Shown: piece after piece, positions 1 to 64,000 of the stretch
How positions within the stretch are numbered: position 1 is the first letter of the stretch
How the letters are laid out: every line of letters starts with the position of its first letter
Origin: an uncultured bacterium
Lineage (GTDB): Bacteria > Patescibacteriota > JAHJAL01
NCBI GenBank assembly: GCA_938004065.1
Contig: CALKWM010000020.1
Span: 1,813 to 65,812 of the forward strand
Direction: 5' to 3'
DNA length: 64,000 nucleotides
Notes under the pieces: model-generated
The model's database searches: none
Told to the model about the DNA's origin: nothing
Seen by the model: the letters and a program-made list of their open reading frames with translations, nothing else
Made by a program: the position numbers and the translations under genes

Positions 1-304
1 CATCAATTTTTAAGCTTTGACTAGTGTTAGAAAAATTGGATATTTCTCCTGCGCTTTGAGGCACTAATGCCACTGAATCACTTGATTGATTAAGCTTGAT
101 AAGTTTGGGGTCGTCAGTATTAAGCAAAAATTTCGATTCATTATTTAACAACCATTTTCCACTTTTATCTATCCCGATAAGGATTGGGTTATATTTTTCT
201 TTATCAATTGCATCAAAAACATTTTTTGCAGATTGCAACGATACTTCATGCTCAGCTGATTTTCCACCGAACAATATTCCGATATTGATTTTTTTCTTAT
301 TCAT
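1..304 (-). CDS. ddl: D-alanine--D-alanine ligase, N-terminal portion; the gene continues past the window start
   Basis: The minus-strand reading from ATG (302-304) gives [51 protein letters not shown]..., the classic Ddl N-terminal signature. It is absent from the ORF track because it runs off the window edge. The listed 96..317 + ORF is antisense to it. Confidence 0.8.
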
Positions 305-340
305 AAACTTCCTTTAAAAAGATATAAAGATGGGCAGTAT

Positions 341-472
341 TTCACATAACGTTTGCGTGTATGAGAAGTTTCGCCGACTTCCTCATTATTTTATCATAGA
401 GGAGGCGAAATTTGGGCGGAGGCTTTCGGAAGTATGGAGAAAGCCGTAGCCAGATACACGCTGTTATGTGTA
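341..472 (+). repeat. Module B variant (mosaic)
   Basis: It shares the 5' arm tatttcacataacgtttgcgtgtatgagaagtttcgccgacttcc and the ggaggcgaaatttggg block. Its distinct 3' part ends in cagatacacgctgttatgtg. Confidence 0.7.
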
Positions 473-621
473 GTATTGGAAAACAAAGTCGACGTTAGGA
501 GACTTTATGCTTTGGGGAATTTTTTCTAATTTCAAAAACTTTTATTTTCTTTGCGAGCGATAGCGAGCTCCTTATTTTAGGGGCGAAAAATTTTTAACGT
601 CGCAAAGCGACACCTTGTTCT

Positions 622-1236
622 TTACGGTTCAATTCCTAAAATTAAAAGCGGCACTGGTGGATTATTGCGACCATGACGAAGCACATTGTAAACTTCACCT
701 TCATAATAAGCCACACCAGAAGACATTTGCGATTGCATTTTTTTGGTTGGCAAAATTTCAATACCAAGATTGATCACACCACCTGAATAAAAAAGCAAAT
801 GCTTAACAAAAAGATCAAAAGCTACAAAAGCATATTTTCCAAATTGCACTTCGATTGCGATTTGATCTTTTACAAAATCAGTTTGCTTGTAGGAAGAAAT
901 TGGCTCTTTGTTGCCATGTTTGATTAAAAAATCTTTTTGTTCGGCATAAGGCAACACGATCAATTCATTCATTAGCTTTGGATCAGTCGTAATGTAGTAT
1001 TGATAGCGACTTTCGTGCCAATTTTTCGCATTGAACTTTTTGTTAAATTCCTTGTTAATATCTAAAGGACTATAAAGCATTTTGCCTTTCATTGTCTTTT
1101 CTTTGCTTTCTTTGGTTATAAATTTGTTGGCATCAATGCTTTTAATTGTGCTAATAATTTCATCATAAAGTTTTTTATGATGAACAATCAGATATTCTTC
1201 GCCGTTTAAATGTGAATATTTTTGAGCAATTTTCAT
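622..1236 (-). CDS. Putative Type II restriction endonuclease, BglII/BamHI-like
   Basis: The 204-aa ORF sits 12 bp downstream of a beta-class MTase. It has a candidate catalytic core TDFVKDQIAIEVQFGK, i.e. D...E-x-Q as in BglII, and the size is typical for this fold. Confidence 0.5.
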   Translation of the reverse strand: MKIAQKYSHLNGEEYLIVHHKKLYDEIISTIKSIDANKFITKESKEKTMKGKMLYSPLDINKEFNKKFNAKNWHESRYQYYITTDPKLMNELIVLPYAEQKDFLIKHGNKEPISSYKQTDFVKDQIAIEVQFGKYAFVAFDLFVKHLLFYSGGVINLGIEILPTKKMQSQMSSGVAYYEGEVYNVLRHGRNNPPVPLLILGIEP

Positions 1237-1247
1237 AATGTTAAGTG

Positions 1248-2174
1248 CTAATTGGTTAAAGCAAGACGAATATCATCGCCAAATTCAACGAAAATATTTT
1301 GTTGGTTATCTTCTTTTGGTTTGTAAATTGGCTGATTCATTGGTCGCGTTTTGAGTTGTCCATAAGATAAAAGGTTTACTCTTTTTTTCGCAATATCTAA
1401 ATATTTTTGTTCAATATCTGCTCCAGCACTTTTTCGATTATGTAAAAGTGAAGCAACAGCAGTTGTGCCAACGCCCATAAAAGGATCAAAAACAAGATCA
1501 TTTTCTTGTGTCATTGATAAAACAAGTCTTTCAATCAAGGCTACTGGAAATTGACAAGGATGATCAGTTTTTTCAATATGATTACTTTTTACGTTTGGAA
1601 TATCCCAAACATCTTCGGGGTTTTTCCCAAGCGGATTACACGAAAGCTCTCCTTGTTTATCTCCCTTAAAATGTTTTTTGCCAGGATATTTTTGCGGAAC
1701 ACGAACAGGATCAAGATTGAAAAAATAATTGTCGTTTTTTGTAAACCAAATAATCGTTTCATATCTTCCTGAAAAACGCTTGGAAGCGTGAAGACCATGG
1801 CCAAAACGCCAGACAATGCGATTTCGCATTTTCATTCCAAGTTTGTCAAAAATCGGATACATCACAATATCCAAAGGAATAATTGAACCGTTATCAACAT
1901 AATTGCCAGTTTGCCAACAAATACTGCCCTCTGGTTTTAAAATACGATAGCATTCCTTGATTACTTGTTCCTGAAAATCAAGATAGCTTTGTATTTTTTG
2001 TCGTTTTTCATATTCTTTTCCAATATTGTAAGGAGGAGAAGTAACGACTAATTGAACCGAGTTATTAGGGATTTGCTTGAGCAAATCCATGCAGTCTCCC
2101 AAATAAAGAGTTAAATCATTACTCTTTTTATATTGTTCGCCGATTATAATCTTTTTGTTAAATAATGTTTGCAT
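1248..2174 (-). CDS. Beta-class N4-cytosine/N6-adenine DNA methyltransferase
   Basis: Motif IV VVTSPPYNIG lies near the N-terminus and motif I DPFMGVGTTAVAS near the C-terminus. This IV...I order defines a beta-class amino-MTase. Confidence 0.85.
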   Translation of the reverse strand: MQTLFNKKIIIGEQYKKSNDLTLYLGDCMDLLKQIPNNSVQLVVTSPPYNIGKEYEKRQKIQSYLDFQEQVIKECYRILKPEGSICWQTGNYVDNGSIIPLDIVMYPIFDKLGMKMRNRIVWRFGHGLHASKRFSGRYETIIWFTKNDNYFFNLDPVRVPQKYPGKKHFKGDKQGELSCNPLGKNPEDVWDIPNVKSNHIEKTDHPCQFPVALIERLVLSMTQENDLVFDPFMGVGTTAVASLLHNRKSAGADIEQKYLDIAKKRVNLLSYGQLKTRPMNQPIYKPKEDNQQNIFVEFGDDIRLALTN

Positions 2175-2330
2175 AAGCCTTTTATATTTTAATAAAAAAT
2201 TTCTAATTTAATAATAAAGAAAATAAAAGTTTTTTCCAATTCGAAAAATTCCCCAAAGCATCAGAAATATTTTTTGTTTCTTTCTTTAAAATCAATTTAG
2301 GAAACAAAAATATTTCTGGTTTTCCAATAT

Positions 2331-2467
2331 TTCACATAACGTTTTCGAGTATGAGAAGTTCTGTTGAAGTGAAACGAAACAGAATTTGGGTTAAAAATAT
2401 TTTACGTTCATCTATTTAATTACTAAAAGGTAAAATATTTTTGCCTCATACTCGATGTTGTAGGATG
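2331..2467 (+). repeat. Module B variant (mosaic)
   Basis: tatttcacataacgttttcgagtatgag ... cctcatactcg keeps the same architecture with a compensated terminal inverted repeat. Confidence 0.7.
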
Positions 2468-2593
2468 TAAATTTTTTATCTGTATTTAAATTCGTTAAAC
2501 TCTGTATTACTTCTAAGAAAACTTGATTTTTTGTTTTAAAAAATTCCAGAGGGGCAAGGGGTGAATGGAATTTTTTAAAACTCCTTATTGTAT

Positions 2594-3085
2594 TTATGCG
2601 ATGATACTTTTGATAATTTCCTCAGTCGGCTTATTAGTTGTGATGTTAATGTGTTTTCCCGGCATGACCGAGTAATCAAAGCTTTCCGTTTCAATTTGAC
2701 TTAATAGTTTTTCATCAGCCTCCTGATGACACGCATGTCTTTCGCGCGACAAGACTCGATCTTTTCTAGTGATATTATCAGCACTACATATAACAAAAAA
2801 CAAATTAACTTTAAATTTTTCTTGCCATTTTTCAAAAATTGCAGCATCTTCTTTAAAATTGAATGGGCCTTCAATAATTAAGTCAACGCCGTTAGAAATT
2901 TGTTCCTCTGTGAATTTCAAAAGTAGGTTTAGGGCTTTCGGTGTCAGAACGTCCAAGACGTCGTGCACTGTTGCTTTGATTTTGTCCTTATGAAGACAAA
3001 CAATGTTTAGTTGTTTTGAAAGTTCTTTGGCGGTAGTTGTTTTTCCTGACCCACCTAGACCACAGACTACGATAAGCTTACTCAT
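2594..3085 (-). CDS. P-loop NTPase / predicted kinase (AAA_33-like)
   Basis: Walker A motif VVCGLGGSGKTT is present. At 163 aa it is a small stand-alone kinase-like protein. Confidence 0.6.
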   Translation of the reverse strand: MSKLIVVCGLGGSGKTTTAKELSKQLNIVCLHKDKIKATVHDVLDVLTPKALNLLLKFTEEQISNGVDLIIEGPFNFKEDAAIFEKWQEKFKVNLFFVICSADNITRKDRVLSRERHACHQEADEKLLSQIETESFDYSVMPGKHINITTNKPTEEIIKSIIA

Positions 3086-3086
3086 A

Positions 3087-3965
3087 TTATTCTTTGGTTA
3101 ATTCATAATCAACTTCGTTGATTCTTGTTTTCATTTTTCCGTCATTATCAATTGTTACAGAAATGCCCGCACCAAAATCAACGGGTAAATATCTATCTCC
3201 GATTGGCTCTTTAAGTAATTCTTTTTTCACGAAAGGACTAATAGTGTCATAATGAGTAAAATTAAAAATAATTAATCTGCTGTCAGGATTTGCTTCATGA
3301 AATTTTGCCGAATACCTCTGTAAAACAATTAAGAATTTTTTCAATCTATCTGCTGTTTCCTCTGGACCTTCAGCGTTCATTTCAAGGCGCACGTCCTTCT
3401 CTTTGTCTCTATCAAAAGCTTGCACAAAATCAGAGTTTTCAGGGTATAGCTCAGCTAAGTAGCTTCCAAAAGGAGAGCTTTTGTCTATGTCTGGTGATAT
3501 TCGTAGTCTGGCTGTCGGTCTAGGCATTCCTTGTCCAGTATTTCTGTATTCTCGGGTGTAATTTAGGAAGTTATTTTTATCAATATTATATTTTTCTAAT
3601 ATTTTAATAACTTCTTCTGAAAATATTGTTCCTGTTTCCATCGCACGCGCACCTTTGCCAGGATAAGTTGAATCACTTCCTAAAACTAAGAAAAATATCT
3701 TTTGCCGTTCGGATTCTGGAATGGTTTCGATTAATTTGATTAATCTTTCGCTAGATTCCTCTTTCGCTGCTTCACGTCCTTTTGGCGTTAATTTTCCATG
3801 TTCTGGTGAAGTACTATTTTTCTCGTGTTCTTGGTGTCGCTGAAACACAATCAACGTTTCGTTTTGTTTTAACGAATGACTTTCTAGGATATTTCTACTT
3901 TCAATTTTATTGATTTGGTTTTCAGGGCCTTTAAACATTGTATTTATATAATAATTATTCGTCAT
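3087..3965 (-). CDS. Histidine phosphatase superfamily protein (PGAM/SixA-like)
   Basis: LIVFQRHQEHE matches RHG-type catalytic Arg-His. LTPKGREAAKE matches the LTxxGxxQA region. FNFTHYDTISP near the C-terminus supplies the second catalytic His. The stop is 1 bp from the kinase gene. Confidence 0.5.
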   Translation of the reverse strand: MTNNYYINTMFKGPENQINKIESRNILESHSLKQNETLIVFQRHQEHEKNSTSPEHGKLTPKGREAAKEESSERLIKLIETIPESERQKIFFLVLGSDSTYPGKGARAMETGTIFSEEVIKILEKYNIDKNNFLNYTREYRNTGQGMPRPTARLRISPDIDKSSPFGSYLAELYPENSDFVQAFDRDKEKDVRLEMNAEGPEETADRLKKFLIVLQRYSAKFHEANPDSRLIIFNFTHYDTISPFVKKELLKEPIGDRYLPVDFGAGISVTIDNDGKMKTRINEVDYELTKE

Positions 3966-4090
3966 TTTATTTTCTTAAGAAATAGAATGACACCATATTA
4001 CCCCTCATTAATTAAAAAAATCAAATTTTCTGTCCCTTTAAAACCACCAAAGGCCTGAAATTATCACAAGATAAAAAATTTATTTTCTAC

Positions 4091-4248
4091 AACGTGCCGC
4101 GGCTGATCCGATCGTGGCCAAAGGCCGCCGCAGGCGAGCCGATGGACATGTCGGATAGCCGCTGTTAGACGACGTCGCGGAGCGACGGAGGATAACGGGG
4201 GCGAAGCCGCGGCACGTTAGACAACGAGCGAAGCGATGTTGGCTAACG
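4091..4248 (+). repeat. GC-rich palindromic repeat module A, copy 1
   Basis: About 158 bp. Its ends, aacgtgccgcggct...agccgcggcacgtt, are perfect inverted complements. Internal hairpins include ggcc-aaa-ggcc, ccga-tggacatg-tcgg and cgacgtcg. It is visibly GC-rich against AT-rich surroundings. Confidence 0.85.
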
Positions 4249-4251
4249 TTT

Positions 4252-4388
4252 GCGTGTATGAGAAGTTTCGCCGACTTCCTTATTATTCATTATAGAGGAG
4301 GCGAAATTTGGGTGAAAGAAAAAGTGCAACCTTTGAAAATATTTAACGCACTTTTTCTTGAACCTCATACACGCTGTTATACGCTGTT
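4252..4388 (+). repeat. Structured repeat module B, copy 1 (always 3' of module A via a ggctaacgt junction)
   Basis: gcgtgtatgag...ctcatacacgc is a terminal inverted repeat. Inner stems are tttcgcc/ggcgaaa and aaaagtgc/gcactttt. Confidence 0.8.
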
Positions 4389-5048
4389 TCGCCCGTCGTT
4401 GATTTCAATATCAAGCTGTTTAATATAATCTGTCATAAATTCAACAAGTGGCTTTGCAAATTGCCTCGCCGATTCAGTACTCAAATTGTCATAACAACTA
4501 ATCTGAAAGTTGATTTGGTCTATAATAAAATTGCCAATACCAATTCCACCGTCAAAGCGTTTGTCAAAATCAACCGCTTTCATTTGCCATGTTTCACCTT
4601 TAATATCGGCGACATCATATTCTGGTTTTGAAGATTTAGAAGTGAAAGCTCTCATGATGCCGACCGCACCAAACAAATCCATCATATCAGCATCACGCAA
4701 AATTTTTAATAATTTGCCTTCGCCTTCGCGGTTTTTATTGTGAAATTTTATCGCATTACAAATCTCGGCAATTTTATCTTGTGTGAGTAAATTATTTTCT
4801 GTTAAAAATTTTGCGGACATTTCAGCACCAACTTCGCCATGCAGATTGCGTTTTTCAGCTTTTGTTAATCCAATATCATGCATTAAGGCTGAAATTTTCA
4901 CCACTTCTAAATCTTCAAAACTTTCCTTATCGGCAATTTGCAAAGCCCAATTTTTAACACGAACAACATGTTTAAAGTCATGAGCAACTTCATTGCTCAT
5001 AACGCTTTTTACATAATCTTCCACTTGTTGAATTTTTTTATTTATCAT
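4377..5048 (-). CDS. HD-domain metal-dependent phosphohydrolase
   Basis: The H...HD...D signature is present as AHDFKHVVRV ... ALMHDIGL ... LRDADMMD. The true start is probably MINKKIQ (ATG 5046-5048). The track ORF's N-terminal extension runs into a GC-rich repeat and is likely spurious. Confidence 0.7.
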   Translation of the reverse strand: MINKKIQQVEDYVKSVMSNEVAHDFKHVVRVKNWALQIADKESFEDLEVVKISALMHDIGLTKAEKRNLHGEVGAEMSAKFLTENNLLTQDKIAEICNAIKFHNKNREGEGKLLKILRDADMMDLFGAVGIMRAFTSKSSKPEYDVADIKGETWQMKAVDFDKRFDGGIGIGNFIIDQINFQISCYDNLSTESARQFAKPLVEFMTDYIKQLDIEINDGRNSV

Positions 5049-5068
5049 GTTTGAAATTTTAGTATAGG

Positions 5069-5352
5069 GCGAAATTGCGTATAATGGGCGGCGTTTATGC
5101 AACGTCTTGTATGGACGAAATCGTAAGATTTCGGACAGACGGGATGTAGCGAAGCGGTGCATAAACGACAGTTGTGCGAAGCTCCGCCTAAGCACATACT
5201 GGCGTGAAACGCCGCCCATTGTGCAAAATGAAGCGAAGCGGAATTTTGCACAACGTATCGGCATATCTGATGTTTGCCGTAGCGTAGCGGAGGCAAATAT
5301 GGGTGGAGGCTTTTGTATAAAAGCCGTAACCAGATATGCCGTGTTAGCTGAT
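5069..5352 (+). repeat. Mosaic repeat module E (A-like 5' part + B-variant 3' part)
   Basis: It begins attgcgtataatgggcggcgttt (cf. attgcgtataacgtgccgcggct of A). Its stems are aatgggcggcgttt and aaacgccgcccatt. It ends with ggaggcaaatatgggtggaggctttt...agccgtaaccagatatgccgtgttagctg, as the 341-472 variant does. Confidence 0.7.
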
Positions 5353-5419
5353 GTATTCCTTTTCTTTTTTCCGACAGCAGTCGGAATTGTTTTAAAAAAT
5401 TTTCAAATTTCTTTTTACG

Positions 5420-5537
5420 TTTTGGATTTTGGGCAGAGGGGTTAGGGGTGAATGCCCAAAATTCAAAACACAATATTTCTTTTTCGTTTGAGGGAGGGGC
5501 AAGAGGGGAATTAAAGGGGTGAATTGCCCCGACCGAA
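5420..5537 (+). repeat. Twin-hairpin repeat module C, copy 1 (3' of a minus-strand gene)
   Basis: attttgggca-gaggggttaggggtgaa-tgcccaaaat, then ggggcaa-gaggggaattaaaggggtgaa-ttgcccc. Both are perfect stems. Confidence 0.8.
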
Positions 5538-5543
5538 TTCTAC

Positions 5544-6535
5544 TTACTTGTTTTTGTATGGTGTCCATTGGGGGTTTTCTTTGATATATTCTTTTAAATA
5601 ATTAAGCGTTTTATTAGAATATTTTTGCACTTTTGATGTTTTTCCAGATTTAATCGAGGTGTGATATTCAGGATTATTTAATAATTTTAAATGTTTTATT
5701 AATTTTTGAATAAAATATGATGTTACATTCATTATACGAGAAAGGTCTGATTGTAAAAATGGATAATCAACTTCAGGATTACTTTTTTTGACTAAAACTG
5801 TAAGTGATTCCGATGTCTTTTTTGCTTTATTTGTAGTAATTTCAGATTTGTATCCTTTTGACGTTTCTACTGGCACTATAATAACATTCTCTTGCTTGTT
5901 TGTATAATCGTTTATTGACAAATGTCGACCAATTCTAGCTTTTTTTTGTTTTGATTTTATGTCATTTAGCCAATCCTTGTGACTAATAAATGTATTTTCA
6001 TTTTCGGTTTCGGCAAACTTGCAAGCACGATCAAGAATATATAACGCTCTATTTTTTTCTGACTTTGATTTTCTTGAGTATGCAAATAATCTACCTATCT
6101 TGTGTGAGTAAAATGTATGATCTTTAAATGCGACAGATAGATAATTTTTATCAAACTTTATAAAATATGATCTAAATTCTTCCTTTAGAATTTTATGAAA
6201 AGATTTTAAAGACCAGTAAATTAAGTGAGTTATGATTTCATCATCAAGATCGGGATAAATATTATGTAGTGATTCATTTCTTAAAGATATAATTTGTTGA
6301 ATTGTTTGATTTTCTTCCAATGATATTAAATGAGCTACATGGTGTAATTGATTGACTGCTTTATTAAAATTGCCTTGGAAAGCAGTTCCCATGCTTGCGC
6401 ATTAAATATTACTGATGCTTGCCTAGAGTGCGATCCCTCAACTCTATTGAACATTTCTATGCTTAATTTTGCAGCGTTTATGGCTGTATTCACGTGGTAT
6501 TGATATTTCATTATACGTGATTTTCTTTTTGCCAT
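5544..6535 (-). CDS. Hypothetical protein split over two overlapping frames (6335..6535 and 5544..6392); possibly frameshifted, with an N-terminal R-x4-H (HEPN-like) motif
   Basis: The two minus-strand ORFs overlap by 58 bp in different frames, directly downstream of the large MTase. The upstream piece contains AINAAKLSIEMFNRVEGSHSRQ, an R-x4-H pattern. Confidence 0.3.
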
Positions 6536-6536
6536 A

Positions 6537-9500
6537 TTATTTTATTGAATTTTCTACAATTTCAATTTCCTCTGGCGTAAGTTCGTAGAGTTTATAAACA
6601 AGCTGATCAATTTGCGATTCAAGATTTTTAGTATCCGCGTCTTTATTTTGTTTTTTGAGAGTTAAAATTTGATCAACTAATTTTACTAATGAATCTTGTG
6701 ATTCCTGACTGTTACGAATAATAGGAATTTGTGACATAGAGCCATTTTTTTGAGCTAAAAAATATTTATATCCACCACCTGCGTCCTTACCCTCATTTTT
6801 ATACCAAAAATTTAAAAGCTTTGAATTTAAAATAGCGACAATGTATTTTAATGCTAAGTCTGAATTTTCTTTTTTTAATAAAACAGGAACATTACCCACG
6901 GTAAAATAATTATCATCATCATAACTAAAACGATTTTCATCTGAGCGATAAGGTGTTAAAATTTTTTCTTGTTCAAAAAATTCCTTTTTTCTTGGCCAAT
7001 TTATGCTATACCATGGTATCTTGCCACTAACGCACTCTCGTTTTTTTTCTAATAAAACACGATATTTTTCAAGGTGTTTTTTTATATTTGGATACTTTTC
7101 TATGTGATGATCTTTTGTTATATAAATTAAATAATGTCTTTTGCTTCTTCTATTGGTAGCAAATTTCTTTACTTCATCAGTTGTAATCCAATCTTTTATT
7201 AATTCCTTTTTTTCTTCCAAATTTGGGCTTATTTCTGTTAAATCATTTTCTGTTAAGATAAAAATGCCTTTATTGGCTTCCCAATTTTTATTATATTTTG
7301 TTGCCAAAGTATTTGTAACTTTATCCGCACCTGTAATTATCCCTTGTTTAATTTCACAATATTCTGAAATAGGTTTACCTTTTTTCTTAATTTTATTTAT
7401 TAAATCTAAAACATCGGAAGATTTTGCATTTTCTGCGGGGATATCAATAATTAAATCATTCCCTTTATATAATTGTTGTTGTTCGAGGGAAGCGTAAAGA
7501 GATTTTTTATCTGACCAATCAAAAATAGATCTAAGAATTTCCGAATCAGCAAAACCTTTATTTTGCGTGCTACATATATTCGCTAAAAAATTTTTATCTG
7601 TGTTTTTTTCTAAAATTGTTATTATATTATGTTGCCCTAGAGCTGATTTGAATATTTTTAAATCATTGAAATTGATCAACTTTTTTATTATAGTACGTTT
7701 TTTAAAATCTTCTCTCAAGATTTTTGCCCCATTGGAAGATAGATAATAATTTGTTGTTATAAAAGATAGTTGTCCACTTTCTTTTAACAAATTTAATGAT
7801 CTATGAAAAAAGAAGTAGAACAAATCCATTCTACGTTTGTAAAAATTACCAAGAGACCCCATTCTCACAATTCTAAATATTTCTTTATGTCCTTTTTCAC
7901 CAACATACGGTGGATTTCCTATCACAACATCAAAGGCTTGAACCCCGTGCATTAATTCCGGATCGTAAAATTCTGAAGATGAGCTAATATCAAACGGTTT
8001 ATAGCTTTTTAATTGCTGTGTTTTTTTGTTATCAAACAAACTAGCATTTTGCGTAAGCTTTAGATAATCCTTTTGCAATTTTTCTTTTTTTATTTTGCTA
8101 CTTGTTTTGAAATATTCATTCCGAATAGTTATCAATTTATCTTTTAGATCATGGTCGGTAAGAAATGTTGCTTGCTCAGTGTTATCAAGCGGAATAAGTG
8201 TGTTGGCGCAAACAAATTTAAACTCAAGGTTTGGCAATGGGTCAACCTTTTCACCTTCTGGAATATCCACAATTATTGAAAGCCAAGCTCGCAGACGAGT
8301 GATCTCAATGGCTGTTTGTTCAATATCCACACCATAAAGTGATCGTGATAAAATATCTCGTTTTAATCCCGAAATATCTTTTTCAAATTTTGGATCAAGG
8401 CGAGAATATACTTTCACGAGTAAATGAAGCATGCCCATCGGAAAAGCACCAGATCCAACCGCAGGATCAAGCACTGTGAGAGGAGATTCTGTTTTTGAGC
8501 CTTCAAGCGCTTTTATAATAGCTTCACGATACGGCTTCCAATCACGACGTTTATTTTGATCCTGATCACGGAATATTGCTTCAGGCATACGCACAAGCTC
8601 TTCTATACGACGATCACGATCTGGGGCTTCTGGAACTTTAGTCTTGAGATATTCAATCAAGGATTGCTCGCACATATAGCTCACGATTTCTCGCGGAGTA
8701 TAAAAAGCACCGGTGGCTTTCTTTTTGCTATTGCCCGTATTTTCGTCAATTTGCTCTGCAAGCAAACTCTCAAAAATACGCCCCAACATTTCAGGATCAA
8801 TAGCGACATGCTGGAATTCCGGACTACTTTCATCAACTGTAAAATTGTATTTATTTAAGGTTGTAAAAAGTTGATTAAAATAACCATTTGGAAAAGTTAG
8901 TTTTGGGTCGTTGAAAAAATCAGTCGTGTTTTTATCAAAAAGACCACCGTTCAAATAAGGAGTCAATTTATCGCCGTTATCTCTTTCTAGTTCTTCTCGA
9001 TTTAATACTTCAAAAAAAAGTTTTTCCAGTTGGTTTTTGTAGTATTCTGATTGTTTTTCCGGATCAATCACCGAAAAATAATTAACATTATTATTTACTA
9101 AATTTTTCTTTTTCAAAAACCAAATAAAAAGCAAACGTCCAATAAGTCTGGTCGTGAACATTACTGACTGTTTGCGTCCAAAATCTTTTTCAAGATGGTG
9201 TACTAAAATGCTAAAATGTTCAACCAATTCAAGGTAAAATTTGCGATTGATCGGTTCAAAGTTGAAGCTTTCCCAAAGTTTTGAGTGTAAAGTATTTTTT
9301 AATTCAGCCTGATCAGCAATCTCTAATTCGGAAAGTTTCGCCCATTGAGTAAATATTTCTAATTGGGTTGGGGTAATATGATCTTTTAATTCAAGAGCGC
9401 GAATCTTAAATCTATTAGAAAGCAAAACTATTATACTATCGCAGGTTTCTGGTACAACAAAATCAATCCCTATATTTTTATAATCATTTGAAAGTGCATC

Positions 9501-9824
9501 TTCAAAATTTGGAGTAAGACCAATAATCCACGAAAGATTTGTTTTGCTAGTTTTTTTGACCCAAAAAAGTTTAAGATCAACTGGTTTTCCGTCTTCGTGC
9601 GGTAATTCATACGCCGCCGCTTGGCGAGCAAAACCTGGAGCAAGTTGAAATCTCGTTAATTCCGCGTCTACGCGAGGTATATTTACCAAAAATCTGTCTG
9701 TGGTTTTTATATTGAGTAGCCCAACCAGTTCCGTCGTAATTTTTTCCGCGACATCAAAAGATCTTTCATTTGAAAGTTGTTTTAAGAGTTGGTCAAATTT
9801 GTTTTTTATCTCTAGGGTATTCAT
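6537..9824 (-). CDS. Large gamma-class N6-adenine DNA methyltransferase (Type IIG / PglX / Type ISP-MTase-like) with a long N-terminal domain and a C-terminal putative TRD
   Basis: GAFYTPREIVSYM (motif I/X region) and VIGNPPYVGEKG (motif IV NPPY) are present. About 350 aa precede the MTase core and about 400 aa follow it. The start lies 4 bp after the stop of the upstream helicase gene. Confidence 0.8.
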   Translation of the reverse strand: MNTLEIKNKFDQLLKQLSNERSFDVAEKITTELVGLLNIKTTDRFLVNIPRVDAELTRFQLAPGFARQAAAYELPHEDGKPVDLKLFWVKKTSKTNLSWIIGLTPNFEDALSNDYKNIGIDFVVPETCDSIIVLLSNRFKIRALELKDHITPTQLEIFTQWAKLSELEIADQAELKNTLHSKLWESFNFEPINRKFYLELVEHFSILVHHLEKDFGRKQSVMFTTRLIGRLLFIWFLKKKNLVNNNVNYFSVIDPEKQSEYYKNQLEKLFFEVLNREELERDNGDKLTPYLNGGLFDKNTTDFFNDPKLTFPNGYFNQLFTTLNKYNFTVDESSPEFQHVAIDPEMLGRIFESLLAEQIDENTGNSKKKATGAFYTPREIVSYMCEQSLIEYLKTKVPEAPDRDRRIEELVRMPEAIFRDQDQNKRRDWKPYREAIIKALEGSKTESPLTVLDPAVGSGAFPMGMLHLLVKVYSRLDPKFEKDISGLKRDILSRSLYGVDIEQTAIEITRLRAWLSIIVDIPEGEKVDPLPNLEFKFVCANTLIPLDNTEQATFLTDHDLKDKLITIRNEYFKTSSKIKKEKLQKDYLKLTQNASLFDNKKTQQLKSYKPFDISSSSEFYDPELMHGVQAFDVVIGNPPYVGEKGHKEIFRIVRMGSLGNFYKRRMDLFYFFFHRSLNLLKESGQLSFITTNYYLSSNGAKILREDFKKRTIIKKLINFNDLKIFKSALGQHNIITILEKNTDKNFLANICSTQNKGFADSEILRSIFDWSDKKSLYASLEQQQLYKGNDLIIDIPAENAKSSDVLDLINKIKKKGKPISEYCEIKQGIITGADKVTNTLATKYNKNWEANKGIFILTENDLTEISPNLEEKKELIKDWITTDEVKKFATNRRSKRHYLIYITKDHHIEKYPNIKKHLEKYRVLLEKKRECVSGKIPWYSINWPRKKEFFEQEKILTPYRSDENRFSYDDDNYFTVGNVPVLLKKENSDLALKYIVAILNSKLLNFWYKNEGKDAGGGYKYFLAQKNGSMSQIPIIRNSQESQDSLVKLVDQILTLKKQNKDADTKNLESQIDQLVYKLYELTPEEIEIVENSIK

Positions 9825-9827
9825 AGG

Positions 9828-12800
9828 CTAATTATTATCTCTAGAAAATCCAAATATAGGGTTTACAGAAACTACTTTAACAGCTTGCTTCTCTTCAGGT
9901 AATATTTTCTTGATTTTTTCCAAAATACTGTCTCTTTCGGATAATTTTCCCTCGCGGATAACTTCACGAAGTTGTTTAGTTAATTTTCTAGCAATACGAC
10001 CATGAAAAACATTTCTCGTCATGAGTAGGCTTTCCAAACGCGCGCGATCAGACGCACTCCAGCCAACATTCATTGCCTCATCTAAAATTGTTTGTTGGGA
10101 AGGTGTTAATCTCTGAATATTACTATCAAAACGAGTTATTTGTGGGCCATTCTTTGATACATATTCAAGGTGTAGTTTCTTATTAAGAGTAATATTGTCT
10201 TTTTTTCTTTCTTGATCATTTGATCTTAATGTTTGCAGAGCTTCACCAGTAAGCAACACATCCAAAGCATTGGCACTTTTATTATTACGAAAAAAAGTAA
10301 ATTGTTTTTGATTGTTGGAAAATTCTGATTGAGAAAAAACAAGGACTTCCGGTGATTGCAAAATTTTCGTTTGATCCACGACACCCCACTTAAATACAGG
10401 TATTTTTTCTAAAGCATTTTGTGCTTCTGGTGTTGCTTGTTCTTTGAAATGTTTTAAATCCGCAATAAACTGATCGTCAGTAAAAACATCAGCTTCTTTT
10501 TCTAAACGCAAATATTCTGCAGTAGCAGTGTCGCTATCTGTGTCATAAATACCCTTATAATTAATTGGGTTAATTTGCTCTCCTAAAACAGATGAATCAC
10601 TTCCGATCGTTGCGTTGATCAGACTTATTTTATCTTCAAGTTTTGTTACCAAGCCAAGAAATTGATCTAACTCTTTATTTGGAACAATATTGATTACCTC
10701 AACCTCTGAATGAGGTGATCCAAGCCTATTAATACGACCGTTTCTTTGAATCATGCGAACCGGGTTCCAATGAAGATCATAATTTATAAGCAATCCACAA
10801 TCTTGTAAATTTTGTCCTTCAGCAAGAACATCAGTACTAAACAAATAAGTTAATTCCTCTTTTTCAGAAACACGTTCGCGCGCATCTTTTGCAACAGGAG
10901 CAAACCTTTCCGCTGATCGCATTGCATCTGCTTTCTCTTTACCAGATACAAATTCTGTATTTTCGGTAGTGAAAATATTTTTTTTATTATTTAATACATT
11001 TTCTTTTAAATATTTTATTGTGTCAGCAAAAAAAGAAAAAACAAGTATTTTTTTATTTGGATTTTTTTTAGCAATTTTAGTCACTTTTTCTAAAAATACT
11101 GCCAGTTTTTTATCTTTATTTTTAAACTGTTCGGTTAATTCTATTATTACGGCAAGTATTTCCTTTTCAGTAGCAATGTCTTCTTTAAGAGCTTTAATAT
11201 TGTGAGAATTTGTAGATACTTTTGTTCCAAGTTTTTTTGCTTTTTCAAGAATTTCTTCATCTGTTAAATCCAAATTTTCTCCATCCTCTGCTTCATATTC
11301 ATCTAAAATATCATCTATGTCAGAAAGATTTAGTAATAAGTTTTCTTGAAGAAAAATATCTTCGAATGTTTTTAATCTTTTTTGATATCTTTTTACTGAC
11401 GCTAGTAGTGCATATGATGATGATTCAAATCTTTTCAACCATACAATACGCAATAATCCATACATACTTAATTGTAGTCCGATTTTTTCTTTTGTTTCTT
11501 TGGTAAATTTAATATTTTTTATTTCATCAAGAGTCTTACCATAAACCTTGTGATCATACATTGATGTTCTATATGGTATAAAAGATAAAGAAAGAATATA
11601 TTGATATAAACGATAAATAATTGATTTGCCAGTGATATTCATGGTCTCTTTTTTTAATTCTTCTAATTGTCGTAATGGGTGAATTAAGATGTCAGTTGTT
11701 TCCTGAATTTTTTCAACAGGGGTTTTTTCAATTGACTCAATAACTGAATCAATTATTATACTTTGATATTCGCCGGAATTAAAAGTTTCATTGGAGACCT
11801 TGATTTTAGGAAAGAAAAACTCTTTACCATCTATTTCCAAACCATTACCGTTCAATTCTTCTTCAATACTTTGACGAGTATTTCTAATAACAAATTCACG
11901 TAAAATAGGATCAATTACTTGGCGTGCTTCTTTATAAATAGGTGTCATATCATTACCTTGCGCGCGATTTTGACTAATTTTTTTCTTTAGCTCAAATAAA
12001 GCATCGAAAAACGATCTTGATTTAATAACACCTTCAGAATTACGAACATTGACCTGTAAAAGATCTTGTTCACCACGAGTACCAAGCAAAATTTGATTTG
12101 TTAAGTCATCAATAGAATTATTTACTGGTGTTGCAGTAAGAAGTAGTGTATTGGCATCTGAATTATCAACTAACCATTCGCTTATTTGTTGAAAACGTTT
12201 ACTATTATGAGATCGCAAATTATGTGATTCATCTATAACAAATAAACTAATTGGTATATATTGGTCTTTTTTTCTTTCTTCATCTATTTGATTTTTATTT
12301 TGCATAGAAATAACCGTGATGCCTAGAATTTTCTCTCTAGCTATTTCGTTTTCCCACTGACCAACTAATGATTTTGGAGCAATCACAATTATTCTTCGTC
12401 CTATATATTGACGAATAACGCCAATTGCAGTAATTGTCTTACCTAAACCAACCGAATCTGCAAGCATTGCAACGCCGTTTTTATCTAAACGCCAAAGTAT
12501 TTGTTTGACACTTCTTTCTTGAAAATTTTGTAATTTACGTGAAGATAATGCTTCAATTTTTCGATCCTCTTTTAAAAGGTCTCCATACATATGATCAAGT
12601 GTCTTGATATACATTTCATACGGACTAAAAAGCATTTCTCCATGAATAGAAGTATCTATTAACTCTATAAACTTACCGGTCCATTCGACACAGCCCTCAT
12701 CTGTCCAAACCTCTTCAAACCAAGACAAGTGCCCATGTTCCTGATCCTTATTTTTAGGATTAAACTGGACTACGCGCTGATCGTCTTCGCCGGCATTTAA

Positions 12801-13262
12801 TTCGCGATTTGAAGTAATGCCATTTTTTGTAAAATTAGAAGAACCTATGACACCGATTGCTGTTTCGGATTCAAAATTACCAAAAATATAACATTTAGCA
12901 TGCAAAAATGCTTTTTTAAAAACTTTTACTTCAAGGATTTTATTATCAACTAATTGTTTTAACTCTTTTACTGTTGGTTTTAAATTACTGTCGATTTTTA
13001 GTTTTTGCAGATCTTCAAAAATATCTTTGTCTGGAAAATCTGGTTCAACTTCATTTAGTTGGTGTCGTGGGATTAAGGGTTCTCGACCAATAAGTAAACG
13101 AATTTTTTTATATTTTTTCAAATGAGGTAAAAGCAAAGCAGTCGCCTCAAGATCCCAATATCCAGTAGCAATAGAAATTTCATCAAAGTTAGCACTAACA
13201 GAAATTAGACTATTTAATAAATCTACTCTAGTATTGTCGATGATTTTTGGAAATTTTTTCAT
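9828..13262 (-). CDS. PLD-family nuclease fused to an SNF2/SWI2 helicase (SF2 ATPase)
   Basis: An N-terminal HKD motif is intact: LHAKCYIFGNFESETAIGVIGSSNFTKNG. Helicase motifs present are LADSVGLGKTITAIGV (I), VIDESHNLRS (II) and LLLTATPVNN (III). The C-terminal lobe reads EGQNLQDCGLLINYDLHWNPVRMIQRNGRINRLGS (V-VI). Confidence 0.85.
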   Translation of the reverse strand: MKKFPKIIDNTRVDLLNSLISVSANFDEISIATGYWDLEATALLLPHLKKYKKIRLLIGREPLIPRHQLNEVEPDFPDKDIFEDLQKLKIDSNLKPTVKELKQLVDNKILEVKVFKKAFLHAKCYIFGNFESETAIGVIGSSNFTKNGITSNRELNAGEDDQRVVQFNPKNKDQEHGHLSWFEEVWTDEGCVEWTGKFIELIDTSIHGEMLFSPYEMYIKTLDHMYGDLLKEDRKIEALSSRKLQNFQERSVKQILWRLDKNGVAMLADSVGLGKTITAIGVIRQYIGRRIIVIAPKSLVGQWENEIAREKILGITVISMQNKNQIDEERKKDQYIPISLFVIDESHNLRSHNSKRFQQISEWLVDNSDANTLLLTATPVNNSIDDLTNQILLGTRGEQDLLQVNVRNSEGVIKSRSFFDALFELKKKISQNRAQGNDMTPIYKEARQVIDPILREFVIRNTRQSIEEELNGNGLEIDGKEFFFPKIKVSNETFNSGEYQSIIIDSVIESIEKTPVEKIQETTDILIHPLRQLEELKKETMNITGKSIIYRLYQYILSLSFIPYRTSMYDHKVYGKTLDEIKNIKFTKETKEKIGLQLSMYGLLRIVWLKRFESSSYALLASVKRYQKRLKTFEDIFLQENLLLNLSDIDDILDEYEAEDGENLDLTDEEILEKAKKLGTKVSTNSHNIKALKEDIATEKEILAVIIELTEQFKNKDKKLAVFLEKVTKIAKKNPNKKILVFSFFADTIKYLKENVLNNKKNIFTTENTEFVSGKEKADAMRSAERFAPVAKDARERVSEKEELTYLFSTDVLAEGQNLQDCGLLINYDLHWNPVRMIQRNGRINRLGSPHSEVEVINIVPNKELDQFLGLVTKLEDKISLINATIGSDSSVLGEQINPINYKGIYDTDSDTATAEYLRLEKEADVFTDDQFIADLKHFKEQATPEAQNALEKIPVFKWGVVDQTKILQSPEVLVFSQSEFSNNQKQFTFFRNNKSANALDVLLTGEALQTLRSNDQERKKDNITLNKKLHLEYVSKNGPQITRFDSNIQRLTPSQQTILDEAMNVGWSASDRARLESLLMTRNVFHGRIARKLTKQLREVIREGKLSERDSILEKIKKILPEEKQAVKVVSVNPIFGFSRDNN

Positions 13263-13295
13263 AATAATTTAGTTTACCTGTTGTTATTGTATTCG

Positions 13296-13354
13296 TTTTC
13301 CCCTTATTAATAAATCGTTTTCGTAGCGGAGCGGAGAAAACACCTTATTCCCCT
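13296..13354 (-). promoter_or_regulatory. Conserved 58-bp leader element D, copy 1 (upstream of the PLD-SNF2 gene)
   Basis: The minus strand reads agaggggaataaggtgttttctccgctccgctacgaaaacgatttattaataaggggaa, about 35 nt upstream of ATG 13262. Confidence 0.5.
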
Positions 13355-13398
13355 CTATAATTAAAGAAAAAGAAATTTGAAAATTTTTTAAAACAATT

Positions 13399-13590
13399 GG
13401 GCGATAGCCCAAAAAAGAAAAGGAATATTTCAGCTAACGTTCCAGCGTATGCGATGTTTTTGCGACCAACGGGAGCAAAAATATGGGAGAGGGGCGAGCC
13501 GAGCCCCGAACCGCATACGCTGTGTTATACGCCCCGACGACCGAAGGGAGGAGAGCGCAGCGGGGCGCGACTGAAAGGAGCGAGTTCAAA
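13399..13590 (+). repeat. Mosaic repeat module F (same family)
   Basis: It contains gctaacgttccagcgtatgcgatg ... ccgcatacgctgtgttatacgc (B-like arms), ggagcaaaaatatgggagagggg and a GC-rich tail. Confidence 0.65.
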
Positions 13591-13655
13591 AAATATTTTT
13601 CATTCAATTTCATTTTGACAGGCTTTTTATTCAATAATTATAAATTTGTTTTTTT

Positions 13656-13768
13656 GTTTTGGATTTTGGGCAGAGGGGTTAGGGGTGAATGCCCAAAATC
13701 CAAAACTCCTTATTCTGTTTGAGGGAGGGGCAAGAGGGGAATTAAAGGGGTGAATTGCCCCGACCGAA
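13656..13768 (+). repeat. Twin-hairpin repeat module C, copy 2
   Basis: About 95% identical to copy 1. It lies 7 bp from the stop of the 13775..14695 MTase gene. A partial relative is at 2545-2576. Confidence 0.8.
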
Positions 13769-13774
13769 AACATT

Positions 13775-14695
13775 TTATTTCAATATTTTGTATTTTTTCT
13801 TATCAAGCAACTTTAGATCGCCTTTGCTCTTCCAAATTTCTTTGAAATCTTTGTTTCTCATAGTCCTAATGTGTCCAAGGTAAACTGAAACAAAATGCCC
13901 GTTGATTTTTGTTTCTTTTGTTGCCTTGATATTTTTTTCAGCAATTTTTACATAATCAGAATCAAGCTCAATTCCAATGTATTTTCTACCTAGTTGTTTA
14001 GCCGCAACCGCAGTTGTGCCAGTTCCCATGAATGGGTCAAGTACTACATCATCTTCATCTGTGGTCATTAAGATCAATCTCTCAAGTAGAGGGATTGGGA
14101 GTTGACAAGGATGTTCATCTCTTCGCTTTTTATGCCGGATCCGATGAATATCATTCCAAACATCAGAAAGTAATGGCCCAAAACCATGGGCTTGATCTTT
14201 TTTACCGCCGTAATCTTTTAAAAATTCATCACAAGTTCTACATCTTGGGTGCGGATATCTAATGTCATTAAATTTAAAATCTTTATGAGATTTTGATTTT
14301 GTATAATATAAAATTCCATAATGATTTGGTAATAAAGTTTTACCCATTGGTGCGCCGCCAGAATCCCAAGCAATCCAATGTCTGAAATATGCAATTTTAT
14401 TTAAATGCTCCGCATAATGCGAAAGCCAACGAGGAATATTGTGAACAAAAATTGCACCGGTTGGTTTTGTAATCCTGACCATTTCGCTCATCCAATCATT
14501 ACACCAATTCAAATAATCTTGCTTTTCTTTTGAATCCTCATAGTGATTATATTTTTTCTTTAAATTAAAAGGCGGATCGGCAAAAGTCATATCTACCGAA
14601 TTATCCGGTATTTCTTTCAATACCTTTAGGCAATCGCCCTTAACAATTGTATTTATATAGTTTTTTTTCATAATTAAGATATTGTTAAATTCCAT
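13775..14695 (-). CDS. Beta-class N4/N6 DNA methyltransferase
   Basis: Motif IV MTFADPPFNL is N-terminal and motif I DPFMGTGTTAVAAKQLG is C-terminal. It is a paralog of the 1248..2174 MTase. Its start overlaps the stop of the upstream gene by 22 bp. Confidence 0.85.
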   Translation of the reverse strand: MEFNNILIMKKNYINTIVKGDCLKVLKEIPDNSVDMTFADPPFNLKKKYNHYEDSKEKQDYLNWCNDWMSEMVRITKPTGAIFVHNIPRWLSHYAEHLNKIAYFRHWIAWDSGGAPMGKTLLPNHYGILYYTKSKSHKDFKFNDIRYPHPRCRTCDEFLKDYGGKKDQAHGFGPLLSDVWNDIHRIRHKKRRDEHPCQLPIPLLERLILMTTDEDDVVLDPFMGTGTTAVAAKQLGRKYIGIELDSDYVKIAEKNIKATKETKINGHFVSVYLGHIRTMRNKDFKEIWKSKGDLKLLDKKKYKILK

Positions 14696-16362
14696 ACATT
14701 CATAGCAATTTCTGCTAATTTTTCTTGCCGATTTTTTATTGACTCAGCTGACCATTCATTATAATCGTCATTTATCATTTTAGTTATCCATAAATCAGAA
14801 CTTTGATATCTAGATTTTTTATCTGTAAAAGGAGCATTTCCTTCTTCTGAGTTTGGTCGTGATTGCATTAATGTTAAGTTGCCAATACGATTTTTATATT
14901 CATTCAGTTCCTCTTCGGAAAAATTAGGCCAATTTTCGCTTGGATTTTTTGGGAGAATATGCTCTAAATTAACAGCGCTGGGATCACTATTAACTAAAAG
15001 TTCCGGATCATCTATACCACCTCTTTTATGATTTTCGATGGCCCTCAAATAATAGCGAGCATATTTTTCAGTGCTAGATTTTGCATAAATAAACTTATCT
15101 TTAAATTCGCTATCAGATGGAATAATATGTTGAAGAGCGGTTTTTAAATCCGTAGCATTATTTATTTTCCCCTCCGCTATATCTTTGGCCTTTTTAGCAT
15201 ACTCGACTTCAAGTGTACCTCCTCCAAGAGAGCCAGTTATTAAATTTCTAACGAGCCATGAAACAATTAATTTTAATGATTTTCGAATCTCTTGTTTGTT
15301 GGTGAATTTTTTGAGAATTGATAATAGCAAAGGCCTGTATTGTTCCAAATTAAAAAAATTTAATGTTTCAATGTATTGTTTTACTTTTGGATCAAAATCG
15401 TTCCAATATTGATGATTATGATTAACGATTGCTAAATATAGAGAAGTATCATTTTTTAAATTATTAACAAAAGTAATTGATTGTGTCGTATTGCGAATTT
15501 GACTTTTTATATCATTGTACAACTCCCTGTTTTTTTCTCTGGTAAGTCCGTTTTGGGCAGACCAATAATGCTTAATATATCTCAATATTAAACTTTCATT
15601 TTCTGCTGTTTCTATTTGAGATGTCATTTCAATCCAAGTATTTTGAATTTCCTCAATCCGATCACTTGCTTTGCTATATAAATAATTTTTAAGAAGATCT
15701 ACTTGCGCTAATTCCAAGCCCCTATCATTAAGAGTTTCGCAAATTGTGAAAGCGTTGGCTTTACTTGGGACAGTTATTGTCACGACTTTAAGTTTGTCAG
15801 ATATAAATTCTATCCAGTCATGCAAAATATTCAAATTCGCATCCGATAATTCGGCCAATTTATTTATTTTTTGAATTGATAGTTGTTTGGTATTTTTTAT
15901 TCTTTCGTGAGATTCCTTTGTTGACAAAGTAGCTTCATTTTTATTAACAATATATTCTCTAAAAAATATATTATCCAAATTGCCCAATTTAATTTTAGGA
16001 AGATGCTCTCCTGTACGCCTGTTAAATATACTCAAAAAGTCTTGTTGTATAGAATTGGCTTGTTCGTCTTCACTTCTTTGTCTAAAAAATTGTTCTACTG
16101 CTGATAAAAAAATATAAATGGAAGTAATTCTTTGTTGGCCATCAACGATCTCGAGCTCGTCAGAGTTTTCTTTTTCAGAAAAAACAATAGTTCCGAGAAA
16201 ATATTCATTTTCATTATTGCTAATTGCATTATGAATATCATTGAACATATCATCAATATGTTTTTTTTCCCATGCATAAGGACGTTGATATATTGGCACC
16301 GCGAGTTGATGCTCTTTTATCACCTTTCCGATCCCTTTAATTTGAAAGTTAATGCTACTCAT
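14674..16362 (-). CDS. DUF262(ParB-like NTPase/nuclease)-DUF1524(HNH) protein, GmrSD-like
   Basis: The N-terminus shows the DUF262 DGQQR signature in ...IYQRPYAWEKKHIDDMFNDI...EIVDGQQRITSIYIF. The C-terminus has an His-Me finger-like LEHILPKNP. Gene order matches GmrSD/SspE/BrxU-type enzymes. Confidence 0.75.
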   Translation of the reverse strand: MSSINFQIKGIGKVIKEHQLAVPIYQRPYAWEKKHIDDMFNDIHNAISNNENEYFLGTIVFSEKENSDELEIVDGQQRITSIYIFLSAVEQFFRQRSEDEQANSIQQDFLSIFNRRTGEHLPKIKLGNLDNIFFREYIVNKNEATLSTKESHERIKNTKQLSIQKINKLAELSDANLNILHDWIEFISDKLKVVTITVPSKANAFTICETLNDRGLELAQVDLLKNYLYSKASDRIEEIQNTWIEMTSQIETAENESLILRYIKHYWSAQNGLTREKNRELYNDIKSQIRNTTQSITFVNNLKNDTSLYLAIVNHNHQYWNDFDPKVKQYIETLNFFNLEQYRPLLLSILKKFTNKQEIRKSLKLIVSWLVRNLITGSLGGGTLEVEYAKKAKDIAEGKINNATDLKTALQHIIPSDSEFKDKFIYAKSSTEKYARYYLRAIENHKRGGIDDPELLVNSDPSAVNLEHILPKNPSENWPNFSEEELNEYKNRIGNLTLMQSRPNSEEGNAPFTDKKSRYQSSDLWITKMINDDYNEWSAESIKNRQEKLAEIAMNVWNLTIS

Positions 16363-16364
16363 AA

Positions 16365-17354
16365 TTATTTTTTTATAAAAGTGTCAAGTAATAGCTTTTC
16401 AAACCGTTTTAATTCTTCCTTATGAAAAGTAAAAACATCCTCATAGGCTGTAACCATTCTTTTTAGATCGCCTTTTCTGACATACCAACCAACACCATCC
16501 ACAAAACCAATAAATTTCGCCTTTGGATAATGCGACTTGATAAGTGAATCAATAGAAATCTCTGTTTTTGATTTATCGCCTTGACCGGATGAAGTTGTTA
16601 CCAAAAATGAGCTTTCGGCAATAATTAACGGATTTTGTTTGTTCGGAATAATAAAATCCATCGTTCTTTTATTATCGGGGGCATTGTCAATTAGTTCGCT
16701 GAGGTCGCCCTTTTCAAACGGTATTTCTAAATGATTTAAAATTTCTTCAATTAAAATTTCCGGATTATTTTCTTTCATTCCGGAATAGCTGCCTTTTTCT
16801 TTATATCTAATTAAAGTGTCGATCATTTCCGGCAATTCAAATTTTAGTTTTGAAATACTTAGTTTCTTCAATTCAAATAGCGGAATAGTTTTTGTTAAAA
16901 ACGGAACTGTTGAACCTTCAAAGAAAATATTTAAAATTCCTTTTCTGAAAAATTCATTTTCTTTTATAAATTTTGCTATTTGAGCGTCTGACCACTCTTT
17001 CAGATTATTTATATCTTCATCCTTAAACCATTTGTCCTTATAAACCAACTTACTCAATTCTGGATCATTAACAACTCTAATAATTGTAGTCAATCTTTTT
17101 AAGGTTTCGTTTGAAAATCCGGTCAAAGCAAGCAACGCCCTAAGACCATTTTCTTTTTCAATTAGTAGCTGTTCAAAAAATTCCTTTTTCAATCCCTGTG
17201 TTTCAATATTATTTTTCAATATCAAAAGCATTTCTTTTAACGAGTTTAGATAACCTTCATATTTTTCTTCAAAAGCTGGATTGAAAAAATAAAAAGTATT
17301 TTTATCAATCACAGTTTTAAATTTCAATTCGGTTGTAGGTTTTGTGTATTTCAT
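16365..17354 (-). CDS. Hypothetical protein; candidate restriction endonuclease partner of the adjacent alpha-class MTase
   Basis: The 329-aa ORF sits 5 bp after the MTase stop and 2 bp before the DUF262 gene. It has a possible nuclease core MDFIIPNK...IIAESSF. No confident motif was found. Confidence 0.3.
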   Translation of the reverse strand: MKYTKPTTELKFKTVIDKNTFYFFNPAFEEKYEGYLNSLKEMLLILKNNIETQGLKKEFFEQLLIEKENGLRALLALTGFSNETLKRLTTIIRVVNDPELSKLVYKDKWFKDEDINNLKEWSDAQIAKFIKENEFFRKGILNIFFEGSTVPFLTKTIPLFELKKLSISKLKFELPEMIDTLIRYKEKGSYSGMKENNPEILIEEILNHLEIPFEKGDLSELIDNAPDNKRTMDFIIPNKQNPLIIAESSFLVTTSSGQGDKSKTEISIDSLIKSHYPKAKFIGFVDGVGWYVRKGDLKRMVTAYEDVFTFHKEELKRFEKLLLDTFIKK

Positions 17355-17359
17355 AATTG

Positions 17360-18610
17360 TTATTTTTGATTAGTAAAAAATAATATGGATTCCTCCTTCA
17401 TCGTATTTTGTAACCCCCGGATCGGCTTCTTTAAATTAAGTTCAAATTTTAGTCCTTGTTTTTCTCCAAGCTCAGTGACTTTTGTTTCCAGTCTCACGCC
17501 ATTTGTTTGAATATCGTTTGTGCCAATAATTATAACTATAGGCGCGTTTTTCTTTGATACCCGTTTCATTTCACCAAGGGCTTGATTCATTTTGTCAAAA
17601 TAAATTTCTAATTTATTTTCCACGCCTCGCCCCTGTAGGCCGATCATCTCTTGTCGCAAAACTTCCAGATCGTAGCCGAGATATTCTAATTGGGGCTGAT
17701 CATTTTTTAAATAATCAATAGCAAAAGAATAGGGCGGTGAAGTGATTACTGCGTCCACGCTATTATCACCAAGCGGCAAATTTAAAATACTACCTTGAAC
17801 GATTTTACTTTTTCCGATTTTTAAATCCATTTTTTTTCTTGCTTCTTGAAAATATTTTAACGTTGAAACATATCTGTCCAATACACGCGGGAAAAGTTTA
17901 TCAATAGAAGAACTGCTTCGGCCGGCAAATCCGACGGTATCTAAAAATGCTAATAAAATTATTTCATAGTAGTGTCTTTTTTTATCGTCTTTATTGTTTT
18001 TAAAATATTCTGGAACTTTGTCTTTTTTCAACTTATCCAAAATTTCTTTTGGATTTTTAATAATTGACTCTAAAATTTTAATATCCAAATTTAGAGCAAA
18101 TGTTTTAACTTTTCCCATTAGCTCACAAAATGGGCTTAAATCAACAGAGATAGCATCAATTCCGAGCAAATTAGCCTCAACTGCAACAGTAGAACTCCCG
18201 GCCATTGGATCAAGAACAACATGGCCGGGTTTTATATCAAGTATATTTAACAATGCCCTTATCAGTTGCGGGTGAAATTTTCCACGATATGGAAAAAGGC
18301 CATGAGTTGCGTATCCAGTTGAATATTTCCCGTCTAAAAAGAAAATTTTTGTCCGGAAAGAGCTATTTTTATGAACTTCTTCTAAATTTTGAAGGTTGCA
18401 AGTTTTATAATGAGCTGTTTCTTTCCCGTCAACTAATTTAAAATATGCGCTTCTTTCAACTAATTCTTTTTTTGATAAAACCTCATATTCCCACAAAGCT
18501 AAATCTAATTCAAAAATCTCATCAGTCCCGTCAATGAGATAAAAATTATTACCAAATAGCCTTTCTATGATCGGTTTATGCTTTGTAGTCATGATAGTAT
18601 TATAGTTCAT
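17360..18610 (-). CDS. Alpha-class N4/N6 DNA methyltransferase
   Basis: The motif I-like VVLDPMAGSSTVAVEA precedes AVITSPPYSFAIDY (motif IV) by about 150 aa. This is the I...TRD...IV order. Confidence 0.8.
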   Translation of the reverse strand: MNYNTIMTTKHKPIIERLFGNNFYLIDGTDEIFELDLALWEYEVLSKKELVERSAYFKLVDGKETAHYKTCNLQNLEEVHKNSSFRTKIFFLDGKYSTGYATHGLFPYRGKFHPQLIRALLNILDIKPGHVVLDPMAGSSTVAVEANLLGIDAISVDLSPFCELMGKVKTFALNLDIKILESIIKNPKEILDKLKKDKVPEYFKNNKDDKKRHYYEIILLAFLDTVGFAGRSSSSIDKLFPRVLDRYVSTLKYFQEARKKMDLKIGKSKIVQGSILNLPLGDNSVDAVITSPPYSFAIDYLKNDQPQLEYLGYDLEVLRQEMIGLQGRGVENKLEIYFDKMNQALGEMKRVSKKNAPIVIIIGTNDIQTNGVRLETKVTELGEKQGLKFELNLKKPIRGLQNTMKEESILFFTNQK

Positions 18611-18668
18611 TTCCCCTTATAAATAAATCGTTTTCGTAGCGGAGCGGAGAAAACACCTTATACCCCTT
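18611..18668 (-). promoter_or_regulatory. Conserved 58-bp leader element D, copy 2 (upstream of the alpha-MTase operon)
   Basis: Same sequence with 3 substitutions. It abuts ATG 18610. Confidence 0.5.
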
Positions 18669-18760
18669 TCTAATAAATAAAAAAACAAATTTATTCCCCT
18701 TTTTAAAAAGCCTGTCAAAATTCCTTATAAAAAGAAAAATATTTTTTGAATTGCGTATAA

Positions 18761-18916
18761 CGTGCCGCGGCTGATCCGATCGTGGCCAAAGGCCGCCGCA
18801 GGCGAGCCGATGGACATGTCGGATAGCCGCTGTTAGACGACGTCGCGGAGCGACGGAGGATAACGGGGGCGAAGCCGCGGCACGTTAGACAACGAGCGAA
18901 GCGATGTTGGCTAACG
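18761..18916 (+). repeat. GC-rich palindromic repeat module A, copy 2
   Basis: Identical over about 165 bp to copy 3 and nearly identical to copy 1. Same orientation. Confidence 0.85.
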
Positions 18917-18917
18917 T

Positions 18918-19056
18918 CCGCGTGTATGAGAAGTTTCGCCGACTTCCTTATCGTTTATTATAAAGGAGGCGAAATTTGGGTGAAAGAAAAAATGCAACCT
19001 TTAAAAATTATTAACGCACTTTTTCTTGAACCTCATACACTCTGTTATATGCTGTA
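18918..19056 (+). repeat. Structured repeat module B, copy 2
   Basis: About 95% identical to copy 1. Confidence 0.8.
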
Positions 19057-19060
19057 TTTT

Positions 19061-19351
19061 TTACCATTTCGTACTAAAAGGAAAGATATTTTGGGGTAGC
19101 AGTTGAATTCCTTTAAAATACGTCCCACTTGATAAACAACCACTGCCACAGCTGTTATATTCAATTTGAACAGAGTAAAGTAAAAAGAGTACTAGAAATA
19201 CAAAAAATAATATAGAACGCCATTTAGATAAAACTTTTTTTCGTAGTAAAAACAAAATAATAGCTAGTGCTCCGAATAGAAGTCCTAATACAGTAATGTA
19301 AATATAAGTTTGTTGTGTGCAAACTGTTGGGCACAACATCATTAAATCCAT
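19061..19351 (-). CDS. Small hypothetical membrane protein
   Basis: The 96-aa ORF has two hydrophobic segments. It is flanked on both sides by identical ~165-bp GC-rich module-A repeats. Coding status is uncertain. Confidence 0.3.
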   Translation of the reverse strand: MDLMMLCPTVCTQQTYIYITVLGLLFGALAIILFLLRKKVLSKWRSILFFVFLVLFLLYSVQIEYNSCGSGCLSSGTYFKGIQLLPQNIFPFSTKW

Positions 19352-19379
19352 AATTTTTTAAGTTAAATGGTAAAAAATA

Positions 19380-19544
19380 TTGCGTATAACGTGCCGCGGC
19401 TGATCCGATCGTGGCCAAAGGCCGCCGCAGGCGAGCCGATGGACATGTCGGATAGCCGCTGTTAGACGACGTCGCGGAGCGACGGAGGATAACGGGGGCG
19501 AAGCCGCGGCACGTTAGACAACGAGCGAAGCGATGTTGGCTAAC
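19380..19544 (+). repeat. GC-rich palindromic repeat module A, copy 3
   Basis: Same sequence as copy 2. It lies 110 bp upstream of the tyrosine recombinase gene. Confidence 0.85.
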
Positions 19545-19653
19545 TAGTATATATACGAAAAGTTTATCTTATAATATACTGAAAATAGTAGTGTATAAGT
19601 TTATCAAGTAAATATTTATTATTTATCTTAATTTTACATTTTTGTAATACTGT

Positions 19654-20466
19654 ATGCAAAAATATTTGGATTTAGCCAAAAGGGAATTGGAGATTAGAAA
19701 TTATAGTTCAAAGACTGTTGCAAGTTATTTAATTTCTTTGAAGAAATATTTTGAATTCAAGAAATTTGATTTCGGTGAATTTGATGAAAACAATTTGAAA
19801 GATTATTTATCGGTGCAAATAAAGCAAAAATTATCTCCTCAAACTATCAATCTCTCATTGAACGCTATTAAATTTTTTTACTATGAGATGATGGGGATAA
19901 AAACCAAGATCAATATTCGGAGTGTGAAAAAAGAACACAAATTACCGGTGGTTTTGTCCAAGGATGAAGTCAAACAAATTATCGATGTGATAAAAAATCC
20001 TAAACACAAATTGATGATTGCGCTCTCTTATAGTGCAGGTTTACGGGTGAGTGAAGTGATAGTGTTAAAAGTTGGAGATTTGGCGCTGGAAGAATTGATT
20101 GTGCATATTAGACAAGCAAAAGGCAAAAAAGACAGAATAAGTTTATTGCCGGAAAAGTTGGTGAATGATATTCGAAATATGATTGTTGGAAAATCTTCCC
20201 ATGATTTACTTTTTGTCAGTGAAAGAGGGGGTAAATTGACAACTAGATCGGCGCAAAAGATTTTTCAAAATGCTTTGCATAAATCCGGCATTAAAAAAGA
20301 AGCGACTTTTCATAGTCTTCGCCATAGTTTCGCGACGCATTTGTTGGAAAATGGTGTTGATGTGCGTTATGTTCAGGAGCTATTGGGCCACGCCAATATT
20401 AGAACAACTCAGATATATACTCATGTTACCAATCCGGCGATTAGAAATATTAAAAGTCCCTTATGA
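19654..20466 (+). CDS. Tyrosine site-specific recombinase (Xer/integrase family)
   Basis: The C-terminal catalytic region reads HSLRHSFATHLLENGVDVRYVQELLGHANIRTTQIYTHV, i.e. R..H-x-x-R...Y. The N-terminus has a SAM-like core-binding region. The stop codon lies inside a 46-bp repeat core. Confidence 0.85.
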   Translation: MQKYLDLAKRELEIRNYSSKTVASYLISLKKYFEFKKFDFGEFDENNLKDYLSVQIKQKLSPQTINLSLNAIKFFYYEMMGIKTKINIRSVKKEHKLPVVLSKDEVKQIIDVIKNPKHKLMIALSYSAGLRVSEVIVLKVGDLALEELIVHIRQAKGKKDRISLLPEKLVNDIRNMIVGKSSHDLLFVSERGGKLTTRSAQKIFQNALHKSGIKKEATFHSLRHSFATHLLENGVDVRYVQELLGHANIRTTQIYTHVTNPAIRNIKSPL

Positions 20467-20590
20467 GCCAAAATACCAAGCGAAAAAAGCATAAGAAAGA
20501 ACAAGAAATTTCGATTCCAATTGCTATGTGACTGGGTTGTTAAAAAATACCCCAAATGTCGGGTGGCGGATGTGGGTGGCGGAGTTTTTT
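20462..20590 (+). repeat. Direct repeat copy 1: truncated duplicate of the 5' end of the SAM-MTase gene, with a K-rich mini-ORF
   Basis: A 46-bp perfect core, ttatgagccaaaataccaagcgaaaaaagcataagaaagaacaagaa, followed by about 80% identity through gatgtgggtgg. It overlaps the recombinase stop codon. Confidence 0.8.
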
Positions 20591-20600
20591 TTAGTGTTAT

Positions 20601-21779
20601 TTATCTTATATCACCGCCCCAGATGTAGTCATCAAATTTGGGAACGTTTTTTCTGCCAATCAGATGGTATTTCTTGATGCCGGCTAAATTTGACAATTTG
20701 GATAATTTGGTTAGATCGTTTTTTGTTGGTGATTCTTTTAATTCTAGAGATACTTTTTTATCCAAGATAAAATCTATCTCATTTCCATTTTTCAATGCAT
20801 AGTAGCGGATATCACCAAAGTGCCGGATCTGATTAAAAAAGGCATTTTCAAATTTTGAACCGCTGTTATTTTCCGATAGAATATTTAATAGTCCATTGTC
20901 GCAAAAATATACTTTTTTTGCTTTTACTATTTCGCGATCAAAGTTATGTGTATGAACGGGCACACGATAAATTAAATAGGTTTTTTCGAAAAATTCCAGA
21001 TATTCTTCAACTGTGTGACGTGATAGATTGGTCAATCTAGCTAGTTTGTTATAATCAAGGCGAGTACCTACTCTTGAAGCAAGCATTTTGATTAAGCTGA
21101 AAATTTCTTTATCTTTACGAAAATCAGAAAGTGATTTGATATCGATATTTACATAAGAACTAATAATATCGTTTAATAATTCTTTTTTTAAATCTTTTTT
21201 CTTGGTTAATACAACTTCGGGAAATCCGCCGAAATTGATGAATTCTTCATAGTAGAATTTTAGTCTTTCATATTCAAATTCAGAGAAATTTTTAGCAAAA
21301 GATTTTTTCTCTTGGTGATAGATTTCTTTGAAGGTTAAAAATTCGCCAAAATCCAAGGGGAACATATCAAAAACAATCTTTCTACCGGCAAGAGATTGGG
21401 TAAAAAGATTTTTAAGATAATATGAACTGGAGCCGGTAACCAAAAATTTAATGTTATGGTGGTCGTAAAGATATTTTATAATACTAGTGATGTTTGGTAA
21501 AAACTGGATTTCGTCGATGGCCAGATAAATTTTCTTTTTTGGATCTATTCCCATCCGGGCAAGATCTAGTAAGATATTGTCATAATTTTTTTGGTCAAAA
21601 ATACCTCGGTCAGACAATTTTTCCAAATCGAAATATGCCTTATTTTCGGATTTAATTTCTGATAAAAGTTGTTTTAATATAGTAGTTTTACCGACTCGTC
21701 TAATACCAGTTATTACAATTACCTGTTTTGCACTAATGTATTTCTGAATTTTTTGGTAGATTTTTCGTGGAAATATCAT
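20601..21779 (-). CDS. AAA+ ATPase of the AAA_14/DUF4143 family
   Basis: Walker A motif VITGIRRVGKTT is present. The length and organisation are typical of AAA_14 + DUF4143 proteins. Confidence 0.7.
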   Translation of the reverse strand: MIFPRKIYQKIQKYISAKQVIVITGIRRVGKTTILKQLLSEIKSENKAYFDLEKLSDRGIFDQKNYDNILLDLARMGIDPKKKIYLAIDEIQFLPNITSIIKYLYDHHNIKFLVTGSSSYYLKNLFTQSLAGRKIVFDMFPLDFGEFLTFKEIYHQEKKSFAKNFSEFEYERLKFYYEEFINFGGFPEVVLTKKKDLKKELLNDIISSYVNIDIKSLSDFRKDKEIFSLIKMLASRVGTRLDYNKLARLTNLSRHTVEEYLEFFEKTYLIYRVPVHTHNFDREIVKAKKVYFCDNGLLNILSENNSGSKFENAFFNQIRHFGDIRYYALKNGNEIDFILDKKVSLELKESPTKNDLTKLSKLSNLAGIKKYHLIGRKNVPKFDDYIWGGDIR

Positions 21780-21919
21780 ATTTTTTGTTATTATTAAAAT
21801 ATAAGTATATTGTAACTTTAGTAATACTATTTAGTCAATGGGATTGCAGGTGTTTTTTTATGATATCTTGTAGTTATTAATCGGAGTGAATATTTACAAA
21901 ATTACTAGAGGTTGATGAG

Positions 21920-22047
21920 TTATGAGCCAAAATACCAAGCGAAAAAAGCATAAGAAAGAACAAGAAGTTTCGGTTCCAGTTACTGAGTGACTGGATTGTT
22001 TCTAAATATCCAGAATGCAAGGTAGCCGATGTGGGTGGAGGTAAAGG
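21920..22047 (+). repeat. Direct repeat copy 2 (intact 5' end of the SAM-MTase gene)
   Basis: Same 46-bp core. It encodes the mini-ORF MSQNTKRKKHKKEQEVSVPVTE, followed out of frame by the MTase N-terminus. Confidence 0.8.
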
Positions 22048-22468
22048 TTTGCTGGCGTATTTGTTGCATGAAAAAGGATGGGAGGTAACGGTAATTGATC
22101 CGGTTAAAACATTGCCATTATTGAAGTTCAAGGATTTTGCTTGTGGAAATAGGGTTAAACTGGATGAAAAAGATTGGGATAAAATTGATTGGATAGAAAA
22201 GGAGTTTGATATAGGTATGATTTCGGATTTTGATTTAATCGTGGGTTTGCATGCGCATGGGGTAAATATGAAAATAATTGAGGGATGTGCAAAGCATCAA
22301 AAGAAATTTGTACTGTTGCCTTGTTGTGTGATAGAGGAGCCGATAGAAAAGAAACCAGGGATTAACTGGTTTGATTCACTGGTAGGATATGCGAGTGGTT
22401 TGGGATTGGATGCGAAAACTGATGTGCTAAATTTCAAGGGGAAAAATATGATTTTGTATCTGGAGTAA
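22031..22468 (+). CDS. Small class I SAM-dependent methyltransferase; start uncertain
   Basis: VADVGGGKGLLAYLL is a glycine-rich SAM-binding motif I. The frame is open upstream to 21926 without an ATG. The track starts at a GTG. Confidence 0.5.
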   Translation: MGGGKGLLAYLLHEKGWEVTVIDPVKTLPLLKFKDFACGNRVKLDEKDWDKIDWIEKEFDIGMISDFDLIVGLHAHGVNMKIIEGCAKHQKKFVLLPCCVIEEPIEKKPGINWFDSLVGYASGLGLDAKTDVLNFKGKNMILYLE

Positions 22469-22474
22469 ATAAAC

Positions 22475-23710
22475 TTATTTCATTTCCCCAGCCAGATACC
22501 CGGTACTCCAGGCGATTTGGAGATTGTAGCCACCGGTGGGACCGTCGATGTCGAGGATTTCTCCGGCCAGATATAGATTGTCGATAATTTTTGATTTCAT
22601 GGTTTTGGGATCAATTTCTTTTAAGTCCACTCCACCACAAGTTATCATCGCTTTGTCAAATCCCGCCAGACTGGCAAAGTTTAGTGCAAATGATTGGATG
22701 TGTTTGGTGATATTTTTTCTTTCCGGTTTGGTAATCTCTCCGGCTTTTTTGGTTTCTGCGACGGATGAAAGTTTGATGATAATCGGGATGAGTCGTTTTG
22801 GTAAAATTTTATCCAAAGTATTTTTTATTTGTGTATGGGGTGATGCGGATAGTAGTTGGATGATTTTTTTATCGAGTGATTGGTAATTTAAATTCGGAAA
22901 AAAATTGATTCTGATGGTGATTGGCTTGGAATTTATCTCATGGATTTTTTTGTTCATATTGAAAACAGCCGGTCCAGATAATCCATTGTTGGTAAAAATT
23001 GCATCGCCGAGGCAGGTAGCAATTTTTTTGGTTTGCCAGAGAGAAATTTCGACGTTTGACAGACTTAGACCCTCCAGATCTTTGACGAAATTTTCCCGGA
23101 CTATGATAGGGGAGAGCCCCGGTTTTGGTTCGATAATTTTGTGTCCCATTTCTTGAAGCCATAGATAGGCATCGCCGGTTGATCCGGTTGCAGGGTAAGC
23201 TTTGCCCCCGGTAGCAATCAGATATTTATCGGCGGTAACTATTTGATTGTCAGCAAGTATTATTTTTTCGATGTGGTTAGATTTGAAAACAATTTTTTTG
23301 ACAGTGCTTTCGAATTGTATTTTGACTCTATTTTCCGTTAGATAATTTTTCAATATTTGGATAACTTCTTGTGATTTGTTGGAAATTGGGAAAACTCGCT
23401 GATTGTTTTCGATTTTCGTTTTTAAACCATGTTTTTCAAAAAAGTTGATTAGATCCAGATTGGAGAAATTGTGGAAAGAGGGGTAGAGAAATTTGCCGTT
23501 TTTGCCATAGCTATCGATGAGTTTTCGTAGGTTGGGTTCGGCGTTGGTTAGATTGCAACGGCCGTTGCCGGTCATGGATAGTTTGATGCCGACGAGTTTG
23601 TTTTTTTCCAGCAGGATAACTTTGTGGCCAAGTTGCCCGGCATGACCGGCGGCCATCAGGCCGGCCGGGCCGGCGCCGATGATGACTATGTTGTATTGAG
23701 GTTTTTTCAT
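22475..23710 (-). CDS. HI0933/BaiN-family NAD(P)/FAD-dependent oxidoreductase
   Basis: The dinucleotide-binding N-terminus IVIIGAGPAGLMAA and the family-typical TGNGRCNLTN motif are present. Confidence 0.8.
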   Translation of the reverse strand: MKKPQYNIVIIGAGPAGLMAAGHAGQLGHKVILLEKNKLVGIKLSMTGNGRCNLTNAEPNLRKLIDSYGKNGKFLYPSFHNFSNLDLINFFEKHGLKTKIENNQRVFPISNKSQEVIQILKNYLTENRVKIQFESTVKKIVFKSNHIEKIILADNQIVTADKYLIATGGKAYPATGSTGDAYLWLQEMGHKIIEPKPGLSPIIVRENFVKDLEGLSLSNVEISLWQTKKIATCLGDAIFTNNGLSGPAVFNMNKKIHEINSKPITIRINFFPNLNYQSLDKKIIQLLSASPHTQIKNTLDKILPKRLIPIIIKLSSVAETKKAGEITKPERKNITKHIQSFALNFASLAGFDKAMITCGGVDLKEIDPKTMKSKIIDNLYLAGEILDIDGPTGGYNLQIAWSTGYLAGEMK

Positions 23711-23925
23711 CCAAGGATAATGTAATTGTTTCTTATGCGAGTATACAGAAAAACTTAGTGAAAATCATTGTGTTCCAAAAAAAATTAGATCAGCAGGAGT
23801 GGATGCTATTGGAGTATTTTTGTTAGAATTATTGCAACTAAAATGGATATACTAAAAACACGTTTAAAAATGTTTTTTAGCGTGTTTCTTATTTCTTGCT
23901 TCTTTCTTCTTGCTACTTACCAAAA

Positions 23926-24013
23926 CGGAGGGGGAGGGATTCGAACCCCCGAGGAACACAAGGCCCCTAACAGTTTTCAAGACTGCCGCATTCAACCGCT
24001 CTGCCACCCCTCC
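23926..24013 (-). tRNA. tRNA-Ser (anticodon UGA)
   Basis: The reverse complement reads GGAGGGGTGGCAGAGCGGTTGAATGCGGCAGTCTTGAAAACTGT...GGGGGTTCGAATCCCTCCCCCTCCG. It has a 7-bp acceptor stem and a GGTTCGAAT T-loop. The anticodon loop CTTGAAA gives UGA, and the long variable arm marks a class II tRNA. Confidence 0.85.
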
Positions 24014-24305
24014 TCACGTTGGAATCGAATCTTACCGTTCCATGTGAGCCAGACAAGCTGTCTCCCATTTCACTCAACGATTCGTTCCTCCTCTTTTCCA
24101 AAAAATATGATTGCTTCGCATCTAATTTTTTGGAAATTATGAAAAAATAAAACTTAAAAGTAAACTTTAAATTACATATTATAATTTACCTTTATCTAAG
24201 GTAAAAGTAAAGAATTAATCTAAGCTATATACCAAATTAATGTCGTTTTTGTTATGATAGGAGACAGCACAAAAAATAGTTGTGAGATATTGTTAATATA
24301 AAAAA

Positions 24306-24740
24306 ATGAATATTATTAATGAAAGAATTCATCTGGAGACAAAAGAGGCGTTTGATATGATAGACATCACTCATCATTTGACCAAGTTTGTTACAGATAA
24401 CAATTTAAAAAATGGTTTAGTAAATGTTTTTTTGGAGCATACAAGTTGCGGGTTGGTGATAAATGAATTTACGGACCCAAAATTGTTGAATGACTTTAAA
24501 AAGAAGTTATCGGAATTTAGTCCGGAAGATGCAATTTATGAACACAATGAATCTCATGCTTGTAATGGTGATGGTTGTGTAAATGGACATTCTCATTGTA
24601 ATGCGTTGTTTTTGCCGACGTCGATTGGTTGTCAAGTGGTTGATGGGAAGTTAAATTTTGGTACTTGGCAGAGGATGTTTGTAATTGAATTGGATCGAGC
24701 CAGGCCAAGAAATGTGAGCATGATGTTTGTTGGGGAATGA
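24306..24740 (+). CDS. YjbQ/UPF0047-family protein
   Basis: Family-typical length and a C-terminus ending ...RNVSMMFVGE. It ends at a TGA stop, which argues for the standard genetic code. Confidence 0.7.
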   Translation: MNIINERIHLETKEAFDMIDITHHLTKFVTDNNLKNGLVNVFLEHTSCGLVINEFTDPKLLNDFKKKLSEFSPEDAIYEHNESHACNGDGCVNGHSHCNALFLPTSIGCQVVDGKLNFGTWQRMFVIELDRARPRNVSMMFVGE

Positions 24741-24784
24741 TTTATGTTATTTTAGATTAAAAAATTATTTTTAGCTATTTTTAC

Positions 24785-24895
24785 GAAGTACGAGTATCCC
24801 GCCCGCATCGCCAGCTTGCCCGCTTGTCGAGTTTCGCGAGGCAGCCAGGGCGAAGCGTGGCGGGCGAGGCAAGTAGCAAGTTACAAGTGTGGAAG
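24785..24895. ncRNA. GC-rich intergenic structured element, candidate small ncRNA
   Basis: About 110 nt, visibly GC-rich, between the YjbQ gene and the secreted-protein gene. The outer helix pairs cccgcccgc with gcgggcgagg. It contains ggcagcc and cagg blocks. Confidence 0.3.
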
Positions 24896-24967
24896 ATATT
24901 ATAATAGAATTGGAAAAGTGATAAATTGCTTAATTGTTTGGAAATTGTAATTTGGAAATTAATCAAT

Positions 24968-25807
24968 ATGAAAAAAATATTTTGGACAATAGTGATGATT
25001 TTGTTGGTGCCACAGATGGTGTTGGCATATAGTTTTGAAGTGGATGGGGCGAAGGTGGAGTTTGATGGTAGCCAGATCAAGATGACGGATGATGAGGGGG
25101 AGGTAGTGATTGATGAAAGTGGCATCGTAGCTACGAGTGAAGAAGGTCAAGTAAAAATTGATGAAAATAGTATTTATGCTGAAAGTGATGATGGTACTTT
25201 TCAGGCAAATGATGTGGTAGTCAATGAGGACGGTAGCGTGGTTATGAATGATGTAAATATTAAGTTAAATAATGATGAAATTGATTCGATCAATATTGGA
25301 GAATTGGGAGTAGTGGTTGAGGAAGAGGGAGTAATATCGGATTTGGTTTTTAAAGAGGCAAAGGATAATGAGTTGATTTTTGAACAAGAGGGCAATGAAG
25401 TTAGGGTAAATATTGGTCTTAAAGGTATAAAGGTGAGTGACAATCTCGGTAGTGTAATAGTTTATTATGGCGAAAGCGGGATTGAAACCAGTGGTATCAA
25501 AATTGGAGATAAAAGCGGAGCGATATATTTGGAGTCTGATTTTGGACAAGTGAAGATGGGAACATTGCCTCTACAGATGGTTAGAGAAACAGTAAACAGG
25601 GGAGTAAAAATTGAAAGAGTTGAATTTCGCTGGGAATTGGCAGGAGAAAGTTTAGATTATGCAATTAATGGATTAAAAAAACAACGGGTGCTGTGGATAA
25701 TTCCGGTGTTTATTGATGAAACATATTTGTACAATGTTGAAAATGGTCAGTTGGTGCGGGTTGATAAAAATATGTGGCATTCAATATTGGATATTATCGC
25801 TTTTTAG
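24968..25807 (+). CDS. Secreted acidic hypothetical protein
   Basis: The signal peptide MKKIFWTIVMILLVPQMVLA is followed by a D/E-rich repetitive body. The start is moved to MKKIF. Confidence 0.5.
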   Translation: MKKIFWTIVMILLVPQMVLAYSFEVDGAKVEFDGSQIKMTDDEGEVVIDESGIVATSEEGQVKIDENSIYAESDDGTFQANDVVVNEDGSVVMNDVNIKLNNDEIDSINIGELGVVVEEEGVISDLVFKEAKDNELIFEQEGNEVRVNIGLKGIKVSDNLGSVIVYYGESGIETSGIKIGDKSGAIYLESDFGQVKMGTLPLQMVRETVNRGVKIERVEFRWELAGESLDYAINGLKKQRVLWIIPVFIDETYLYNVENGQLVRVDKNMWHSILDIIAF

Positions 25808-25873
25808 TATTGATGATAAAAATTTTTTGGTAGAATAGAGATATAAGATTATTAATATTTGAGGGAAAAAACT

Positions 25874-26245
25874 ATGGAAGATGCTTTTCCAGCAGGTTTG
25901 ACTGCCGGTTTGGGTTTGGCCAGTATGACCATACCTTTGGTTGTTGGTTTGGTGATGTATATCTATATCGGTTATTCTTTGATGGTTATGGCGCAAAAGT
26001 TGAAAATTGACGGTGGTTGGTGGGGTTTTGTGCCTATTCTAAATATTTTGTTGTTGTGTAAATTGGCGGATAAACCTTTGTGGTGGTTTTTGTTGTTTTT
26101 AATACCGCTGGTAAATGTGGTGATTATGGTTATTATGTGGATGAAGATTGCAGAAAGAAGGGGTAAACCAAGTTGGGTAGGAATTTTGATGATTGTGCCG
26201 ATTGCACAGATTATCGTACCCGGGTATTTGGCATTTACCGAATAG
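25874..26245 (+). CDS. Small integral membrane protein
   Basis: Three to four TM helices. The RBS GAGGG precedes ATG 25874. Confidence 0.5.
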   Translation: MEDAFPAGLTAGLGLASMTIPLVVGLVMYIYIGYSLMVMAQKLKIDGGWWGFVPILNILLLCKLADKPLWWFLLFLIPLVNVVIMVIMWMKIAERRGKPSWVGILMIVPIAQIIVPGYLAFTE

Positions 26246-26315
26246 TTATTTTTTTTAAGAAAAAAATATAAAACCGTCAGATAGTAATCTGGCGGTTTTG
26301 TTAAAAAATAATTTA

Positions 26316-27332
26316 CTAGAATACGATCACTTTTTCAATATAGAAAGTTAGATTGACTTTGGTGTTTAGTGAATCGGTTAAATTGTAAATTATCGTTTGT
26401 TTTTGTTCTTTGGTCATTTCGATATTTTCCGGTAAGGCGATGCTTGCTTCGATATCGATCTGGTTGGAGTTAAATGAAGGTATTTCAGTTTTTATGTTTT
26501 TAATTTTGATGTCTTTCGATATGGTTGATAGATTTTCGGAAATAACATGTTCGACGGTGTTATATGATATGTTTTTAAATGAATAATTTTGTAACAGGTA
26601 GAATAATATTAATGCGATAAATACAACCAATCCGACAACTATCGATATACCTTTATTGCGTAGTTGATTTTCAATTTTTTCTTTTTTCGGACTGTCTTTG
26701 TGATTGAGTCCGATAAATAAGAAAACTATGATGGCGGCAAAGATAATGGCAATGATATTGGTTGAAAATAATATAAATGAATTGACAAATATGGAGATAT
26801 TGCCAAGTGCCAATCCGATGCCGATTACACAGAGTGGTGGCATTATCGCTACGGCGATAGCAACGCCGGCCAGGCTATCCGAAATTCGTTTTTGAGTAAT
26901 TGCAAGTGCGCCAATAATACCCGAAGTAAAGGCAATTATTAGATCAATCAATGTCGGAGAGGTGCGGGCAATAATTGCCGGGTTTATTTGTTTTATCGGA
27001 GAGACAAGAGAGATCAAATATGAACTTATAAAACCAATCAGAATGCTGATAATAAATATTTTCAGGGCGGTATATATATATTTGTTTTCACCAAAAGCGA
27101 TGCCAACCGATATCTTGAGGAGTGGCCACATCATTGGTGAGATAAGCATGCCACCTATGATAATAGGCGTAGAGTTAATCAATAGTCCCAGAGTACAAAT
27201 AATAATCGAACTTATTAGCAGTGACAGGTAGCTATAAGATAGATTGGTGTTGTTGTTGATAATTGTAAGCAGATCCGATTCTTTGATTTTTGCAAAATCG
27301 TGTTTTAGCTTAAAGTTGAATAATTTATTCAT
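26316..27332 (-). CDS. DUF389-family hydrophobic membrane protein
   Basis: Multi-TM protein with a pattern typical of DUF389/TIGR00341. Confidence 0.5.
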   Translation of the reverse strand: MNKLFNFKLKHDFAKIKESDLLTIINNNTNLSYSYLSLLISSIIICTLGLLINSTPIIIGGMLISPMMWPLLKISVGIAFGENKYIYTALKIFIISILIGFISSYLISLVSPIKQINPAIIARTSPTLIDLIIAFTSGIIGALAITQKRISDSLAGVAIAVAIMPPLCVIGIGLALGNISIFVNSFILFSTNIIAIIFAAIIVFLFIGLNHKDSPKKEKIENQLRNKGISIVVGLVVFIALILFYLLQNYSFKNISYNTVEHVISENLSTISKDIKIKNIKTEIPSFNSNQIDIEASIALPENIEMTKEQKQTIIYNLTDSLNTKVNLTFYIEKVIVF

Positions 27333-27443
27333 ATTTTAAATTTTTATTGTTAATGTAAGTATAATTTATTTTGTTTGTTTGATAAATTTTTGATTAATTT
27401 GAAAAAGTGTTTTAATTTGGATATAGACACAATAGTATAAAAT

Positions 27444-27632
27444 ATGAATGCTAGATTTTGGTTAATTGCATTACTTTCAATGATGGCGATTATTGCTTTT
27501 GGGGTGATATATTCGGCAGTCAATGATCCGGGAGTTGATCGTTTGAATTTTTTCAATATTGGCTCTTCGGATACGGTCAATGAAACATTGATTGATCAGG
27601 TGCAAAACACTGCCAATGAAGTGGTAAATTAA
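27444..27632 (+). CDS. Small hypothetical membrane/secreted protein
   Basis: A 62-aa ORF with an N-terminal hydrophobic segment in an otherwise unoccupied gap. Confidence 0.25.
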   Translation: MNARFWLIALLSMMAIIAFGVIYSAVNDPGVDRLNFFNIGSSDTVNETLIDQVQNTANEVVN

Positions 27633-27661
27633 TATTATTTTCAAAAAAAGGGGGGATACGG

Positions 27662-27838
27662 ATGTATTGTGTTTGTTGTGGTTATCTGGTTGATGATGGG
27701 ATTTGTACAAATTTAAAATGCAAGAAATCGGTTTACGAATCTTATCAGCTGGGAGTTAAACTATATTGTGTGGAATGTGGATATAAATTATTGGATGATG
27801 GCAAGTGCGAAAATTGTCATCTGGTCAGGGTGATATAA
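27662..27838 (+). CDS. Small double zinc-ribbon protein (58 aa; below the ORF-track size cutoff)
   Basis: MYCVCCGYLVDDGICTNLKCKK...YCVECGYKLLDDGKCENCHLVRVI, with two CxxC...CxxC ribbons. A strong RBS AAAAGGGGGG lies 6 nt upstream. Its N-terminus is paralogous to ORF 28595..29245. Confidence 0.45.
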   Translation: MYCVCCGYLVDDGICTNLKCKKSVYESYQLGVKLYCVECGYKLLDDGKCENCHLVRVI

Positions 27839-27905
27839 AAAAATTTTAGGCGACTTAGTTCGTCTATTTTATTGTATTTTTACTTGGCAGTGATAAATCA
27901 TTTTT

Positions 27906-28544
27906 ATGTGTGGAAGATTTAGTATAAAATCGGATCGAGAATATATCGAGCATAGATTTAAGGCAGGTTTTTGTGAGAAATTTCGTCCCAACTCGAATGC
28001 ATCTCCGGGTCAAATTTTGCCGGTAATAAAGTCAGATACACCAAGTGAAATTAATTTTTTGAAATGGGGTTTGAGTCCCGCTTGGTACAAAAAGATGAAA
28101 GGAGAGAGTGCGGGGCTTATCAATGTGCGGGATGATAATTTGAAATTGAAAAGAACTTTCGAAAAGGATTTACTGGATAGACGATGTCTGGTCTTGGCCG
28201 ATGGTTTTTATGAATGGAAAAAAGTTGATGATAAAAAAGTTCCCTACAGATTTGCAATGGGTGGGGATGAATTGTTTGCAATGGCCGGTATATGGGGAGA
28301 AAATGTGGATAAACGTGGGGAAAAGATTTTGACGTTTGCGATAGTTACGACCGAAGCCAATAGTGATGTGAAGGAAATCCACAATCGAATGCCGGTGATT
28401 TTGGAGCCGGAGCAAGAACAAATCTGGCTTGCAAAAAGTGAAAAAAATAGCTATTTGAGTTTGTTGGATCCATTGCCACCTGGCATATTGGAGGGGAAGG
28501 TGGTTGGTAAAGTAATAAATATGCGCCCAAGGCGCACCAGATGA
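27906..28544 (+). CDS. SOS-response-associated peptidase (SRAP/YedK, DUF159)
   Basis: The N-terminal MCGRF, with catalytic Cys2, and the downstream conserved core are present. Confidence 0.85.
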   Translation: MCGRFSIKSDREYIEHRFKAGFCEKFRPNSNASPGQILPVIKSDTPSEINFLKWGLSPAWYKKMKGESAGLINVRDDNLKLKRTFEKDLLDRRCLVLADGFYEWKKVDDKKVPYRFAMGGDELFAMAGIWGENVDKRGEKILTFAIVTTEANSDVKEIHNRMPVILEPEQEQIWLAKSEKNSYLSLLDPLPPGILEGKVVGKVINMRPRRTR

Positions 28545-28562
28545 CTGGAAAAGTAAAAAGTA

Positions 28563-28589
28563 AAACCGGATTATTGGTCCGGTTTTTTT
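28563..28589. terminator. Bidirectional intrinsic terminator between convergent genes
   Basis: AAACCGGA-ttattgg-TCCGGTTTTTTT, a 7-bp stem plus T-run. Confidence 0.6.
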
Positions 28590-28594
28590 GATTA

Positions 28595-29245
28595 TTAAAT
28601 CTTTAATTTTTTTGATTTGATGAACCATTCATTTAAGATCGATTCATCAAATTTTAGTTCTCCCTTTCCGTTAATTTTTAAAGGGATCTCTGTTGGCATT
28701 GTTCTACGTAGTTTTTCTATTCTTTTTTCATTTAGTCTTTTATATCCAGTTTGTTTGATAACTCTTTCAGCTATATCGGAGTTTAGAGTTTTGTTTTTAT
28801 ATCTGTATTTTAGATTAATTTGGGGTTGGGTACTTACGGAATAGTACCCATTATTGCTTCTTTTGTAATTGAGTCCAGTTTTATTGTCATGTTTATACTC
28901 TTTCGGTGACAAATTAAATGGACACTCATTCTTATTAATAAATTTCCAATCCCCTTGAATATAGGAAATGGAAATTGTTTCTACGAATTTGTTGCAGTAT
29001 GGACATTCATAAGCCGGATCAATGTCGTTATCACATCTTTGGCATTTGGTATAAGAAAGGTGCTTTACAATTTGATCACGGCTTTTTTGACAATTACCAC
29101 AGTATTCTTCGTCATCGTCTAAGCCATTGCCACAATTCCAGCAATAAATTGGATAAGCATTGACTTCACGTAAACTAATGGCTGAATTGTGACAAGAGGG
29201 ACAGATGTCGTTTTCCAGAGTAAATCCGCATTGAACACAATACAT
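28595..29245 (-). CDS. Cysteine-rich multi-zinc-ribbon protein
   Basis: MYCVQCGFTLENDICPSCHN plus several more CxxC pairs. Confidence 0.5.
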   Translation of the reverse strand: MYCVQCGFTLENDICPSCHNSAISLREVNAYPIYCWNCGNGLDDDEEYCGNCQKSRDQIVKHLSYTKCQRCDNDIDPAYECPYCNKFVETISISYIQGDWKFINKNECPFNLSPKEYKHDNKTGLNYKRSNNGYYSVSTQPQINLKYRYKNKTLNSDIAERVIKQTGYKRLNEKRIEKLRRTMPTEIPLKINGKGELKFDESILNEWFIKSKKLKI

Positions 29246-29432
29246 TATACTTTATCATCTCGCTTTCTGTTTTTTATTATTTTAAATTTCTTAACAAGTC
29301 AATGATATGAAAAAAATTGGGTAACGGCAATTGTTTATTATGTAATTGAGTAATGTGAAGAAAAAAATGTAAAATATAATTAGAAAGAAATTGGATAGGG
29401 TATAATTTTATATAGATATTTAAAAGTGCAAT

Positions 29433-29954
29433 ATGTGGAAATATTTATGGTTGGTAGTTATGTTCTTTGTTGTTACCGGATGCGAAAAATCTACGGATGT
29501 AGGGAATGTGGATTTGGATGTGGTGCCGGTAGCTGATGAAAATCATATGTTAAATGTGGAATTGGATAATGATGAAGTACAAGCTTTGATAATGGCAATC
29601 GATGATGAATACAAAGCCAGGGCGACGTACAAAGCGATAGTGGAAAAATTTGGGGAGATAAGTCCTTTTGCAAGTATCATCAAAGCTGAGCAAAAACACA
29701 TCGATGAATTGCTAATGTTGTTTGAAAAGTATGAGGTGATGGTTCCAAGTGATAGTTGGGAGATAAGTCCGGATGATTTTGAATCGAAAGAATTGGCCTG
29801 TGTGCTGGGAGTGAATGCCGAGTTAAACAATGTGTTGTTGTATGATATGTTGTTGCCCAAAATAAAACATCAGGATATCGTGGATGTTTTTGAAAAACTG
29901 CAAGACGCTTCAGAAAACAATCATTTATTGGCTTTTGAAAAATGTGGAGAATAG
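29433..29954 (+). CDS. Lipoprotein with DUF2202/ferritin-like domain
   Basis: The lipobox VVTGC is followed by DDEYKARATYKAIVEKFGEISPFASIIKAEQKHIDEL. Confidence 0.5.
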   Translation: MWKYLWLVVMFFVVTGCEKSTDVGNVDLDVVPVADENHMLNVELDNDEVQALIMAIDDEYKARATYKAIVEKFGEISPFASIIKAEQKHIDELLMLFEKYEVMVPSDSWEISPDDFESKELACVLGVNAELNNVLLYDMLLPKIKHQDIVDVFEKLQDASENNHLLAFEKCGE

Positions 29955-30043
29955 GCAATAAGCAATAAGGAAATATAGTGTTAATGGTGGTTAAAAATAT
30001 TAGAAATTTGAAATTTGATTAATATTTTTTTGAGGGTGAAGTT

Positions 30044-30988
30044 ATGAAAAAAATATGGATGGTGTTTTTGGGATTTGGTTTGGTTTTGTCCGGATGTCTG
30101 CCTCGGGGTGGGGATGATCTGGAAAATATACTGAAAAATTTATTTGCGGAAAAATATGATAAGCCAGTTATGGATATCGAAGTTGATATCAACGCCAGGA
30201 CTGATCATCATGCTCGGGGTTCGGTTAGATTGGGAGAAGGTGCGGGAAACGCGGGTGGATTTTTGGCTTCCGATATGTTGGGTGATTGGGAAATAGTGTG
30301 GGATGGAAATGGAGTTTATAGTTGCAGTCAAGTTGAGCCCTATGATTTCCCCCCGGATTATATCGAAGGTTGTTATGATGATGGAGCAGATAAGAGCACG
30401 GATGGTGTAGATCAAGACCAACAGATGAAATCAATTATCAAGTCATTGTTTTTGGCGGAACCGGGCTTTAGTGATTTGTCTGTGGATGATATCGCCATTA
30501 CATTTAGCAAAATAGCAACGAACCATGTATCCGGTATGGTGGAAGTTTTGGGTGGTGGTCCGGGAAATGCCGGTGGTTTTCTCGCATCAAATATTGCCGG
30601 TGATTGGGAATTGGTATGGCATGGAAATGGTGTGTACGAATGCAGTTTGCTGGAACAGTATAATTTTCCGGAAAATATGAAAGAAGGTTGTTTTGACAAT
30701 GGTTTTGCCAATGAGGTGGTAAATGAAGATGTCGAACAGATTTTAAAACAAAGATTTGCGGAAAAGTATAACAAAAATGTAAATGAAGTAGAATTGCATA
30801 TCAATGATCAGATTCCAAGTTTTGTAAAAGGTGGGATTAAATTTGCCGGAGAGATTTCGGGAGCGATGTTTTTTGCGGCTGAAGTGGGCGGGGAATGGGT
30901 GATAGTGTGGGATGGAAATGGTGTGTATGAATGTAGTTTGTTGCAAAGTTATAATTTTCCGGCAGATTGGATGGAGGGATGTATATAG
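30044..30988 (+). CDS. Lipoprotein with three tandem ~100-aa repeats
   Basis: The lipobox LSGC is followed by three repeats sharing GNAGGFLAS...GDWE[IL]VW[DH]GNGVY.CS...Y.FP. Confidence 0.5.
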   Translation: MKKIWMVFLGFGLVLSGCLPRGGDDLENILKNLFAEKYDKPVMDIEVDINARTDHHARGSVRLGEGAGNAGGFLASDMLGDWEIVWDGNGVYSCSQVEPYDFPPDYIEGCYDDGADKSTDGVDQDQQMKSIIKSLFLAEPGFSDLSVDDIAITFSKIATNHVSGMVEVLGGGPGNAGGFLASNIAGDWELVWHGNGVYECSLLEQYNFPENMKEGCFDNGFANEVVNEDVEQILKQRFAEKYNKNVNEVELHINDQIPSFVKGGIKFAGEISGAMFFAAEVGGEWVIVWDGNGVYECSLLQSYNFPADWMEGCI

Positions 30989-31013
30989 GGTAAAAAATAG
31001 TTTTTGGGATGAA

Positions 31014-31047
31014 AAAACAGACAGTTGTTGTTCGGCTGTCTGTTTTT
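31014..31047 (+). terminator. Intrinsic terminator
   Basis: ACAGACAG-ttgttgttcgg-CTGTCTGTTTTT. Confidence 0.6.
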
Positions 31048-31264
31048 AGTAAACTTGTTGACGGTTGACAAAAATATTTATACGTGTTAAACTGTATTTG
31101 TCTGATAATTAATCCATTTAAATTGATCGATTTTGTAAGCTAGAGAGAATTGATAAAAAATAATTCAAACGACCTTTTTTTGGTGTATTGAGTATTTTGA
31201 TAATATCAGTTCTTTTTTTGGATGGGAAAATCAATTTGATTGGATTAATCAGTTGGGAGGATAT

Positions 31265-32800
31265 ATGAGTAAAAATGATCAAAGTATTTTATCAATAAAG
31301 AATTTATATGTCAGAGTCGGTAGTAGAAAATTGGTCAATGATGTTAGTTTTTCTTTGGGTATGGGTGAGTGCGTGGGGGTTGTTGGTGAAGAGGGAAATG
31401 GAAAGAGTACATTGATTGGTTTGATAGTGGGGGAAAAGTTGGATCAAATGTTTAAATATGAGGGGAATATTGCGATCAATGGTAGCATAGGGTATTTGCC
31501 ACAAAAAGTAGACAATCCAAATTTTGCTCATTTTTCCGTGGGAGAGTATTTGGTATGCAATGAAAATAATCAAATGATGGACTGGGAGAAGTATAATCAA
31601 TGGTCAGAAATTGAGAGAAAAGCGAATGAGTGGGGCATAAAATCCGTAATGGACCATGATATCCATTGGCGGGATTTGAGTGGAGGAGAAAAAATAAAAT
31701 TGGCTTTACTAAAAATACTTTATAACAAACCTGATTTGTTGGTTTTGGATGAACCGACTAACAATATGGATAGAGAGGGGGTAAAGTGGTTGACCAAATT
31801 GATTAAAAGTTACGAGGGTGGTGTGGTTTTAGTAAGCCATGATCAAGAGTTGTTGGATGGTGTGGTAAACCGTGTGGTACATTTGGAACAGGTGAAAGGT
31901 AGAAAGCTGGGGGTAACACATGTTTTTTGCGGATCTTTTAAAGACTATTTGATAGAATATAATGATGATTTTATTTCCAAGTTGAATAAATATCGACGGA
32001 ATTTTCGTAAAAAGAAAGTAGCATTAGAAAAAGCCAATGATATTAAAAACCGGGTGCGACAGCAGCAAGAAAATATCAAAGATTGTAATACGCGGAGATT
32101 GCTGAACAAAAAGATGAAAAATATATTGGTGGTGGAGAAAAATATTGTTAAAAAGTACGAAATGACTAAACCGGAACGTGAGCAAATATCTGATTTTTGT
32201 TTAAAAAATAAAGGTCCTAAGAAAAAAAATTGGGAGTTAGAAATTGGGGCCTTGGGATTTCCTGGGAAAAATATCTTGAAGAAGTCTAAAATAAATATTG
32301 GATTTGGTGAAAAGATTTTTATTACCGGCCGAAATGGTTGTGGTAAAACAACATGGTTGGATGCATTGGCGGTGGAATTAGAAAAAAAAGGAATTAAGTA
32401 TGGGTATTTTAGACAGGAATACAGTAATAGTGTAAATTCTCAAACAAAGATAGTAGATCTATTTGATCCAGGATTAAAAGAAAGATTTGGTTGGTTGGGG
32501 ATGAATAATTTATCAGATTGGGAGCTAAATTCGAGATGGGGGGAGTTAAGTGAGGGGCAAAAGGCAAAAATCTGTTTGATAAAGTTGTTTGTCGAAGATA
32601 ATGAAATCTTGCTTTTGGATGAACCGACCAGAAATCTGTCAATTTTTTCCAAGCTAAAATTTGATGAAATATTGAAGCGAGACGGTCGGGCGATGGTGGT
32701 AGTATCGCATGATGGAATTTCGATAAATTCTGTAGCGGACAGATTATACAGGATTGAAAGTTGTGTTTTAACCGAGGATAATAAAAATTGCCCCAAATAA
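31265..32800 (+). CDS. ABC-F family ATPase (two ABC domains, no TMD)
   Basis: Two Walker A motifs, GEEGNGKST and GRNGCGKTT. Two signature/Walker B pairs, LSGGEKIKL...LLVLDEPTNNMD and LSEGQKAKI...LLLDEPTRNLS. An RBS GGAGG precedes ATG 31265. Confidence 0.8.
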   Translation: MSKNDQSILSIKNLYVRVGSRKLVNDVSFSLGMGECVGVVGEEGNGKSTLIGLIVGEKLDQMFKYEGNIAINGSIGYLPQKVDNPNFAHFSVGEYLVCNENNQMMDWEKYNQWSEIERKANEWGIKSVMDHDIHWRDLSGGEKIKLALLKILYNKPDLLVLDEPTNNMDREGVKWLTKLIKSYEGGVVLVSHDQELLDGVVNRVVHLEQVKGRKLGVTHVFCGSFKDYLIEYNDDFISKLNKYRRNFRKKKVALEKANDIKNRVRQQQENIKDCNTRRLLNKKMKNILVVEKNIVKKYEMTKPEREQISDFCLKNKGPKKKNWELEIGALGFPGKNILKKSKINIGFGEKIFITGRNGCGKTTWLDALAVELEKKGIKYGYFRQEYSNSVNSQTKIVDLFDPGLKERFGWLGMNNLSDWELNSRWGELSEGQKAKICLIKLFVEDNEILLLDEPTRNLSIFSKLKFDEILKRDGRAMVVVSHDGISINSVADRLYRIESCVLTEDNKNCPK

Positions 32801-32829
32801 ATAATCGGGGCAATTTATTTTGGTGTTTT

Positions 32830-33171
32830 TTATATTATTTCTTCGATTAATACTTCTTCTTCGATATCTATTTCAATATCGGTCGAGTTTTTGGTTAGGT
32901 GATACAAACTCTCTACTTTTTTGTATTGCGATGTTCTATTTAGACGACTCAAATCAGCAGAAGTAAATTTTTGGGCTTCGGAATAATATTTTTTGGCTGT
33001 TTCAAAATCTTTTATTCCATCATATGCCATGGCAAGATAAATAAGTGTGTCTTTGTGTTGGGGGTATTTCTCGATAATTTGGGAGAAATTTGAAATTGCC
33101 TGGCGATAGTTTTTTTCATAGAGAAGAAGGTGGACTGATTCGTTGTATAGATTTACAAATTTTGTTTTCAT
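32830..33171 (-). CDS. TPR-repeat protein
   Basis: TPR-like A/Y/L periodicity in a 113-aa ORF. Confidence 0.4.
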   Translation of the reverse strand: MKTKFVNLYNESVHLLLYEKNYRQAISNFSQIIEKYPQHKDTLIYLAMAYDGIKDFETAKKYYSEAQKFTSADLSRLNRTSQYKKVESLYHLTKNSTDIEIDIEEEVLIEEII

Positions 33172-33350
33172 GTTTTTAAAATTCCTTTCTTGTAAAAAAT
33201 TTCCAAGAGTATTTATATAATAAATCAGTTGGGGAAATATGGAAAGGTTAGTGTTTAAATATTTTTTATGTTTGAAAACGTGAGAATATGAATAATTAGT
33301 TAAAATACTATTTAGGTAAAAATATTTTAATAAAAAGATAATTTAAAATC

Positions 33351-33740
33351 ATGAATAATAGAGTGCGAGGAATAATCATCGATAACGGTAAAATTTTATT
33401 GATGTATAGATATAAAAATGGTATGGAGTATTGGGTGGTACCGGGCGGGGGAATAGAGGAGGGAGAAAATGAGATTGAGGCGTTGAAGAGAGAAATGAAA
33501 GAAGAGACAAATTATGATGTGCAGGTGGGAAAGAGGGTTTTTGATGATAAATATAATGGGGTAGATATTGGTTATTTTCTGATTGATAAATTTGAGGGTG
33601 AATTGGAGTTGGGCGGACCGGAAAAAGAACAGACGAGTCAGGAGAATGTATATTCACCTAGATGGGTGGATGTAAGCGTATTGAATGAATTGACATTATA
33701 TCCGGAAAAGTTAAAGGAGAAAATATTTCAATTGTTGTAA
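33351..33740 (+). CDS. NUDIX hydrolase
   Basis: Nudix box GGGIEEGENEIEALKREMKEETN. Confidence 0.85.
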   Translation: MNNRVRGIIIDNGKILLMYRYKNGMEYWVVPGGGIEEGENEIEALKREMKEETNYDVQVGKRVFDDKYNGVDIGYFLIDKFEGELELGGPEKEQTSQENVYSPRWVDVSVLNELTLYPEKLKEKIFQLL

Positions 33741-33760
33741 CTTTTTGATAGATTTTATAG

Positions 33761-35269
33761 TTACTTTGTGGATAAATCTTGGAGTTTGTACGAACACTCT
33801 TTAGCCTGCAGAAGCAGATCAAAGGGTGTTTTTAGTTTGTAGATTATGTTTCCATCTTTCAGTTGCAAGTTCGAAAATACGAATTTAAGTAATTGCCGTT
33901 TTTTGTCTATTTCCGAACTTTTGGCAAAAATTTGAGGGGCTTTGGAACAGACATTAAGCAGGAAGGTAACGGATTTTACGAATTTTTCGTCAGCTTCAGT
34001 ATGATCTTTCATAGACTGGGTAATTTCATATTGTCTATTTTTTAAATCTTTGGCTTTTTTGTCATATTGGTCCTGAGTAATACTCCTATTAATACATAGG
34101 TCCAAAAGAGTGTCGAGCGATAATTGAATTTTGCTGTATTCGGTTTGAAGATGAGTAATGCTATTTTTATGATATTCAATTTTGGCTTTGTGAGTTTGGT
34201 TGATTTGATTGATTAGATCAGCAAGGATGTCGTCTGGAATGACTAACAGATTAAGGATTCTATTAATTTCCTTTAGTAATTGTTTTTCTTCTATTCGAAT
34301 AGCTCCGTGTTTACCTTTTGATTCCGTGCATTTAAGGTAGATATATTTGTTTTTCTTTTTATCTGATGAAATAGCACAACCGCAGTTGGCGCAGGTCATC
34401 ATGCCACGACCTAGTATTGATTCGTATTTAGTGGACCACTTGAAAGGTTGTTTATGGTATCCCAGAATCACATCTTGGCATTTATCAAATAATTCTTTTG
34501 TAATTAAATTGCCGTGATAATGGGGATATAATTTTCCTTTGATTCTCATTTCCCCATAATAAAAGGGATTTGAAAGCATGCGATTGATTTGGCTATGAGC
34601 AAGAGGTTTTCTGGATGGACCTCTATTGGTTAATCCTTTCTTTTTCATTAATGTCGCTAATCCACGGACAGAATAGTTGCCGGTTGAGTATAGTTGAAAT
34701 ATTTCTTTGATTAGATAAGCTCGTTCTGAGTCGATAATGATAGATGTTTTATTTGTAAGAGGGTCTCTAGTATTTAGATAGCCGATGGGTGCTGTAGTTA
34801 TCCATTCGCCTTTTTTTATTTTTCCTTCTTGAGCTCGTTTGGTATTGTCACTGATTGCATCTGAGTAATATTTGGCTAGACCTAAATTTATTGTAAAATG
34901 AAACTTTTCGACGGCGGATATATTTGAGTTAATAACAAGGTTGTCTGAAACAAAATGCATTTCAATTTTGTCCTGCATCGTCATTTCGTAGAGATTAGCT
35001 ATTCTTTTATCGAATACATTTCTGGAAAATCTATCGACTTTATCAAAACAAACAATAATTTTTTCTTTTTGTTTTTTAATATAATCTATCATATTGTCAA
35101 AATCGTCTCTTTTACCTTTGTATGCTCCTTCGTCAAAACTGAATTTTTTCATTATTGAAAATTCTTTTCGTTGGCAATAAGCGATCATTCGATCGGTTTG
35201 GGCTGGTAAGGAATTACCGGCGTCTTTTTGTTCCTCAGTGGACACTCTAGCTAGTATGACGGCTTTCAT
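33761..35269 (-). CDS. Large serine recombinase (resolvase/integrase)
   Basis: The N-terminal resolvase catalytic domain is MKAVILARVSTEEQ...DRFSRNV. It is followed by a recombinase domain, the zinc ribbon CANCGCAI and a C-terminal coiled coil. The start is moved to MKAVIL. Confidence 0.85.
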   Translation of the reverse strand: MKAVILARVSTEEQKDAGNSLPAQTDRMIAYCQRKEFSIMKKFSFDEGAYKGKRDDFDNMIDYIKKQKEKIIVCFDKVDRFSRNVFDKRIANLYEMTMQDKIEMHFVSDNLVINSNISAVEKFHFTINLGLAKYYSDAISDNTKRAQEGKIKKGEWITTAPIGYLNTRDPLTNKTSIIIDSERAYLIKEIFQLYSTGNYSVRGLATLMKKKGLTNRGPSRKPLAHSQINRMLSNPFYYGEMRIKGKLYPHYHGNLITKELFDKCQDVILGYHKQPFKWSTKYESILGRGMMTCANCGCAISSDKKKNKYIYLKCTESKGKHGAIRIEEKQLLKEINRILNLLVIPDDILADLINQINQTHKAKIEYHKNSITHLQTEYSKIQLSLDTLLDLCINRSITQDQYDKKAKDLKNRQYEITQSMKDHTEADEKFVKSVTFLLNVCSKAPQIFAKSSEIDKKRQLLKFVFSNLQLKDGNIIYKLKTPFDLLLQAKECSYKLQDLSTK

Positions 35270-35369
35270 TTTGTAAAAAGTGATTATTGGTATAAAATTG
35301 AAGTAGTGTTTATAATCTAATGTTATCAAATGTTATCATTTTTATCAAAATTGTAAAGCGTTTATATAT

Positions 35370-35849
35370 ATGCTTTTGCAGGTCAAAAAAGCTTTAGAAC
35401 AGTTTGCGAGAGATTACTATTCTAATAATTGGTTTTTTAAGGAGCGTGAAGCTGTTAGTGCTTTTGCTTTGGGTTATTTACCTAGGCAATGCGCTGATGG
35501 TCAAAAACTATATCATCCGGCGCAAATAGGTGTTGAGTTTGCTGTTCCGCAACAGAAGTTGGATCCGACAAAACATTACAAAGCACAGGTTTGTAAAGAT
35601 GTTGTGATTTGGGGTAGTCCTTTTACTAGCTGTTGGGATGAGGATTGGGAGCCCGTTTATTTTCCGGATATGATTTTAGAATGGAAAGCTCATGTTTCTG
35701 GCATTGATCAAAAGGATAAAGATTGGCTGATGGAATATTCCAAGAAAGTACCTGATTTTGTAGGTATGTGTGTGACTCTGAATAATGATTCATTGTTTGG
35801 GATTGATATTTCAGATGGACGAGTGATTGGTGAGTGGAGGTATAGATAA
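35370..35849 (+). CDS. Hypothetical protein, paralog A of a tandem pair
   Basis: A 159-aa ORF. It shares FARDYY..W...EREA.S.F..GYL, HPAQIG.E..VP, W..PF, EWK and DKDWLMEYS with the next ORF. Confidence 0.5.
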   Translation: MLLQVKKALEQFARDYYSNNWFFKEREAVSAFALGYLPRQCADGQKLYHPAQIGVEFAVPQQKLDPTKHYKAQVCKDVVIWGSPFTSCWDEDWEPVYFPDMILEWKAHVSGIDQKDKDWLMEYSKKVPDFVGMCVTLNNDSLFGIDISDGRVIGEWRYR

Positions 35850-36334
35850 TGCGTAAAATGTCAGAACAAATATTTTCAGCTCTGGATAATTTTGCTCAAG
35901 ATTTTTTCAAGAACAAATGGATAATTCGCGAGCGGGAAGCTATCAGCTTTTTTGTATTTGGGTATTTATTGCCGGAAATAAAAGCTGAGGATGAGTTGCA
36001 TCATCCGGCACAGATAGGGATAGAGGTGCAAGTGCCGAAGTTGTTGGTCCATTACAATACCAAGAACAAGGATTTAATTTTTTGGCAGAAGCCTTTTGAA
36101 GTTGCTTATGATAGAAATAACCAAACTGCAAATTTTCCTTTGGTAGTAATGGAGTGGAAGGACCGGTTGTTTTCTTTGGATTCAAAGGATAAGCATTGGT
36201 TGATGGATTATTCGCGGGTGGTCCCGAGTGAATTTTTGGGGATTTGTTTGACAATCAATGAAGATAAAATATTTGGAGAGAATATTGCTAAAGGAGAAGT
36301 AATTAGAAGTTGGGAGATTTGTAAGAAGAATTAA
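35849..36334 (+). CDS. Hypothetical protein, paralog B of a tandem pair
   Basis: A 161-aa ORF whose start overlaps the stop of paralog A. It carries the same conserved blocks. Confidence 0.5.
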   Translation: MRKMSEQIFSALDNFAQDFFKNKWIIREREAISFFVFGYLLPEIKAEDELHHPAQIGIEVQVPKLLVHYNTKNKDLIFWQKPFEVAYDRNNQTANFPLVVMEWKDRLFSLDSKDKHWLMDYSRVVPSEFLGICLTINEDKIFGENIAKGEVIRSWEICKKN

Positions 36335-36355
36335 TATAGGTAATAAGATATATTT

Positions 36356-36565
36356 ATGGATAAAAAAATAGACAATGATGCTATTCCGGAGATGTCAAAG
36401 TTGCTTACCTTGAAGCAGGCTTGCGAGATATTGCAATGCCATCCCAATACTTTGAGGCAGTGGGATAAAAAAGGCATATTGAAAGCGATTAGAATTGGTA
36501 TTAAAAAAGCGAGAAGGTATAGGAGAGAGGATATTGAGAATTTTATTAACAAGAAAAATGATTAG
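36356..36565 (+). CDS. Excisionase-family helix-turn-helix DNA-binding protein (RDF-like)
   Basis: LLTLKQACEILQCHPNTLRQWDKKGILKAIRIG..ARRYRREDIENFI matches excisionase/MerR-type HTH proteins. Confidence 0.6.
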   Translation: MDKKIDNDAIPEMSKLLTLKQACEILQCHPNTLRQWDKKGILKAIRIGIKKARRYRREDIENFINKKND

Positions 36566-36619
36566 TTGTTGGTTATTGTAAGTCTGGTTTGATATAAATA
36601 TGTATTAGCAAAAGATGTA

Positions 36620-39600
36620 ATGAATAAAGTATTAGACAATAAAAAATCCAAAGTATCGGATGTGTTGCTGACTGAAATTGCCAAAGACGCAAAGATGTCG
36701 GTTGTATCCGCCTATTTTACAATATATGCTTTTGAGAAATTGAAAGAATCATTGTCGAAAATTGATTCTTTGCGGTTTTTGTTTGTGGAGCCGACTTTTA
36801 CCAAGGAGCAAGAAGAGATTCGGGAGTTTTATATCGACAAGCTCAATCGTGAAAAGCAATTGTCGGGAACGGAATATGAGATCAAGTTGAGAAATGAATT
36901 GACTCAGTCCAAAGTGGCGAAGGAATGTGCTGATTGGATAAGAAATAAAGTAGATTTTCGATCATTGAAGAAATCAGATCTTTCGCGGGCGAGAGCAATT
37001 CATGTCCAGAATCCTGATTCGGAGTTTATCGTGCAAGGAACGCTTGATTTTACTTCATCCGGATTGGGTTTTTCTACTTCCAACAAACTGGAAATGAATG
37101 TTTATTCTGATGATCAAGATGCAACCAAAGATATGTTGTCGTGGTTTGATGAAATTTGGAATAATGACAAGATGGTGGAGGATGTCAAAGAAGAGGTTTT
37201 AAAGAGTATTCAAACTATCTACAAAGAAAATACACCGGAGTTTGTTTATTTTGTTACTTTGTATAATTTATTTAAGAATTATCTGGATGAGTTGACGGAA
37301 GAAAATATTATCAAGTCGAGGACCGGTTTCAAGGATACGCTGATTTGGAATAAGTTATACAAGTTTCAGAAGGATGGAGTAATGGGAGTGATTGATAAGT
37401 TAGAAAAACACAATGGATGTATTTTGGCGGATAGTGTGGGTTTGGGAAAGACTTTTGAAGGTTTGGCGGTAATTAAATATTATGAATTGCGCAATCATCG
37501 AGTATTGGTTTTGTGTCCGAAAAAATTGAGGGACAATTGGATGATGTATCGGGCAAATGATGTGAGAAATGTTTTGGCAAATGATCGTTTTGGGTATGAT
37601 ATTTTGAATCATACTGATTTGAGTCGGACAAAGGGATTTTCCGGTGATATCAATTTGAGTACAGTGAATTGGGGTAATTATGATTTGGTCCTGATTGATG
37701 AATCGCATAATTTTAGAAATAATGATTCGCTAAAAAATAAAAAGACCAGATACAGAAGATTGATGGAAGATATTATTAGAAGCGGGGTCAAAACCAAGGT
37801 ATTGATGTTGTCGGCGACGCCGGTCAACAATCGGATGAATGATCTGAAGAATCAAATTGCTTTTATAACTGAGGCGAATGATAGCGCTTTGGTCCAAAAT
37901 GGAATTGTAAGCATTGGTAATACATTGAGAGTAGCTCAATATCAGTTTAATAAATGGCTGGAAAAACCGGTGGAAGAGCGAGGACTAGAATCGTTGTTGG
38001 CCAATCTGAATGTGGATTATTTCAAACTGTTGGATGCTTTGACGATTGCTCGTTCACGTAAACATATCGAGAAGTATTATGATTTGACGGAAGTGGGTAA
38101 ATTTCCGGACCGGTTGAAACCAAAAAATGTTAAAGCAAAAGTTGATTTGATTGGTGATTTTCCTAGTTTTGAAAATATTAATGATTCTATCAAACGATTG
38201 TCCTTGGCGATATATTCTCCTTTGCAATATGTGCGCTCGGATAAGGTCAAAAAATATCAAGAGAGATATGATATGGCGGTCAAAGATGGCACATCGACTT
38301 TCAAACAAACTGATCGTGAGAAAAATATTGTCAATTTGATGCGGGTAAATATTTTGAAGAGATTGGAAAGCTCAATTTATTCATATAATTTGACTTTGGG
38401 CAGATTGGCGGAAAAAATATCATCTTTACTGGCGACGATTGATTCATTTTCGGAATCGGAAAAATATGATTTGGATTTGGATGACGCGCCGGAAAGTATC
38501 GATGGTGATGATGAGCAATTGGAAGCGATGACGATTGGAAATAAAATAAGTGTGGAATTGGGTGATATGGATTTGATTCGATGGAAAGAAGATTTGGTGG
38601 ATGATTTGACGAGATTAAATGAATTGATAGAACAATCAAAACCGATTACGGCGGAAAGAGATGCAAAATTGGCGGAGCTAAAGAAATTGATTGCTGAAAA
38701 AATAAATAATCCAATCAATGATGGTAATAAGAAGATTGTAATTTTCAGTGCATTTGCTGATACGGCAGAGTATTTATACAAAGATATAGCTATCTGGGCG
38801 CAGGATACATTTAAAATTCATTCAGCCTTGGTAACCGGCGGAGGGTCTAATCAAACTACTTCCAAAGGAATTCAAACAGATTTGGGTAGTGTTTTGACCA
38901 ATTTTTCGCCGATATCAAAAGAGAAAGAAAAAATATATCCGGATGTCAAAGATGAGATAGATATTTTGATTGCTACTGATTGTGTATCGGAGGGTCAAAA
39001 TTTACAGGATTGTGATTGTTTGGTGAATTATGATATTCATTGGAATCCGGTTCGGATTATCCAAAGGTTTGGGCGTATTGATCGTATCGGATCAAAAAAT
39101 GATCGAATACAACTGGTGAATTTTTGGCCGGATATGGAACTGGATTCTTATATCAATCTGGAGCAACGGGTGCGAGGCAGAATGATTTTACTCAATGCTA
39201 ATGCGACTGGCGAGGAAGATATTATCAATGAGACTGACAAGGATGTGATGAATGATATTGAGTATCGCAAGAATCAATTGACGAGGTTGCAAGAAGAGGT
39301 ATTGGATCTGGAAGATATTTCCGGTAATATTTCGATTACTGATATGACGATGAATGATTTTAAGATGGATTTGATGGAGTATTTGAAAGATAATCGGAAA
39401 ATATTGGAGCAGGCTTCATTGGGAATGTATGCGATTGTGCCGAAAATTGATGCGATGGAAGAATTGTCATCCGGAGTTATTTTTACTTTGCGACAGGTGG
39501 ATTTTTCGGAGGCTAAATCGGGTGAGGCCAATGCTTTGCATCCATACTACATGGTTTATATTAGTGACGAAGGAGAAGTGAAATTAACTTATTTGCAGGC

Positions 39601-39877
39601 CAAGTATATTTTGGATATTTTCAAGAAGCTGTGCAATGGTGATGATGTTGTTCATCGAGATTTGGTGGAATTATTCAATCGGGAAACAAAGGAAGCCAAG
39701 GAGATGTACCATTATTCTCAATTACTTAAAGAATCGATTGAGCATATTATTGGAGAGAAGCAGGAAAAAGGCATGGGAGAACTTTTTGGCAGTCTGGGCA
39801 AGACTAATATCGCCAAAGACTCTTCACTGTCTTGGATTGATGATTTTGAGTTGATCTCATTTTTGATAATTAAATAA
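36620..39877 (+). CDS. SNF2/SWI2 helicase with N-terminal degenerate PLD-like domain
   Basis: Helicase motifs present are LADSVGLGKTFEGLAV, VLIDESHNFRNN, LMLSATPVNN and EGQNLQDCDCLVNYDIHWNPVRIIQRFGRIDRIGS. The N-terminal region aligns to the PLD domain of ORF 9828..13262, but the HKD motif reads AIHVQNPDSEFIVQGTLDFTSSG, with K changed to Q and GSxN degenerate. Confidence 0.8.
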   Translation: MNKVLDNKKSKVSDVLLTEIAKDAKMSVVSAYFTIYAFEKLKESLSKIDSLRFLFVEPTFTKEQEEIREFYIDKLNREKQLSGTEYEIKLRNELTQSKVAKECADWIRNKVDFRSLKKSDLSRARAIHVQNPDSEFIVQGTLDFTSSGLGFSTSNKLEMNVYSDDQDATKDMLSWFDEIWNNDKMVEDVKEEVLKSIQTIYKENTPEFVYFVTLYNLFKNYLDELTEENIIKSRTGFKDTLIWNKLYKFQKDGVMGVIDKLEKHNGCILADSVGLGKTFEGLAVIKYYELRNHRVLVLCPKKLRDNWMMYRANDVRNVLANDRFGYDILNHTDLSRTKGFSGDINLSTVNWGNYDLVLIDESHNFRNNDSLKNKKTRYRRLMEDIIRSGVKTKVLMLSATPVNNRMNDLKNQIAFITEANDSALVQNGIVSIGNTLRVAQYQFNKWLEKPVEERGLESLLANLNVDYFKLLDALTIARSRKHIEKYYDLTEVGKFPDRLKPKNVKAKVDLIGDFPSFENINDSIKRLSLAIYSPLQYVRSDKVKKYQERYDMAVKDGTSTFKQTDREKNIVNLMRVNILKRLESSIYSYNLTLGRLAEKISSLLATIDSFSESEKYDLDLDDAPESIDGDDEQLEAMTIGNKISVELGDMDLIRWKEDLVDDLTRLNELIEQSKPITAERDAKLAELKKLIAEKINNPINDGNKKIVIFSAFADTAEYLYKDIAIWAQDTFKIHSALVTGGGSNQTTSKGIQTDLGSVLTNFSPISKEKEKIYPDVKDEIDILIATDCVSEGQNLQDCDCLVNYDIHWNPVRIIQRFGRIDRIGSKNDRIQLVNFWPDMELDSYINLEQRVRGRMILLNANATGEEDIINETDKDVMNDIEYRKNQLTRLQEEVLDLEDISGNISITDMTMNDFKMDLMEYLKDNRKILEQASLGMYAIVPKIDAMEELSSGVIFTLRQVDFSEAKSGEANALHPYYMVYISDEGEVKLTYLQAKYILDIFKKLCNGDDVVHRDLVELFNRETKEAKEMYHYSQLLKESIEHIIGEKQEKGMGELFGSLGKTNIAKDSSLSWIDDFELISFLIIK

Positions 39878-39878
39878 A

Positions 39879-40670
39879 ATGAAGGAACGGGTAATACAAT
39901 TGTTGGGATTGAGACGGGATAAGATTTTGCAAGATGCCAAGATTGCCAAGAGTAAATTTTATGAGTTGGATGATTTTGATAATAAAAAGAAAAGGATTTT
40001 TACTGATGAGATAGAGGAAATTACTTTGTTGGCGATTCTCAATGAGGATACGATCAATATTGCTTCCCACAAAGACAATGAGGTGAATTATAGTGAGGTT
40101 TATTTTGTTTATGTAGAATTGAAGAAGGTGAATAGTGTTGTCGGTATAATCGAGGCGATGCAAAAGAATATTCCCAATCCGGTGGTGTTGATTTTTGGTT
40201 GGCATGACAAGATTTGTGTGGCGACGGCGCGGAAGCGGTTGAGTTTGAATGAGAAGGGCAAACAGGTGATCGAGAGTGAGCAGATAACCGGTTGGCTGTC
40301 ATTGGTGGAGTCGACACAGTTGGAAAAAGAATATTTGGGAGGTCTGAATATAGCCAATTTTTCTTTTTTGAATTTGTACGATTTTTATCAGGAATTTTCG
40401 TTGTACGTCTATCAGTCTATTTTGTTGTCATTTGTGTCGGAATTTCATTTTTATAAAAGTTTAGTTATTGAGGATATAAAGCCGAATATTGATAGGTATT
40501 TGGCTAAGCAAGCGGAAGTGAAACGATTGCGGGAGGAAGAATCGGCGACGATAAATTTTGGGGACCGGATTGCGATTCATCAAAGATTGATTCAGGCAGA
40601 GAAAGAGGAGGGGGAATCAAAGGAATTGATTAAAAAGATGTTTGAGAAAAATTTAGATAATGGTAAATAA
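39879..40670 (+). CDS. DUF4391-like protein, assigned by size and context
   Basis: A 263-aa ORF immediately after the SNF2 gene and overlapping the Mod start. This is the position DUF4391 proteins occupy in SNF2/Type III-like loci. The call is not verifiable without a profile search. Confidence 0.4.
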   Translation: MKERVIQLLGLRRDKILQDAKIAKSKFYELDDFDNKKKRIFTDEIEEITLLAILNEDTINIASHKDNEVNYSEVYFVYVELKKVNSVVGIIEAMQKNIPNPVVLIFGWHDKICVATARKRLSLNEKGKQVIESEQITGWLSLVESTQLEKEYLGGLNIANFSFLNLYDFYQEFSLYVYQSILLSFVSEFHFYKSLVIEDIKPNIDRYLAKQAEVKRLREEESATINFGDRIAIHQRLIQAEKEEGESKELIKKMFEKNLDNGK

Positions 40671-42630
40671 TAACAATATGAAAAAAATTGATGGTAAGAC
40701 AAGTGATTTGATTGGAGAAAATATTGAGAAGTTGAAACAACTTTTTCCTGAGATCTGGGAGGAGGGGAAAGTTGATTTTGAAATGTTGAAAAAGATATTG
40801 GGTGAGAAAGTGGAAACGGAGCGGGAGAGATATAGTTTTACTTGGCATGGCAAGTCGGACGCGATCCGGATGGCTTTGAAACAATCGACGGGGACTTTGA
40901 GGCCGAAGAAGGCGGAGAGTAAGAATTGGGATAAGACGAATAATCTGTATATTGAGGGTGATAATCTGGAGGTGTTGCGGGTGTTGCAGGATAGTTATCG
41001 AGGGAAGGTGAAGATGATTTATATTGATCCGCCGTACAATACGGGGAAGGATTTTGTGTATGAGGATGATTTTGCGGATAATATCAAGAATTATAAGGAG
41101 AAGGTGGGGGATAGTTTGAAGGCAAATGCGGATTCTAGTGGGCGGAAGCATACGAATTGGTTGAATATGATGTATCCGCGGTTGCGGTTGGCGAGGAATT
41201 TGTTGAAGGATGATGGGGTGATTTTTATTTCGATTGATGATAATGAGCAGGCGAATTTGAAGAAGGTTTGTGATGAGATTTTTGGGGAGGAGAATTTTGT
41301 TTCATTATTTCCACGAATAACAAAAAAAGCTGGTAAGACTACTGAAGGTGTTGCAAAAAATAATGATTATATACTTTGTTATGGCAGAATAGCTAATATG
41401 GTTAAATTTAATTCTTTTGAAATTAACGATGATGGTTATAAACATATAGATGAACACGAGGCGCTTAGAGGTAAGTATAAATTGAGTCAGACACTTGATT
41501 ACGGTTCGATACAGTATTCACCATCTTTAGATTATGAAATAGAAATAGATGGACATATTTTGAGACCGGGAGGAGTATCGAGGGAAGAAATGGAAGAACG
41601 AAAAAAACGGAATCCTTCGAGTGATTTTTGTTGGAGGTGGTCTAGTGATTTATATAAATTTGGCTTAAAAGAAGGTTTTATTGTTTTGAGGAAATCTAAG
41701 GATGGATATAGAATTTATACAAAAACTTATGAAAATGTTTTCATAAACAAGAATCAAGATGGTTATTATTTAGAAGAAAAAGAGCGAACAAAATTAGTAA
41801 CATCTTTGGATTTTGTTGAAAATAAATATTCGAACGATAATTCTAGAAAAGATTTAGCAAATATTTTCGATTCGAATGTTTTTGATTATTCAAAGCCAAT
41901 TTCATTATTAAAAATACTTACTTATTTAGCAACCGAAAAATTTGATTTTGTTTTCGATTTTTTCTCTGGTTCGGCAACTACTGCTCAGGCGGTGATGCAG
42001 TTGAATGCGGAGGATGGGGGGAATAGGAAGTTTGTTATGGTCCAGTTGTTGGAAGTTACGTCGGAGGATAGTGAGGCGAGAAAGGCGGGGTATAAGAATA
42101 TTTGTGAGATTGGGAAGGAGAGGATTAGGCGGGCGGGGGAGAAGATTGTGAATGAGTTGAGGGAGAAGCAGACGGGGCAGGGGAAGTTGATTGATAATGG
42201 GGAGAAGGTTGTCGATCCGGATGGTTTGGATATTGGGTTTAAAGTGTTTGAGTTGGATGAGACCAATTTTACGCAGTGGGACGCGAATACGCAGGATATT
42301 GAGAAGTCTTTGATGGATCAGTTGACACCGATCAAGATGGACCGAACGGATGAGGATGCGGTTTATGAGATTATGTTGAAATATGGAGTTGATTTGACAA
42401 TGCCGATTGAGGAGCTGGGGTTGGCGGGAAAGAAAGTTTTTTCGTTAGCCGGTAATTATCTTTTGATTTGTTTGGAGAAGCAGATTGGTTTGGAGACGGT
42501 TGAGGAAATGGCGAAGCTGAGTCCGCATCGGGCGGTTTTTTATGATGATGGTTTTGCGGATGATACGGTTAAAGCCAACGCGGAGCAGACTTTGAAGAAG
42601 GCGGGGGTTGAGGAGATATTGGTGATTTAA
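40660..42630 (+). CDS. Type III restriction-modification Mod-like N6-adenine DNA methyltransferase
   Basis: MIYIDPPYNTGKDFVYEDDF (motif IV DPPY) precedes the C-terminal FFSGSATTAQA (motif I). This beta-like order and the length are typical of Mod proteins. Confidence 0.85.
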   Translation: MVNNNNMKKIDGKTSDLIGENIEKLKQLFPEIWEEGKVDFEMLKKILGEKVETERERYSFTWHGKSDAIRMALKQSTGTLRPKKAESKNWDKTNNLYIEGDNLEVLRVLQDSYRGKVKMIYIDPPYNTGKDFVYEDDFADNIKNYKEKVGDSLKANADSSGRKHTNWLNMMYPRLRLARNLLKDDGVIFISIDDNEQANLKKVCDEIFGEENFVSLFPRITKKAGKTTEGVAKNNDYILCYGRIANMVKFNSFEINDDGYKHIDEHEALRGKYKLSQTLDYGSIQYSPSLDYEIEIDGHILRPGGVSREEMEERKKRNPSSDFCWRWSSDLYKFGLKEGFIVLRKSKDGYRIYTKTYENVFINKNQDGYYLEEKERTKLVTSLDFVENKYSNDNSRKDLANIFDSNVFDYSKPISLLKILTYLATEKFDFVFDFFSGSATTAQAVMQLNAEDGGNRKFVMVQLLEVTSEDSEARKAGYKNICEIGKERIRRAGEKIVNELREKQTGQGKLIDNGEKVVDPDGLDIGFKVFELDETNFTQWDANTQDIEKSLMDQLTPIKMDRTDEDAVYEIMLKYGVDLTMPIEELGLAGKKVFSLAGNYLLICLEKQIGLETVEEMAKLSPHRAVFYDDGFADDTVKANAEQTLKKAGVEEILVI

Positions 42631-42640
42631 TAAAAAAAGT

Positions 42641-44323
42641 ATGAATCAAAAAGAAGTTGAAAATATATTGAATTTGCTACGAGAAAAGAATGAATTGTCT
42701 TATGTTGAGGCAAAGGATTCTTTAGCTGATAAAAATAAAATAGGCGAAACTATTTCTGCTTTGTGTAATTCGGCTAGCTATTCTGACCAAGAGTATGCTT
42801 ATTTGATTTGGGGGATTGAAGATACTACTTGGAATTTGGTTGATACCAAGTTTGATCTTGAAAAATGTGTGCAAGGTAAAAGCGGATTTATATACCCTCA
42901 AATTATTAGTGCATTTAATTATAAACCTAAGCTCAAATGTGGAGAATTTTGGGTTGACGGTAAACGATTATATGTTTTGCGGATCAAAAATGCTGGATCA
43001 AATCCGTTATATTTTAATAAAATTGCATATATCAGAATTGGAGAGGTTATTGATGAACTTTGTGATCATCCTGAAATACAAAAGTATTTGATAAACAAAG
43101 ATGTTGATTGGAGCGGCCAGGTACCTGAAGGTTCTGAGTTGGATTGGATAGATGAGAAGTCTTTTGATTCTTTGAGTGAGAAGTATTTCGATATTAAGGA
43201 AAACAAGAATAAACATTTAAATAAAGTGCAACTTCTGAATGCATTGTCTTTATTGGATAAGAATAATAAACCAAACAATACTTGTTTGTTATTTATTGGT
43301 AAAAAAGAGATTATTGATAAAGTTTTTGGTGGTAAAAATAAAATTACTTGGGTTTATAGAGATGAGTTGAATGATATTGAAGAGAGGGTGCCAGCTGGTG
43401 ATCAAAGTCGTCCGTTGATTTTGGGTTTGTACGAAATACTCAACAAGATAAATAAATTCAATGTTACTTTGCGCGATTTGGATTTATTCAGGAATGATGT
43501 GTTGCAATATGACAATAAAGCTATTGAAGAAATATTAGTGAATGCGATTGCTCACAGGGATTGGAATATTGATTTGTGGATTGAGGTAAAACAAACACCG
43601 ATTAGTTTGGAGATAATAAATCCTGGTCGTTTTAGAGCTGATTTAAACAAAGTCTTGTCGGAGAATAAAAGACCGGTTTATTTGAATAAAAATTTGGCAG
43701 AATTTCTAAGTCGTATAAACCTTATGGAAAAAGAGGGTGGTGGTTTAAGAAAAGTGTATGAATCTCAAATTAGAAAGGGATTAAGCGTTATTCCCAAGTT
43801 TGATAATGAAAGCGTAGAACCGAGAGTCGATTTTATTTTGAGTGGAAGAGTAAGAAATAATGATTTTGCTCGTTTTATGTTTTTGTCTAGAGATTTAACA
43901 CAGGACCAAGTTATTGTTTTAGATAAAATATATTCTGGAAAGAATATATTTGGAAAAGATGTCGACGAGCGAGAATTTAATATAGTGAGAAATTTAGTTA
44001 CTAAGACCGGAAAGGGTGGTTCGGTTTTGAAAATTCAAGAGGGAATATTAAAAAAATCAAAGTTGTATATTGATAGTTTTTCTAATACTTATGCTAGTAC
44101 TGGTACTTTGAGAACAATTATTTTAGATTATGCAAGTAAGGACGATCAATTTTCCGTTGTTGAAATTTATGGAATTTTAAAAGGAAAAAATAAGGCTTGG
44201 ATAAGACAAACTCTTATGAAAATGGTTAATGATGGTGTTTTGCGTAGAGTCCAAAGGGGTATCTATAGTCTAGTTAGGTTACCAAACAAACTAAACGGAA
44301 AAACTAACAAAGAAAATAACTAA
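42641..44323 (+). CDS. AlbA_2/Schlafen-like putative DNA-binding ATP-dependent regulator
   Basis: The N-terminal ELSYVEAKDSL...YLIWGIED matches the AlbA_2 (divergent Schlafen) domain. It sits between Mod and Res. Confidence 0.55.
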   Translation: MNQKEVENILNLLREKNELSYVEAKDSLADKNKIGETISALCNSASYSDQEYAYLIWGIEDTTWNLVDTKFDLEKCVQGKSGFIYPQIISAFNYKPKLKCGEFWVDGKRLYVLRIKNAGSNPLYFNKIAYIRIGEVIDELCDHPEIQKYLINKDVDWSGQVPEGSELDWIDEKSFDSLSEKYFDIKENKNKHLNKVQLLNALSLLDKNNKPNNTCLLFIGKKEIIDKVFGGKNKITWVYRDELNDIEERVPAGDQSRPLILGLYEILNKINKFNVTLRDLDLFRNDVLQYDNKAIEEILVNAIAHRDWNIDLWIEVKQTPISLEIINPGRFRADLNKVLSENKRPVYLNKNLAEFLSRINLMEKEGGGLRKVYESQIRKGLSVIPKFDNESVEPRVDFILSGRVRNNDFARFMFLSRDLTQDQVIVLDKIYSGKNIFGKDVDEREFNIVRNLVTKTGKGGSVLKIQEGILKKSKLYIDSFSNTYASTGTLRTIILDYASKDDQFSVVEIYGILKGKNKAWIRQTLMKMVNDGVLRRVQRGIYSLVRLPNKLNGKTNKENN

Positions 44324-44406
44324 AATACATTTTTACTCTGTTGCTGGACCTAACAGACTAAACTTGACTAAACAATTTATAAACATAATTATATATTTAT
44401 GTCAAT

Positions 44407-47400
44407 ATGACAAAATTAAAATTACAATTTGATGCCAATCAGGAATTTCAAAAACAAGCTGTGGATGCGATAGTTGATGTTTTTGACGGGCAACCTTTGA
44501 AGCAATCAAAGTTTACAGTATCGGTGGCGGATGGTTCGTTGTTTGGTAAGAATACGGAGTTGGGATATGCAAATAAGTTGGATTTGATACCGGAAGATTT
44601 GTTTAAGAATGTTATCAAGATTCAGGACCGGAATCATTTGAAAAGAAGTGAAGGTTTGTTGGATGCGGATTATGGAGTGCCAAACTTTGCGATTGAGATG
44701 GAGACGGGGACAGGCAAAACTTATGTATATACGCGGACGATATTGGAATTGAATAATAAATACGGTTTTACCAAATTTATCGTCGTGGTCCCGAGTGTGG
44801 CTATCCGTGAAGGTGTGAATAAATCTTTGGATATTACCAAGGATCATTTTGAAGAATTGTATCAAGGCCAGAAGTTCAATTATTTTGTGTATAATTCGGA
44901 TCGTTTGACGGAGGTGCGTAATTTTGCGACCAGTGATTCAATCGAAATTATGGTTATCAATATTGATGCATTTCGTAAAGGTTTTGAAGAGGATAACAAG
45001 AGTAACAAGAATGCGACAAGGATACACAAAGAACAGGACAAGCTGGAAGGGCGACGGCCGATTGAATTTATTCGTGATACCAATCCAATTGTGATTATTG
45101 ATGAGCCACAGTCGGTTGATAATACCGAGAAATCCAAAGAAGCAATCAAGGCGCTCAATCCAATGTGTATCGTGCGTTATTCGGCTACTCATAGAAATAC
45201 TTATAATCTGATGTATAGGCTTGGTCCGATCGAGGCTTATGAAAATAAATTGGTCAAAAAGATTGAAGTGGTAGCGGTGGAAGGAATAGGTAGTGGTCCG
45301 TATATGAAGTTGGAAAAAGTGCAAAAAGCGCCTAATGGATCGTATTCGGCGGATGTGGTATTGAGCGTGTTGGATAAAAAAGGCGAAGCAAAAACGAAGA
45401 GAGTAAAAATCAATACCGGTAAGCGTAAGAGTTTTTTTGATGTGTCTGGACAAAATGAGATATACAGAAATTATGTGGTAACAAATATCAGTATTGAATC
45501 CGGAATGGAATATATTGAGTTTGAGACGGGTGATATCTTGAAGCTGAATCAAAATACAGATGATTTGGAAATTAAGCGTACTCAAATCAGGTCCACTATC
45601 GAATCGCATTTGGAAAAGGAATTGAGATTGTTGGATAAAAATATCAAAGTCTTGTCACTTTTCTTTTTGGACCGAGTAAATAATTATCGAGAGTATCTTA
45701 ATGAAGGTGGATTCAAGAAGGGAAGATATGCGCAGATTTTTGAGGAAGAATATTTGAAGATAATTAAATTGCCAAAGTATAATCAACTTTTTGTAACTGA
45801 AAAATCCAAACAATATGCTTTGTGTGAGGATGTTGACAAGATTCATGATGGATATTTTGCGCAGGACAAGAAAGGTATATTCAAAGAATCGCGGGGTGAA
45901 GGTGCAAGTCAAGCGGATGAGAGCGCTTATGATTTGATTATGAAGGACAAAGAAACGCTTTTGAGTTTTGATACGCCATTGCGCTTTATTTTTTCACATT
46001 CGGCTTTGAAAGAAGGCTGGGACAATCCGAATGTGTTTCAGATTTGTACTTTGGTGGAGAGTGCGGACACTATGACCAAAAGACAGAAGGTGGGGCGTGG
46101 TTTGCGTTTGCCGGTCAATCAATCAGGAGAGCGGATATTTGATGACAATATCAATATTTTGACGGTGGTGGCTAATGAAAGTTACCATAGCTTTGCCGAG
46201 AATTTGCAAAAGGAGATTGAAAAAGATACCAATACCAAATTTGGAGTAGTGGAAGAGCGATTGTTTGAGAATATATTGTTCGAAAAAGAAGGGAAAGTCG
46301 GAGAGCTGGGATATGAAGAGTCAAAAGAAATATGTGAATATTTGAGAGAGCAAGGCTGGGTGGACAAAAATGGTAAGGTAAAGGACGAATTGAGGCAAAT
46401 AGTGGCTCGGGAAGAAAGTGGCGAAGATGCCTTGGTTTTGCCGATGAAGTTTGCGTCAATCAAAAAGAAAATAGTGGAACAGATAAAGACTACATTGAAA
46501 CGATTGCCAATAGTAGATAGCAAAAAGAAAGAAAAGGTATCGATCAATAAGCAGGTATTTATGAGTGATGATTTTGTGGAGTTGTGGAATAGGATCAAAT
46601 ACAAGACCGTCTATCATCTGGATTTTGATAGTAAAATATTGGTTGAAAATTGTATTCATGAGGTCCGAAAGATGCCGGAAATCAAATCAAATGCGATTGT
46701 GGCGCGCTGGATTGATTTGGAGATTAACAAAAGGGGTGTGACATTTAATGAACCAACAATGATTCGTAATTATGTGCGTGATAAATATGATCAAAAACAA
46801 TTGCCGGATATTTTGCGTTATGTTGCCACGTATACCGGACTCAAAAAACGATCGATTGCGGATATTTTACTAAGGTCCCAGACCATAGATGCTTTTTATA
46901 TCAATCCGCAAGAATACATGGAGCAAGTGATTCAGATAATCAATATTGAGAAAAGAAAGTTGATTGTGGACGGTATCAAGTATGACAAGATTTGTGACGA
47001 TGTTTTTTATCAGCAAGAATTGTTTGAAAATGAGGAGTTGATTGGTTATCTCAAGGACAATGCCATTCAGGTAGGAAAGAGTGTTTATTCTCATGTTATT
47101 TATGATTCAGATATAGAGATGACTTTTGCCGAAAGACTGGAAAATGATGCTGATGTAAAACTTTATGCCAAATTACCCGATTGGTTCAAAATTGAAACTC
47201 CATTGGGTGATTACAATCCGGATTGGGCGATTTTGCTGGAGAAGAATGGAGTAGAGAAATTGTATTTTGTGATCGAGACAAAAGGGTCTATTTTGTCGGA
47301 AGATTTACGACCGATAGAGCAGGGGAAGATAGAATGTGGACAGAAGCATTTTGAGGCGCTGGGGACCGGAGTGAAGTTTGAGAAGGTGAGGAGTTATGAG

Positions 47401-47418
47401 GAGTGGCGCAGTATATAA
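44407..47418 (+). CDS. Type III restriction enzyme Res subunit (SF2 helicase + PD-(D/E)xK endonuclease)
   Basis: Walker A is AIEMETGTGKTYVY and motif II is VIIDEPQS. The C-terminus has the Res endonuclease signature YFVIETKG. Confidence 0.85.
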   Translation: MTKLKLQFDANQEFQKQAVDAIVDVFDGQPLKQSKFTVSVADGSLFGKNTELGYANKLDLIPEDLFKNVIKIQDRNHLKRSEGLLDADYGVPNFAIEMETGTGKTYVYTRTILELNNKYGFTKFIVVVPSVAIREGVNKSLDITKDHFEELYQGQKFNYFVYNSDRLTEVRNFATSDSIEIMVINIDAFRKGFEEDNKSNKNATRIHKEQDKLEGRRPIEFIRDTNPIVIIDEPQSVDNTEKSKEAIKALNPMCIVRYSATHRNTYNLMYRLGPIEAYENKLVKKIEVVAVEGIGSGPYMKLEKVQKAPNGSYSADVVLSVLDKKGEAKTKRVKINTGKRKSFFDVSGQNEIYRNYVVTNISIESGMEYIEFETGDILKLNQNTDDLEIKRTQIRSTIESHLEKELRLLDKNIKVLSLFFLDRVNNYREYLNEGGFKKGRYAQIFEEEYLKIIKLPKYNQLFVTEKSKQYALCEDVDKIHDGYFAQDKKGIFKESRGEGASQADESAYDLIMKDKETLLSFDTPLRFIFSHSALKEGWDNPNVFQICTLVESADTMTKRQKVGRGLRLPVNQSGERIFDDNINILTVVANESYHSFAENLQKEIEKDTNTKFGVVEERLFENILFEKEGKVGELGYEESKEICEYLREQGWVDKNGKVKDELRQIVAREESGEDALVLPMKFASIKKKIVEQIKTTLKRLPIVDSKKKEKVSINKQVFMSDDFVELWNRIKYKTVYHLDFDSKILVENCIHEVRKMPEIKSNAIVARWIDLEINKRGVTFNEPTMIRNYVRDKYDQKQLPDILRYVATYTGLKKRSIADILLRSQTIDAFYINPQEYMEQVIQIINIEKRKLIVDGIKYDKICDDVFYQQELFENEELIGYLKDNAIQVGKSVYSHVIYDSDIEMTFAERLENDADVKLYAKLPDWFKIETPLGDYNPDWAILLEKNGVEKLYFVIETKGSILSEDLRPIEQGKIECGQKHFEALGTGVKFEKVRSYEEWRSI

Positions 47419-47454
47419 GATACAGGAAAATTATTTTGTTTATTAGTATTTTTT

Positions 47455-48138
47455 ATGGATTTTTTTATGGCAAAAATAGAGAAAATGAGCAAAATAACTG
47501 CAAAAATAAAATTTTATGATGAGGAAATTGCAGGGAGAGATTCATTTGAATCAGAAAGTCTTACAAAAAGATTTTTAGAAAACATGAAAAATTTTCTCTA
47601 TCCAGCAGAAGTTGATTACTTGGCTTATAAAATGTTGGTTGAAGATGATGTGTGTGTTATGGCATCAATGACCAATTATCAACAAGCTGTAGAAAAATAC
47701 TTAAGATTTATAAAGTTGTATTTTTATGGAAAAGAATGTCCAAAAAGTAAACAAGGACATATGTATGATGTGATTGTACAAGATACAGATTTGAATACTG
47801 TTATTCCGGATATTACCAGAAAAGAGTTTGTAAAAATATGTAATGAGTTTTCAAGTTGGAGGTATCTTGATTTTAATTCAACAGTAACAAAAGATTTAAT
47901 GAAGATGAACATAGTATTAGATCAGTTTGTGTATGAATTTTGGAAATTATTGTGTGGGTCGCGTGGATTCGTGTTGATGTATAAAACATGTATCATTTCT
48001 GGCAATCCTCATTCTTTTATTCTCCCGCGTATATATCAGACAAATGGAGATTTGAGAAAAAAATATTTAAATTTATTGAAGAGAGATAATCAATATTTTG
48101 AGAAAATGGAGGAATTGTTTAAAAATTATAAATTTTGA
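47455..48138 (+). CDS. Hypothetical protein
   Basis: A 227-aa ORF with no recognisable motif. Confidence 0.4.
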   Translation: MDFFMAKIEKMSKITAKIKFYDEEIAGRDSFESESLTKRFLENMKNFLYPAEVDYLAYKMLVEDDVCVMASMTNYQQAVEKYLRFIKLYFYGKECPKSKQGHMYDVIVQDTDLNTVIPDITRKEFVKICNEFSSWRYLDFNSTVTKDLMKMNIVLDQFVYEFWKLLCGSRGFVLMYKTCIISGNPHSFILPRIYQTNGDLRKKYLNLLKRDNQYFEKMEELFKNYKF

Positions 48139-48147
48139 GGAGATAGA

Positions 48148-48468
48148 ATGAACTATGAAGAGTTAGTTTTGAAGGTTTTATATGAAAAACCCAATAAACC
48201 AGAAAATGTTGTTAAAAGTAAGCATGTTAAATTTGAAGAGTTGAAGATTGCATGTTTTGGTGATGATAATGTGCCGGATTCTAAATTGCTTGATTATGAA
48301 AGTATAGTAGAGCCTTTATTGGATGATTTGAGAAATCTTGAAAATAAAGGATTGATAAAAAATAATTGGCTTGGAGAGAATGTAATTGAACCACTTAGCA
48401 CTTTTATTACTGAAAGAGGAATAAAATACTATACTGATATGTTTTTGGAAGAGAGCTATGATGAGTAG
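48148..48468 (+). CDS. Hypothetical protein
   Basis: A 106-aa ORF with an RBS-like GAGGAG upstream. Confidence 0.4.
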   Translation: MNYEELVLKVLYEKPNKPENVVKSKHVKFEELKIACFGDDNVPDSKLLDYESIVEPLLDDLRNLENKGLIKNNWLGENVIEPLSTFITERGIKYYTDMFLEESYDE

Positions 48469-49643
48469 TATTTATGAATAGTGTAGTATTTGAATTGTTG
48501 TTCTCTTAGATTAGATAGTTTTGTAGGTGTAAACTCTTGCAATTGTTTTTCAACATCGATTAATAAATTATATTTTCCATTTTTTGGGATATTGAGATTG
48601 GATAATTTTCTTTTCAATTTATACCAATAAGAGTGGTTCCGAGCTGTGTCGATGATGTTTCTGAGTTGATTGTGACTGCTGGAATTGATGGCAGTGATTG
48701 CTCCGGATAATTCTAGAATCTGTCTTGCTTTGAGACTCGGATTATTTGTTTTTATTATTTCCATGGTCTCGATTGGTGATTTGCCGCTAAGTAGTAGCAT
48801 TTCTTTGTTTTTGGTCAGTTCTTGCCAGAAGTATTGGAGGACCTTTTGGGATGTGCTTTGTTTAAATAACTGCTTGAAGGTTAAGATTTGGTCAATGCTG
48901 TTTTCTTTGAGGATGCTTTTGATTTTGGCTGTTTTGTTTAGTCTTATTTCTAGTCTCAAAATATTTCTAAATTTAGGTTGGTTTATTTCATCGAGAAGAT
49001 TTAGTTGAATGGAATTGTCATTTTCGATTGCTCTTTTATCTGAGGTTTGGGCTTGTTCGAGATCCTTGATTTTGTCATAAATAACTATTTCATAACTATT
49101 GGCGTGCAATTGAAAAGATTGTCCGCCATTTCTGAATATGACTTTGTTTTCCGTTAGTCTGGGAAATGGATTTAGTTTATGTAATTCAGTGATGATCATG
49201 GGAGGAGTGGTGTGATAGGGTAGGGGAATATTTTTTGAGTAATGGATAGCGGTAACCGGAGCATTATCTAAATGATGATCAAATAATCTAATACCCATAT
49301 TATCGAGAGTGTCTTTTAGTAATTGGAAAATTTTTGGATAGTCCGCATCCGTAAGTTCGTCAAAATTATTTTTGTATAACAGTTTTGGAAGTGATAATTC
49401 GATTCTTAGCTTGATAATTGGTCCGAATAATCCCATTACTGCAATCAAGGTAATTCTTGGTTTATAAATTCTTGAGCGCAATTCTTGTTTGGTTGGATTT
49501 TGGATCCATTTCTTGTTTTGTCGATGTTTAAGATGGCTTATTTCTTCTGAAAAAAGTTTGCTATTGGTATATGGGGAAAATTTACCATAGTCCCAGATTG
49601 AAAACCAATTAATTGGGAATGTTAAAACTATCGTATCGATCAT
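48456..49643 (-). CDS. Rolling-circle replication initiator, Rep_trans family (pT181 RepC / phage CRI-like)
   Basis: KVIFRNGGQSFQLHANSYEIVIYDK matches the Rep_trans catalytic Tyr block (cf. ...YFG....RFIRIYNK). LRLEIRLNK matches the conserved WRVEIELKR block. Confidence 0.55.
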   Translation of the reverse strand: MIDTIVLTFPINWFSIWDYGKFSPYTNSKLFSEEISHLKHRQNKKWIQNPTKQELRSRIYKPRITLIAVMGLFGPIIKLRIELSLPKLLYKNNFDELTDADYPKIFQLLKDTLDNMGIRLFDHHLDNAPVTAIHYSKNIPLPYHTTPPMIITELHKLNPFPRLTENKVIFRNGGQSFQLHANSYEIVIYDKIKDLEQAQTSDKRAIENDNSIQLNLLDEINQPKFRNILRLEIRLNKTAKIKSILKENSIDQILTFKQLFKQSTSQKVLQYFWQELTKNKEMLLLSGKSPIETMEIIKTNNPSLKARQILELSGAITAINSSSHNQLRNIIDTARNHSYWYKLKRKLSNLNIPKNGKYNLLIDVEKQLQEFTPTKLSNLREQQFKYYTIHKYYSS

Positions 49644-49920
49644 TAGCTTGCATTACTTTTTTGAATTGATTAATAACTTCTCTTTCTATGATTTGAGAAG
49701 TTTCTTTATTGATAGGGTGAAATAACTGAATATGATTATCACCTATTTTTTTAGTGGGATAGGTGAGTCGGTAACCTTCTTGATTGAGCTTGCTATGAAT
49801 GCCTATTGAGCTAAGATATATCTTGTTATCTAAGACAAAACTAGCAAAAGCAATTAAACCATTATGAGCTTTGATTGGAATGATTTGAATTTCGGTTATT
49901 CTGGTTGTCACTTTTTTCAT
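49609..49920 (-). CDS. spoVG: SpoVG-family DNA/RNA-binding protein
   Basis: ITEIQIIPIKAHNGLIAFASFVLDNKIYLSSIGIHSK...YRLTYPTKKIGDNHIQLFHPINKETSQIIEREV is collinear with SpoVG. Confidence 0.75.
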   Translation of the reverse strand: MKKVTTRITEIQIIPIKAHNGLIAFASFVLDNKIYLSSIGIHSKLNQEGYRLTYPTKKIGDNHIQLFHPINKETSQIIEREVINQFKKVMQANDRYDSFNIPN

Positions 49921-50140
49921 TGTTTTGGTTCATTTCAATTAATAAATTGACGTAGTTAAAAAGATTTTCAAATGCTTCTTCGACCTCAGGTTCGCTGAGT
50001 TGCGGAAAATATTTTTGACCAAGTTTTTTGCGGTTTTCTGAAAGCATTAAAAAATCGACTTATATTTGTAAGTCGATAATAAAATGAAATTGTATTGTAA
50101 AACGGGATTTCCTAGCCGTTCCTAACGAATCCTAAGAAAT

Positions 50141-50857
50141 CTATTTCTTAAAATCAAGAATTGTGAGAAGTCCAAAATGGGTTTTTTCTAAATGATTTTT
50201 TGTAATTGGGTTTGTAAATTTTATAATTTCCTTATTGATGGTAAAGAAAAGTTTTTTAGATTTATCTTTGAATCCTAAATCATTGATGATGCCAGATATA
50301 TCACGTTTTGATTCTAGCTCAGCATTTTTAATAACGTCTTGAGTTTTTAGGTCTTGGTTGGGGTTGTTAATCAAATATCTAATGAGTTTGTTGCTGTCTT
50401 TTCCATAGACAGGCGTATGAATTACTATGTTGTTTAGAAGTAATTGATCTGTTTCTTCGTTGAACGATAGCTCGTATATAATGTCTTCTTTTTTCATGAT
50501 CTTAGTTCTTTTATCAAATTTATCAGCGAGTTTTTTATAATAGGGTGGAAACTTGTTGCTCAATTCGATTAGATATTCCACGCATTGTGGATCTTCTTTC
50601 TCAACTTGATTAATAGTTAGGTTTCTATCGTAATCGTAAGGATCATATGAATTTTTACTTCTATACTCGATTGAATGTATTTTGAATAATTCATTATCTT
50701 GGGATAACTTTTTAATCAAGAGATGAAACTCATGGTAAAAGGGTGCAAGAGCCTCTGGTTCAATGCGAATATAGTCATTTGAAGATGTGATTTGAGATTT
50801 TTCATAAATATACTGGACCAATTTCCAGATTTTTCCTTCGTATTTTTCGTTGTTCAT
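50141..50857 (-). CDS. Hypothetical protein
   Basis: A 238-aa ORF. Confidence 0.4.
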   Translation of the reverse strand: MNNEKYEGKIWKLVQYIYEKSQITSSNDYIRIEPEALAPFYHEFHLLIKKLSQDNELFKIHSIEYRSKNSYDPYDYDRNLTINQVEKEDPQCVEYLIELSNKFPPYYKKLADKFDKRTKIMKKEDIIYELSFNEETDQLLLNNIVIHTPVYGKDSNKLIRYLINNPNQDLKTQDVIKNAELESKRDISGIINDLGFKDKSKKLFFTINKEIIKFTNPITKNHLEKTHFGLLTILDFKK

Positions 50858-50947
50858 AATGCATTACGTTTTTATTGTTATTATTACTGTATATATTATA
50901 TATTTTATAATATTTTTCGGGTTATAATATATATGAGGAGTAAAAAT

Positions 50948-51448
50948 ATGATTAAAAATATCTCCGAAAAATATAAGAATGTAATTATCTATTTTGCCAT
51001 AAAGATTCGTAATGGTACTTTGGGCGTTTTAAAGTTGGCCAAATTGATGTACTACCTAGATTTTGATTTTTTTGAGAAATATGGAAAATCTGTAACTGGT
51101 GATGAGTATCTGAGGTTTGACAGAGGTCCGGTTCCTAGAATGTTTAAAAAGTGTATTGATGAAATGGATGGAAAAGAGATAAAGGTTATAAAAAAGAAAT
51201 TGGGAAATGGTTATAATGATCAACAATGCATAGAGCCATTGGTTGGTTTTAATAACTCATATTTTACTAAGAATGAATTAGTCATGATGGATGAGATAGC
51301 TGATAAATGGGAAAAAATGACAGGAACAGAAATGAAACATGCTAGTCACGGTGAAGCTCCTTGGATTGCAACCAAAAAAGACGCAGTTATTGATTATAAT
51401 CTTGCATATTATCGCAATAAATATAGCGAAATGGATGCAAAGGAGTGA
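50948..51448 (+). CDS. Panacea-domain (SocA-like, DUF4065) putative antitoxin
   Basis: LKLAKLMYYLDFDFFEKYGKSVTGDEYLRFDRGPVP is the core of the Panacea/DUF4065 domain. The start is moved to MIKNISEKY. Confidence 0.65.
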   Translation: MIKNISEKYKNVIIYFAIKIRNGTLGVLKLAKLMYYLDFDFFEKYGKSVTGDEYLRFDRGPVPRMFKKCIDEMDGKEIKVIKKKLGNGYNDQQCIEPLVGFNNSYFTKNELVMMDEIADKWEKMTGTEMKHASHGEAPWIATKKDAVIDYNLAYYRNKYSEMDAKE

Positions 51449-51795
51449 AATTGGAGATAAAGTGTCATTCTGATATTGATAAAGATTTGAAGAATTTAAA
51501 AAAGTGTGCCGATCCCTTGGGTTCACTTGAATCATGGGAGAGACTTTTTCTAGTTAAAGGAATTAATGAAACTCCAGGAATTGATCCTTATCCTGGTTTT
51601 GGAGATAAAAAAATCTATAAGGCAAGAGTAGTTCCATTGAAAGAGAATCGTGGCAAATCTGATGGTTATAGATTGGTTTTTCAACTAATATCCAATGATT
51701 GTATAAAACTTGTAGCATATTACAGACATAATGCTGGTAAGCTAAAAAAAGAAAGTAAGGTTATGGGTGTTGTAAAATCGAGGTTATTGGATTAA
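51445..51795 (+). CDS. RelE/ParE-superfamily toxin-like protein
   Basis: Its start overlaps the Panacea stop. ...KKIYKARV...GKSDGYRLVFQLISNDCIKLVAYYRH matches RelE/ParE C-terminal beta-strands. Confidence 0.5.
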   Translation: MKLEIKCHSDIDKDLKNLKKCADPLGSLESWERLFLVKGINETPGIDPYPGFGDKKIYKARVVPLKENRGKSDGYRLVFQLISNDCIKLVAYYRHNAGKLKKESKVMGVVKSRLLD

Positions 51796-52069
51796 TGCAT
51801 GTGACAAAGTTTAGTATTGTTTCATGAAATGAGATAATATCGAGGTAGTATTTAGTTCGAAACATGTCAATGAGGGGGAGTGCTTTTTTTAAGTAGAGTA
51901 TAGTAGTTGGTTTTGAAAGTGGATAAATAAATTGTGAATAAAAAAAATATGATAGAGAACAATTTGTGAATGAGGGTTTATTAATATAAATTTAATCTAA
52001 TTATTAGATTATTTTAATGTGGTATATTATTAAATTGTTAATATGTTTTAAAATAGTAATATTAAAAAA

Positions 52070-52264
52070 ATGGGGGGGGATGAAATGGAAAAGGAATTAC
52101 CAAAGGTGGTAATTGTTGGTGAGAGATTTTATGCCGGACTAAGATCGATAGGATCAAATTCCAAGAAGTACAAAGCTGAGAAATATGAAACGGCAGATAG
52201 TTTTATCAATCATTTTTCAGCAAATATTAATGGATTGGATGAGTGTGCATTAGTGGTTGTTTAA
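52070..52264 (+). CDS. Small hypothetical protein
   Basis: A 64-aa ORF immediately preceding and coupled to 52265..53170. Confidence 0.3.
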   Translation: MGGDEMEKELPKVVIVGERFYAGLRSIGSNSKKYKAEKYETADSFINHFSANINGLDECALVVV

Positions 52265-53170
52265 ATGGAACTACCTGATACTCAAAAAAATGGAATTACG
52301 GTGGCGTTGTTTTTGGAAGAGGCCAGATTTTCAAATTATTTGCTTATGAGTACCATGACCAAAGATCAGTTTATAGGCAAATTATCCAGTTGTGTAATTC
52401 CTAATAAGTCAAAAATTTCTGCGATAGCAAAAATTTTTCAAGAGTGTTTGATAATGCCCAATTTAAATGGCGAGTTTCTCAATTGTTTGCTAAATTTAAC
52501 TATTAAATTTGTCCATTCGGGCAAAAAAATTCAATTGTTAAAAAAATCGTTTGGGGATTTAACTATTGAGAATAAACAATTGTCGTCTGTGGCAGATTTA
52601 ATCGATTGTTTTATAAATGCCATTGACGCATCTCAAAAAACCGCCGAGCAATATATTGTTGAATTATCAGATGGGCGATATGTGACTGAACTCGGTATGG
52701 ACTTGTTGGTGAAATTGCATCATACCATAGAAGAATTGTCGGAACTGGTGATTTTTGGTCAGGATTGTTTTTCTAAAAAAAGTTATGGGAAAGATATCAC
52801 TTTGGTCGATTCAGTAAAAAATGTGATTACTGAATTGTCTAAAAAAATTGGTTGTGAGATTGATCCTGATTTGTCCGGAATCGATAATGATGTTATTAAA
52901 ATTTCTCCCGGGATATTGGATGTGGTATTGTCCGATTTGTTGCAAAAATACATCCAATATTTGAGAGAAAAAAAGCAAAATCAGTTTTTTATCGAGATGA
53001 AAACTGATGTAAGTTTAAAGACCAGGTTAAATGTAAAATTGAATAGCGCTGATTTTGTAAAGAGTTATGCCAAATCATATTTTGAAAATTCTTTTCTGAA
53101 AAATTTGCATGAAAAGGAAATTGTGTGTTTTGGTGTAGTTAGCGCAAATGAAATCGAATACAAATTTTAA
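52265..53170 (+). CDS. Hypothetical protein
   Basis: A 301-aa ORF. Confidence 0.45.
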   Translation: MELPDTQKNGITVALFLEEARFSNYLLMSTMTKDQFIGKLSSCVIPNKSKISAIAKIFQECLIMPNLNGEFLNCLLNLTIKFVHSGKKIQLLKKSFGDLTIENKQLSSVADLIDCFINAIDASQKTAEQYIVELSDGRYVTELGMDLLVKLHHTIEELSELVIFGQDCFSKKSYGKDITLVDSVKNVITELSKKIGCEIDPDLSGIDNDVIKISPGILDVVLSDLLQKYIQYLREKKQNQFFIEMKTDVSLKTRLNVKLNSADFVKSYAKSYFENSFLKNLHEKEIVCFGVVSANEIEYKF

Positions 53171-53176
53171 ATATAG

Positions 53177-53205
53177 CAATCCGGAATATTCTTCCGGATT
53201 GTTTT
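53177..53205 (+). terminator. Intrinsic terminator
   Basis: CAATCCGGA-atattc-TTCCGGATTGTTTTC. Confidence 0.6.
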
Positions 53206-53327
53206 CAAATATAGAGAAAATATTTTTCATTGATTATTTTGGCTTTTTGGAACTTGGCTGATTATTGAAAAGTAATTGGGTTTTGTATTATGCTGTATGT
53301 TAAGATTTAAACAAGGAGGGGGTAGAA

Positions 53328-54155
53328 ATGAATTTTAAAAAGGTAGAGGAAAGAAAATCACAATTAGTGAGATTGGAAAATCATGAACTGGATTTACCCG
53401 TGGACACTTATTTTTATATCGACGATGATCTGGAAGATATTTTGTTGGACAGAAGTATGGTTGGATGGTTACTGCAACTAAAAATGTTTCGAGTAACGAG
53501 GTCGATATTTAGTTCGATAAGAGAAATTATTTTGGATAGGTATCCGCCGGAAACTAGAGTGGAACAGGTAAATTTAGCCGGGAGCGATTTTTACCAAGCG
53601 CAGTCCGCACATGCCAAAGAATTTAATAGTTGTTTACGGCGAAATTATGTTGGGGAGCATCGAGAGCCAATCAAAGGCAAGTATGATGCAAATGGCAAGC
53701 AGCAATTCAGAGTTGTTGTGTCATATGTTAGAATTGAGGCCTTTGGGAAGCTGTTAATTTTGTGCGAGACATTGGCAACTGGTAGAAGTGCTATAGAAAG
53801 TTTTAATCATACTTTGCCGGTCATGTTGGAAAATGGTTTGGAAACCGTATTGATCATAACGGTTGCCGGTTCGATTGATGGTGCTCAGAATTTATATCGA
53901 TACTTGAAACGATATAAATTGGAAGTGGTGTTTATGGTGGGTATGGGTTTGTTCCCTTTGGGTGCAGACGGAACAGCGCTTATGTGGCGAGGTAAAAATG
54001 GTGAGGAACCCATAACTTTGCCTGAATATGTCGAACGAGGTAAAAAAATATTCCTCCCCGGGGAGTGTTGTATAGGTGATTGGGGGAGAAGATATACTGA
54101 TCCAAAGGGGTATTTGGAAGAATGGAAGAAGGAGACGACAATGTTAAAAAAATAG
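53328..54155 (+). CDS. Hypothetical protein
   Basis: A 275-aa ORF with the RBS AAGGAGGGGG 6 nt upstream. Confidence 0.5.
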   Translation: MNFKKVEERKSQLVRLENHELDLPVDTYFYIDDDLEDILLDRSMVGWLLQLKMFRVTRSIFSSIREIILDRYPPETRVEQVNLAGSDFYQAQSAHAKEFNSCLRRNYVGEHREPIKGKYDANGKQQFRVVVSYVRIEAFGKLLILCETLATGRSAIESFNHTLPVMLENGLETVLIITVAGSIDGAQNLYRYLKRYKLEVVFMVGMGLFPLGADGTALMWRGKNGEEPITLPEYVERGKKIFLPGECCIGDWGRRYTDPKGYLEEWKKETTMLKK

Positions 54156-54254
54156 ATATAATTAGAAAAAAATTTACGATTTGATGACTATCAGGTCGTT
54201 TTTTTATTGATTAAAGGTTAAAATGGATATAGTTTTTAAAATTATTATAAATAG

Positions 54255-55601
54255 ATGAAGATTACTTTGAAGGGGGCGGCTGGGGGTGTGACGGGATCGT
54301 GTACATTGCTGGAGACGAAAGGTAAAAAATATTTGATTGATTGTGGTATGTTTCAGGGTGGAGAGGAGATGAAACAAAGGAATCGTGAGTTGTTTGATTT
54401 CGATGTCAAAGAAATTGAAGCGGTTTTTTTAACTCATGCTCATTTGGATCATTGCGGATTGTTGCCCAAGCTGGTAAAAGAGGGTTTCAAGGGTAAATTG
54501 TATTGTACCAATCCAACGGTAGAAATGACGGAGATTGTATTGTTGGATTCGGCCAGAATTGCGAGCGAGGACGCCAAATATGATGAAATTGAACCGATAT
54601 ATGACGAAGACGATGTGGGTATGCTTTTGAGTTTTTTTGTTGGCAAGGAGTATCATGAGCCATTTTTGGTAAATGATCTGGAGGTGAAGTTTTGGGATGC
54701 CGGGCATATATTGGGATCGGCGATTGTGGAAATATTTGATGGAGAAAAAAGAATTTTGTTTTCAGGCGATTTGGGTAACTATCCGGTTTTATTGTTAAAT
54801 AAACCCGATTCTCCGATCGGTGCCGATGCGTTGGTAGTTGAGTCAACTTATGGAGATAGACAGCATGAAGATGTTTATATGAGGAAATTGATTTTGCGTA
54901 ATGCGGTTTGTAAAGCTTTGGGACATGGAGGAGTGGTGATGATTCCGGCTTTTGCAATGGAGAGGACGCAAGAACTTTTGTATGTTTTCAATGATTTCGC
55001 CGAAAGAGAAAAAATGTGTCGAGGGATGGTGTATATGGATAGCCCGATGGCAACCAAGATTACCAAAGTTTTCAATAAATATACCGATTATCTCAATGAA
55101 GAAGCGAAATGGTTTTTATCAACTGAAAATGACTTGTTCGGGTTTCCACAATTAAAAATTACCAATACGGTGGCGGAGTCAAAGGCGATTAATTTTGATG
55201 CCGAGCCAAAAGTGATAATAGCCGGATCGGGAATGATGAATGGAGGTCGGATTAGACATCATTTGAAACATTATTTATCGGATAGTAGAAATGTGGTTTT
55301 TATAGTGGGCTATCAGGTGGCCGGTACTTTGGGCCGAGAGATATTGGATGGAGCCAAGAGTGTGAAGATATTTGGTGAAGACATAGATGTAAAAGCACAA
55401 ATTATGGCAGTGGGGGCCTTTTCGGCGCATGCTGATCGAAATCGTATATTGCAATGGATTGCCTCGATGGAAAAATTGCCTCAAAAAATAATTTTGAATC
55501 ATGGGGAGCAGGGGGCAAAGGAAAGTTTACAGGTGAAGATAAATGAGACTTTGCGGACGGAATGCCTGGTGCCGAAAGAAAATGAAGTATTGGAAATATA
55601 G
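54255..55601 (+). CDS. Beta-CASP family metallo-beta-lactamase RNA-processing nuclease (RNase J/CPSF-like)
   Basis: The MBL motif is THAHLDHCGLLP. The N-terminus is MKITLKGAAGGVTGSCTLLETKGKKYLIDCGMFQGG. The C-terminus has a beta-CASP/RNA-specificity region. Confidence 0.8.
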   Translation: MKITLKGAAGGVTGSCTLLETKGKKYLIDCGMFQGGEEMKQRNRELFDFDVKEIEAVFLTHAHLDHCGLLPKLVKEGFKGKLYCTNPTVEMTEIVLLDSARIASEDAKYDEIEPIYDEDDVGMLLSFFVGKEYHEPFLVNDLEVKFWDAGHILGSAIVEIFDGEKRILFSGDLGNYPVLLLNKPDSPIGADALVVESTYGDRQHEDVYMRKLILRNAVCKALGHGGVVMIPAFAMERTQELLYVFNDFAEREKMCRGMVYMDSPMATKITKVFNKYTDYLNEEAKWFLSTENDLFGFPQLKITNTVAESKAINFDAEPKVIIAGSGMMNGGRIRHHLKHYLSDSRNVVFIVGYQVAGTLGREILDGAKSVKIFGEDIDVKAQIMAVGAFSAHADRNRILQWIASMEKLPQKIILNHGEQGAKESLQVKINETLRTECLVPKENEVLEI

Positions 55602-55624
55602 AAACAAAATTATCATATTGCTTT

Positions 55625-55745
55625 TTTTGACAGCAAAAAAAGCAACAAAAAAACTGCCGGGGGTCATAATTGCGGGAATCTCTATGGTAATTGTATATTT
55701 GCGCTGCAGGGCCGCAAGTATTCCCCCCGGACCCCCATGTTGCTA
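55625..55745 (+). repeat. Long-hairpin repeat module G, copy 1
   Basis: gggggtcataattgcgg ... ccgcaagtat..ggaccccc form a 17-bp interrupted stem with a ~45-nt loop. An upstream A-rich block is similar in both copies. Confidence 0.7.
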
Positions 55746-55789
55746 CGAGTTCAAAAAAAATAACAATATTTACATTATTGATATAAAGT

Positions 55790-56725
55790 ATGTATTTGAT
55801 TGAAAAAGAACAATTTGAGCGGTTTCCGGTACAGATGGTTGAGCTAGCAAAAATGGCGGAGGAGATGGGATATGAGGTGAGTTGGGTGGATAAATGGTCC
55901 GGGGGTTTGATGGAAATCAATGGCCGTTTTTTTGGTTATGGATTAATACCGAAGTTTCCTTTAAATAGTGGTATTTCGAGGCAATTGGTGAGGGATAAAG
56001 TGTATGGTTACATGTTAATGGAAAAAAATGGAATTAAGGTGCCCGAAGGAGATTATTTTTTTCGATATGATGAAAAATATTTGAAACAAACTGAGGGCAA
56101 GGGAGTGCAAGAAGCAATTGAATTTGCTAGCCGTTTGAATTATCCGGTTTTTGTGAAACCTAATCGCGGAGCTTTGGGAAGAGATTGTAAACTGGTGATA
56201 AATGTGGAAGAGTTGAAAGATGGATTGGAAAAAATATGGACTAGTGATTTTATGGCGATTATCCAAAGAGTATTAAATGGTAGAGAATATCGAGTGATGT
56301 TTTTGGATGGAGAGGTGATATTGGCTTATGAAAAAAGTAAGTTGTATGTGGAAGGAGATGGGATAACAAATCTCAAACAAAAAGCAAAGAAGCAGGAATC
56401 AAGAATAAAGAAGCAAGATGAAGAAAAGATACTCAAAAAAGGGGAGAGATATTATTTGACAGATGTGGCGAATTTGAGCGGGGGTGGGGTGGTAGTGGGG
56501 GTGGTTGATGACTATAGTGATGGATTGAAGAATTTAGTGAAAAAAATATCAGATGTTTTTGATCTTAGGTATGGCGGGATTGATTTTATCGGTGGAGATG
56601 TAAACAATGTTGATGAGTTAACGGTTTTCGAGGTAAATGCTGATCCCGGGTTGGAAGGGTTTTTGGAGTTTGATCGGGAGAGGGGAATGGGAGTGTTGCA
56701 AAAATTATTGAAGGCGAGTTTTTGA
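55790..56725 (+). CDS. ATP-grasp domain protein (RimK/cyanophycin-synthetase-like)
   Basis: YPVFVKPNRGALGRDCKLV is typical of ATP-grasp enzymes. The overall length is about 310 aa. Confidence 0.5.
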   Translation: MYLIEKEQFERFPVQMVELAKMAEEMGYEVSWVDKWSGGLMEINGRFFGYGLIPKFPLNSGISRQLVRDKVYGYMLMEKNGIKVPEGDYFFRYDEKYLKQTEGKGVQEAIEFASRLNYPVFVKPNRGALGRDCKLVINVEELKDGLEKIWTSDFMAIIQRVLNGREYRVMFLDGEVILAYEKSKLYVEGDGITNLKQKAKKQESRIKKQDEEKILKKGERYYLTDVANLSGGGVVVGVVDDYSDGLKNLVKKISDVFDLRYGGIDFIGGDVNNVDELTVFEVNADPGLEGFLEFDRERGMGVLQKLLKASF

Positions 56726-56870
56726 GTAAATTAAATAAAGTATCAAGTATCAAGGATCAAGGATCCCAGCCCAAGGATGGTCCGCCTAGGGCGGAAAGTA
56801 TGGAGTCGCTAAAGCGACTATTATAAAATAGGCAGGAAAAAAGCCATCGGATGTTTTGACGGCTTTTTTT

Positions 56871-57503
56871 TTATGAATTTTTGTTTTTGATAGGGATTTT
56901 AGCTTGAATGTGGTCAATGCATCTTTCGTCGTCTAATCCATAGCCACGATACCAAAGTTCTGATGGAACTTTGAAATAGGGAGCTAATTTATAAAACAGT
57001 GGAAATTCTGATAATTTATTTTTCAGTTGTTCAAAAGGGTGTTTGTTAATCATGGTAAAAATAGAAATATTAATCGGGAAAAAAGGAGATTTGGAAAAGG
57101 TATCTAGCAATGTTAAAATAGTTGTTCCTTTGTCATACATGCAATCGATGATGATAATTTTTTTATTTTTAATTACATCCGGAAGTTTGGGTGAATAATT
57201 GACAGTCATCTCTTTTAATCTTTTTTCATTTTTGAAAGACATGACATCAACATATGCGATATCAAGTCTTTTGGGATTGTTAATGTATTTCATAAGGTTG
57301 TTGGGATATTTTACCGCTCCAGCAATTTCGACTGGTACTAGTACCACCTCTTCATTAGTGGCAAAAATTTCATTAAAAAATGCTGCTTGAATTTCGCAGC
57401 GTTCGTCGAGTTTTTCCGCGGAAATGAATGGGTTGAATTCACCCGGTTTCCATGAGGATGGTACGTGCAGTTCCTCAATTTCATATTTCTTTGTTTTAGT
57501 CAT
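56871..57503 (-). CDS. Phosphoribosyltransferase-like protein
   Basis: The PRPP-binding-like motif is IIIIDCMYDKGTTI. The start is moved to MTKTKKYE, with the RBS AAGGAGG 7 nt upstream. Confidence 0.4.
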   Translation of the reverse strand: MTKTKKYEIEELHVPSSWKPGEFNPFISAEKLDERCEIQAAFFNEIFATNEEVVLVPVEIAGAVKYPNNLMKYINNPKRLDIAYVDVMSFKNEKRLKEMTVNYSPKLPDVIKNKKIIIIDCMYDKGTTILTLLDTFSKSPFFPINISIFTMINKHPFEQLKNKLSEFPLFYKLAPYFKVPSELWYRGYGLDDERCIDHIQAKIPIKNKNS

Positions 57504-57695
57504 TTTTTCGACCTCCTTAAAAATGATTGTAGGTAGATAATAGCATAGAGAAAAAAATTGTTCAATTCTTTTTTTCAATCCGTGTTTTGGTGTATAATGA
57601 TATTTGGGGCAAATTAAGAAATAAGAAGTAAGAAATAAGTAAAAAGTAAATCAATTTTTTCTTAGTTCTTATTTCTTGTTTCTTGCTTCTTTTCT

Positions 57696-57753
57696 GGAGG
57701 GTTGGCTTAAGTGGTCGCCTCTTCGGCGACCTGCCGATGAGGCAGGTTGAAAG
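57696..57753 (+). pseudogene. 5' fragment of tRNA-Ser(GCU), about the first 26 nt, interrupted by a 31-nt twin-hairpin insert
   Basis: GGAGGGTTGGCTtAAGTGGT-[cgcctcttcggcgacctgccgatgaggcagg]-TTGAAAG compares with the intact GGAGGGTTGGCTGAGTGGTTGAAAGC at 58022. Confidence 0.6.
57710..57750 (+). repeat. 41-bp twin-hairpin direct repeat, copy 1
   Basis: agtGGTCGCC-tcttc-GGCGACC then ACCTGCC-gatga-GGCAGGT, followed by tga. Two 7-bp stems share the ACC. Confidence 0.75.
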
Positions 57754-57767
57754 TATTATATTAAAAA

Positions 57768-58043
57768 ATGTATTATACATATGTGCTTATAAGTAAAGGT
57801 GATGGTAGATTGTATATTGGTAGTACTTCAAATTTAAAAAGACGTTTTGAGGAACATAATAAAGGTTTAAATAAATCTACTAAAAATAGAAGGCCTTTTA
57901 AATTGATTTACTATGAGGCCTATATTTTAAAAAAAGATGCAACTAAGGCGGAAATGTTCTTTAAAAGTGGTTATGGAAGAGAAGTATTAAAAGGTAAGCT
58001 TAGTTATTTTTACCAATCTATGGAGGGTTGGCTGAGTGGTTGA
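57768..58043 (+). CDS. GIY-YIG nuclease-domain protein (small stand-alone URI domain)
   Basis: YTYVLISKGDGRLYIGSTSNLKRRFEEHN is the GIY-YIG motif pair. The last 22 nt including the stop overlap the 5' end of tRNA-Ser. Confidence 0.75.
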   Translation: MYYTYVLISKGDGRLYIGSTSNLKRRFEEHNKGLNKSTKNRRPFKLIYYEAYILKKDATKAEMFFKSGYGREVLKGKLSYFYQSMEGWLSG

Positions 58044-58110
58044 AAGCAGCGGCTTGCTAAGCCGTACTAGGGATTTTTCCTTAGCGGAGGTTCAAATCCT
58101 CCACCCTCCG
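58022..58110 (+). tRNA. tRNA-Ser (anticodon GCU)
   Basis: GGAGGGTTGGCTGAGTGGTTGAAAGCAGCGGCTTGCTAAGCCGT...GGAGGTTCAAATCCTCCACCCTCCG has an acceptor stem of GGAGGGT/ACCCTCC. The anticodon loop TTGCTAA gives GCU, and there is a long variable arm. Confidence 0.85.
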
Positions 58111-58184
58111 TTTTGCAAGCGATAAGCAATAAGCTTTGGGCGGTAAGTTTACAAAGATCAATTTATTTTGGTTTTTTTTGAAAA

Positions 58185-58225
58185 AGTGGTTGCCTCTTCG
58201 GCGACCTGCCGATGAGGCAGGTTGA
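58185..58225 (+). repeat. 41-bp twin-hairpin direct repeat, copy 2
   Basis: Identical except for one base (C to T). Together the copies bracket the GIY-YIG gene and tRNA-Ser. Confidence 0.75.
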
Positions 58226-58230
58226 TTATG

Positions 58231-58256
58231 AAAACACACTTATAAAGTGTGTTTTT
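58231..58256 (+). terminator. Intrinsic terminator
   Basis: AAACACAC-ttataa-GTGTGTTTTT. A near-identical terminator at 59829-59855 follows a tRNA 3' remnant. Confidence 0.6.
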
Positions 58257-58394
58257 GCTATTGACTTGTGTATTAGTAGAGCTATAATTGCGGTGGTTCT
58301 TTAAAATGTTGTTTTAAGATATTACGAATAGGAGGGATTATCAATAGATACTGGAGAATATGGTATCGAATTCTCCAAAGAAGACTTTGAATGG

Positions 58395-58898
58395 ATGTTT
58401 GAATTTTACGATAAAAATCGTAAAGACTTGTTTATGGGAGTAAAGAAAAAATCGTTTCAAAAGGTCGAAAATATTCATATTGAAACGGTTGCAAGAGATC
58501 TAAAGGACTTGATAAGTAGATATTTTTGCTACTTATACAATGATTATTGCTGGAGAGACGAAAATATTAGATTTAAGGATGGCATGGATAGAGCCATTCA
58601 GATATTAGAGGAGGCAAAAAAATTCATTTTGGCCTTTTTTCCAGAGGCGCTCATCAAAGGTGGATTTTGTGGTTATTTTTACACCTCAGGTGGGCCAACT
58701 GCTGTAAATGGCTGGGGAGATTGTTCATATGATGTTATAAAAATAAAACGAGCTCTTCATATGATTGATGATGCTATAGTAGAGATCAAATGCGGTTATG
58801 TGCATATCGGTGAAGGTGATTTTTACGATAAAACCTCTTTAGAATACAGGTTAAGCAGTTCGTTGGATCCACAGGGCTTAAGATTCTCACTATTTTAA
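58395..58898 (+). CDS. Hypothetical protein
   Basis: A 167-aa ORF. Confidence 0.4.
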   Translation: MFEFYDKNRKDLFMGVKKKSFQKVENIHIETVARDLKDLISRYFCYLYNDYCWRDENIRFKDGMDRAIQILEEAKKFILAFFPEALIKGGFCGYFYTSGGPTAVNGWGDCSYDVIKIKRALHMIDDAIVEIKCGYVHIGEGDFYDKTSLEYRLSSSLDPQGLRFSLF

Positions 58899-59151
58899 AA
58901 ACAAGTTTATAGCTTGGTTAACATAGATTAATCAATCTTTCTTTATATCCAATTTCTTAGTAATAAATCTATTTGAGAAGTTCTAATTTCATTACTCCTT
59001 GTTTATATGGGGAGTTATAATTAGAGATAATGTTTATTTAGATGTTGATGAAAATATAATATTTGTAAATACTCTTGTAAATAGTGTTATAATGCGATAT
59101 TGTATTGTAGTAAATTAAAAAACAATCAGATATGAGGGGAGATGAGATGAA

Positions 59152-59667
59152 GTGGATTTTAGTGTTAGAAGTTTGACGGAAAAATTGATTGGAGATTATG
59201 AGATATATTACAAGTTAGAGAAAAAAATACCATTCGGTTCCAAATTTTTACGTCGAGCAGGATCGGAAAATTCTCGTTTGGTTTCATGTTTTCCGGAATT
59301 AATGCAGAAAGCAATGAAGTTGGATTATCGACCGAGAAGGTTTACATTTTATTCAGCAGTTGAAGCTATATGGGAGAAAAAAATGGTACGTAGAAATCAA
59401 AAGGATTTGTTTCTTGTGGCATTAATGGAATTGAGGAAGACGTGGCGGATATGGGCTCCATTGAGGGAAGAAGATCGAATGATGTATGAGAGGTCGGTAA
59501 GAGATTTTGATAATTGGCTGGATATGGAGAAAAAGAAACAGGTTCTGGATGAAAATATTGAGAAAAATAGAGAATGTGTGGATATTGACAGAGTGGTAAA
59601 AATGGGAAGTGTTAAATATAGAGTTAAGGGGTCTTTTCAAATAGACTTGATAATATCGATATTGTAA
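59152..59667 (+). CDS. Hypothetical protein
   Basis: A 171-aa ORF. Confidence 0.4.
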   Translation: MDFSVRSLTEKLIGDYEIYYKLEKKIPFGSKFLRRAGSENSRLVSCFPELMQKAMKLDYRPRRFTFYSAVEAIWEKKMVRRNQKDLFLVALMELRKTWRIWAPLREEDRMMYERSVRDFDNWLDMEKKKQVLDENIEKNRECVDIDRVVKMGSVKYRVKGSFQIDLIISIL

Positions 59668-59783
59668 ATAAATAAATTTTTAAATGTTATAGAATTTAAG
59701 GTTAGTTGATGAAAATTGACTAACTATTTTTTATGCTCTATTTTCAAGTGGTATTTTTGCTATGTTGATTCTAATAGGATTTT

Positions 59784-59796
59784 CTACCACCCTCCG
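59784..59796 (+). other. Remnant of a tRNA-Ser 3' end, att-like
   Basis: ctaccaccctccgtttt matches the 3' end of tRNA-Ser(GCU) at 58098-58114. It is followed by the same taag-rich motif and terminator as the intact tRNA. Confidence 0.5.
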
Positions 59797-59893
59797 TTTT
59801 TGTAAGTAGTAAGTAATAAGTAATAAGTAAAACACGTTTATGATGCGTGTTTTTGTGATATGATGTGAGTATGAAATTTAACAAATTGAGGAG

Positions 59894-60247
59894 GTGAATG
59901 GGGTGTTAGAAGGTCAGTTCTATGCTGAGGTTTTTGCTCTGAGATCTTTGGATACTTATATTCAATATAGGGATATAATCCAAAAAGATTTTCAAAAAAT
60001 GGGTGAACTCTTAGTCGATGCCGAGGGGTGGTTCAAGTGTCCGGATGATCAAGAATTGAGCTTATATTATGATTCTGATTTAAATGATATAGATCAGATT
60101 ATGAAGAGGATAAGTGTGGTTAAACATTTGGCAATATGTATGCGTTGTCAAATGTTGATGTTATGGAAAGAATGGAAAGGAAAGGTAAGTCAAAAAGATT
60201 TTTTTGATCTCGCGGATAAATTGAAGGAAGAGGGTTATCTGGATTAA
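59894..60247 (+). CDS. Hypothetical protein; GTG start, possibly at 59903
   Basis: The RBS GAGGAGG at 59887-59893 favours the in-frame GTG at 59903. Confidence 0.4.
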   Translation: MNGVLEGQFYAEVFALRSLDTYIQYRDIIQKDFQKMGELLVDAEGWFKCPDDQELSLYYDSDLNDIDQIMKRISVVKHLAICMRCQMLMLWKEWKGKVSQKDFFDLADKLKEEGYLD

Positions 60248-60376
60248 AAAATGATGAATCAAAAAGACCGAGTAAATCGGTTTTTTGTAAATTTGATAAG
60301 GAAAGAAAATAGTAAAGCTAGCCGATTTGTGGCTAGCTTAATTATTAAATAATAAGGAAATATTTGATTGAAATTA

Positions 60377-61156
60377 TCATAATTCTGACCAGGTTTTAGT
60401 GGTGACTTTTCCATTAGTAAAAAAGACAGAACAGGATTGTATTGGAAATCCTGTTTGGTAATGCCAATATTCTGATTTACCGTAGTTTGCTATTTCTGTT
60501 TCACTGATTGATTCAGGTTCGCCAAGTATAGACTTTACTTGAGTTGTTGTCATATCTGCTTGGATTTCATTACATTTGTCTTTTGTAATTTTATTTTCTG
60601 ATACTTCAAATGTTTTTTCGGAGGATGAATTATTGTCAGTGTTGAGAGAATCGGCGAAGTCGTTGATTTCATCATTTTTGGCATTGAGATCGTCGATGAG
60701 GAGATTGTATTCTTCAACCGCGGTGTTAAATTTGGGGGTATCGGCGTAGTTGGTAACCATTTCTTTGGCTTTGGCGGTCAGCTTGTCGCATATTTCCAGG
60801 TATTCTTTGATGAGTGAGTTTAAGTCATTTGACTTGGAGGAAGTTTTGGCAAAATCTTTTAATATTTCTACTTTTTTATCAAATTCAACGCGAGCGCTAT
60901 CGATTTTGTCGGCACTTTCGTCAGCGGTAATGGTGTTGGTCAAATGTTCCAATACAAATACTATGTCATTGCGCAAATCGACTGTTTGGTTATTGTATTC
61001 AACAATATCTTGTTTGGTCTGAGTTTTTTCTTGTTCGATTTGAACTTGATTGTTGATTGCTTTGTAAGAATAATATCCGCCGACTAATAGCAAGATGACA
61101 ATTACACTGCAACAGCCGATAGCTACGCCGATAATGATTTTTTTAGAGTTGCTCAT
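60377..61156 (-). CDS. Membrane-anchored coiled-coil protein
   Basis: The N-terminal TM helix is IIIGVAIGCCSVIVILLLVGGYY, followed by a long charged coiled-coil-like region. Confidence 0.5.
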   Translation of the reverse strand: MSNSKKIIIGVAIGCCSVIVILLLVGGYYSYKAINNQVQIEQEKTQTKQDIVEYNNQTVDLRNDIVFVLEHLTNTITADESADKIDSARVEFDKKVEILKDFAKTSSKSNDLNSLIKEYLEICDKLTAKAKEMVTNYADTPKFNTAVEEYNLLIDDLNAKNDEINDFADSLNTDNNSSSEKTFEVSENKITKDKCNEIQADMTTTQVKSILGEPESISETEIANYGKSEYWHYQTGFPIQSCSVFFTNGKVTTKTWSEL

Positions 61157-61271
61157 TTGGTTTGAGGTTAGAGATAAATAAATATTTGATATGTTTTAAG
61201 TATAATATTATTTTTATTTATTTTATAATTATCTTGAAGCAGGTGTTTTATTTATTTTAATTAATACAAGT

Positions 61272-61730
61272 ATGAAAACCAAAGTTATGGGTTTGATGAT
61301 GGTTTTAAGTCTGACGTTGGTGGGTTGTACACCACCAAAGGTGGATGATACAAAAACAACTGATATGCCAAAGGAAGAGACGACTAAAATTGCCAATCCG
61401 GCGAGTGAAAACTGTGATGCAGTCGGTGGGGATTTAAAAATGGCGGATGTGTTGATCGATGGTGAAAAGTTTGGGCAATACGGTGTTTGTGAATTTGATG
61501 ATGGTAGGTTGTGTGAAGAATGGGCGTTGTTCAATGGTGATTGCCCGGTGGGTGGAGTAAAAGTAACCGGTTACGTATCGGAAGCGGGAAAGTTTTGTGC
61601 AATTACCGGTGGTGAGTATGCAGCAACCGGACAATTAGGGGAGACATTTGAACAGGGTACATGTACCGGAAAGACGGGAGTTGTCTGTGAAGTTTGGGAT
61701 TATTATCGGGGAGTTTGCAGTATCAGATAG
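61272..61730 (+). CDS. Lipoprotein with two DUF333-like Cys-rich repeats
   Basis: The lipobox LVGC is followed by two copies of C..(V/T)GG....C.F(D).G..C..W..(F/Y)....C. Confidence 0.5.
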   Translation: MKTKVMGLMMVLSLTLVGCTPPKVDDTKTTDMPKEETTKIANPASENCDAVGGDLKMADVLIDGEKFGQYGVCEFDDGRLCEEWALFNGDCPVGGVKVTGYVSEAGKFCAITGGEYAATGQLGETFEQGTCTGKTGVVCEVWDYYRGVCSIR

Positions 61731-61858
61731 AAAAGTGACGATAAAACATAAAAGACATTGTCTGTTGACGATGTCTTTTTTAAAATCATCACGCCAGAAT
61801 TTAAAAAAATTTGTATAATAGGTTTGTAACCGTTTATTTCGTTAATGGTGAAAATATT

Positions 61859-62287
61859 ATGGAAAAACCGATAAATGTGCTGGGAAGATTGGTGATAATT
61901 GATCAAGGAAATCTTTTGGTAGTCAAAAAAGCGGATTGGACATTTTTGCCGGGCGGGCATGTGGAGTATAACGAAGGTGTGAAAGACACGATTTTACGGG
62001 AATGTGTGGAGGAATTTGGTGGAAATGTGGAGGTGGGTGAGTTGATGGGGGTGTTGGAACATAGTTTTGAAGACAAAAATGGGCCTTATCACGAGATTAA
62101 TTTTGTTTTTGCCGGAAAATTGTTGGATATGAATTATCCTCAGGTACCAAAATCTCTGGAAGATGATTTGGAAGTAATCTGGATACCGCTTGATAAACTG
62201 GAGGAAAAAAATCTTTTGCCGAAGGAAATTTGGCCGATGATTAAAGGTGAATTTGGTGGAAAATGGATGAGTACGATGGAAAAGTAG
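61859..62287 (+). CDS. NUDIX hydrolase
   Basis: Nudix box GGHVEYNEGVKDTILRECVEEFG. The start is moved to MEKPINV. Confidence 0.8.
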   Translation: MEKPINVLGRLVIIDQGNLLVVKKADWTFLPGGHVEYNEGVKDTILRECVEEFGGNVEVGELMGVLEHSFEDKNGPYHEINFVFAGKLLDMNYPQVPKSLEDDLEVIWIPLDKLEEKNLLPKEIWPMIKGEFGGKWMSTMEK

Positions 62288-62309
62288 TATAATTTTTTTC
62301 TTTGTACTT

Positions 62310-62420
62310 TTTGATGCCAAAAAGTACCAAAAAGCACTGGGGGTCATAATTGCGGGTATCAAAAATTAAAGGTTATTTTGCGCTGTATAGCCGCAAGTAT
62401 GTCCCCCAGACCCCAAGATA
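62310..62420 (+). repeat. Long-hairpin repeat module G, copy 2
   Basis: Same stem sequences. Both copies lie 3' of plus-strand genes. Confidence 0.7.
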
Positions 62421-62509
62421 ACCATGTTATGACTTGTGTTGCTAGCTTGTAGTAAAAAATATTAGTTTTTAGATTTATTTCAATAGAAATATAGTTTTAA
62501 GGAGGATTT

Positions 62510-63202
62510 ATGAAGTATGAAATTTTGCATCAACCGTCTTATGCGGTGGCCAAGTTGATGTTGGACAAAGATGAAAGTGTGCAAGCCGAGAGTGGAGCAA
62601 TGGTTTCGATGAGTGATAATATCGAAGTGGAGACCGGTTTACAGTCCGGTGGTATCTGGGGAGCATTGAAAAGAACAGTATTGGGTGGGGAAAGTTTTTT
62701 TGTAAACACGTTTACTGCGGAGGATCGCGAGGGGGAGTTGATATTGGCGCCGGTTTTGTCAGGTGATGTATTTATCCAAGAATTGACTGACAAGGCGATG
62801 CTGGTCCAATCAGGATCATATCTGGCCGGATCGAAAACTTTGGAAGTGGATACCAAATGGGGCGGAGCGAAAACATTTTTTTCCGGTGAAGGATTGTTTA
62901 TGTTGCGAGTTTCCGGTAGTGGGGTTTTGATGATGTCAAGTTACGGAGCTATTCATGAAGTTGATTTGGTGGAGGGGCAAAAATATGTAATTGACACCGG
63001 ACACGTGGTGGCGTTTGATGAAGATGTAAAATATGAAGTAAAAAAAGTTGGTAACTGGAAATCAACATTTCTTTCCGGTGAAGGATTGGTGGTGGAATTA
63101 ACCGGTCCCGGGAAGGTTTTGTTGCAGACCAGGAGCTTTGAGTCGTTTTTAAATTATTTGATTCCCAAATTACCAAGGAATGATAGTGGGGGAAGAGAAT
63201 AG
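62510..63202 (+). CDS. AIM24/DUF124 (TIGR00266) family protein
   Basis: The RBS AAGGAGG lies upstream. The sequence is collinear with AIM24-family proteins. Confidence 0.55.
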   Translation: MKYEILHQPSYAVAKLMLDKDESVQAESGAMVSMSDNIEVETGLQSGGIWGALKRTVLGGESFFVNTFTAEDREGELILAPVLSGDVFIQELTDKAMLVQSGSYLAGSKTLEVDTKWGGAKTFFSGEGLFMLRVSGSGVLMMSSYGAIHEVDLVEGQKYVIDTGHVVAFDEDVKYEVKKVGNWKSTFLSGEGLVVELTGPGKVLLQTRSFESFLNYLIPKLPRNDSGGRE

Positions 63203-63253
63203 CAAGCAGTAAGCAATATGCAATAAGCAATGAACAATAAGCAATAAACAAAT

Positions 63254-64000
63254 ATGGATATTAAATTTTATTTAAAAGAATACAGTTGGCTGGTTATTCT
63301 TGTGGCTATCGGGTTGGGATTATGGTTGCCGAATACCGGTTTGGTCATTAAACCATATGTATCATATTTGTTGATGGGATTGATGTTTTTGTCGTGTGTA
63401 AATATTGATTTTTCTCGAAGCTGGAAGCATTTGAAAAAAATTCGAAAAGTGATATTTTCAATGTTTGTAATTTTCTTGTTGTCTGGTATTTTGGTGTATT
63501 TTTTTCGAGGTAATTTTAGTGATGATGTTTATTTGGGTTTGATTTTAACGACATCGATGCCGGCCGGTATAAGTGTAATATTTCTGTCAAAATTGTATGG
63601 TGGTAGTACCGCTAAGTCTTTGGTAATTAGTGTTTTGGCAAATATTCTTAGTCCGGTGTTGGTTCCCGTGATAGTTTTGTGGTTGGCGCAAACACAGATC
63701 GAAGTTAATGTCTGGCAGATGTTTTTGACAATTAGCAAGCTAGTTTTGTTTCCGATTGTTTTGGCTAGAATTGTTGGGATGACAGGATTTAGAAAAATAG
63801 TGGAAAGTGAAGGGACATATATTTCCATTATTCTATTGTTTGGTTTGATATGGGGTGTGGTGGCTCCTGTTGGTCCGGTTTTGTCTGAAACCAATAATTT
63901 ACTGTTGTTGGTTTTGATGGTTATACTGCTGGTTCTTTTAAATATTGTGATTGGATTGTGGTTGGGTAGTGATTGGAAAGCCAAAAAAACTTATGCGATT
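63254..64000 (+). CDS. Bile acid:sodium symporter (BASS)-family transporter, N-terminal part; the gene continues past the window end
   Basis: An open frame runs from ATG 63254 to the window edge with multiple TM helices. The listed 63529..63984 minus ORF is antisense to it. Confidence 0.55.
   Translation, partial: MDIKFYLKEYSWLVILVAIGLGLWLPNTGLVIKPYVSYLLMGLMFLSCVNIDFSRSWKHLKKIRKVIFSMFVIFLLSGILVYFFRGNFSDDVYLGLILTTSMPAGISVIFLSKLYGGSTAKSLVISVLANILSPVLVPVIVLWLAQTQIEVNVWQMFLTISKLVLFPIVLARIVGMTGFRKIVESEGTYISIILLFGLIWGVVAPVGPVLSETNNLLLLVLMVILLVLLNIVIGLWLGSDWKAKKTYAI

Follow-up and report, generated by a model that had tools for sequence, protein, structure and literature searches.

What are the palindromic repeats that lie between the defence genes of this locus? 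The window, the whole stretch of 64,000 nt that was analysed, had been described in an earlier note as holding mosaic repeat modules, with a structured non-coding RNA (ncRNA) family, MITE-like elements and recombination sites for the adjacent tyrosine recombinase as candidate readings. The evidence supports the third of these. We consider it likely that positions 337–20466 form a gene-cassette platform resembling an integron in a Patescibacteria (CPR) bacterium, in which the GC-rich palindromic repeats are hairpin recombination sites between mobile gene cassettes, mostly of phage-defence genes. The layout, with cassettes stacked beside a small Xer-like recombinase, recurs in Patescibacteria (CPR) and their phages, and we found no prior description of it in the published literature.

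Units of the array

Every ORF from 622 to 19351 lies on the minus strand, and the gene for the tyrosine recombinase (19654–20466, plus strand; 270 aa, Xer/XerA-like, Pfam) is transcribed divergently from the array. The site-specific stack consists of six gene cassettes, all on the minus strand and filled mostly with restriction-modification or other defence genes, and four ORF-less mini-cassettes (module A three times, module C once). Module B occupies the 3' end of each minus-strand gene block, and the four A and C hairpin units lie at the same crossover points. Each unit boundary is a conserved AAC triplet, and the same triplet links the array to the recombinase-proximal site. Below, a slash marks the crossover.

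At the distal end, next to the chromosomal gene ddl (minus strand, start 304; N-terminal domain by Pfam), the last left arm of the array (gtATTTCACATAAC; 337–350, plus strand) fits the consensus ATTTCa.aTAAC common to attI-like sites and B elements. B1 (338–477, plus strand; R1 match, 117 bits), the attC-like hairpin of cassette c7, has its AAC at 348–350 and its closing GTT at 463–465, and its 3' flank pairs with the complementary far end of c7. Cassette c7 (351–2340, minus strand) encodes a BglII-like type II restriction endonuclease (622–1236) and an N4/N6 methyltransferase (1248–2174; Pfam, PADLOC); its boundaries are given by the AAC positions and by end complementarity (cognate score 18 vs best non-cognate 7). 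Cassette c6 (2341–4093, minus strand; Pfam) encodes an AAA_33/zeta-toxin-like kinase (2594–3085) and a 292-aa protein of unknown function (3087–3965), and has a trailer hairpin (2533–2581, inverted repeat I13) and complementary ends (cognate 20 vs best non-cognate 11). Its attC-like hairpin B2 (2328–2471, plus strand; R1 match, 95.6 bits; AAC 2338–2340) is AT-rich and has a compensated stem P1.

The ORF-less mini-cassette A1 (4094–4247, plus strand) combines a long GC-rich hairpin (module A, 4091–4218) with a small linker hairpin that terminates in GGCTAAC at the crossover. Beside it lies a classic one-ORF cassette, c5 (4248–5085, minus strand), with a lone HD-domain ORF (4377–5051; Pfam) and the attC-like hairpin B3 (4235–4390, plus strand; R1 match, 130 bits; AAC 4245–4247, GTT 4376–4378; fold computed); its ends are complementary at 17 of 19 positions (GTTATACGCTGTTTCGCCC vs the reverse complement of GGGCGAAATTGCGTATAAT). 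The C unit (5086–5254, plus strand; fold computed), also an ORF-less mini-cassette, is a branched GC-rich hairpin with a linker hairpin terminating in GCACAAC at the crossover. It is kept with compensatory changes in locus L005, where it adjoins the recombinase-proximal site and not a B element.

Cassette c4 (5255–13438, minus strand; Pfam, PADLOC) carries genes for an HKD/SNF2 helicase-nuclease (9828–13262), a type IIG-like Eco57I-family methyltransferase (6537–9824) and a 282-aa protein (5544–6392), together with leader (13285–13378) and trailer (5387–5537) hairpins, and its ends agree at 26 of 28 positions. Near-identical copies of its attC-like hairpin B4 (5242–5357, plus strand; R1 match, 97.9 bits; AAC 5252–5254, GTT 5343–5345) occur in locus L003 and in phage contig L107. 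Cassette c3 (13439–18761, minus strand; Pfam, PADLOC, end complementarity) encodes a methyltransferase (17360–18610), a DpnII-like endonuclease (16365–17354), a GmrSD/HEC-06 type IV nuclease (14674–16362) and an N4/N6 methyltransferase (13775–14695), with leader (18598–18691) and trailer (13624–13768) hairpins. Its attC-like hairpin is B5 (13426–13538, plus strand; R1 match, 91.6 bits; AAC 13436–13438). A gap in end complementarity, which breaks off at GTTATACGC and picks up ~60 nt on at TTCAAAAAATATTTTTC, marks a GC-rich insertion of ~50 nt (13533–13585, plus strand) inside the extended outer stem of B5.

The second module A copy and its linker hairpin form the ORF-less mini-cassette A2 (18762–18915, plus strand). 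Cassette c2 (18916–19390, minus strand) joins a lone 96-aa ORF (19061–19351) to the attC-like hairpin B6 (18903–19058, plus strand; R1 match, 126 bits; AAC 18913–18915, GTT 19044–19046); the ORF is flanked by a 26-nt inverted repeat (I1; 19044–19069 and 19365–19390), and the ends score 21 against a best non-cognate score of 9. In first position, the ORF-less mini-cassette A3 (19391–19544, plus strand) runs straight into the recombinase-proximal site (ggctAAC/TAGTATAT). This attI-like insertion site and the intergenic promoter region span 19533–19653, with the crossover after the AAC at 19542–19544.

Repeats were present in all seven intervals that the earlier note listed, and its count of at least 11 segments becomes 10 hairpin units and the recombinase-proximal site. 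Module A does occur as three near-identical copies (4088–4218, 18756–18886 and 19385–19515; 96–100% identity), each with exact 14-nt complementary termini (AACGTGCCGCGGCT and AGCCGCGGCACGTT), and module C is an additional, fourth A-like module within 5069–5352. The covariance model of module B found six matches in the window (E-values 1e-20 to 1e-30); beyond 19475 no match was better than E = 0.1 with filters off, so the repeats are indeed confined to the island, within 338–19544. The statement that B always follows A is true of two of the six B copies only, and what comes after the third A copy is the recombinase-proximal site (ggctaac/tagtatat) and not a B. The repeats are GC-rich, but not in every copy (B2 has 28% GC), and the shared block ggaggcRaaatWtgggYg fits exactly in only three copies.

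Breakpoints and distribution

Each of the 10 units in the window has a hairpin 3' flank that fits the reverse complement of the unit's own far end best (cognate scores 13–24 vs best non-cognate 6–12). Such complementary ends in every unit are what would result if a circle were opened inside its palindrome. Loci L004, L005 and L006 encode identical recombinase proteins; they share 99.6–99.8% identity over 1500 nt to the right of AAC/T and are unrelated to its left. Cassettes also come and go at the attI-like site between populations that share a recombinase: locus L092 has a PALP cassette directly at the site, and exactly there L094 carries an extra unit of 1020 nt, which consists of a 259-aa ORF and a B element. 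The sequences on either side of this insertion share 100% and 98.4% identity with L092, each end of the unit has a copy of the 13-nt left arm, and the ends of the inserted cassette agree at 23 of 25 positions. A search for an excised circle or an empty site for this species found neither. The junctions fit ordinary double-strand recombination equally well; it is only covariation and strand asymmetry that point toward folding. The ORF-less A and C units behave like non-autonomous mini-cassettes multiplying inside an array, and their standing as substrates is less secure because they lack the TAT-nn-GA arm.

The module B model detected ~200 copies across CPR genomes, metagenomes and CPR phages. 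Their orientation is locked, antisense to the cassette ORFs with few exceptions, and the median spacing is 858 nt, usually with one ORF per unit. Near the recombinase gene, 36 matches (E < 1e-5) in 12 CPR lineages all lay upstream in a single orientation, with none downstream, and 957 kb around 51 non-CPR Xer genes contained no match. Metagenomes yielded 159 matches in 77 loci. None of the 45 multi-match loci mixed strands, exactly one ORF was present in 52 of 82 intervals between B elements, and 90 ORFs were antisense to B, with 12 on the same strand. The geometry was the same in eight of the nine metagenome loci that hold the recombinase. Exceptions were seen: locus L197 has a different geometry, and L090 has two B copies inverted along with their genes. 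Many CPR contigs break off within 1 kb on the upstream side of the recombinase gene, which would be expected of a repeat-rich, strain-variable region.

Enzyme, site and fold

Against NCBIfam, the recombinase scored 226.9 bits for NF040815 (XerA type; cut-off 220) and 212 bits for TIGR02249 (cut-off 265). PDB alignments and profile scores showed that the I2-helix insert is missing, and XerA structures align with the enzyme as one continuous piece. Its identity exceeds 60% across CPR classes, and such conservation would suit a housekeeping Xer better than a dedicated integrase. The attI-like site lies ~110 nt upstream of the gene (ATTTCAnnTAAC/TnGTTTnTATrCGAA), with a conserved right half, TAGTATATATACGAAAAG, and more arm-like repeats downstream. 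Its consensus, ATtTCa.aTAAC/T.GTtt.TAT.Cgaa, is conserved over 25 CPR lineages at 70–140 nt upstream of the ATG and resembles the 5' half of B; the B model gave weak matches on the attI-like sites themselves.

The XerA-type score, the continuous alignment and the high conservation make it possible, if somewhat unlikely, that the enzyme is the Xer that resolves CPR chromosome dimers, the site its dif, and the cassettes selfish integrative elements that use Xer in the manner of CTX phage and other IMEX, with no dedicated host platform. In its sequence the left arm ATTTCAcATAA seems close to the XerD-binding arm of bacterial dif sites such as that of E. coli, xerS and xerH are precedents for a dif adjoining its single Xer gene, B contains two inverted site-like halves as does the CTX attP hairpin, and phage genomes carry B-type sites. 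However, all loci whose upstream sequence extends for 5 kb or more have at least one B, so that no empty sites were seen. No GC-skew switch occurs at the site in L024, L012 and L031, a weak point given their short flanks. The cassettes are uniform in orientation, usually have one ORF and lack replication and phage genes, a pattern that typifies the cassettes of integrons and not IMEX, and the extra arm-like repeats noted by eye in the site region make it more like attI than a minimal dif. Mechanistically this explanation overlaps with a cassette platform; the two differ on the purpose of the site and the enzyme.

Module B is an imperfect palindrome whose folding strand is the plus strand, complementary to the cassette mRNAs. 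In the outer stem the left arm ATTTCAnnTAAC pairs with GTTAnnTGAnGTAAT; a conserved G.T pair and a 3-nt bulge lie between it and the inner stem P1 (nnnnnTATnnG paired with CnnATAnnnnn), and in most copies the fold then branches at a three-way junction into two variable hairpins. The base of the folded element mimics a duplex attI-like site, with the same left arm and then a TAT-nn-GA right arm at almost equal spacing. We recovered the inverted repeat gcgtgtatgag/ctcatacacgc (here the slash separates the arms) and its compensated form cgagtatgag/cctcatactcg, and the earlier conclusion that such compensatory change means a selected structure was correct. The stems of B covary, and they pair well in excess of chance. 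In a 10-copy alignment 93% of cells paired vs 30–46% with the 3' partners slid, and 14 pairs were altered on both sides; in a 45-sequence alignment the values were 96% vs 27–46%, with 20 such pairs. Folding z-scores were -11 for the plus strand and -7 for the minus strand. Conserved G.U pairs at two positions would be C.A on the other strand, and with DNA energy parameters the model strand was more stable in 181 of 195 elements.

Could only the 5' site-like half of B be the substrate, as duplex, with the rest serving, for example, termination or cruciform-dependent regulation? The left arm, AAC and 5' half already resemble a complete duplex attI-like site, Xer-family enzymes normally work on duplex sites, and this one lacks the I2 helix. 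We nevertheless think it quite unlikely. The outer five pairs of P1 are free in sequence yet keep their complementarity, which argues for selection on pairing and not on a sequence that a protein binds. Strand specificity is also seen in the conserved G.T pair and the bulge, stability consistently favours one strand, and only the hairpin is kept in minimal phage forms.

The strong covariation with its G.U pairs, the very low z-scores and the conserved junction nucleotides would also suit the ncRNA family favoured by the earlier note, in which B, A and C are transcribed and their stems have an RNA role, for example in regulating the defence genes, in processing or in termination. This is very improbable: there was no Rfam match, even at E ≤ 5, a search for promoter signal gave none above chance, and across ~200 copies the strand that folds better runs antisense to the neighbouring genes. 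Insertion breakpoints fall exactly on the elements, and insertion divides their outer stems, which an RNA function does not predict; GCGNAGC, a classic stable mini-hairpin loop motif of DNA, occurs 37 times on the model strand vs 3 times on the other. The elements may have a secondary role as a sense-strand terminator. MITE- or REP-like palindromes moved by a transposase encoded elsewhere and gathering in a permissive island could account for the ORF-less, near-identical A and C copies (three in the window, three in L021), the ~50-nt piece in B5 and the copies in phage genomes, but this is highly unlikely for MITEs in the ordinary sense. Neither the other 44 kb of the window nor the downstream flanks at 35 loci (10 kb each) contain a copy outside an array, and orientation is strictly locked. 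Insertion is always at the same AAC of an existing site rather than at scattered positions marked by duplications, what varies between populations is an ORF with its B rather than B alone, and the loci contain no transposase gene.

Proposed exchange and comparison with integrons

In the cassette platform, we infer that the window recombinase catalyses the cassette reaction and that its substrate is folded single-stranded DNA of the plus strand. Strand exchange next to AAC would join the attI-like site, or another B, to the B of a circular cassette, and might be resolved by replication, by analogy with integrons and CTX phage. Insertion would split the outer stem of the palindrome, leaving the distal half of the stem as the 5' end of the cassette once integrated.

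Integron integrases need the I2-helix insert to recognise folded attC sites, whereas the window recombinase lacks it, so hairpin recognition would have to work differently. The enzyme is Xer/XerA-like and does not have the IntI-specific domain that defines integron integrases. Typical integron cassettes are promoterless, whereas those of the window reach an unusual size, up to 8.2 kb with several genes, and have their own conserved leader and trailer hairpins. On the other hand, the geometry of attI-like site, attC-like sites and cassettes matches that of integrons, and the proposed exchange position at AAC is that of the G/TT crossover in integron attC and attI sites.

Cassettes and hairpin sites of the array

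The window is AT-rich, with a GC content of ~34% over its whole length, and all sizeable ORFs between 622 and 19351 lie on the minus strand. The array carries defence cargo on this strand, that is, a BglII-like endonuclease with its own methyltransferase, an Eco57I/type IIG-like methyltransferase with an HKD/SNF2 protein, a GmrSD/HEC-06 nuclease, a DpnII-like endonuclease, and further methyltransferases. A tyrosine recombinase of 270 aa is encoded on the plus strand (19654-20466). Setting the unit boundaries at AAC (or AAT) positions divided 351-19544 into six gene cassettes (c7, 351-2340; c6, 2341-4093; c5, 4248-5085, with an HD gene; c4, 5255-13438; c3, 13439-18761; c2, 18916-19390, with a 96-aa ORF) and four ORF-less units (A1, 4094-4247; the A-like module C, 5086-5254; A2, 18762-18915; A3, 19391-19544). 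At the distal end of the array, the last left arm (337-350), to the left of copy B1 of the hairpin module B, adjoins the chromosomal ddl gene. The repeats of the earlier note were all recovered, namely three near-identical copies of module A with exactly complementary 14-nt termini and six copies of module B. Their confinement to the island also stood, as nothing convincing was detected in the window past 19475 with the covariance model of B and filters off.

The architecture of B was derived from an alignment of 10 copies and then from 45 covariance-model matches, read on the plus strand. The 5′ part is (A/T)ATTTCAnnTAAC, followed in both alignments by G and a 3-nt bulge. The inner stem P1 has nnnnn-TAT-nn-G on its 5′ side and nn-ATA-nnnnn, preceded by RRCC, on its 3′ side; the junction leads through A-n-GTT into hairpin P2 and through AAwwT-GGG into hairpin P3. 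The 3′ part is T-GTTA-n-n-TGATGTAAT. The outer flanks are mutually paired, so that the stem extends past AAC/GTT. The compensatory, structure-preserving change claimed earlier was borne out by heavy covariation: 96% of cells were paired compared with 27-46% for slid partners, and 20 of 28 pairs were altered on both sides. The AAC/GTT triplets were invariant in 43-44 of 44 sequences, and two G.U (G.T) pairs were near-invariant (38/40 and 34/44 sequences), each of which becomes a C.A mismatch on the opposite strand.

The two strands differ in folding. For 4085-4395, the folding energy was -150 kcal/mol on the plus strand vs -126 kcal/mol on the minus strand, and the repeats fell far below shuffled sequence. 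With DNA energy parameters, the modelled strand of B, complementary to the ORFs, was more stable than its counterpart in 181 of 195 elements. The motif GCGNAGC, a classic, very stable DNA mini-hairpin, occurred in loops 37 times on the modelled strand vs 3 times on the other. The sole conserved unpaired feature of B is the 3-nt bulge, on the 5′ (R′/L′) arm of the folding strand, to which a G.T pair is added. The fine structure of the canonical integron attC, that is, an unpaired central spacer and extrahelical bases on the R″/L″ arm, was absent from the B alignments. In some phage copies, B is reduced to the bare bulged hairpin.

Many cassettes carry additional conserved elements. A ‘leader’ (13285-13378, 18598-18691) lies immediately 5′ of the first gene in unrelated cassettes and is also present at other loci (L003, L005, L006, L007, L009, L014, L090). 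It consists of a hairpin, cgttttcGTAGCGGAGCGGAGaaaacacc, and a ccccttat motif, and the loop motif of the hairpin is on the plus strand, antisense to the genes. Its partner varies by locus, being a B element in some and the recombinase-proximal site in others. ‘Trailer’ elements are located between the last gene and B (5387-5477 / 13624-13714, 5486-5537 / 13717-13768, and 2533-2581), and outside the window in L003 (~2330-2480) and at the start of L007. One of them forms a perfect hairpin of 17 bp around the loop GAGGGGTTAGGGGTGAA; the other is a block of G-tracts, GGGAGGGGCAAGAGGGGAATTAAAGGGG, resembling a G-quadruplex on the plus strand and C-rich in the mRNA. Trailers are common to cassettes whose genes are unrelated. 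The window organism's NCBI assembly is broken at 13716, within a trailer element.

Cassette entry beside the recombinase gene

The recombinase-proximal insertion site, here called attI-like, was conserved in 25 lineages with the consensus ATtTCa.aTAAC|T.GTtt.TAT.Cgaa. In the window it lies at 19533-19565, with the third copy of module A as its left neighbour. B starts with the same left arm and AAC, followed by GT, the bulge, and the TAT-nn-GA arm at nearly equal spacing, and the covariance model of B matched attI-like sites weakly.

We compared the loci of the closest relatives. The region downstream of the recombinase gene was conserved, and upstream there was a different minus-strand gene block each time. 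Three loci (L004, L005, L006) encode an identical recombinase protein and share 99.6-99.8% identity over 1500 nt, ending ~107 nt upstream of the ATG; past the breakpoint AAC|T they are unrelated. Within a single Portnoybacteria population, whose recombinase is identical throughout, the PALP-domain cassette of L092 lies right at the attI-like site, and L094 differs from L092 by an extra 1020-nt unit exactly at AAC, consisting of a 259-aa ORF on the minus strand and B. The flanks of this insert are 100% and 98.4% identical to L092, and the 13-nt left arm is repeated at both ends. New cassettes enter in the first position, at the site beside the recombinase gene, as in integrons.

Every locus examined was occupied, and no empty site was present in any locus with enough upstream sequence. 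The empty-site/first-cassette pattern of the window species (AACTAGTATATATACGAAAAGTTTATC) had no match in JGI metagenomes. Many contigs end 80-830 nt upstream of the recombinase gene (L010, L013-L015, L017, L022, L023, L025-L027, L029, L095-L099). The frequency of such ends in CPR contigs suggests systematic assembly breaks caused by a repeat-rich, strain-variable array.

The ends of the unit inserted in L094 are complementary at 23 of 25 positions outside the AAC/GTT triplets, as expected of a circle with a long palindrome opened at one side of the palindrome. All 10 units of the window behave likewise: the 3′ flank of each hairpin fits the reverse complement of its own far end better than that of any other unit, with scores of 13-24 for cognate ends and 6-12 for the best non-cognate ones. 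The ends of c4 match at 26 of 28 positions and those of c5 at 17 of 19, and c2 has a 26-nt inverted repeat on both sides of its 96-aa ORF. In a circle of c5, with 5085 joined to 4248, the junction would read ...ATTGCGTATAAT|GTTTGCGTGTATGAG.... In c3 the match is broken by a ~50-nt GC-rich insertion (13533-13585). This insert, cccgacgaccgaagggaggagagcgcagcggggcgcgactgaaaggagcga, is inside the outer stem of B5, and ‘cccgac/cccgaa’ starts like its own come after several B elements in L003, L004, L011, and L019.

Modules A and C form a long GC-rich hairpin that starts straight after an AAY triplet and ends in the complementary RTT, AAC pairing with GTT and AAT with ATT. A small ‘linker’ hairpin follows, the 3′ half of which (ATTTTGCAYAAC or GTTGGCTAAC) is a left-arm look-alike ending in the next crossover AAC. 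C is conserved in L005 with compensatory changes, and its neighbour there is the attI-like site instead of B. Both in the window (three A and C) and in L021 (three units), each unit lies directly on the recombinase-distal side of B or of the attI-like site. A strict descriptor search for such units returned few copies, and the AT-rich extra matches of a relaxed search were probably due to chance. We regard A and C as putative ORF-less mini-cassettes multiplying within arrays. As neither module has a TAT-nn-GA arm, the model is weakest at this point.

Distribution of the sites and the recombinase

The B model gave 36 strong matches in 12 CPR lineages, all upstream of the recombinase gene and in a single orientation; around 51 non-CPR Xer genes (957 kb) there were none. 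From the attI-like site to the most distal B, ORFs lie on the minus strand, often one per B, and further out the orientation is mixed. Metagenome loci were collected with a degenerate pattern scan and then with the B model, which confirmed at least 77 of at least 80 loci with at least 159 elements. Among the metagenome matches listed, B elements on mixed strands occurred in 0 of 45 multi-hit loci, the median spacing of B was 858 nt, exactly one ORF was present in 52 of 82 B-B intervals, 90 of 102 ORFs were antisense to B (12 were on the same strand), and window-like geometry was seen in 8 of 9 loci containing the recombinase. The arrays consist of co-oriented cassettes, each with its ORF or ORFs and an attC-type site at the 3′ end, as in integrons. 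In L090, two B elements on the opposite strand (672-886, 2750-2859) are each directly 3′ of a plus-strand gene; with the gene-B polarity kept, these cassettes are inverted as whole units relative to the recombinase.

The cargo is not restricted to defence. In L004, cassettes for a leucyl-tRNA synthetase, an acetyltransferase, a peptidase (S51), and an exchanger (Na/Ca) are each located between B elements. The leucyl-tRNA synthetase (3762-6188) is full-length (808 aa) and may be an extra, possibly inhibitor-resistant copy. B elements are also found between small genes of genuine phage contigs, which encode terminase, major head protein, and DnaD- or DnaB-like proteins. IMG/VR phage contigs (L107, L108, L112, L109, L110, L114) have B-type sites at 300-500-nt intervals, with minimal forms that lack P2 and P3, and a single B beside the terminase gene of L107 (10683-10798) is nearly identical to B4 of the window. 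The phage sites could be phage-captured cassettes, or could serve for phage attachment through the host recombinase.

The recombinase belongs to the Xer family, scoring 226.9 bits against NF040815 (XerA type; cut-off 220). Against TIGR02249 (integron integrase) it scored 212 bits, under the cut-off of 265, and in two stretches. Its best PDB match was VchIntIA (Vibrio integron integrase IntI4), without ~56 IntI4 residues: query residues 186-199 replace IntI4 residues 191-246. The XerA structures 5hxy and 4a8e align to it in one stretch. The IntI4 residues without a counterpart in the query make up the IntI-specific domain (I2 helix, around patch III), and in this respect the enzyme is not an IntI. 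This additional domain is defining for integron integrases and needed for integron recombination (PMC9668308), and recombination of single strands has been ascribed to it as an innovation (PMC7790495; PMC4792948). Close homologues of the recombinase number in the thousands in Patescibacteria, with >60% identity across classes. A 122-nt direct repeat (84% identical; 20461-20582 and 21920-22041) starts where the recombinase gene has its 3′ end, brackets an AAA_14/DUF4143 ATPase gene (20601-21779, minus strand), and is a duplication of the start of ORF 22031-22468 together with its upstream region; the gene with its repeats has the look of a separate insertion accompanied by a long target duplication.

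Other functions for the recombinase and the repeats were weighed. Candidate-phyla tyrosine recombinases form an Xer-related ‘Cand’ subgroup to which only a presumed Xer role has been assigned (PMC8138268), and tblastn detected no second tyrosine recombinase in the window. The enzyme may double as the Xer of the chromosome, with the attI-like site as dif. GC skew switched at this site in the window and did not in L024, L012, and L031, flanks being short and genomes incomplete, and the skew signature of a terminus was inconsistent between loci. The proposal that the repeats are mobile elements of the MITE or REP kind was not supported, since copies outside arrays were found neither in the window nor downstream of the recombinase gene in 35 loci, and the orientation is locked. 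Nor did a structured ncRNA family emerge: Rfam 15 at the gathering threshold returned two tRNAs only and no match to the repeats, nothing relevant appeared within 1-20000 at E <= 5, and no signal in a promoter/terminator scan of 18560-19700 exceeded the shuffled expectation. A small ribozyme, of the hammerhead or another type (one copy has CUGAUG), was rejected, as the core is unconserved across copies and has no Rfam match.

Two further sets of repeats lie elsewhere in the window. Two 42-nt GC-rich double-hairpin repeats (AAGTGGTCGCCTCTTCGGCGACCTGCCGATGAGGCAGGTTGA; 98% identical; 57709-57750 and 58184-58225) are located around a long-arm tRNA gene (58022-58110). Three diverged repeats of ~95-120 nt, spaced by 291-318 nt in a G-rich coding region (30230-30982), are probably a repeated protein domain.

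Comparison with known recombination systems

We lean, with modest confidence, towards the view that CPR carry an unrecognised phylum-wide integron analogue, with a compact Xer-like recombinase without I2, its own class of hairpin site (a bulged stem with a three-way junction), and a defence-rich cassette pool common to chromosomes and CPR phages. In this analogue, the 270-aa recombinase would catalyse the exchange, the substrate would be a folded single strand, and resolution would be replicative. No account of such recombinase-linked arrays of cassettes in CPR turned up in full-text searches, which missed most subscription journals. Single-strand hairpin recombination may have been invented independently in this analogue; alternatively, the analogue may be a survivor related to the Xer-to-IntI transition postulated in studies of integron evolution (PMC4792948; PMC7790495). 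What defines an integron is its integrase, the extra domain of which is believed to have enabled recombination of folded single-stranded sites. In CPR the same genetic logic, with an insertion site near the recombinase gene, cassettes delimited by hairpins, and a stock of defence genes, is apparently run by a minimal Xer-like enzyme without that domain. If this is true, hairpin recombination without the I2 helix, and perhaps its origin, becomes testable, the main route of gene gain of tiny, otherwise streamlined CPR genomes is revealed, and the frequent assembly breaks beside the recombinase gene are explained. The covariance model of B would then be a handle to harvest thousands of small accessory genes of CPR and their phages from metagenomes, including candidate defence and anti-defence genes.

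The geometry of the array matches that of integrons in four independent respects. The recombinase gene is divergent from the co-oriented cassettes, with the entry site beside it; in a cassette, an imperfect palindrome comes after the ORF or ORFs, and ORF-less cassettes also occur; the AAC/GTT crossover (G|TT in attC) is at the palindrome end distal to the ORF; and the better-folding strand is the complement of the ORFs. As in attC, conservation is limited to the structure and the AAC...GTT triplets, and, as in sedentary chromosomal integrons, whose attC repeats are species-specific (the Vibrio cholerae repeats, for example), the palindromes within a lineage resemble each other. Defence systems are among the cargo here and have been reported in integron cassettes (bioRxiv 10.1101/2024.07.02.601719; PMC12614218). 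On the other hand, the CPR recombinase lacks the additional domain of IntI (PMC9668308; PMC7790495). The 3-nt bulge of B is on the arm opposite the canonical extrahelical bases, B has the conserved TAT-nn-GA arm and three-way junction, and its outer stems reach 13-45 bp. Conserved leaders and trailers in many cassettes, CPR bacteria as hosts, and sites in their phages are further differences. Because the IntI feature and the canonical fine structure of attC are missing, we describe the array as working like an integron and do not file it as one.

By analogy, the mechanism would also resemble Xer-dependent phage integration. As Val et al. are said to have described in 2005, CTX phage integrates at dif via a folded single-stranded attP (IMEX). 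Common to both are an Xer-family recombinase, a short target site with a dif-like arm, an incoming site made up of an inverted pair of site-like halves, able to form a hairpin whose central bulge is unpaired, tandem arrays through successive insertions, and related sites in phage genomes. Unlike IMEX, the CPR cassettes are without phage or replication functions, small (median 858 nt among the matches listed), uniformly oriented, and usually of one ORF; all examined CPR loci are occupied, and the attI-like site is only a putative terminus dif.

The pdif/Xer modules of Acinetobacter plasmids are likewise discrete gene modules bounded by Xer sites and shuffled between replicons, but they have plain 28-bp duplex sites in alternating orientation, with neither a hairpin site, nor an array beside a recombinase gene, nor a fixed orientation (PMC7399989). 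REP/BIME elements share the mosaics of GC-rich palindromic units in intergenic DNA; they are dispersed genome-wide, whereas the CPR palindromes delimit inserted genes at a single locus.

Follow-up and report, generated by a model that had tools for sequence, protein, structure and literature searches.

In the textbook view, integron cassettes are small and promoterless and are expressed according to their position. The ultra-small CPR bacteria are largely without CRISPR and rely on RM systems. In C-protein (C-box) control, a dyad-symmetric element lies just upstream of RM genes, and promoters are also carried by small repeats such as the Correia elements of Neisseria and by 'putative mobile promoters'. 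Classical integrons, made up of IntI, attI, attC and Pc, carry defence cassettes (10.1101/2024.07.02.601686; PMC9668308). In Vibrio superintegrons there are promoter-active cassettes without genes (PMC11014356), and toxin-antitoxin and Sucellos cassettes carry promoters (10.1101/2024.07.02.601686). A promoter borne by the cassette makes its expression independent of distance from Pc.

We have analysed a stretch of 64,000 nucleotides from an uncultured member of the Patescibacteriota (contig CALKWM010000020.1; hereafter the window), in which an earlier note had pointed to one short element in front of two defence operons. We consider it probable that a conserved, portable expression module, located at the front of integron-like cassettes mainly in Patescibacteria (CPR), has this element as its core, and, judging from its sequence, the module most likely gives each cassette its own promoter. 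No description of the module or of CPR integrons was found in the literature searched, although such an absence is no proof of novelty.

An integron-like array in the window

The first 19.5 kb of the window form an integron-like array, with attI, attC sites that are GC-rich palindromes, minus-strand cassettes and a tyrosine recombinase divergent from them. The recombinase (19654..20466, plus strand, 270 amino acids) is XerA/IntI-like and has a Phage_integrase domain and a SAM-like domain; it scores 227 bits against profile NF040815 (cutoff 220) and 212 bits against TIGR02249, under the cutoff of 265. The additional domain around patch III that is specific to IntI is absent, with approximately 40 residues missing relative to VchIntIA (2a3v). 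The alignment with 2a3v breaks where query residues 185-200 stand opposite residues 190-247 of the chain, whereas that with XerA (5hxy) is contiguous. Homologues of the recombinase in related loci are 266-289 amino acids long in 40 of 46 cases. The putative attI (...TTTTCGTATATATACTAG|TTAGCC; 19544..19653, minus strand) has its crossover G at 19544, and the TTCGNATA...GTTA layout adjoins recombinase genes in other loci too.

From 19543 the cassettes extend downwards on the minus strand. Cassette c4 (13439..18760, minus strand) carries variant v3 of the module, a methylase (18592/18610-17360), a DpnII-like nuclease, GmrSD and a further methylase, and cassette c5 (5255..13437, minus strand) carries variant v1, a PLD-SNF2 gene (13262-9828), an Eco57I-like methylase (9824-6537) and an ORF of 282 amino acids. 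Both end in C-loop hairpins and an attC of their own, at about 13532-13438 for c4, where R'' GCGTATAAC pairs with the cassette start TTATACGC, and at 5350-5254 for c5, where R'' CAGCTAAC pairs with the start TTAGCTG. The attC sites are imperfect palindromes with R'', L'', L' and R' boxes and G|TT crossovers, each cassette start being complementary to the cassette's own R''. Across the fetched loci, 191 attC-like sites with these features were detected by a strict, strand-specific rule that still misses some sites.

As in classical integrons, a divergent tyrosine recombinase is accompanied by an attI with a GTTA crossover, the cassettes lie in one orientation and carry defence genes, and the attC sites are imperfect palindromes with RYYYAAC...GTTRRRY-like ends. 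Unlike in classical integrons, the recombinase is without the IntI-specific domain, the attC sites are approximately 100-150 nt long, branched and flanked by inverted repeats, and many cassettes carry their own promoter-like module; the cassettes are multi-gene RM units of 2-8 kb, whereas classical ones are small and streamlined. No Pc was identified for the array.

A start module at cassette fronts

According to the earlier note, a 58-bp sequence with three differences sits immediately upstream of both the PLD-SNF2 gene and the four-gene methylase operon. The repeat itself is real, but the string given is 56 nt long and its copies differ at two positions: copy A (13298..13353, minus strand) has 0 mismatches to it, copy B (18611..18666, minus strand) has two mismatches to copy A, and none of 100 shuffles matched the string. 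Copy B does abut an ATG at 18610, whereas copy A stops 36 nt short of the ATG at 13262. The ATG at 18610 falls within the conserved module, and public gene calls on the identical contig begin this methylase (410 amino acids) at the ATG at 18592, six codons later. The similarity between the copies is also wider than 56 nt, extending over 94 nt at 84% (13285-13378 and 18598-18691, repeat family D7) and reaching a common -10-like hexamer.

The repeated 56-nt sequence is the core of a start module of approximately 160 bases at cassette fronts, in which an attC-proximal inverted-repeat part is followed by a 6-bp dyad (hairpin) with a conserved loop, GATTTATTTAT, a G-rich spacer, TAYAAT and ATG. The hexamer lies exactly 25 nt past the hairpin and the ATG 6 nt or 20-28 nt beyond the hexamer. 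The module has two separable parts. Part one, from the crossover to ...AGGGG-ATAAGGT, mirrors the cassette 3' end and resembles a continuation of the recombination site; part two comprises the dyad hairpin, GATTTATTTAT, the G-rich spacer of 17 nt and TAYAAT. Cassette c9 carries part one only. Among the copies the loop is 13 to 29 nt long and GGTG is replaced by GGAG in at least five, and the dyad covaries, with 13 compensatory changes at 4 of its 6 pairs against 2.0 expected, a number reached in 0 of 2000 shuffles.

Copy A spans the last stretch of the inverted-repeat part (GGGGAATAAGGT), then the dyad hairpin, and finally the -35 region with the first bases of the spacer (GATTTATTAATAAGGGGAA). 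Its inverted-repeat part (variant v1; 13342..13437, minus strand) begins at the crossover G|TT, the G being 13438, and contains a mini-hairpin, GGGCTATCGCCC (13410-13399), a T-run, an AT-rich tract and AGAGGGGAATAAGGT; the first 75 nt or so recur, inverted, at the cassette's own 3' end (5430-5351). The mini-hairpin and T-run (13412-13397) are terminator-like and lie upstream of the hairpin-promoter unit. The inverted-repeat part of copy B (variant v3; 18655..18760, minus strand) begins at the crossover G 18761, and its TTTTGACAGGC... segment recurs inverted at the cassette 3' end (about 13665-13575). The dyad, GTTTTC-TCCGCTCCGCTAC-GAAAAC, is identical in copy A (13317..13341, minus strand) and copy B (18630..18654, minus strand), and the copies lie 97 and 107 nt, respectively, downstream of their own cassette's crossover. 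The -10-like hexamer, in both cases 25 nt past the hairpin, is TACAAT in copy A (13286..13291, minus strand), with the ATG at 13262 23 nt further on, and TATAAT in copy B (18599..18604, minus strand), with the ATG at 18592 6 nt further on in a leaderless layout.

The link between the two operons is not a private one, and the element belongs to a large family. Of the GTDB species-representative stretches, 113 contain the exact 22-mer core, a flank-anchored metagenome scan gave at least 120 loci, and nhmmer found at least 279 copies in 1.57 Mb of DNA fetched from 233 public loci, at the 5' end of integron cassettes and in front of unrelated genes. The public loci are overwhelmingly Patescibacteria MAGs and the match is often base-for-base. 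The module is near-invariant in more than 100 CPR species, and near-identity spans approximately 150 nt across many species, although part of the apparent conservation arises because the family was sampled through an exact 22-mer. Such near-identity exceeds what a promoter needs. Some module loci are labelled Gammaproteobacteria, Bacteroidota or Archaea, labels which may be real or binning errors, and the GC content of the loci (approximately 32-46%) does not settle this. A phage or plasmid origin was rejected, megablast having given no match in 50,697 phage or 72,556 plasmid records.

The onset of conservation is exactly the crossover. A cassette-start signature lies upstream of 224 of 246 copies (91%), in 205 of these 97-112 nt before the hairpin; this test was used because the attC rule misses sites and so inflates the 'other' class of copy contexts, which consists mostly of undetected attC or attI. 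The orientation of the module is always that of the cassette, and the payloads are unrelated. A MITE or other insertion repeat was considered and rejected, since the element's two ends (GGGGAATAAGG / ATAAGGGGAA) are in direct orientation, and 91% of copies occupy one place in the cassette. The module resembles Correia elements and mobile promoters in placing homologous promoter-like DNA before non-homologous genes, and it is repeated enough to break assemblies, many contigs ending at the element. Unlike them, it has itself neither terminal inverted repeats nor target duplications, and it is never found at random intergenic sites but moves with a site-specific recombination unit.

Downstream of the module we found 231 proteins in 81 clusters, mostly methylases and nucleases. 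The first gene is an RM gene in approximately 28 of 60 module-bearing cassettes against 1 of 87 module-less ones (Fisher p = 2e-12), the comparison being among attC-preceded cassettes of the same loci, with Pfam family tallies that may overlap slightly. The median first ORF has 375 amino acids with the module and 163 without it, and the median complete cassette is 3.2 kb with it and 1.2 kb without; 5' regions in module-less cassettes measure 25-130 nt. The view that a conserved, non-random element precedes two defence operons is supported, and across public loci its position ahead of RM genes is strongly enriched.

Promoter-like signals and competing readings

A promoter or operator common to both operons, as the earlier note suggested, is the best reading of the element, and the RM-gene enrichment in public loci supports it. 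Part two would be a promoter in which TTTATT serves as a weak -35 and TAYAAT as a good -10. Transcription would begin approximately 7 nt past the hexamer, at about 13279 in copy A and approximately 18592 in copy B, and would yield mRNAs with a short leader or none. The dyad would then fall at about -37 to -61, where it may exert control by binding a protein or through DNA structure. With such a module, large, mostly RM cassettes would be transcribed autonomously wherever they are placed in the array. The earlier note had held that the regulatory idea would fail if the element lay upstream of the transcription start and were repeat debris in random contexts; the element does belong to a repeat family and the predicted start is downstream of it, yet the contexts of its copies are highly ordered and not random.

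Among 229 copies, 143 have TAYAAT exactly 25 nt past the hairpin, and where the ATG is at least 32 nt past the hairpin, a -10 hexamer of 5/6 or better is present in 185 of 194 copies. The T-A-Y-A-A-T positions are conserved at 64-76% against variable flanks (216 distinct downstream segments), and the distance from -10 to ATG has one peak at 6 nt, with 19 cassettes from 8 unrelated protein clusters, and another at 20-28 nt. The -35 candidate TTTATT, conserved at 83-96% ahead of the 17-nt spacer, agrees with TTGACA at 3/6 positions. A scan for the canonical sigma-70 consensus called no promoter in either window copy, and the promoter case is carried by the -10. Approximately 25 distinct cassettes have an ORF start 9-31 nt past the hairpin, which leaves no room for the +25 hexamer, and these need another promoter or read-through. 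A separate canonical TTGACA-N17-TATAAT lies further downstream in at least five cassettes. AT-rich DNA readily gives -10-like hexamers.

In Vibrio, too, promoters lie inside integron cassettes, toxin-antitoxin cassettes among them, and the payloads are addictive or defensive, the promoter of the present module being a predicted one. The Vibrio promoters have individual, unrelated sequences and often form a cassette of their own, whereas here, in many species, hundreds of different cassettes that bear genes have one near-identical module of approximately 160 nt, with a fixed crossover distance and a conserved dyad, fused to their 5' end.

The hairpin could instead be a DNA structure related to recombination, that is, an accessory site of the enlarged attC and not an expression element, which folds in single-stranded DNA or binds the recombinase or a host factor in excision, integration or orientation. 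We regard this as rather unlikely, although a hairpin of the same type (T-run stem, loop TCCGCTnCGCTnC) inside attC points to a role at the DNA level. Hairpins stand approximately 45 nt before and 100 nt after the crossover, always on the same strand, the one inside the attC of c5 lying at 5297-5273, and L010 resembles a fusion of the two. The position of the module is locked to the crossover, the cassette ends carry long inverted repeats, sequence identity is far above what a promoter requires, and the bottom-strand loops read GCGNAGC, a motif that forms very stable DNA mini-hairpins. Against this, 87 attC-bounded cassettes in the same arrays are without the module, which is therefore not needed for being a cassette, and the module follows payload type (RM) and cassette size. 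Moreover, the inverted-repeat part stops at GGTG, directly before the hairpin, and the hairpin-plus-promoter unit is found away from any attC in approximately 15 copies, some between genes.

It is also conceivable, if unlikely, that transcripts begin before the hairpin, with a TAAGGT or TATAGA-like -10 beside the G-run as one candidate, and that the hairpin and GAUUUAUUUAUAAGGGG work at the level of the mRNA. There they would stabilise the 5' end and serve in translation initiation, or form a switch with the GGGG Shine-Dalgarno-like boxes covered by the CUCC-rich loop. The cassettes with an early ATG argue for such a 5'-UTR element, as their start site must be upstream. The stem covaries, the loop has two CUCC motifs with a G-run on either side, and in a few cassettes (L052, L040) the ATG is at Shine-Dalgarno distance from AAGGGG/AAGAGG. 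However, the stability of the hairpin equals that of shuffles (z approximately 0), G-U intermediates are not favoured on the sense strand, no good -35/-10 pair was found upstream of the hairpin, the best-conserved -10-like hexamer lies downstream of it, and the leaderless layout recurs in 8 unrelated gene families. With TAYAAT downstream of the element, the element would be untranscribed from its own promoter; this, the shuffle-like folding and the lack of an Rfam match indicate that the earlier note's 5' leader or riboregulator is probably not the answer. In Rfam searches, only two tRNAs reached the gathering score across the whole window, and 13200-13800 gave only chance-level matches at E up to 10. 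Two further candidates were rejected, namely a leader peptide or upstream ORF (GTG TTT TCT CCG...), whose frame is broken by loop indels and whose GTG is not conserved, and a stable hairpin or intrinsic terminator, since the 6-bp stem and 13-nt loop are equal to shuffles and no U-run follows.

The earlier note's proposal of C-protein-like control, or of some other RM-specific operator that co-regulates both RM systems, is very improbable. The dyad is operator-like and, as with a C-box, lies upstream of RM genes, and the element is strongly enriched ahead of methylase and nuclease genes. However, neither c4 nor c5 has a C gene or any small HTH controller ORF, the Pfam families that rank highest in module-bearing cassettes include none of HTH type, and we know of no C-box motif that is recognisable in the element. 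At least five methylase families unrelated to one another follow it, as do several families of nucleases and genes outside RM (glycosyltransferase, PPDK-like, rhodanese, RadC), which makes auto-regulation by each payload impossible, and it is tied to the cassette boundary and not to the R gene. Hardly any weight can be given to a hitch-hiker without function, left over from shared cassette ancestry or from gene conversion between cassettes and kept only through recent cassette spread, for although the copies are near-identical and exact 22-mer sampling inflates their apparent conservation, the identical hairpin is found in 76 of 122 copies of the flank-anchored sample (among the matches listed), variants have compensatory stem changes, diverged copies retain block order and spacing, the -10 positions are conserved beside variable neighbours, and orientation and position are strict across unrelated payloads.

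Possible cassette autonomy and proposed CPR integrons

With the module read as a promoter unit, large multi-gene RM cassettes here share one start module, contrary to the textbook cassette, and such autonomy matters for addictive pairs of methylase and nuclease. A bolder proposal, to which we give a small chance, is that CPR bacteria exchange RM systems via a distinct integron lineage with a Xer-like recombinase that lacks the IntI domain and a standard cassette chassis. This chassis would combine an enlarged attC, its flanks mirrored, with a promoter unit at the 5' end and, at the 3' end, a hairpin whose C-rich loop is conserved. One sequence-specific hairpin is present both in attC and at the promoter and could therefore be a shared binding or folding site, which might couple recombination state to expression. 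Since the chassis is uniform while the payloads are unrelated, it could also throw light on the assembly of integron cassettes, a question of long standing.

Should large multi-gene RM cassettes indeed share one start module across more than a hundred CPR species, these bacteria would exchange RM cassettes ready for expression by way of an integron-like platform, one that standard integron finders would overlook or report as attC clusters lacking an integrase. One short sequence would then be a handle with which to mine such cassettes, and their unknown payloads, from metagenomes, and in organisms for which hardly any genetic tools exist the module would be a candidate for a portable promoter. 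The connection of the promoter hairpin with that in attC would offer a concrete, testable entry to the coordination of recombination with expression, and possibly to the making of cassettes.

Cassette array and recombinase

A repeat finder shows the intergenic DNA in the first 19.5 kb of the window to be a mosaic of repeats, in which minus-strand units are separated by GC-rich imperfect palindromes and a recombinase gene lies divergent to them. The palindromes have the anatomy of attC recombination sites, specifically an RYYYAAC-like R'' box, L'' and L' arms and a GTTA R' box, with crossover bases at 19544 (putative attI), 19390, 18915, 18761, 13438, 5254, 5085, 4247, 4093, 2340 and 350. As expected of a circularising unit, the R'' box of each cassette's own 3' attC is complementary to that cassette's first bases. 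The four-gene methylase cassette (c4, 18760-13439) starts with TTATACGC and has the R'' end GCGTATAAC, and the PLD-SNF2 cassette (c5, 13437-5255) starts with TTAGCTG and has the R'' end CAGCTAAC.

The tyrosine recombinase (19654-20466, plus strand; 270 aa) has a Vibrio integron integrase (IntIA) as its best match. It is without the IntI-specific additional domain of about 40 residues, aligns unbroken from end to end with archaeal XerA, and passes the NCBIfam 'XerA/integron integrase' model while failing the integron-integrase subfamily model. The system is therefore termed integron-like, and not an integron sensu stricto, as its recombinase, unlike that of a classical integron, fails one defining test, the IntI-specific domain. 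Homologues adjoin similar arrays at other public loci (L014, L026, L036, L043, L057, L079, L108, L112, L130, L165, L191, L231 and others), and 40 of 46 are 266-289 aa long. Standard integron finders that need the IntI-specific domain would presumably not call such arrays complete integrons.

Several further features of the array were observed. A GC-rich 'cassette' of some 150 nt that has no ORF is present in three copies of 96-100% identity (19391-19543, 18762-18915 and 4094-4247) and is made up of a mini-palindrome, GTTAGCCAAC...GTTGTCTAAC, and, after this, a perfect palindrome with 15-bp arms; a single related version lies at 5086-5254, and similar units occur in loci L021, L041, L094, L097 and L109. 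The first ATG of an HD-domain ORF, at 5264, falls inside an attC and is likely a mis-set start, ATG 5047, 37 nt past the cassette start, being more plausible. Hairpins internal to attC sites, at 5297-5273, in other attC sites and in L014, L021, L025, L091 and L096, have the loop family TCCGCTaCGCTaC that is also found in the promoter-side dyad described below (GCGNAGC on the bottom strand). A second conserved hairpin lies at cassette 3' ends, with a stem of about 17 bp and a C-rich loop, TTCACCCC-N-CCCCTC, the loops in the window being at 13754-13734, 13689-13673, 5523-5503, 5452-5436 and 2565-2549 (minus strand). Among fetched loci it has 173 copies, 168:1 on the cassette strand, with the next cassette start about 190-270 nt further on; its stem covaries strongly (CG 79 and AT 46 at one pair, GC 86 and CG 30 at another, G-U pairs being almost absent), and it has neither a T-run after it nor a match in Rfam. 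A perfect 52-nt repeat (5486-5537 and 13717-13768, plus strand) carries four G-runs, GGGAGGGGCAAGAGGGGAATTAAAGGGG, which make a motif of the G-quadruplex type on the strand opposite to that of the cassettes, and is C-rich in the mRNA sense.

GC skew is extremely positive (+0.3 to +0.5) at 22000-64000, whatever the gene strand, and near zero or slightly negative in the array (1-19000), as would fit cassettes imported recently, on which the host replication-strand bias is not yet imprinted. Between the recombinase gene and that of an HI0933-like flavoprotein, an AAA_14/DUF4143 ATPase gene (20601-21779) is flanked by a 122-nt direct repeat (84%; 20461-20582 and 21920-22041) and may be an insertion beside the integron platform. 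Elsewhere in the window, a 42-nt repeat (98%) with two GC-rich mini-hairpins lies either side of tRNA-Ser(GCT) (58021-58111), at 57709-57750 and 58184-58225, and the ORF at 30044-30988 holds three diverged tandem repeats of about 300 nt (67-76%; 30230-30982), which suggests a repeated protein domain.

The shared element and its module

The earlier note described a 58-bp leader, differing at three positions, immediately upstream of both the PLD-SNF2 gene and the methylase operon. The repeat is real, but it is 56 nt long with two differences: copy A (13353-13298, minus strand) is exact, copy B (18666-18611, minus strand) has two mismatches, and shuffled sequence gave no matches. Both copies are upstream as described, although ATG 13262 begins 36 nt past the end of copy A, and ATG 18610, which abuts copy B, lies within conserved sequence. 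The latter falls in a predicted promoter spacer and is likely a mis-set methylase start, the gene calls of identical public contigs using ATG 18592 (410 aa). The likeness between the copies extends to 94 nt at 84% (repeat family D7) and then into a common -10-like hexamer.

Among GTDB species-representative genomes, 113 stretches contain the exact central 22-mer of the element; the great majority come from Patescibacteria MAGs spread over many classes, with a minority of records labelled in the database as Bacteroidota, Gammaproteobacteria, Atribacterota or Archaea. Many contigs stop less than 50 nt from the element, as would be expected for a repeat that breaks assemblies. A flank-anchored metagenome scan gave at least 120 loci, the 25 nt between the flanks being identical to the window in 76 of the 122 matches listed, and a profile search of 1.57 Mb of fetched DNA gave 279 copies, 195 with the exact core. 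Nothing similar was found in phage and plasmid collections, Rfam had no match to the element, and the literature searched held no account of the module or of CPR integrons. The element is part of a standardised module that is widespread at the 5' end of integron-type cassettes in CPR bacteria, a description in which we have far more confidence than in the function proposed below.

Upstream of the element, the loci agree at close to 100% back to exactly the G|TT crossover of the attC or attI that precedes it; beyond the crossover their sequences are unrelated. Where enough upstream sequence was available, 224 of 246 copies have the cassette-start signature, which lies 97-112 nt before the hairpin in 205 copies and at 97 and 107 nt in those of the window. 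The module always points the same way as the cassette that it fronts. Part one of the module extends from the crossover as far as ...AGGGG-(A/T)ATAAGGT and has at least four variants, copy A having v1, in which a small GC hairpin with a T-run after it is flagged as terminator-like by a scan, and copy B v3. Part two, common to all variants, begins with the dyad GTTTTC-TCCGCTCCGCTAC-GAAAAC and continues with GATTTATTTATAA (81-96% conserved), GGGGAAAA, a few variable bases and TAYAAT, past which the sequence is cassette-specific. The 56-nt element spans the junction, with 12 nt from the end of part one, then the dyad, then the first 19 nt after it. The two parts are separable: cassette c9 (start 4093; 4093-3966) has a v4 part one up to GAGGGGTAATATGGTG and then diverges, without hairpin or TAYAAT, and about 15 copies elsewhere are part two without a nearby attC, some of them between two genes.

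Part one is also mirrored, inverted, just before the R'' box at its own cassette's 3' end (5430-5351; ~13665-13575), with an in-register inverted repeat of at least 17 nt in 17 of 23 complete module-bearing cassettes. In the window the cassette ends are inverted repeats well past the R boxes (5430-5351 with 13437-13360; ~13665-13575 with 18760-18680), and the attC of the circular form would thus be embedded in a palindrome of about 300 nt. Part one resembles the recombination site extended outward. Just 5' of the dyad lies a G-run whose length differs among copies, from 4 to 8 G (L017, L028, L055, L058, L062, L067 and others), and in two loci a run of G8-9 lies within the spacer of a canonical promoter (TTGACA...TAAGAT); changes in homopolymer length could modulate expression by phase variation.

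Genes carried behind the module

The first ORFs past 231 copies fall into 81 clusters, so the element is not specific to the two operons of the window. The largest clusters are N6 methylases (86), EcoRI-type methylases (11), type I/III helicase-nucleases (9) and HaeIII (7), followed by PPDK-like (7), DUF4357 (5), GmrSD (3), EcoRV (3) and NucS-like (3) proteins. As a control, all attC-preceded cassette starts called by a strict detector in the same loci were used (191 starts, 44 without an ORF), leaving 60 module-bearing and 87 module-less cassettes with an ORF. The first gene is a DNA methylase in at least 19 of the former versus one of the latter (the window's BglII methylase), and a nuclease or helicase in at least eight, these being absent from the top 25 Pfam families of module-less cassettes. 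Other first genes are RadC, sugar-modifying enzymes and others behind the module, and mostly small GNATs, peptidases and unknowns without it. Restriction-modification (RM) first genes thus number about 28/60 versus 1/87 (Fisher p = 2e-12; approximate counts from family tallies). Median first ORFs are 375 and 163 aa, and median complete cassettes 3.2 and 1.2 kb, respectively. The module is clearly a mark of large, mostly RM cassettes, while not being strictly RM-specific.

Possible functions of the module

We propose that the module probably combines a portable cassette-borne promoter, in part two, with an enlarged recombination site, in part one. TAYAAT is the putative -10, which would set the place of the transcription start, and the dyad is a candidate control site. 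Among 229 copies with an ORF downstream, the ATG lies at least 32 nt past the dyad in 194, and 185 of these carry a hexamer that resembles a -10 (A2 and T6 present, at least 5/6 positions as in TATAAT), which lies exactly 25 nt after the dyad in 143. Across 216 distinct downstream segments the hexamer frequencies are T 0.64, A 0.76, C/T, A 0.74, A 0.73 and T 0.72, with variable neighbours. Its distance to the ATG peaks at 6 nt and at 20-28 nt, and both spacings occur in the window, as TATAAT-N6-ATG(18592) and TACAAT-N23-ATG(13262). A gap of 6 nt from -10 to ATG is the layout of leaderless mRNAs; it is found in 19 cassettes from eight unrelated protein clusters. A conserved TTTATT lies 17 nt upstream of the hexamer and matches TTGACA at 3/6, and a generic promoter scan of the window made no call on this pair. 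A promoter here would have a weak -35 and would place the dyad at roughly -37 to -61. Several observations speak against a single universal promoter: about 25 distinct cassettes start their ORF 9-31 nt after the dyad, at least five have an additional canonical promoter downstream, and the sequence identity exceeds what a promoter needs.

The dyad itself is thermodynamically weak, but its 55 distinct versions show 13 compensatory double changes, at four of six pairs, versus 2.0 expected; none of 2000 shuffles reached 13, although the sequences are related and this count is not a probability. Wobble intermediates have no strand preference, so that RNA, single-stranded DNA and a symmetric protein site are indistinguishable. 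A conserved reading frame through the dyad is ruled out by its variable loop length.

It is unlikely that the dyad is primarily a recombination-related DNA hairpin: hairpins of the same type and loop are also present within attC sites, some 45 nt ahead of the crossover, and locus L010 looks like a deletion product in which an attC hairpin is fused straight onto the 3' half of the module, but 87 cassettes of the same arrays do without the module and its presence tracks payload type. Similarly unlikely is an mRNA leader element, which would fit the cassettes with a short dyad-ORF distance and the SD-like AAGGGG, but for which the best -10 is wrongly placed and which is at odds with the leaderless layout. 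The readings considered here are not mutually exclusive, and one hairpin serving both recombination and expression is a possibility. C-protein-type control, suggested in the earlier note, fails, as there is no controller gene and the payload families are unrelated, and pure hitch-hiking is contradicted by the compensatory dyad changes and the selectively conserved hexamer. What stands of that note's regulatory reading is a most likely promoter with an upstream dyad, although its scale and nature differ, this being a widespread standardised cassette module.

Cassette-borne promoters and defence cassettes in integrons are already known, and the promoter module proposed here is a variant of these. 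Promoter activity within Vibrio integron cassettes is documented (10.1101/2024.07.02.601686; PMC11014356), and addiction logic has been invoked for the own promoters of Vibrio toxin-antitoxin cassettes (10.1101/2024.07.02.601686). Methylase and nuclease pairs are likewise addictive, and silencing that varied with position would for that reason be useless or dangerous. A part-two promoter would allow large RM cassettes to be transcribed wherever they are placed in the array.

Follow-up and report, generated by a model that had tools for sequence, protein, structure and literature searches.

Known GmrSD-like nucleases include Type IV enzymes as well as effectors that sense phosphorothioate. Their genes have been found embedded in Type I RM, BREX, Hma and DISARM loci (PMC4619093; bioRxiv 10.1101/2024.01.29.577857), and the premise of a preliminary description of the present locus, that such enzymes stand alone, was outdated. 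HEC-06 (Hma-embedded candidate 06; Payne et al., bioRxiv 10.1101/2024.01.29.577857) has a DUF262-linker-DUF1524 architecture with DGQQR and EHxxP motifs, and a representative cloned alone protected E. coli from phage and needed both motifs; the protein tested was a different family member from the one described here. BrxU is nested in the methylation-based BREX system (Picton et al. 2021, PMC8565348), and the two are the model of complementary defence, in which the targets are unmodified DNA on the one hand and modified DNA on the other. DndI and SspE sense phosphorothioates and are tied genetically to a host modification module (PMC11662687). RloF/GmrSD homologues in Type I loci provide examples of a DUF262 gene lying between classical R-M genes (PMC4619093).

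The locus described here lies within a window of 64,000 nucleotides from an uncultured bacterium (the whole stretch of DNA that was analyzed). It comprises two methyltransferase genes (aM and bM), a gene for a 329-aa protein (R) and a DUF262/DUF1524 gene (G). It resembles DpnII/MboI-type RM with two MTases in combining a DpnII-family REase with alpha-order and beta-order amino-MTases in one operon, in the order aM-R-bM, which matches the M-R-M gene order of MboI. It differs from that type in its fourth gene, G, which is embedded in ∼12% of scorable cassettes. G shares the architecture and both motifs of HEC-06 and is likewise embedded in the same orientation within a modification-based defence system; however, the host system here is a three-gene Type II RM and not Hma, BREX, DISARM or Type I, and in contrast to HEC-06 as a single-gene system the G subclade was found only inside the Type II cassette. 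BrxU, although also a GmrSD-like nuclease in a methylation-based system, is distant from G (15% identity), and BrxU-like proteins are found in host systems of several kinds. Among solved structures, those of DndI and SspE lie closest to G, but identity is only ∼21% and G is adjoined by base methyltransferases; no dnd/ssp domains were found among the scanned proteins of window positions 1-24500. Type I loci containing RloF have ordinary intergenic spacing, whereas the present Type II locus has an exact-ORF insertion with stop/start coupling.

Gene order, junctions and transcription

Four tightly packed ORFs were located on the minus strand at 17360-18610 (aM, 416 aa), 16365-17354 (R, 329 aa), 14674-16362 (G, 562 aa) and 13775-14695 (bM, 306 aa). 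The gaps are 5 bp between aM and R and 2 bp between R and G, and the ORFs and gaps were exactly as given in the preliminary description. The 22-bp overlap of G and bM reported there was an effect of the longest-ORF call for bM, which begins at 14695. The start of bM homologues corresponds to the ATG at 14669-14671 (MKKNYINT...), 2 bp past the G stop, and bM is taken by homology to start there and to span 13775..14671. Because of this corrected start, both borders of G read TAA-TT-ATG. The R/G junction, TAATTATG at 16360..16367 (minus strand), contains the R stop, 2 nt and the G start; the G/bM junction, TAATTATG at 14669..14676 (minus strand), is the second copy of the same 8-bp direct repeat. 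When the locus is compared with three-gene cassettes L002 and L003, homology breaks off at 16360/16359 and resumes at 14676. Three-gene relatives have a single copy of the 8-bp repeat, located at R/bM.

A 94-nt leader with an SD-like AAGGGG lies upstream of aM (18598..18691, minus strand; repeat family D5). A copy precedes the next operon (13285-13378) and has an identical 36-nt core, for which shuffles gave 0 matches. The leader may serve both operons as a promoter-proximal or regulatory element; Rfam gave no match for the intergenic repeats. Downstream of bM, a terminator-like hairpin followed by a T-run (13397..13412, minus strand) is a candidate operon end. We infer from the sequence that the four genes are co-transcribed, because stop/start overlaps or 2-nt spacers were present in all relatives and no convincing internal terminators were found. 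No C-protein gene was found upstream of the cassette within the window. In loci L084-L089 an HTH gene precedes the cassette. Assignment of G as an 'Hma-embedded' gene to the neighbouring operon of HKD-SNF2 and IIG-like methylase genes was rejected, since no other cassette locus has homologues of those genes.

The three-gene core cassette and its probable target

R (16365..17354, minus strand) matched Pfam DpnII (PF04556) over residues 226-312 with 23.0 bits, a borderline score equal to the cut-off of 23 and, in this respect, a difference from DpnII/MboI-type systems. Many R homologues of at least 78% identity have precomputed PF04556 hits and the NCBI name 'DpnII family', and proteins 93-96% identical to R are named DpnII family by NCBI. 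The AF2 model of R (pLDDT 70) gave the Type II enzyme BstEII as the top Foldseek match (E = 3e-4). Searching PDB sequences with a profile of the R alignment gave no match, and NCBIfam contained no model for R or G.

Genomes of 416 species, from several bacterial phyla and from archaea, encode an R relative, and R homologues number 2519 proteins. Of 80 genome loci with enough flanking DNA, almost all kept the order aM-R-bM (5 had a bM match and no upstream aM match). G was absent from 66 of the 75 cassettes that could be scored in this R-based genome scan and lay between R and bM in the remaining 9. Within the cassette, conservation is highest for R, which has a dN/dS of 0.02-0.03. On this sequence evidence, the 329-aa protein is the cognate DpnII-family REase of a complete three-gene Type II cassette. 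R homologues were absent from PLSDB plasmids, and prophages gave a single weak match; cassettes were found on integrative elements and within arrays of defence genes or of cassettes.

aM (17360..18610, minus strand) matched Pfam N6_N4_Mtase and UPF0020 as well as PADLOC MTase_II. It was classed as alpha-like because motif I (∼133-147) precedes SPPY (∼290), by ∼150 aa. SPPY is invariant in 75/75 homologues and, as motif IV, suggests N4-cytosine chemistry. The match of aM to the D12 profile (E = 0.002, 18.2 bits) was under the cut-off of 22, which places it outside the Dam-like D12 class of DpnM and M.MboIA. bM (13775..14671, minus strand) matched Pfam N6_N4_Mtase with E = 1e-50 and has DPPF in 88/88 homologues (N6-adenine type). 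It was classed as beta because DPPF comes ahead of FxGxG, and its relatives in the PDB include M.MboIIA, CcrM and DpnA-like enzymes. Pfam domains and motif order agree with the earlier calls of an alpha-MTase, a DUF262-DUF1524 protein and a beta-MTase.

The target of the cassette is probably GATC, an assignment based on three circumstantial hints: the DpnII family, GATC depletion and the methylome of K. stuttgartiensis. GATC observed/expected was 0.59 in the core genome of the window. The median was 0.50 for carrier loci versus 0.74 for controls (p = 0.003), with GGCC and CTAG differing more; inference of the site from k-mer avoidance was rejected, the signal being compatible with GATC and not specific. 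In K. stuttgartiensis strain MBR1, G(m6A)TC was 99.8% methylated (PMC5854607), and the four-gene cassette is present in K. stuttgartiensis assemblies.

G and its confinement to the cassette

G (14674..16362, minus strand) was assigned by Pfam and PADLOC as a GmrSD-like, HEC-06-type NTPase-HNH nuclease, an optional embedded gene. GmrSD_N (E = 1.8e-37, 129.8 bits) and GmrSD_C (E = 6.5e-27, 94.6 bits) were both over their cut-offs, and PADLOC HEC-06 PDLC04157 (E = 7e-192) aligned with residues 1-558 over model positions 1-556 of 558. DGQQR was found in 27/27 clade members and EHILP in 26/27, and both are intact in G. The AF2 model (pLDDT 86) gave as best PDB matches by Foldseek, in order, DndI (E = 2e-18), SspE (E = 2e-13) and BrxU (E = 5e-6). 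DndI (9jfl) was also the best PDB match by sequence (E = 8e-25). P23/Y25/Q26 of G align with the DndI sensor residues P23/Y25/Q26, a patch that corresponds to the generic DUF262 QR motif (P-x-Y-Q-R).

All G relatives of at least 43% identity with enough flanks sit between R and bM (∼25 loci); among metagenome loci with relatives of at most 38% identity, 0/71 had the gene at the R-bM position. Genes for relatives at 23-38% identity stand alone in a variety of contexts, and the family thus has no need of dedicated methylases. The same order and spacing were found in ∼25 independent loci from Patescibacteria, Planctomycetota (Kuenenia), Bacteroidota, Nitrospinota, Cloacimonadota and others, and the four-gene arrangement is far beyond chance. 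No clade member with enough flanks was located outside the cassette, a distribution which suggests that G works with it. Of the two options originally offered for this operon, the one in which a GmrSD-like nuclease is coupled with a Type II RM is supported as a genetic fact, and more strongly than could be known from the sequence alone, a whole G subclade having been found only at this position.

The divergence of R and G was correlated (Spearman 0.76). G is under purifying selection (dN/dS 0.12-0.21), with a nonsynonymous rate 5-8 times that of R. Short direct repeats flank G, which is present or absent as an exact ORF, and the closest three-gene relatives (R 98% identical) are without it. 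Comparison with three-gene relatives indicated mosaicism, with 91-99% DNA identity for aM-R and only 83-89% for bM.

Role of G in the cassette

The explanation we prefer, and to which we give an even chance, is that G is an accessory, co-translated second effector acting independently, like BrxU in BREX. The locus would be a mobile DpnII-family Type II RM cassette in which aM (SPPY) and bM (DPPF) mark host DNA, probably at GATC, and the 329-aa REase cuts incoming unmarked DNA. G would be expressed from the aM-R-bM mRNA via stop/start coupling, would tolerate the cassette's own N4/N6 methylation and would attack DNA resistant to the REase, e.g. hypermodified phage DNA; both this substrate and the independence of G are presumed. 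Homologous recombination within the conserved genes on either side may carry G from one cassette to another, and deletion between the short direct repeats may remove it. MTases that methylate amino groups (SPPY, DPPF) are consistent with a nuclease that targets C5-modified cytosines, and the fast but purifying evolution of G is as expected for an arms-race effector. GmrSD-like precedents in the same orientation, acting independently in modification systems, are BrxU in BREX and RloF in Type I loci (PMC4619093). Escapes of an independent G from the cassette would be expected, and the ∼25 clade members with enough flanks included none, the one exception being a truncated remnant that still adjoins bM. 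The closest solved relatives, DndI and SspE, use host modification as a self mark; BrxU, a Type IV enzyme, lies further away.

These last two points bear on a possible but rather doubtful alternative, that G is a second effector which senses the methyl mark. Methylation by aM and bM would be read as self and unmarked DNA nicked, with one module serving R and G. Slightly more tentative still is the specific claim that the whole G clade is a base-methylation-licensed nuclease, for which the m6A/m4C mark of aM and bM is self and which nicks unmarked DNA. Mark sensing would fit the obligate linkage, the fixed position with conserved start/stop coupling, and the DndI match by sequence and fold, aligned sensor residues included. 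DndI is itself co-transcribed with another effector under a common modification module, DndBCDE serving both DndFGH and DndI (PMC11662687). However, the aligned patch is a generic motif, a major-groove methyl group is not the same cue as backbone sulfur, and no additional reader domain is present in G. Distant relatives stand alone, and the HEC-06 representative protected E. coli when cloned alone; G is also dispensable in 88% of scorable cassettes, and its divergence outpaces that of R and bM, which are highly conserved and presumably have a constant target.

An improbable variant is that G guards a selfish cassette as a modification-dependent nuclease directed against foreign methylation (competing RM, methylated plasmids) and not against hypermodified phages. 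The mobility of the cassette across domains and its occurrence in arrays and on integrative elements would suit such a role, for which McrBC and Mrr are reportedly established cases; by sequence, however, it looks the same as independent action on phage DNA, and it explains the exclusive linkage no better. The preliminary description had also proposed G as the restriction component protected by the two MTases, the 329-aa protein being something else. A nuclease in one operon with two MTases is what this predicts, and LlaJI is said to be Type IV-like machinery converted to modification-protected restriction; a review alludes to a conversion of this sort and leaves the case unnamed. The proposal is nevertheless largely refuted and very unlikely, because the 329-aa protein is, as judged above, the cognate REase and aM-R-bM is a conserved three-gene cassette, with the G-less form in the majority and R its most conserved gene. 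Chance adjacency, in which an unrelated Type IV gene landed in the operon of one genome, accords with the absence of G from the closest three-gene relatives but is scarcely credible, being refuted by the same insertion point and coupling in ∼25 loci across phyla and by the correlated divergence of R and G.

What is new is the confinement of a whole G sublineage to one Type II cassette and to one codon-precise position within it. The natural presence/absence polymorphism of G spans phyla in bacteria and archaea, and four-gene and three-gene cassettes provide a ready comparison for whether embedded nucleases are autonomous or dependent on host modification. The DUF262/DUF1524 family is not known to sense methyl marks. 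If G did sense the mark, it would be the first such enzyme keyed to a methyl self-mark, and a classical Type II module would drive two mechanistically different effectors from one epigenetic mark. R is of interest in its own right as a restriction enzyme unusually conserved and mobile across domains. A scan of viral contigs recovered one cassette-clade G (L188), a truncated and decayed remnant still adjoining bM.

Gene layout and the three-gene core

Four minus-strand ORFs were called at the positions given in the preliminary description. These were an alpha-like methyltransferase (aM, 17360-18610), with motif I (VLDPMAGSS) ~150 residues ahead of SPPY in the alpha-like order; a 329-aa protein (R, 16365-17354); a GmrSD-like DUF262/DUF1524 nuclease (G, 14674-16362; GmrSD_N E=1.8e-37, GmrSD_C E=6.5e-27); and an N6_N4 beta-class methyltransferase (bM, longest ORF 13775-14695), with DPPF ahead of FxGxG. 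The 5-bp and 2-bp gaps described between these genes were correct. The 22-bp overlap of G with bM held for the longest bM ORF and was lost with the homologue-based start, bM homologues beginning at the ATG at 14669-14671 (MKKNYINT), 2 bp downstream of the G stop. With this start for bM, both borders of G (16360-16367 and 14669-14676) read TAATTATG. Throughout the loci compared, cassette gene borders were stop/start overlaps (ATGA) or 2-nt spacers, and among the cassette genes an SD-like sequence was found ahead of aM only. We infer one transcript for the whole cassette: it would begin at a promoter and leader ahead of aM (18598-18720) and end at the 13397-13412 hairpin, with the genes downstream of aM translated by coupling.

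R scored 23.0 bits against Pfam DpnII, which equals the gathering score, and the NCBI name for proteins 93-96% identical to it is 'DpnII family type II restriction endonuclease'. The AF2 model of R (pLDDT 70) had a single significant PDB match, the Type II enzyme BstEII (E=3e-4), followed by Ecl18kI and BbvCI with far weaker scores; the BstEII match gives moderate support to a predicted Type II endonuclease fold. Relatives of R were encoded by 416 of the genomes scanned, each species being represented by one. They were found in Patescibacteria, Bacteroidota, Planctomycetota, Nitrospinota, Proteobacteria and archaea (Altiarchaeales, Methanoperedenaceae). At 74-98% amino-acid identity across bacterial phyla and archaea (L001-L080, the loci found through R), R is unusually conserved for a restriction enzyme; its dN/dS was 0.02-0.03 with synonymous sites close to saturation, and together these values imply very strong constraint with frequent horizontal transfer.

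The order aM-R-bM was kept in the best 80 R loci wherever all three genes were visible. R directly abutted bM in 66 of them, G lay between the two in nine and five were unscorable. The cassette is therefore a complete Type II system of three genes, and G is not its restriction component. The proposal that G was the primary R component of a Type II-like system was excluded, R being of the DpnII family and the cassette complete without G. All 75 aM homologues had SPPY and all 88 bM homologues DPPF; read with the usual motif rule, this points to an N4-cytosine and an N6-adenine methyltransferase.

Linkage and probable gain and loss of G

All relatives of G at or above 43% identity with sufficient flanks that were found by searching with G lay between R and bM (L081-L082, L084-L089, L092 and L094-L099). 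G occupied the same place in Kuenenia, Prevotella koreensis, a 3.7-Mb genome, a random contig and likewise the nine R-found loci. At or below 38% identity, none of 71 metagenome loci had aM, R and bM surrounding G. Neighbours of these distant relatives were mixed, among them a few Type I RM genes, Vsr, IS1 and genes with no connection to restriction; they were mostly separated by ordinary intergenic gaps and frequently on the opposite strand. Accidental adjacency of G was excluded by this clade-specific linkage. Homologues of the helicase and methylase genes downstream in the window were absent from the other cassette loci. This assigns G to the Type II cassette, and its membership of the neighbouring helicase-methylase system was rejected.

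The only clade member without R and aM was on a predicted viral contig (L188, 647-2923), where a G shortened to 422 aa, with most of DUF262 gone, still adjoins bM, with unrelated methylases nearby. This locus is either a decayed cassette remnant or a methylase kept by phage. A prophage-borne G relative of 36% identity (L176, 4551-9611) is convergent to a 373-aa protein weakly similar (28%) to the C-terminal half of R, and the pair adjoins a large protein whose methyltransferase similarity is sub-threshold; this hints at a tie between G-type nucleases and DpnII-like enzymes that may reach beyond the cassette clade. In one lineage, L084-L089 (~5560-17690 in L084), a 68-aa HTH (C-protein-like) gene precedes the four-gene cassette. 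A DUF6119 gene, an integrase, AlpA and a small terminase follow it, so that this cassette rides on an integrative phage-like element.

Cassettes carrying G were scattered across the R tree, and the divergences of R and G were correlated (Spearman 0.76). G is under purifying selection (dN/dS 0.12-0.21), with amino-acid change 5-8 times faster than in R. In several close pairs with and without G, short direct repeats flank G and one copy is left in the G-less relative: TAATTATG occurs twice in the window and once in L001/L002, and ATGAGCAAAATAGA...ATGAACAAAATAGA surrounds G in L025, ATGAGCAAAATAGA being fused to bM in L049. The aM-R DNA of the window is 91-99% identical to the G-less L002/L003 (dS 0.3-0.4), its bM DNA just 83-89% (dS 1.2-1.8), and its G shares no more than 70% identity with any other. 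Sequence comparison thus shows the cassette of the window to be a mosaic. Most simply, G would move among cassettes through recombination within the flanking genes, which are conserved, and disappear through deletions between short repeats.

Relatives and candidate roles of G

G matched the PADLOC HEC-06 profile over its full length (E=7e-192). HEC-06, a defence protein of the GmrSD-like type, was first found embedded in Hma systems; a lone representative lowered plaquing of some phages in E. coli, and protection required the DGQQR and EHxxP motifs (bioRxiv 10.1101/2024.01.29.577857). Both motifs are intact in the window G and were kept in 27/27 and 26/27 cassette-clade relatives, respectively. 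The AF2 model of G (pLDDT 86) and sequence searches ranked the solved relatives identically: DndI (9jfl; sequence E=8e-25, Foldseek 2e-18), then SspE, then BrxU. At ~21% identity this ranking is a lead for function and not a functional assignment. For DndI and SspE, host phosphorothioation is the self mark (PMC11662687). G has the same residues at the positions aligned with P23/Y25/Q26, the sensor residues of DndI; these are part of the generic DUF262 QR motif.

There is perhaps an even chance that G is an autonomous second effector against DNA that the restriction enzyme cannot cut, like BrxU, a Type IV enzyme, in BREX. This role is favoured because family members stand alone and the lone HEC-06 representative protected E. 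coli, and because most cassettes do without G, the methyltransferases are amino-methylating and G evolves fast. The obligate linkage of G to the cassette, and DndI and SspE as its nearest solved relatives, support the rather doubtful alternative that G needs the methyl mark of the cassette to recognise self, as those enzymes need phosphorothioate. Should G read such a mark, the interest of the system would be considerably higher.

A standard pipeline would label the window locus 'RM type II + HEC-06'. GmrSD-like genes nested in Type I RM (RloF), BREX (BrxU), Hma and DISARM loci are documented (PMC4619093; bioRxiv 10.1101/2024.01.29.577857), whereas the host of the window G is a Type II cassette. 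A Type II host was not found in the papers on embedding that were consulted, and the phrase 'RM Type II' is absent from the embedding preprint (bioRxiv 10.1101/2024.01.29.577857). Neither a whole GmrSD-like sublineage restricted to a single host cassette and a single codon-precise position, nor a natural presence/absence series of G across phyla of bacteria and archaea, was found in those papers.

Likely recognition site and surrounding array

GATC is the likely target of the cassette, on circumstantial evidence that includes the membership of R in the DpnII family. GATC observed/expected was 0.59 in the core genome of the window (from ~19 kb on) and 1.29 in the island (first 19 kb). The median was 0.50 in carrier loci against 0.74 in controls (p=0.003); the carrier-control difference was even larger for GGCC and CTAG, and organism sampling therefore confounds this comparison. 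Kuenenia stuttgartiensis assemblies hold the four-gene cassette, and G(m6A)TC was methylated at 99.8% of sites in the methylome of strain MBR1 (PMC5854607).

From ~600 to 19350 all genes lie on the minus strand, in blocks separated by repeated intergenic elements (316-370, 2306-2360, 4088-4387, 13404-13560, 18741-19055 and 19379-19544). A 55-nt repeat family occupies five intergenic gaps. Single strands of a GC-rich repeat (~60% GC, 166-300 nt, three copies, 96-100% identity) fold up as long, imperfectly paired hairpins (z = -3.7 and -4.2), and the ends of the repeat are like integron attC core sites (GTCTAAC...GTTATAC). A tyrosine recombinase lies divergently beside the array (19654-20466); it passed the NCBIfam 'XerA/integron integrase' model (226.9 against 220) and failed the IntI model (212 against 265). 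The region 300-19700 may be a defence-cassette array of integron-like kind, in what is probably a Patescibacteria genome. Over the first 19 kb the GC skew is flat or negative, whereas from ~21 kb on it is strongly positive (+0.2 to +0.47). Taken with the GATC contrast, this difference between 1-19000 and 20000-64000 would suit an island acquired recently or a block opposed to the replication strand.

A second candidate defence operon of three minus-strand genes (5544-13262) encodes a 1144-aa PLD(HKD)+SNF2 helicase (PADLOC 'HKD+Snf2' C3a139, E=3e-41, and further matches to DrmD- and HmaA-like models), a 1095-aa methyltransferase that is Eco57I/MmeI-like and carries a TaqI_C domain, and a 282-aa protein that matches PDC-S19 weakly; none of the three matched a curated NCBIfam model above cut-off. 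A 94-nt leader precedes both this operon and aM-R-G-bM (13285-13378 and 18598-18691, 84% identical). Its 36-nt core, GGTGTTTTCTCCGCTCCGCTACGAAAACGATTTATT, is the same in both copies and includes a GTTTTC...GAAAAC hairpin. Both operons are followed by a 52-nt trailer, 100% identical (5486-5537 and 13717-13768). The shared leader and trailer may be regulatory or recombination signals. A 100% identical contig (L090; GCA_036848155.1, DAIUKQ010000006.1) stops 59 bp past bM, at ~13716, within the repeated trailer, so that this assembly probably broke on repeats.

At 622-2174 (minus strand) a Type II-like pair consists of a 308-aa beta-class N6_N4 methyltransferase and then a 204-aa protein, which had no family match and is presumably the restriction enzyme of the pair. 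At 4377-5473 the first ~70 codons of a 295-aa HD-domain ORF run through repeat elements, as do two overlapping ORFs of 142 and 112 aa. These codons and both small ORFs are probably non-coding, and the HD protein likely starts near MINKKIQQ.
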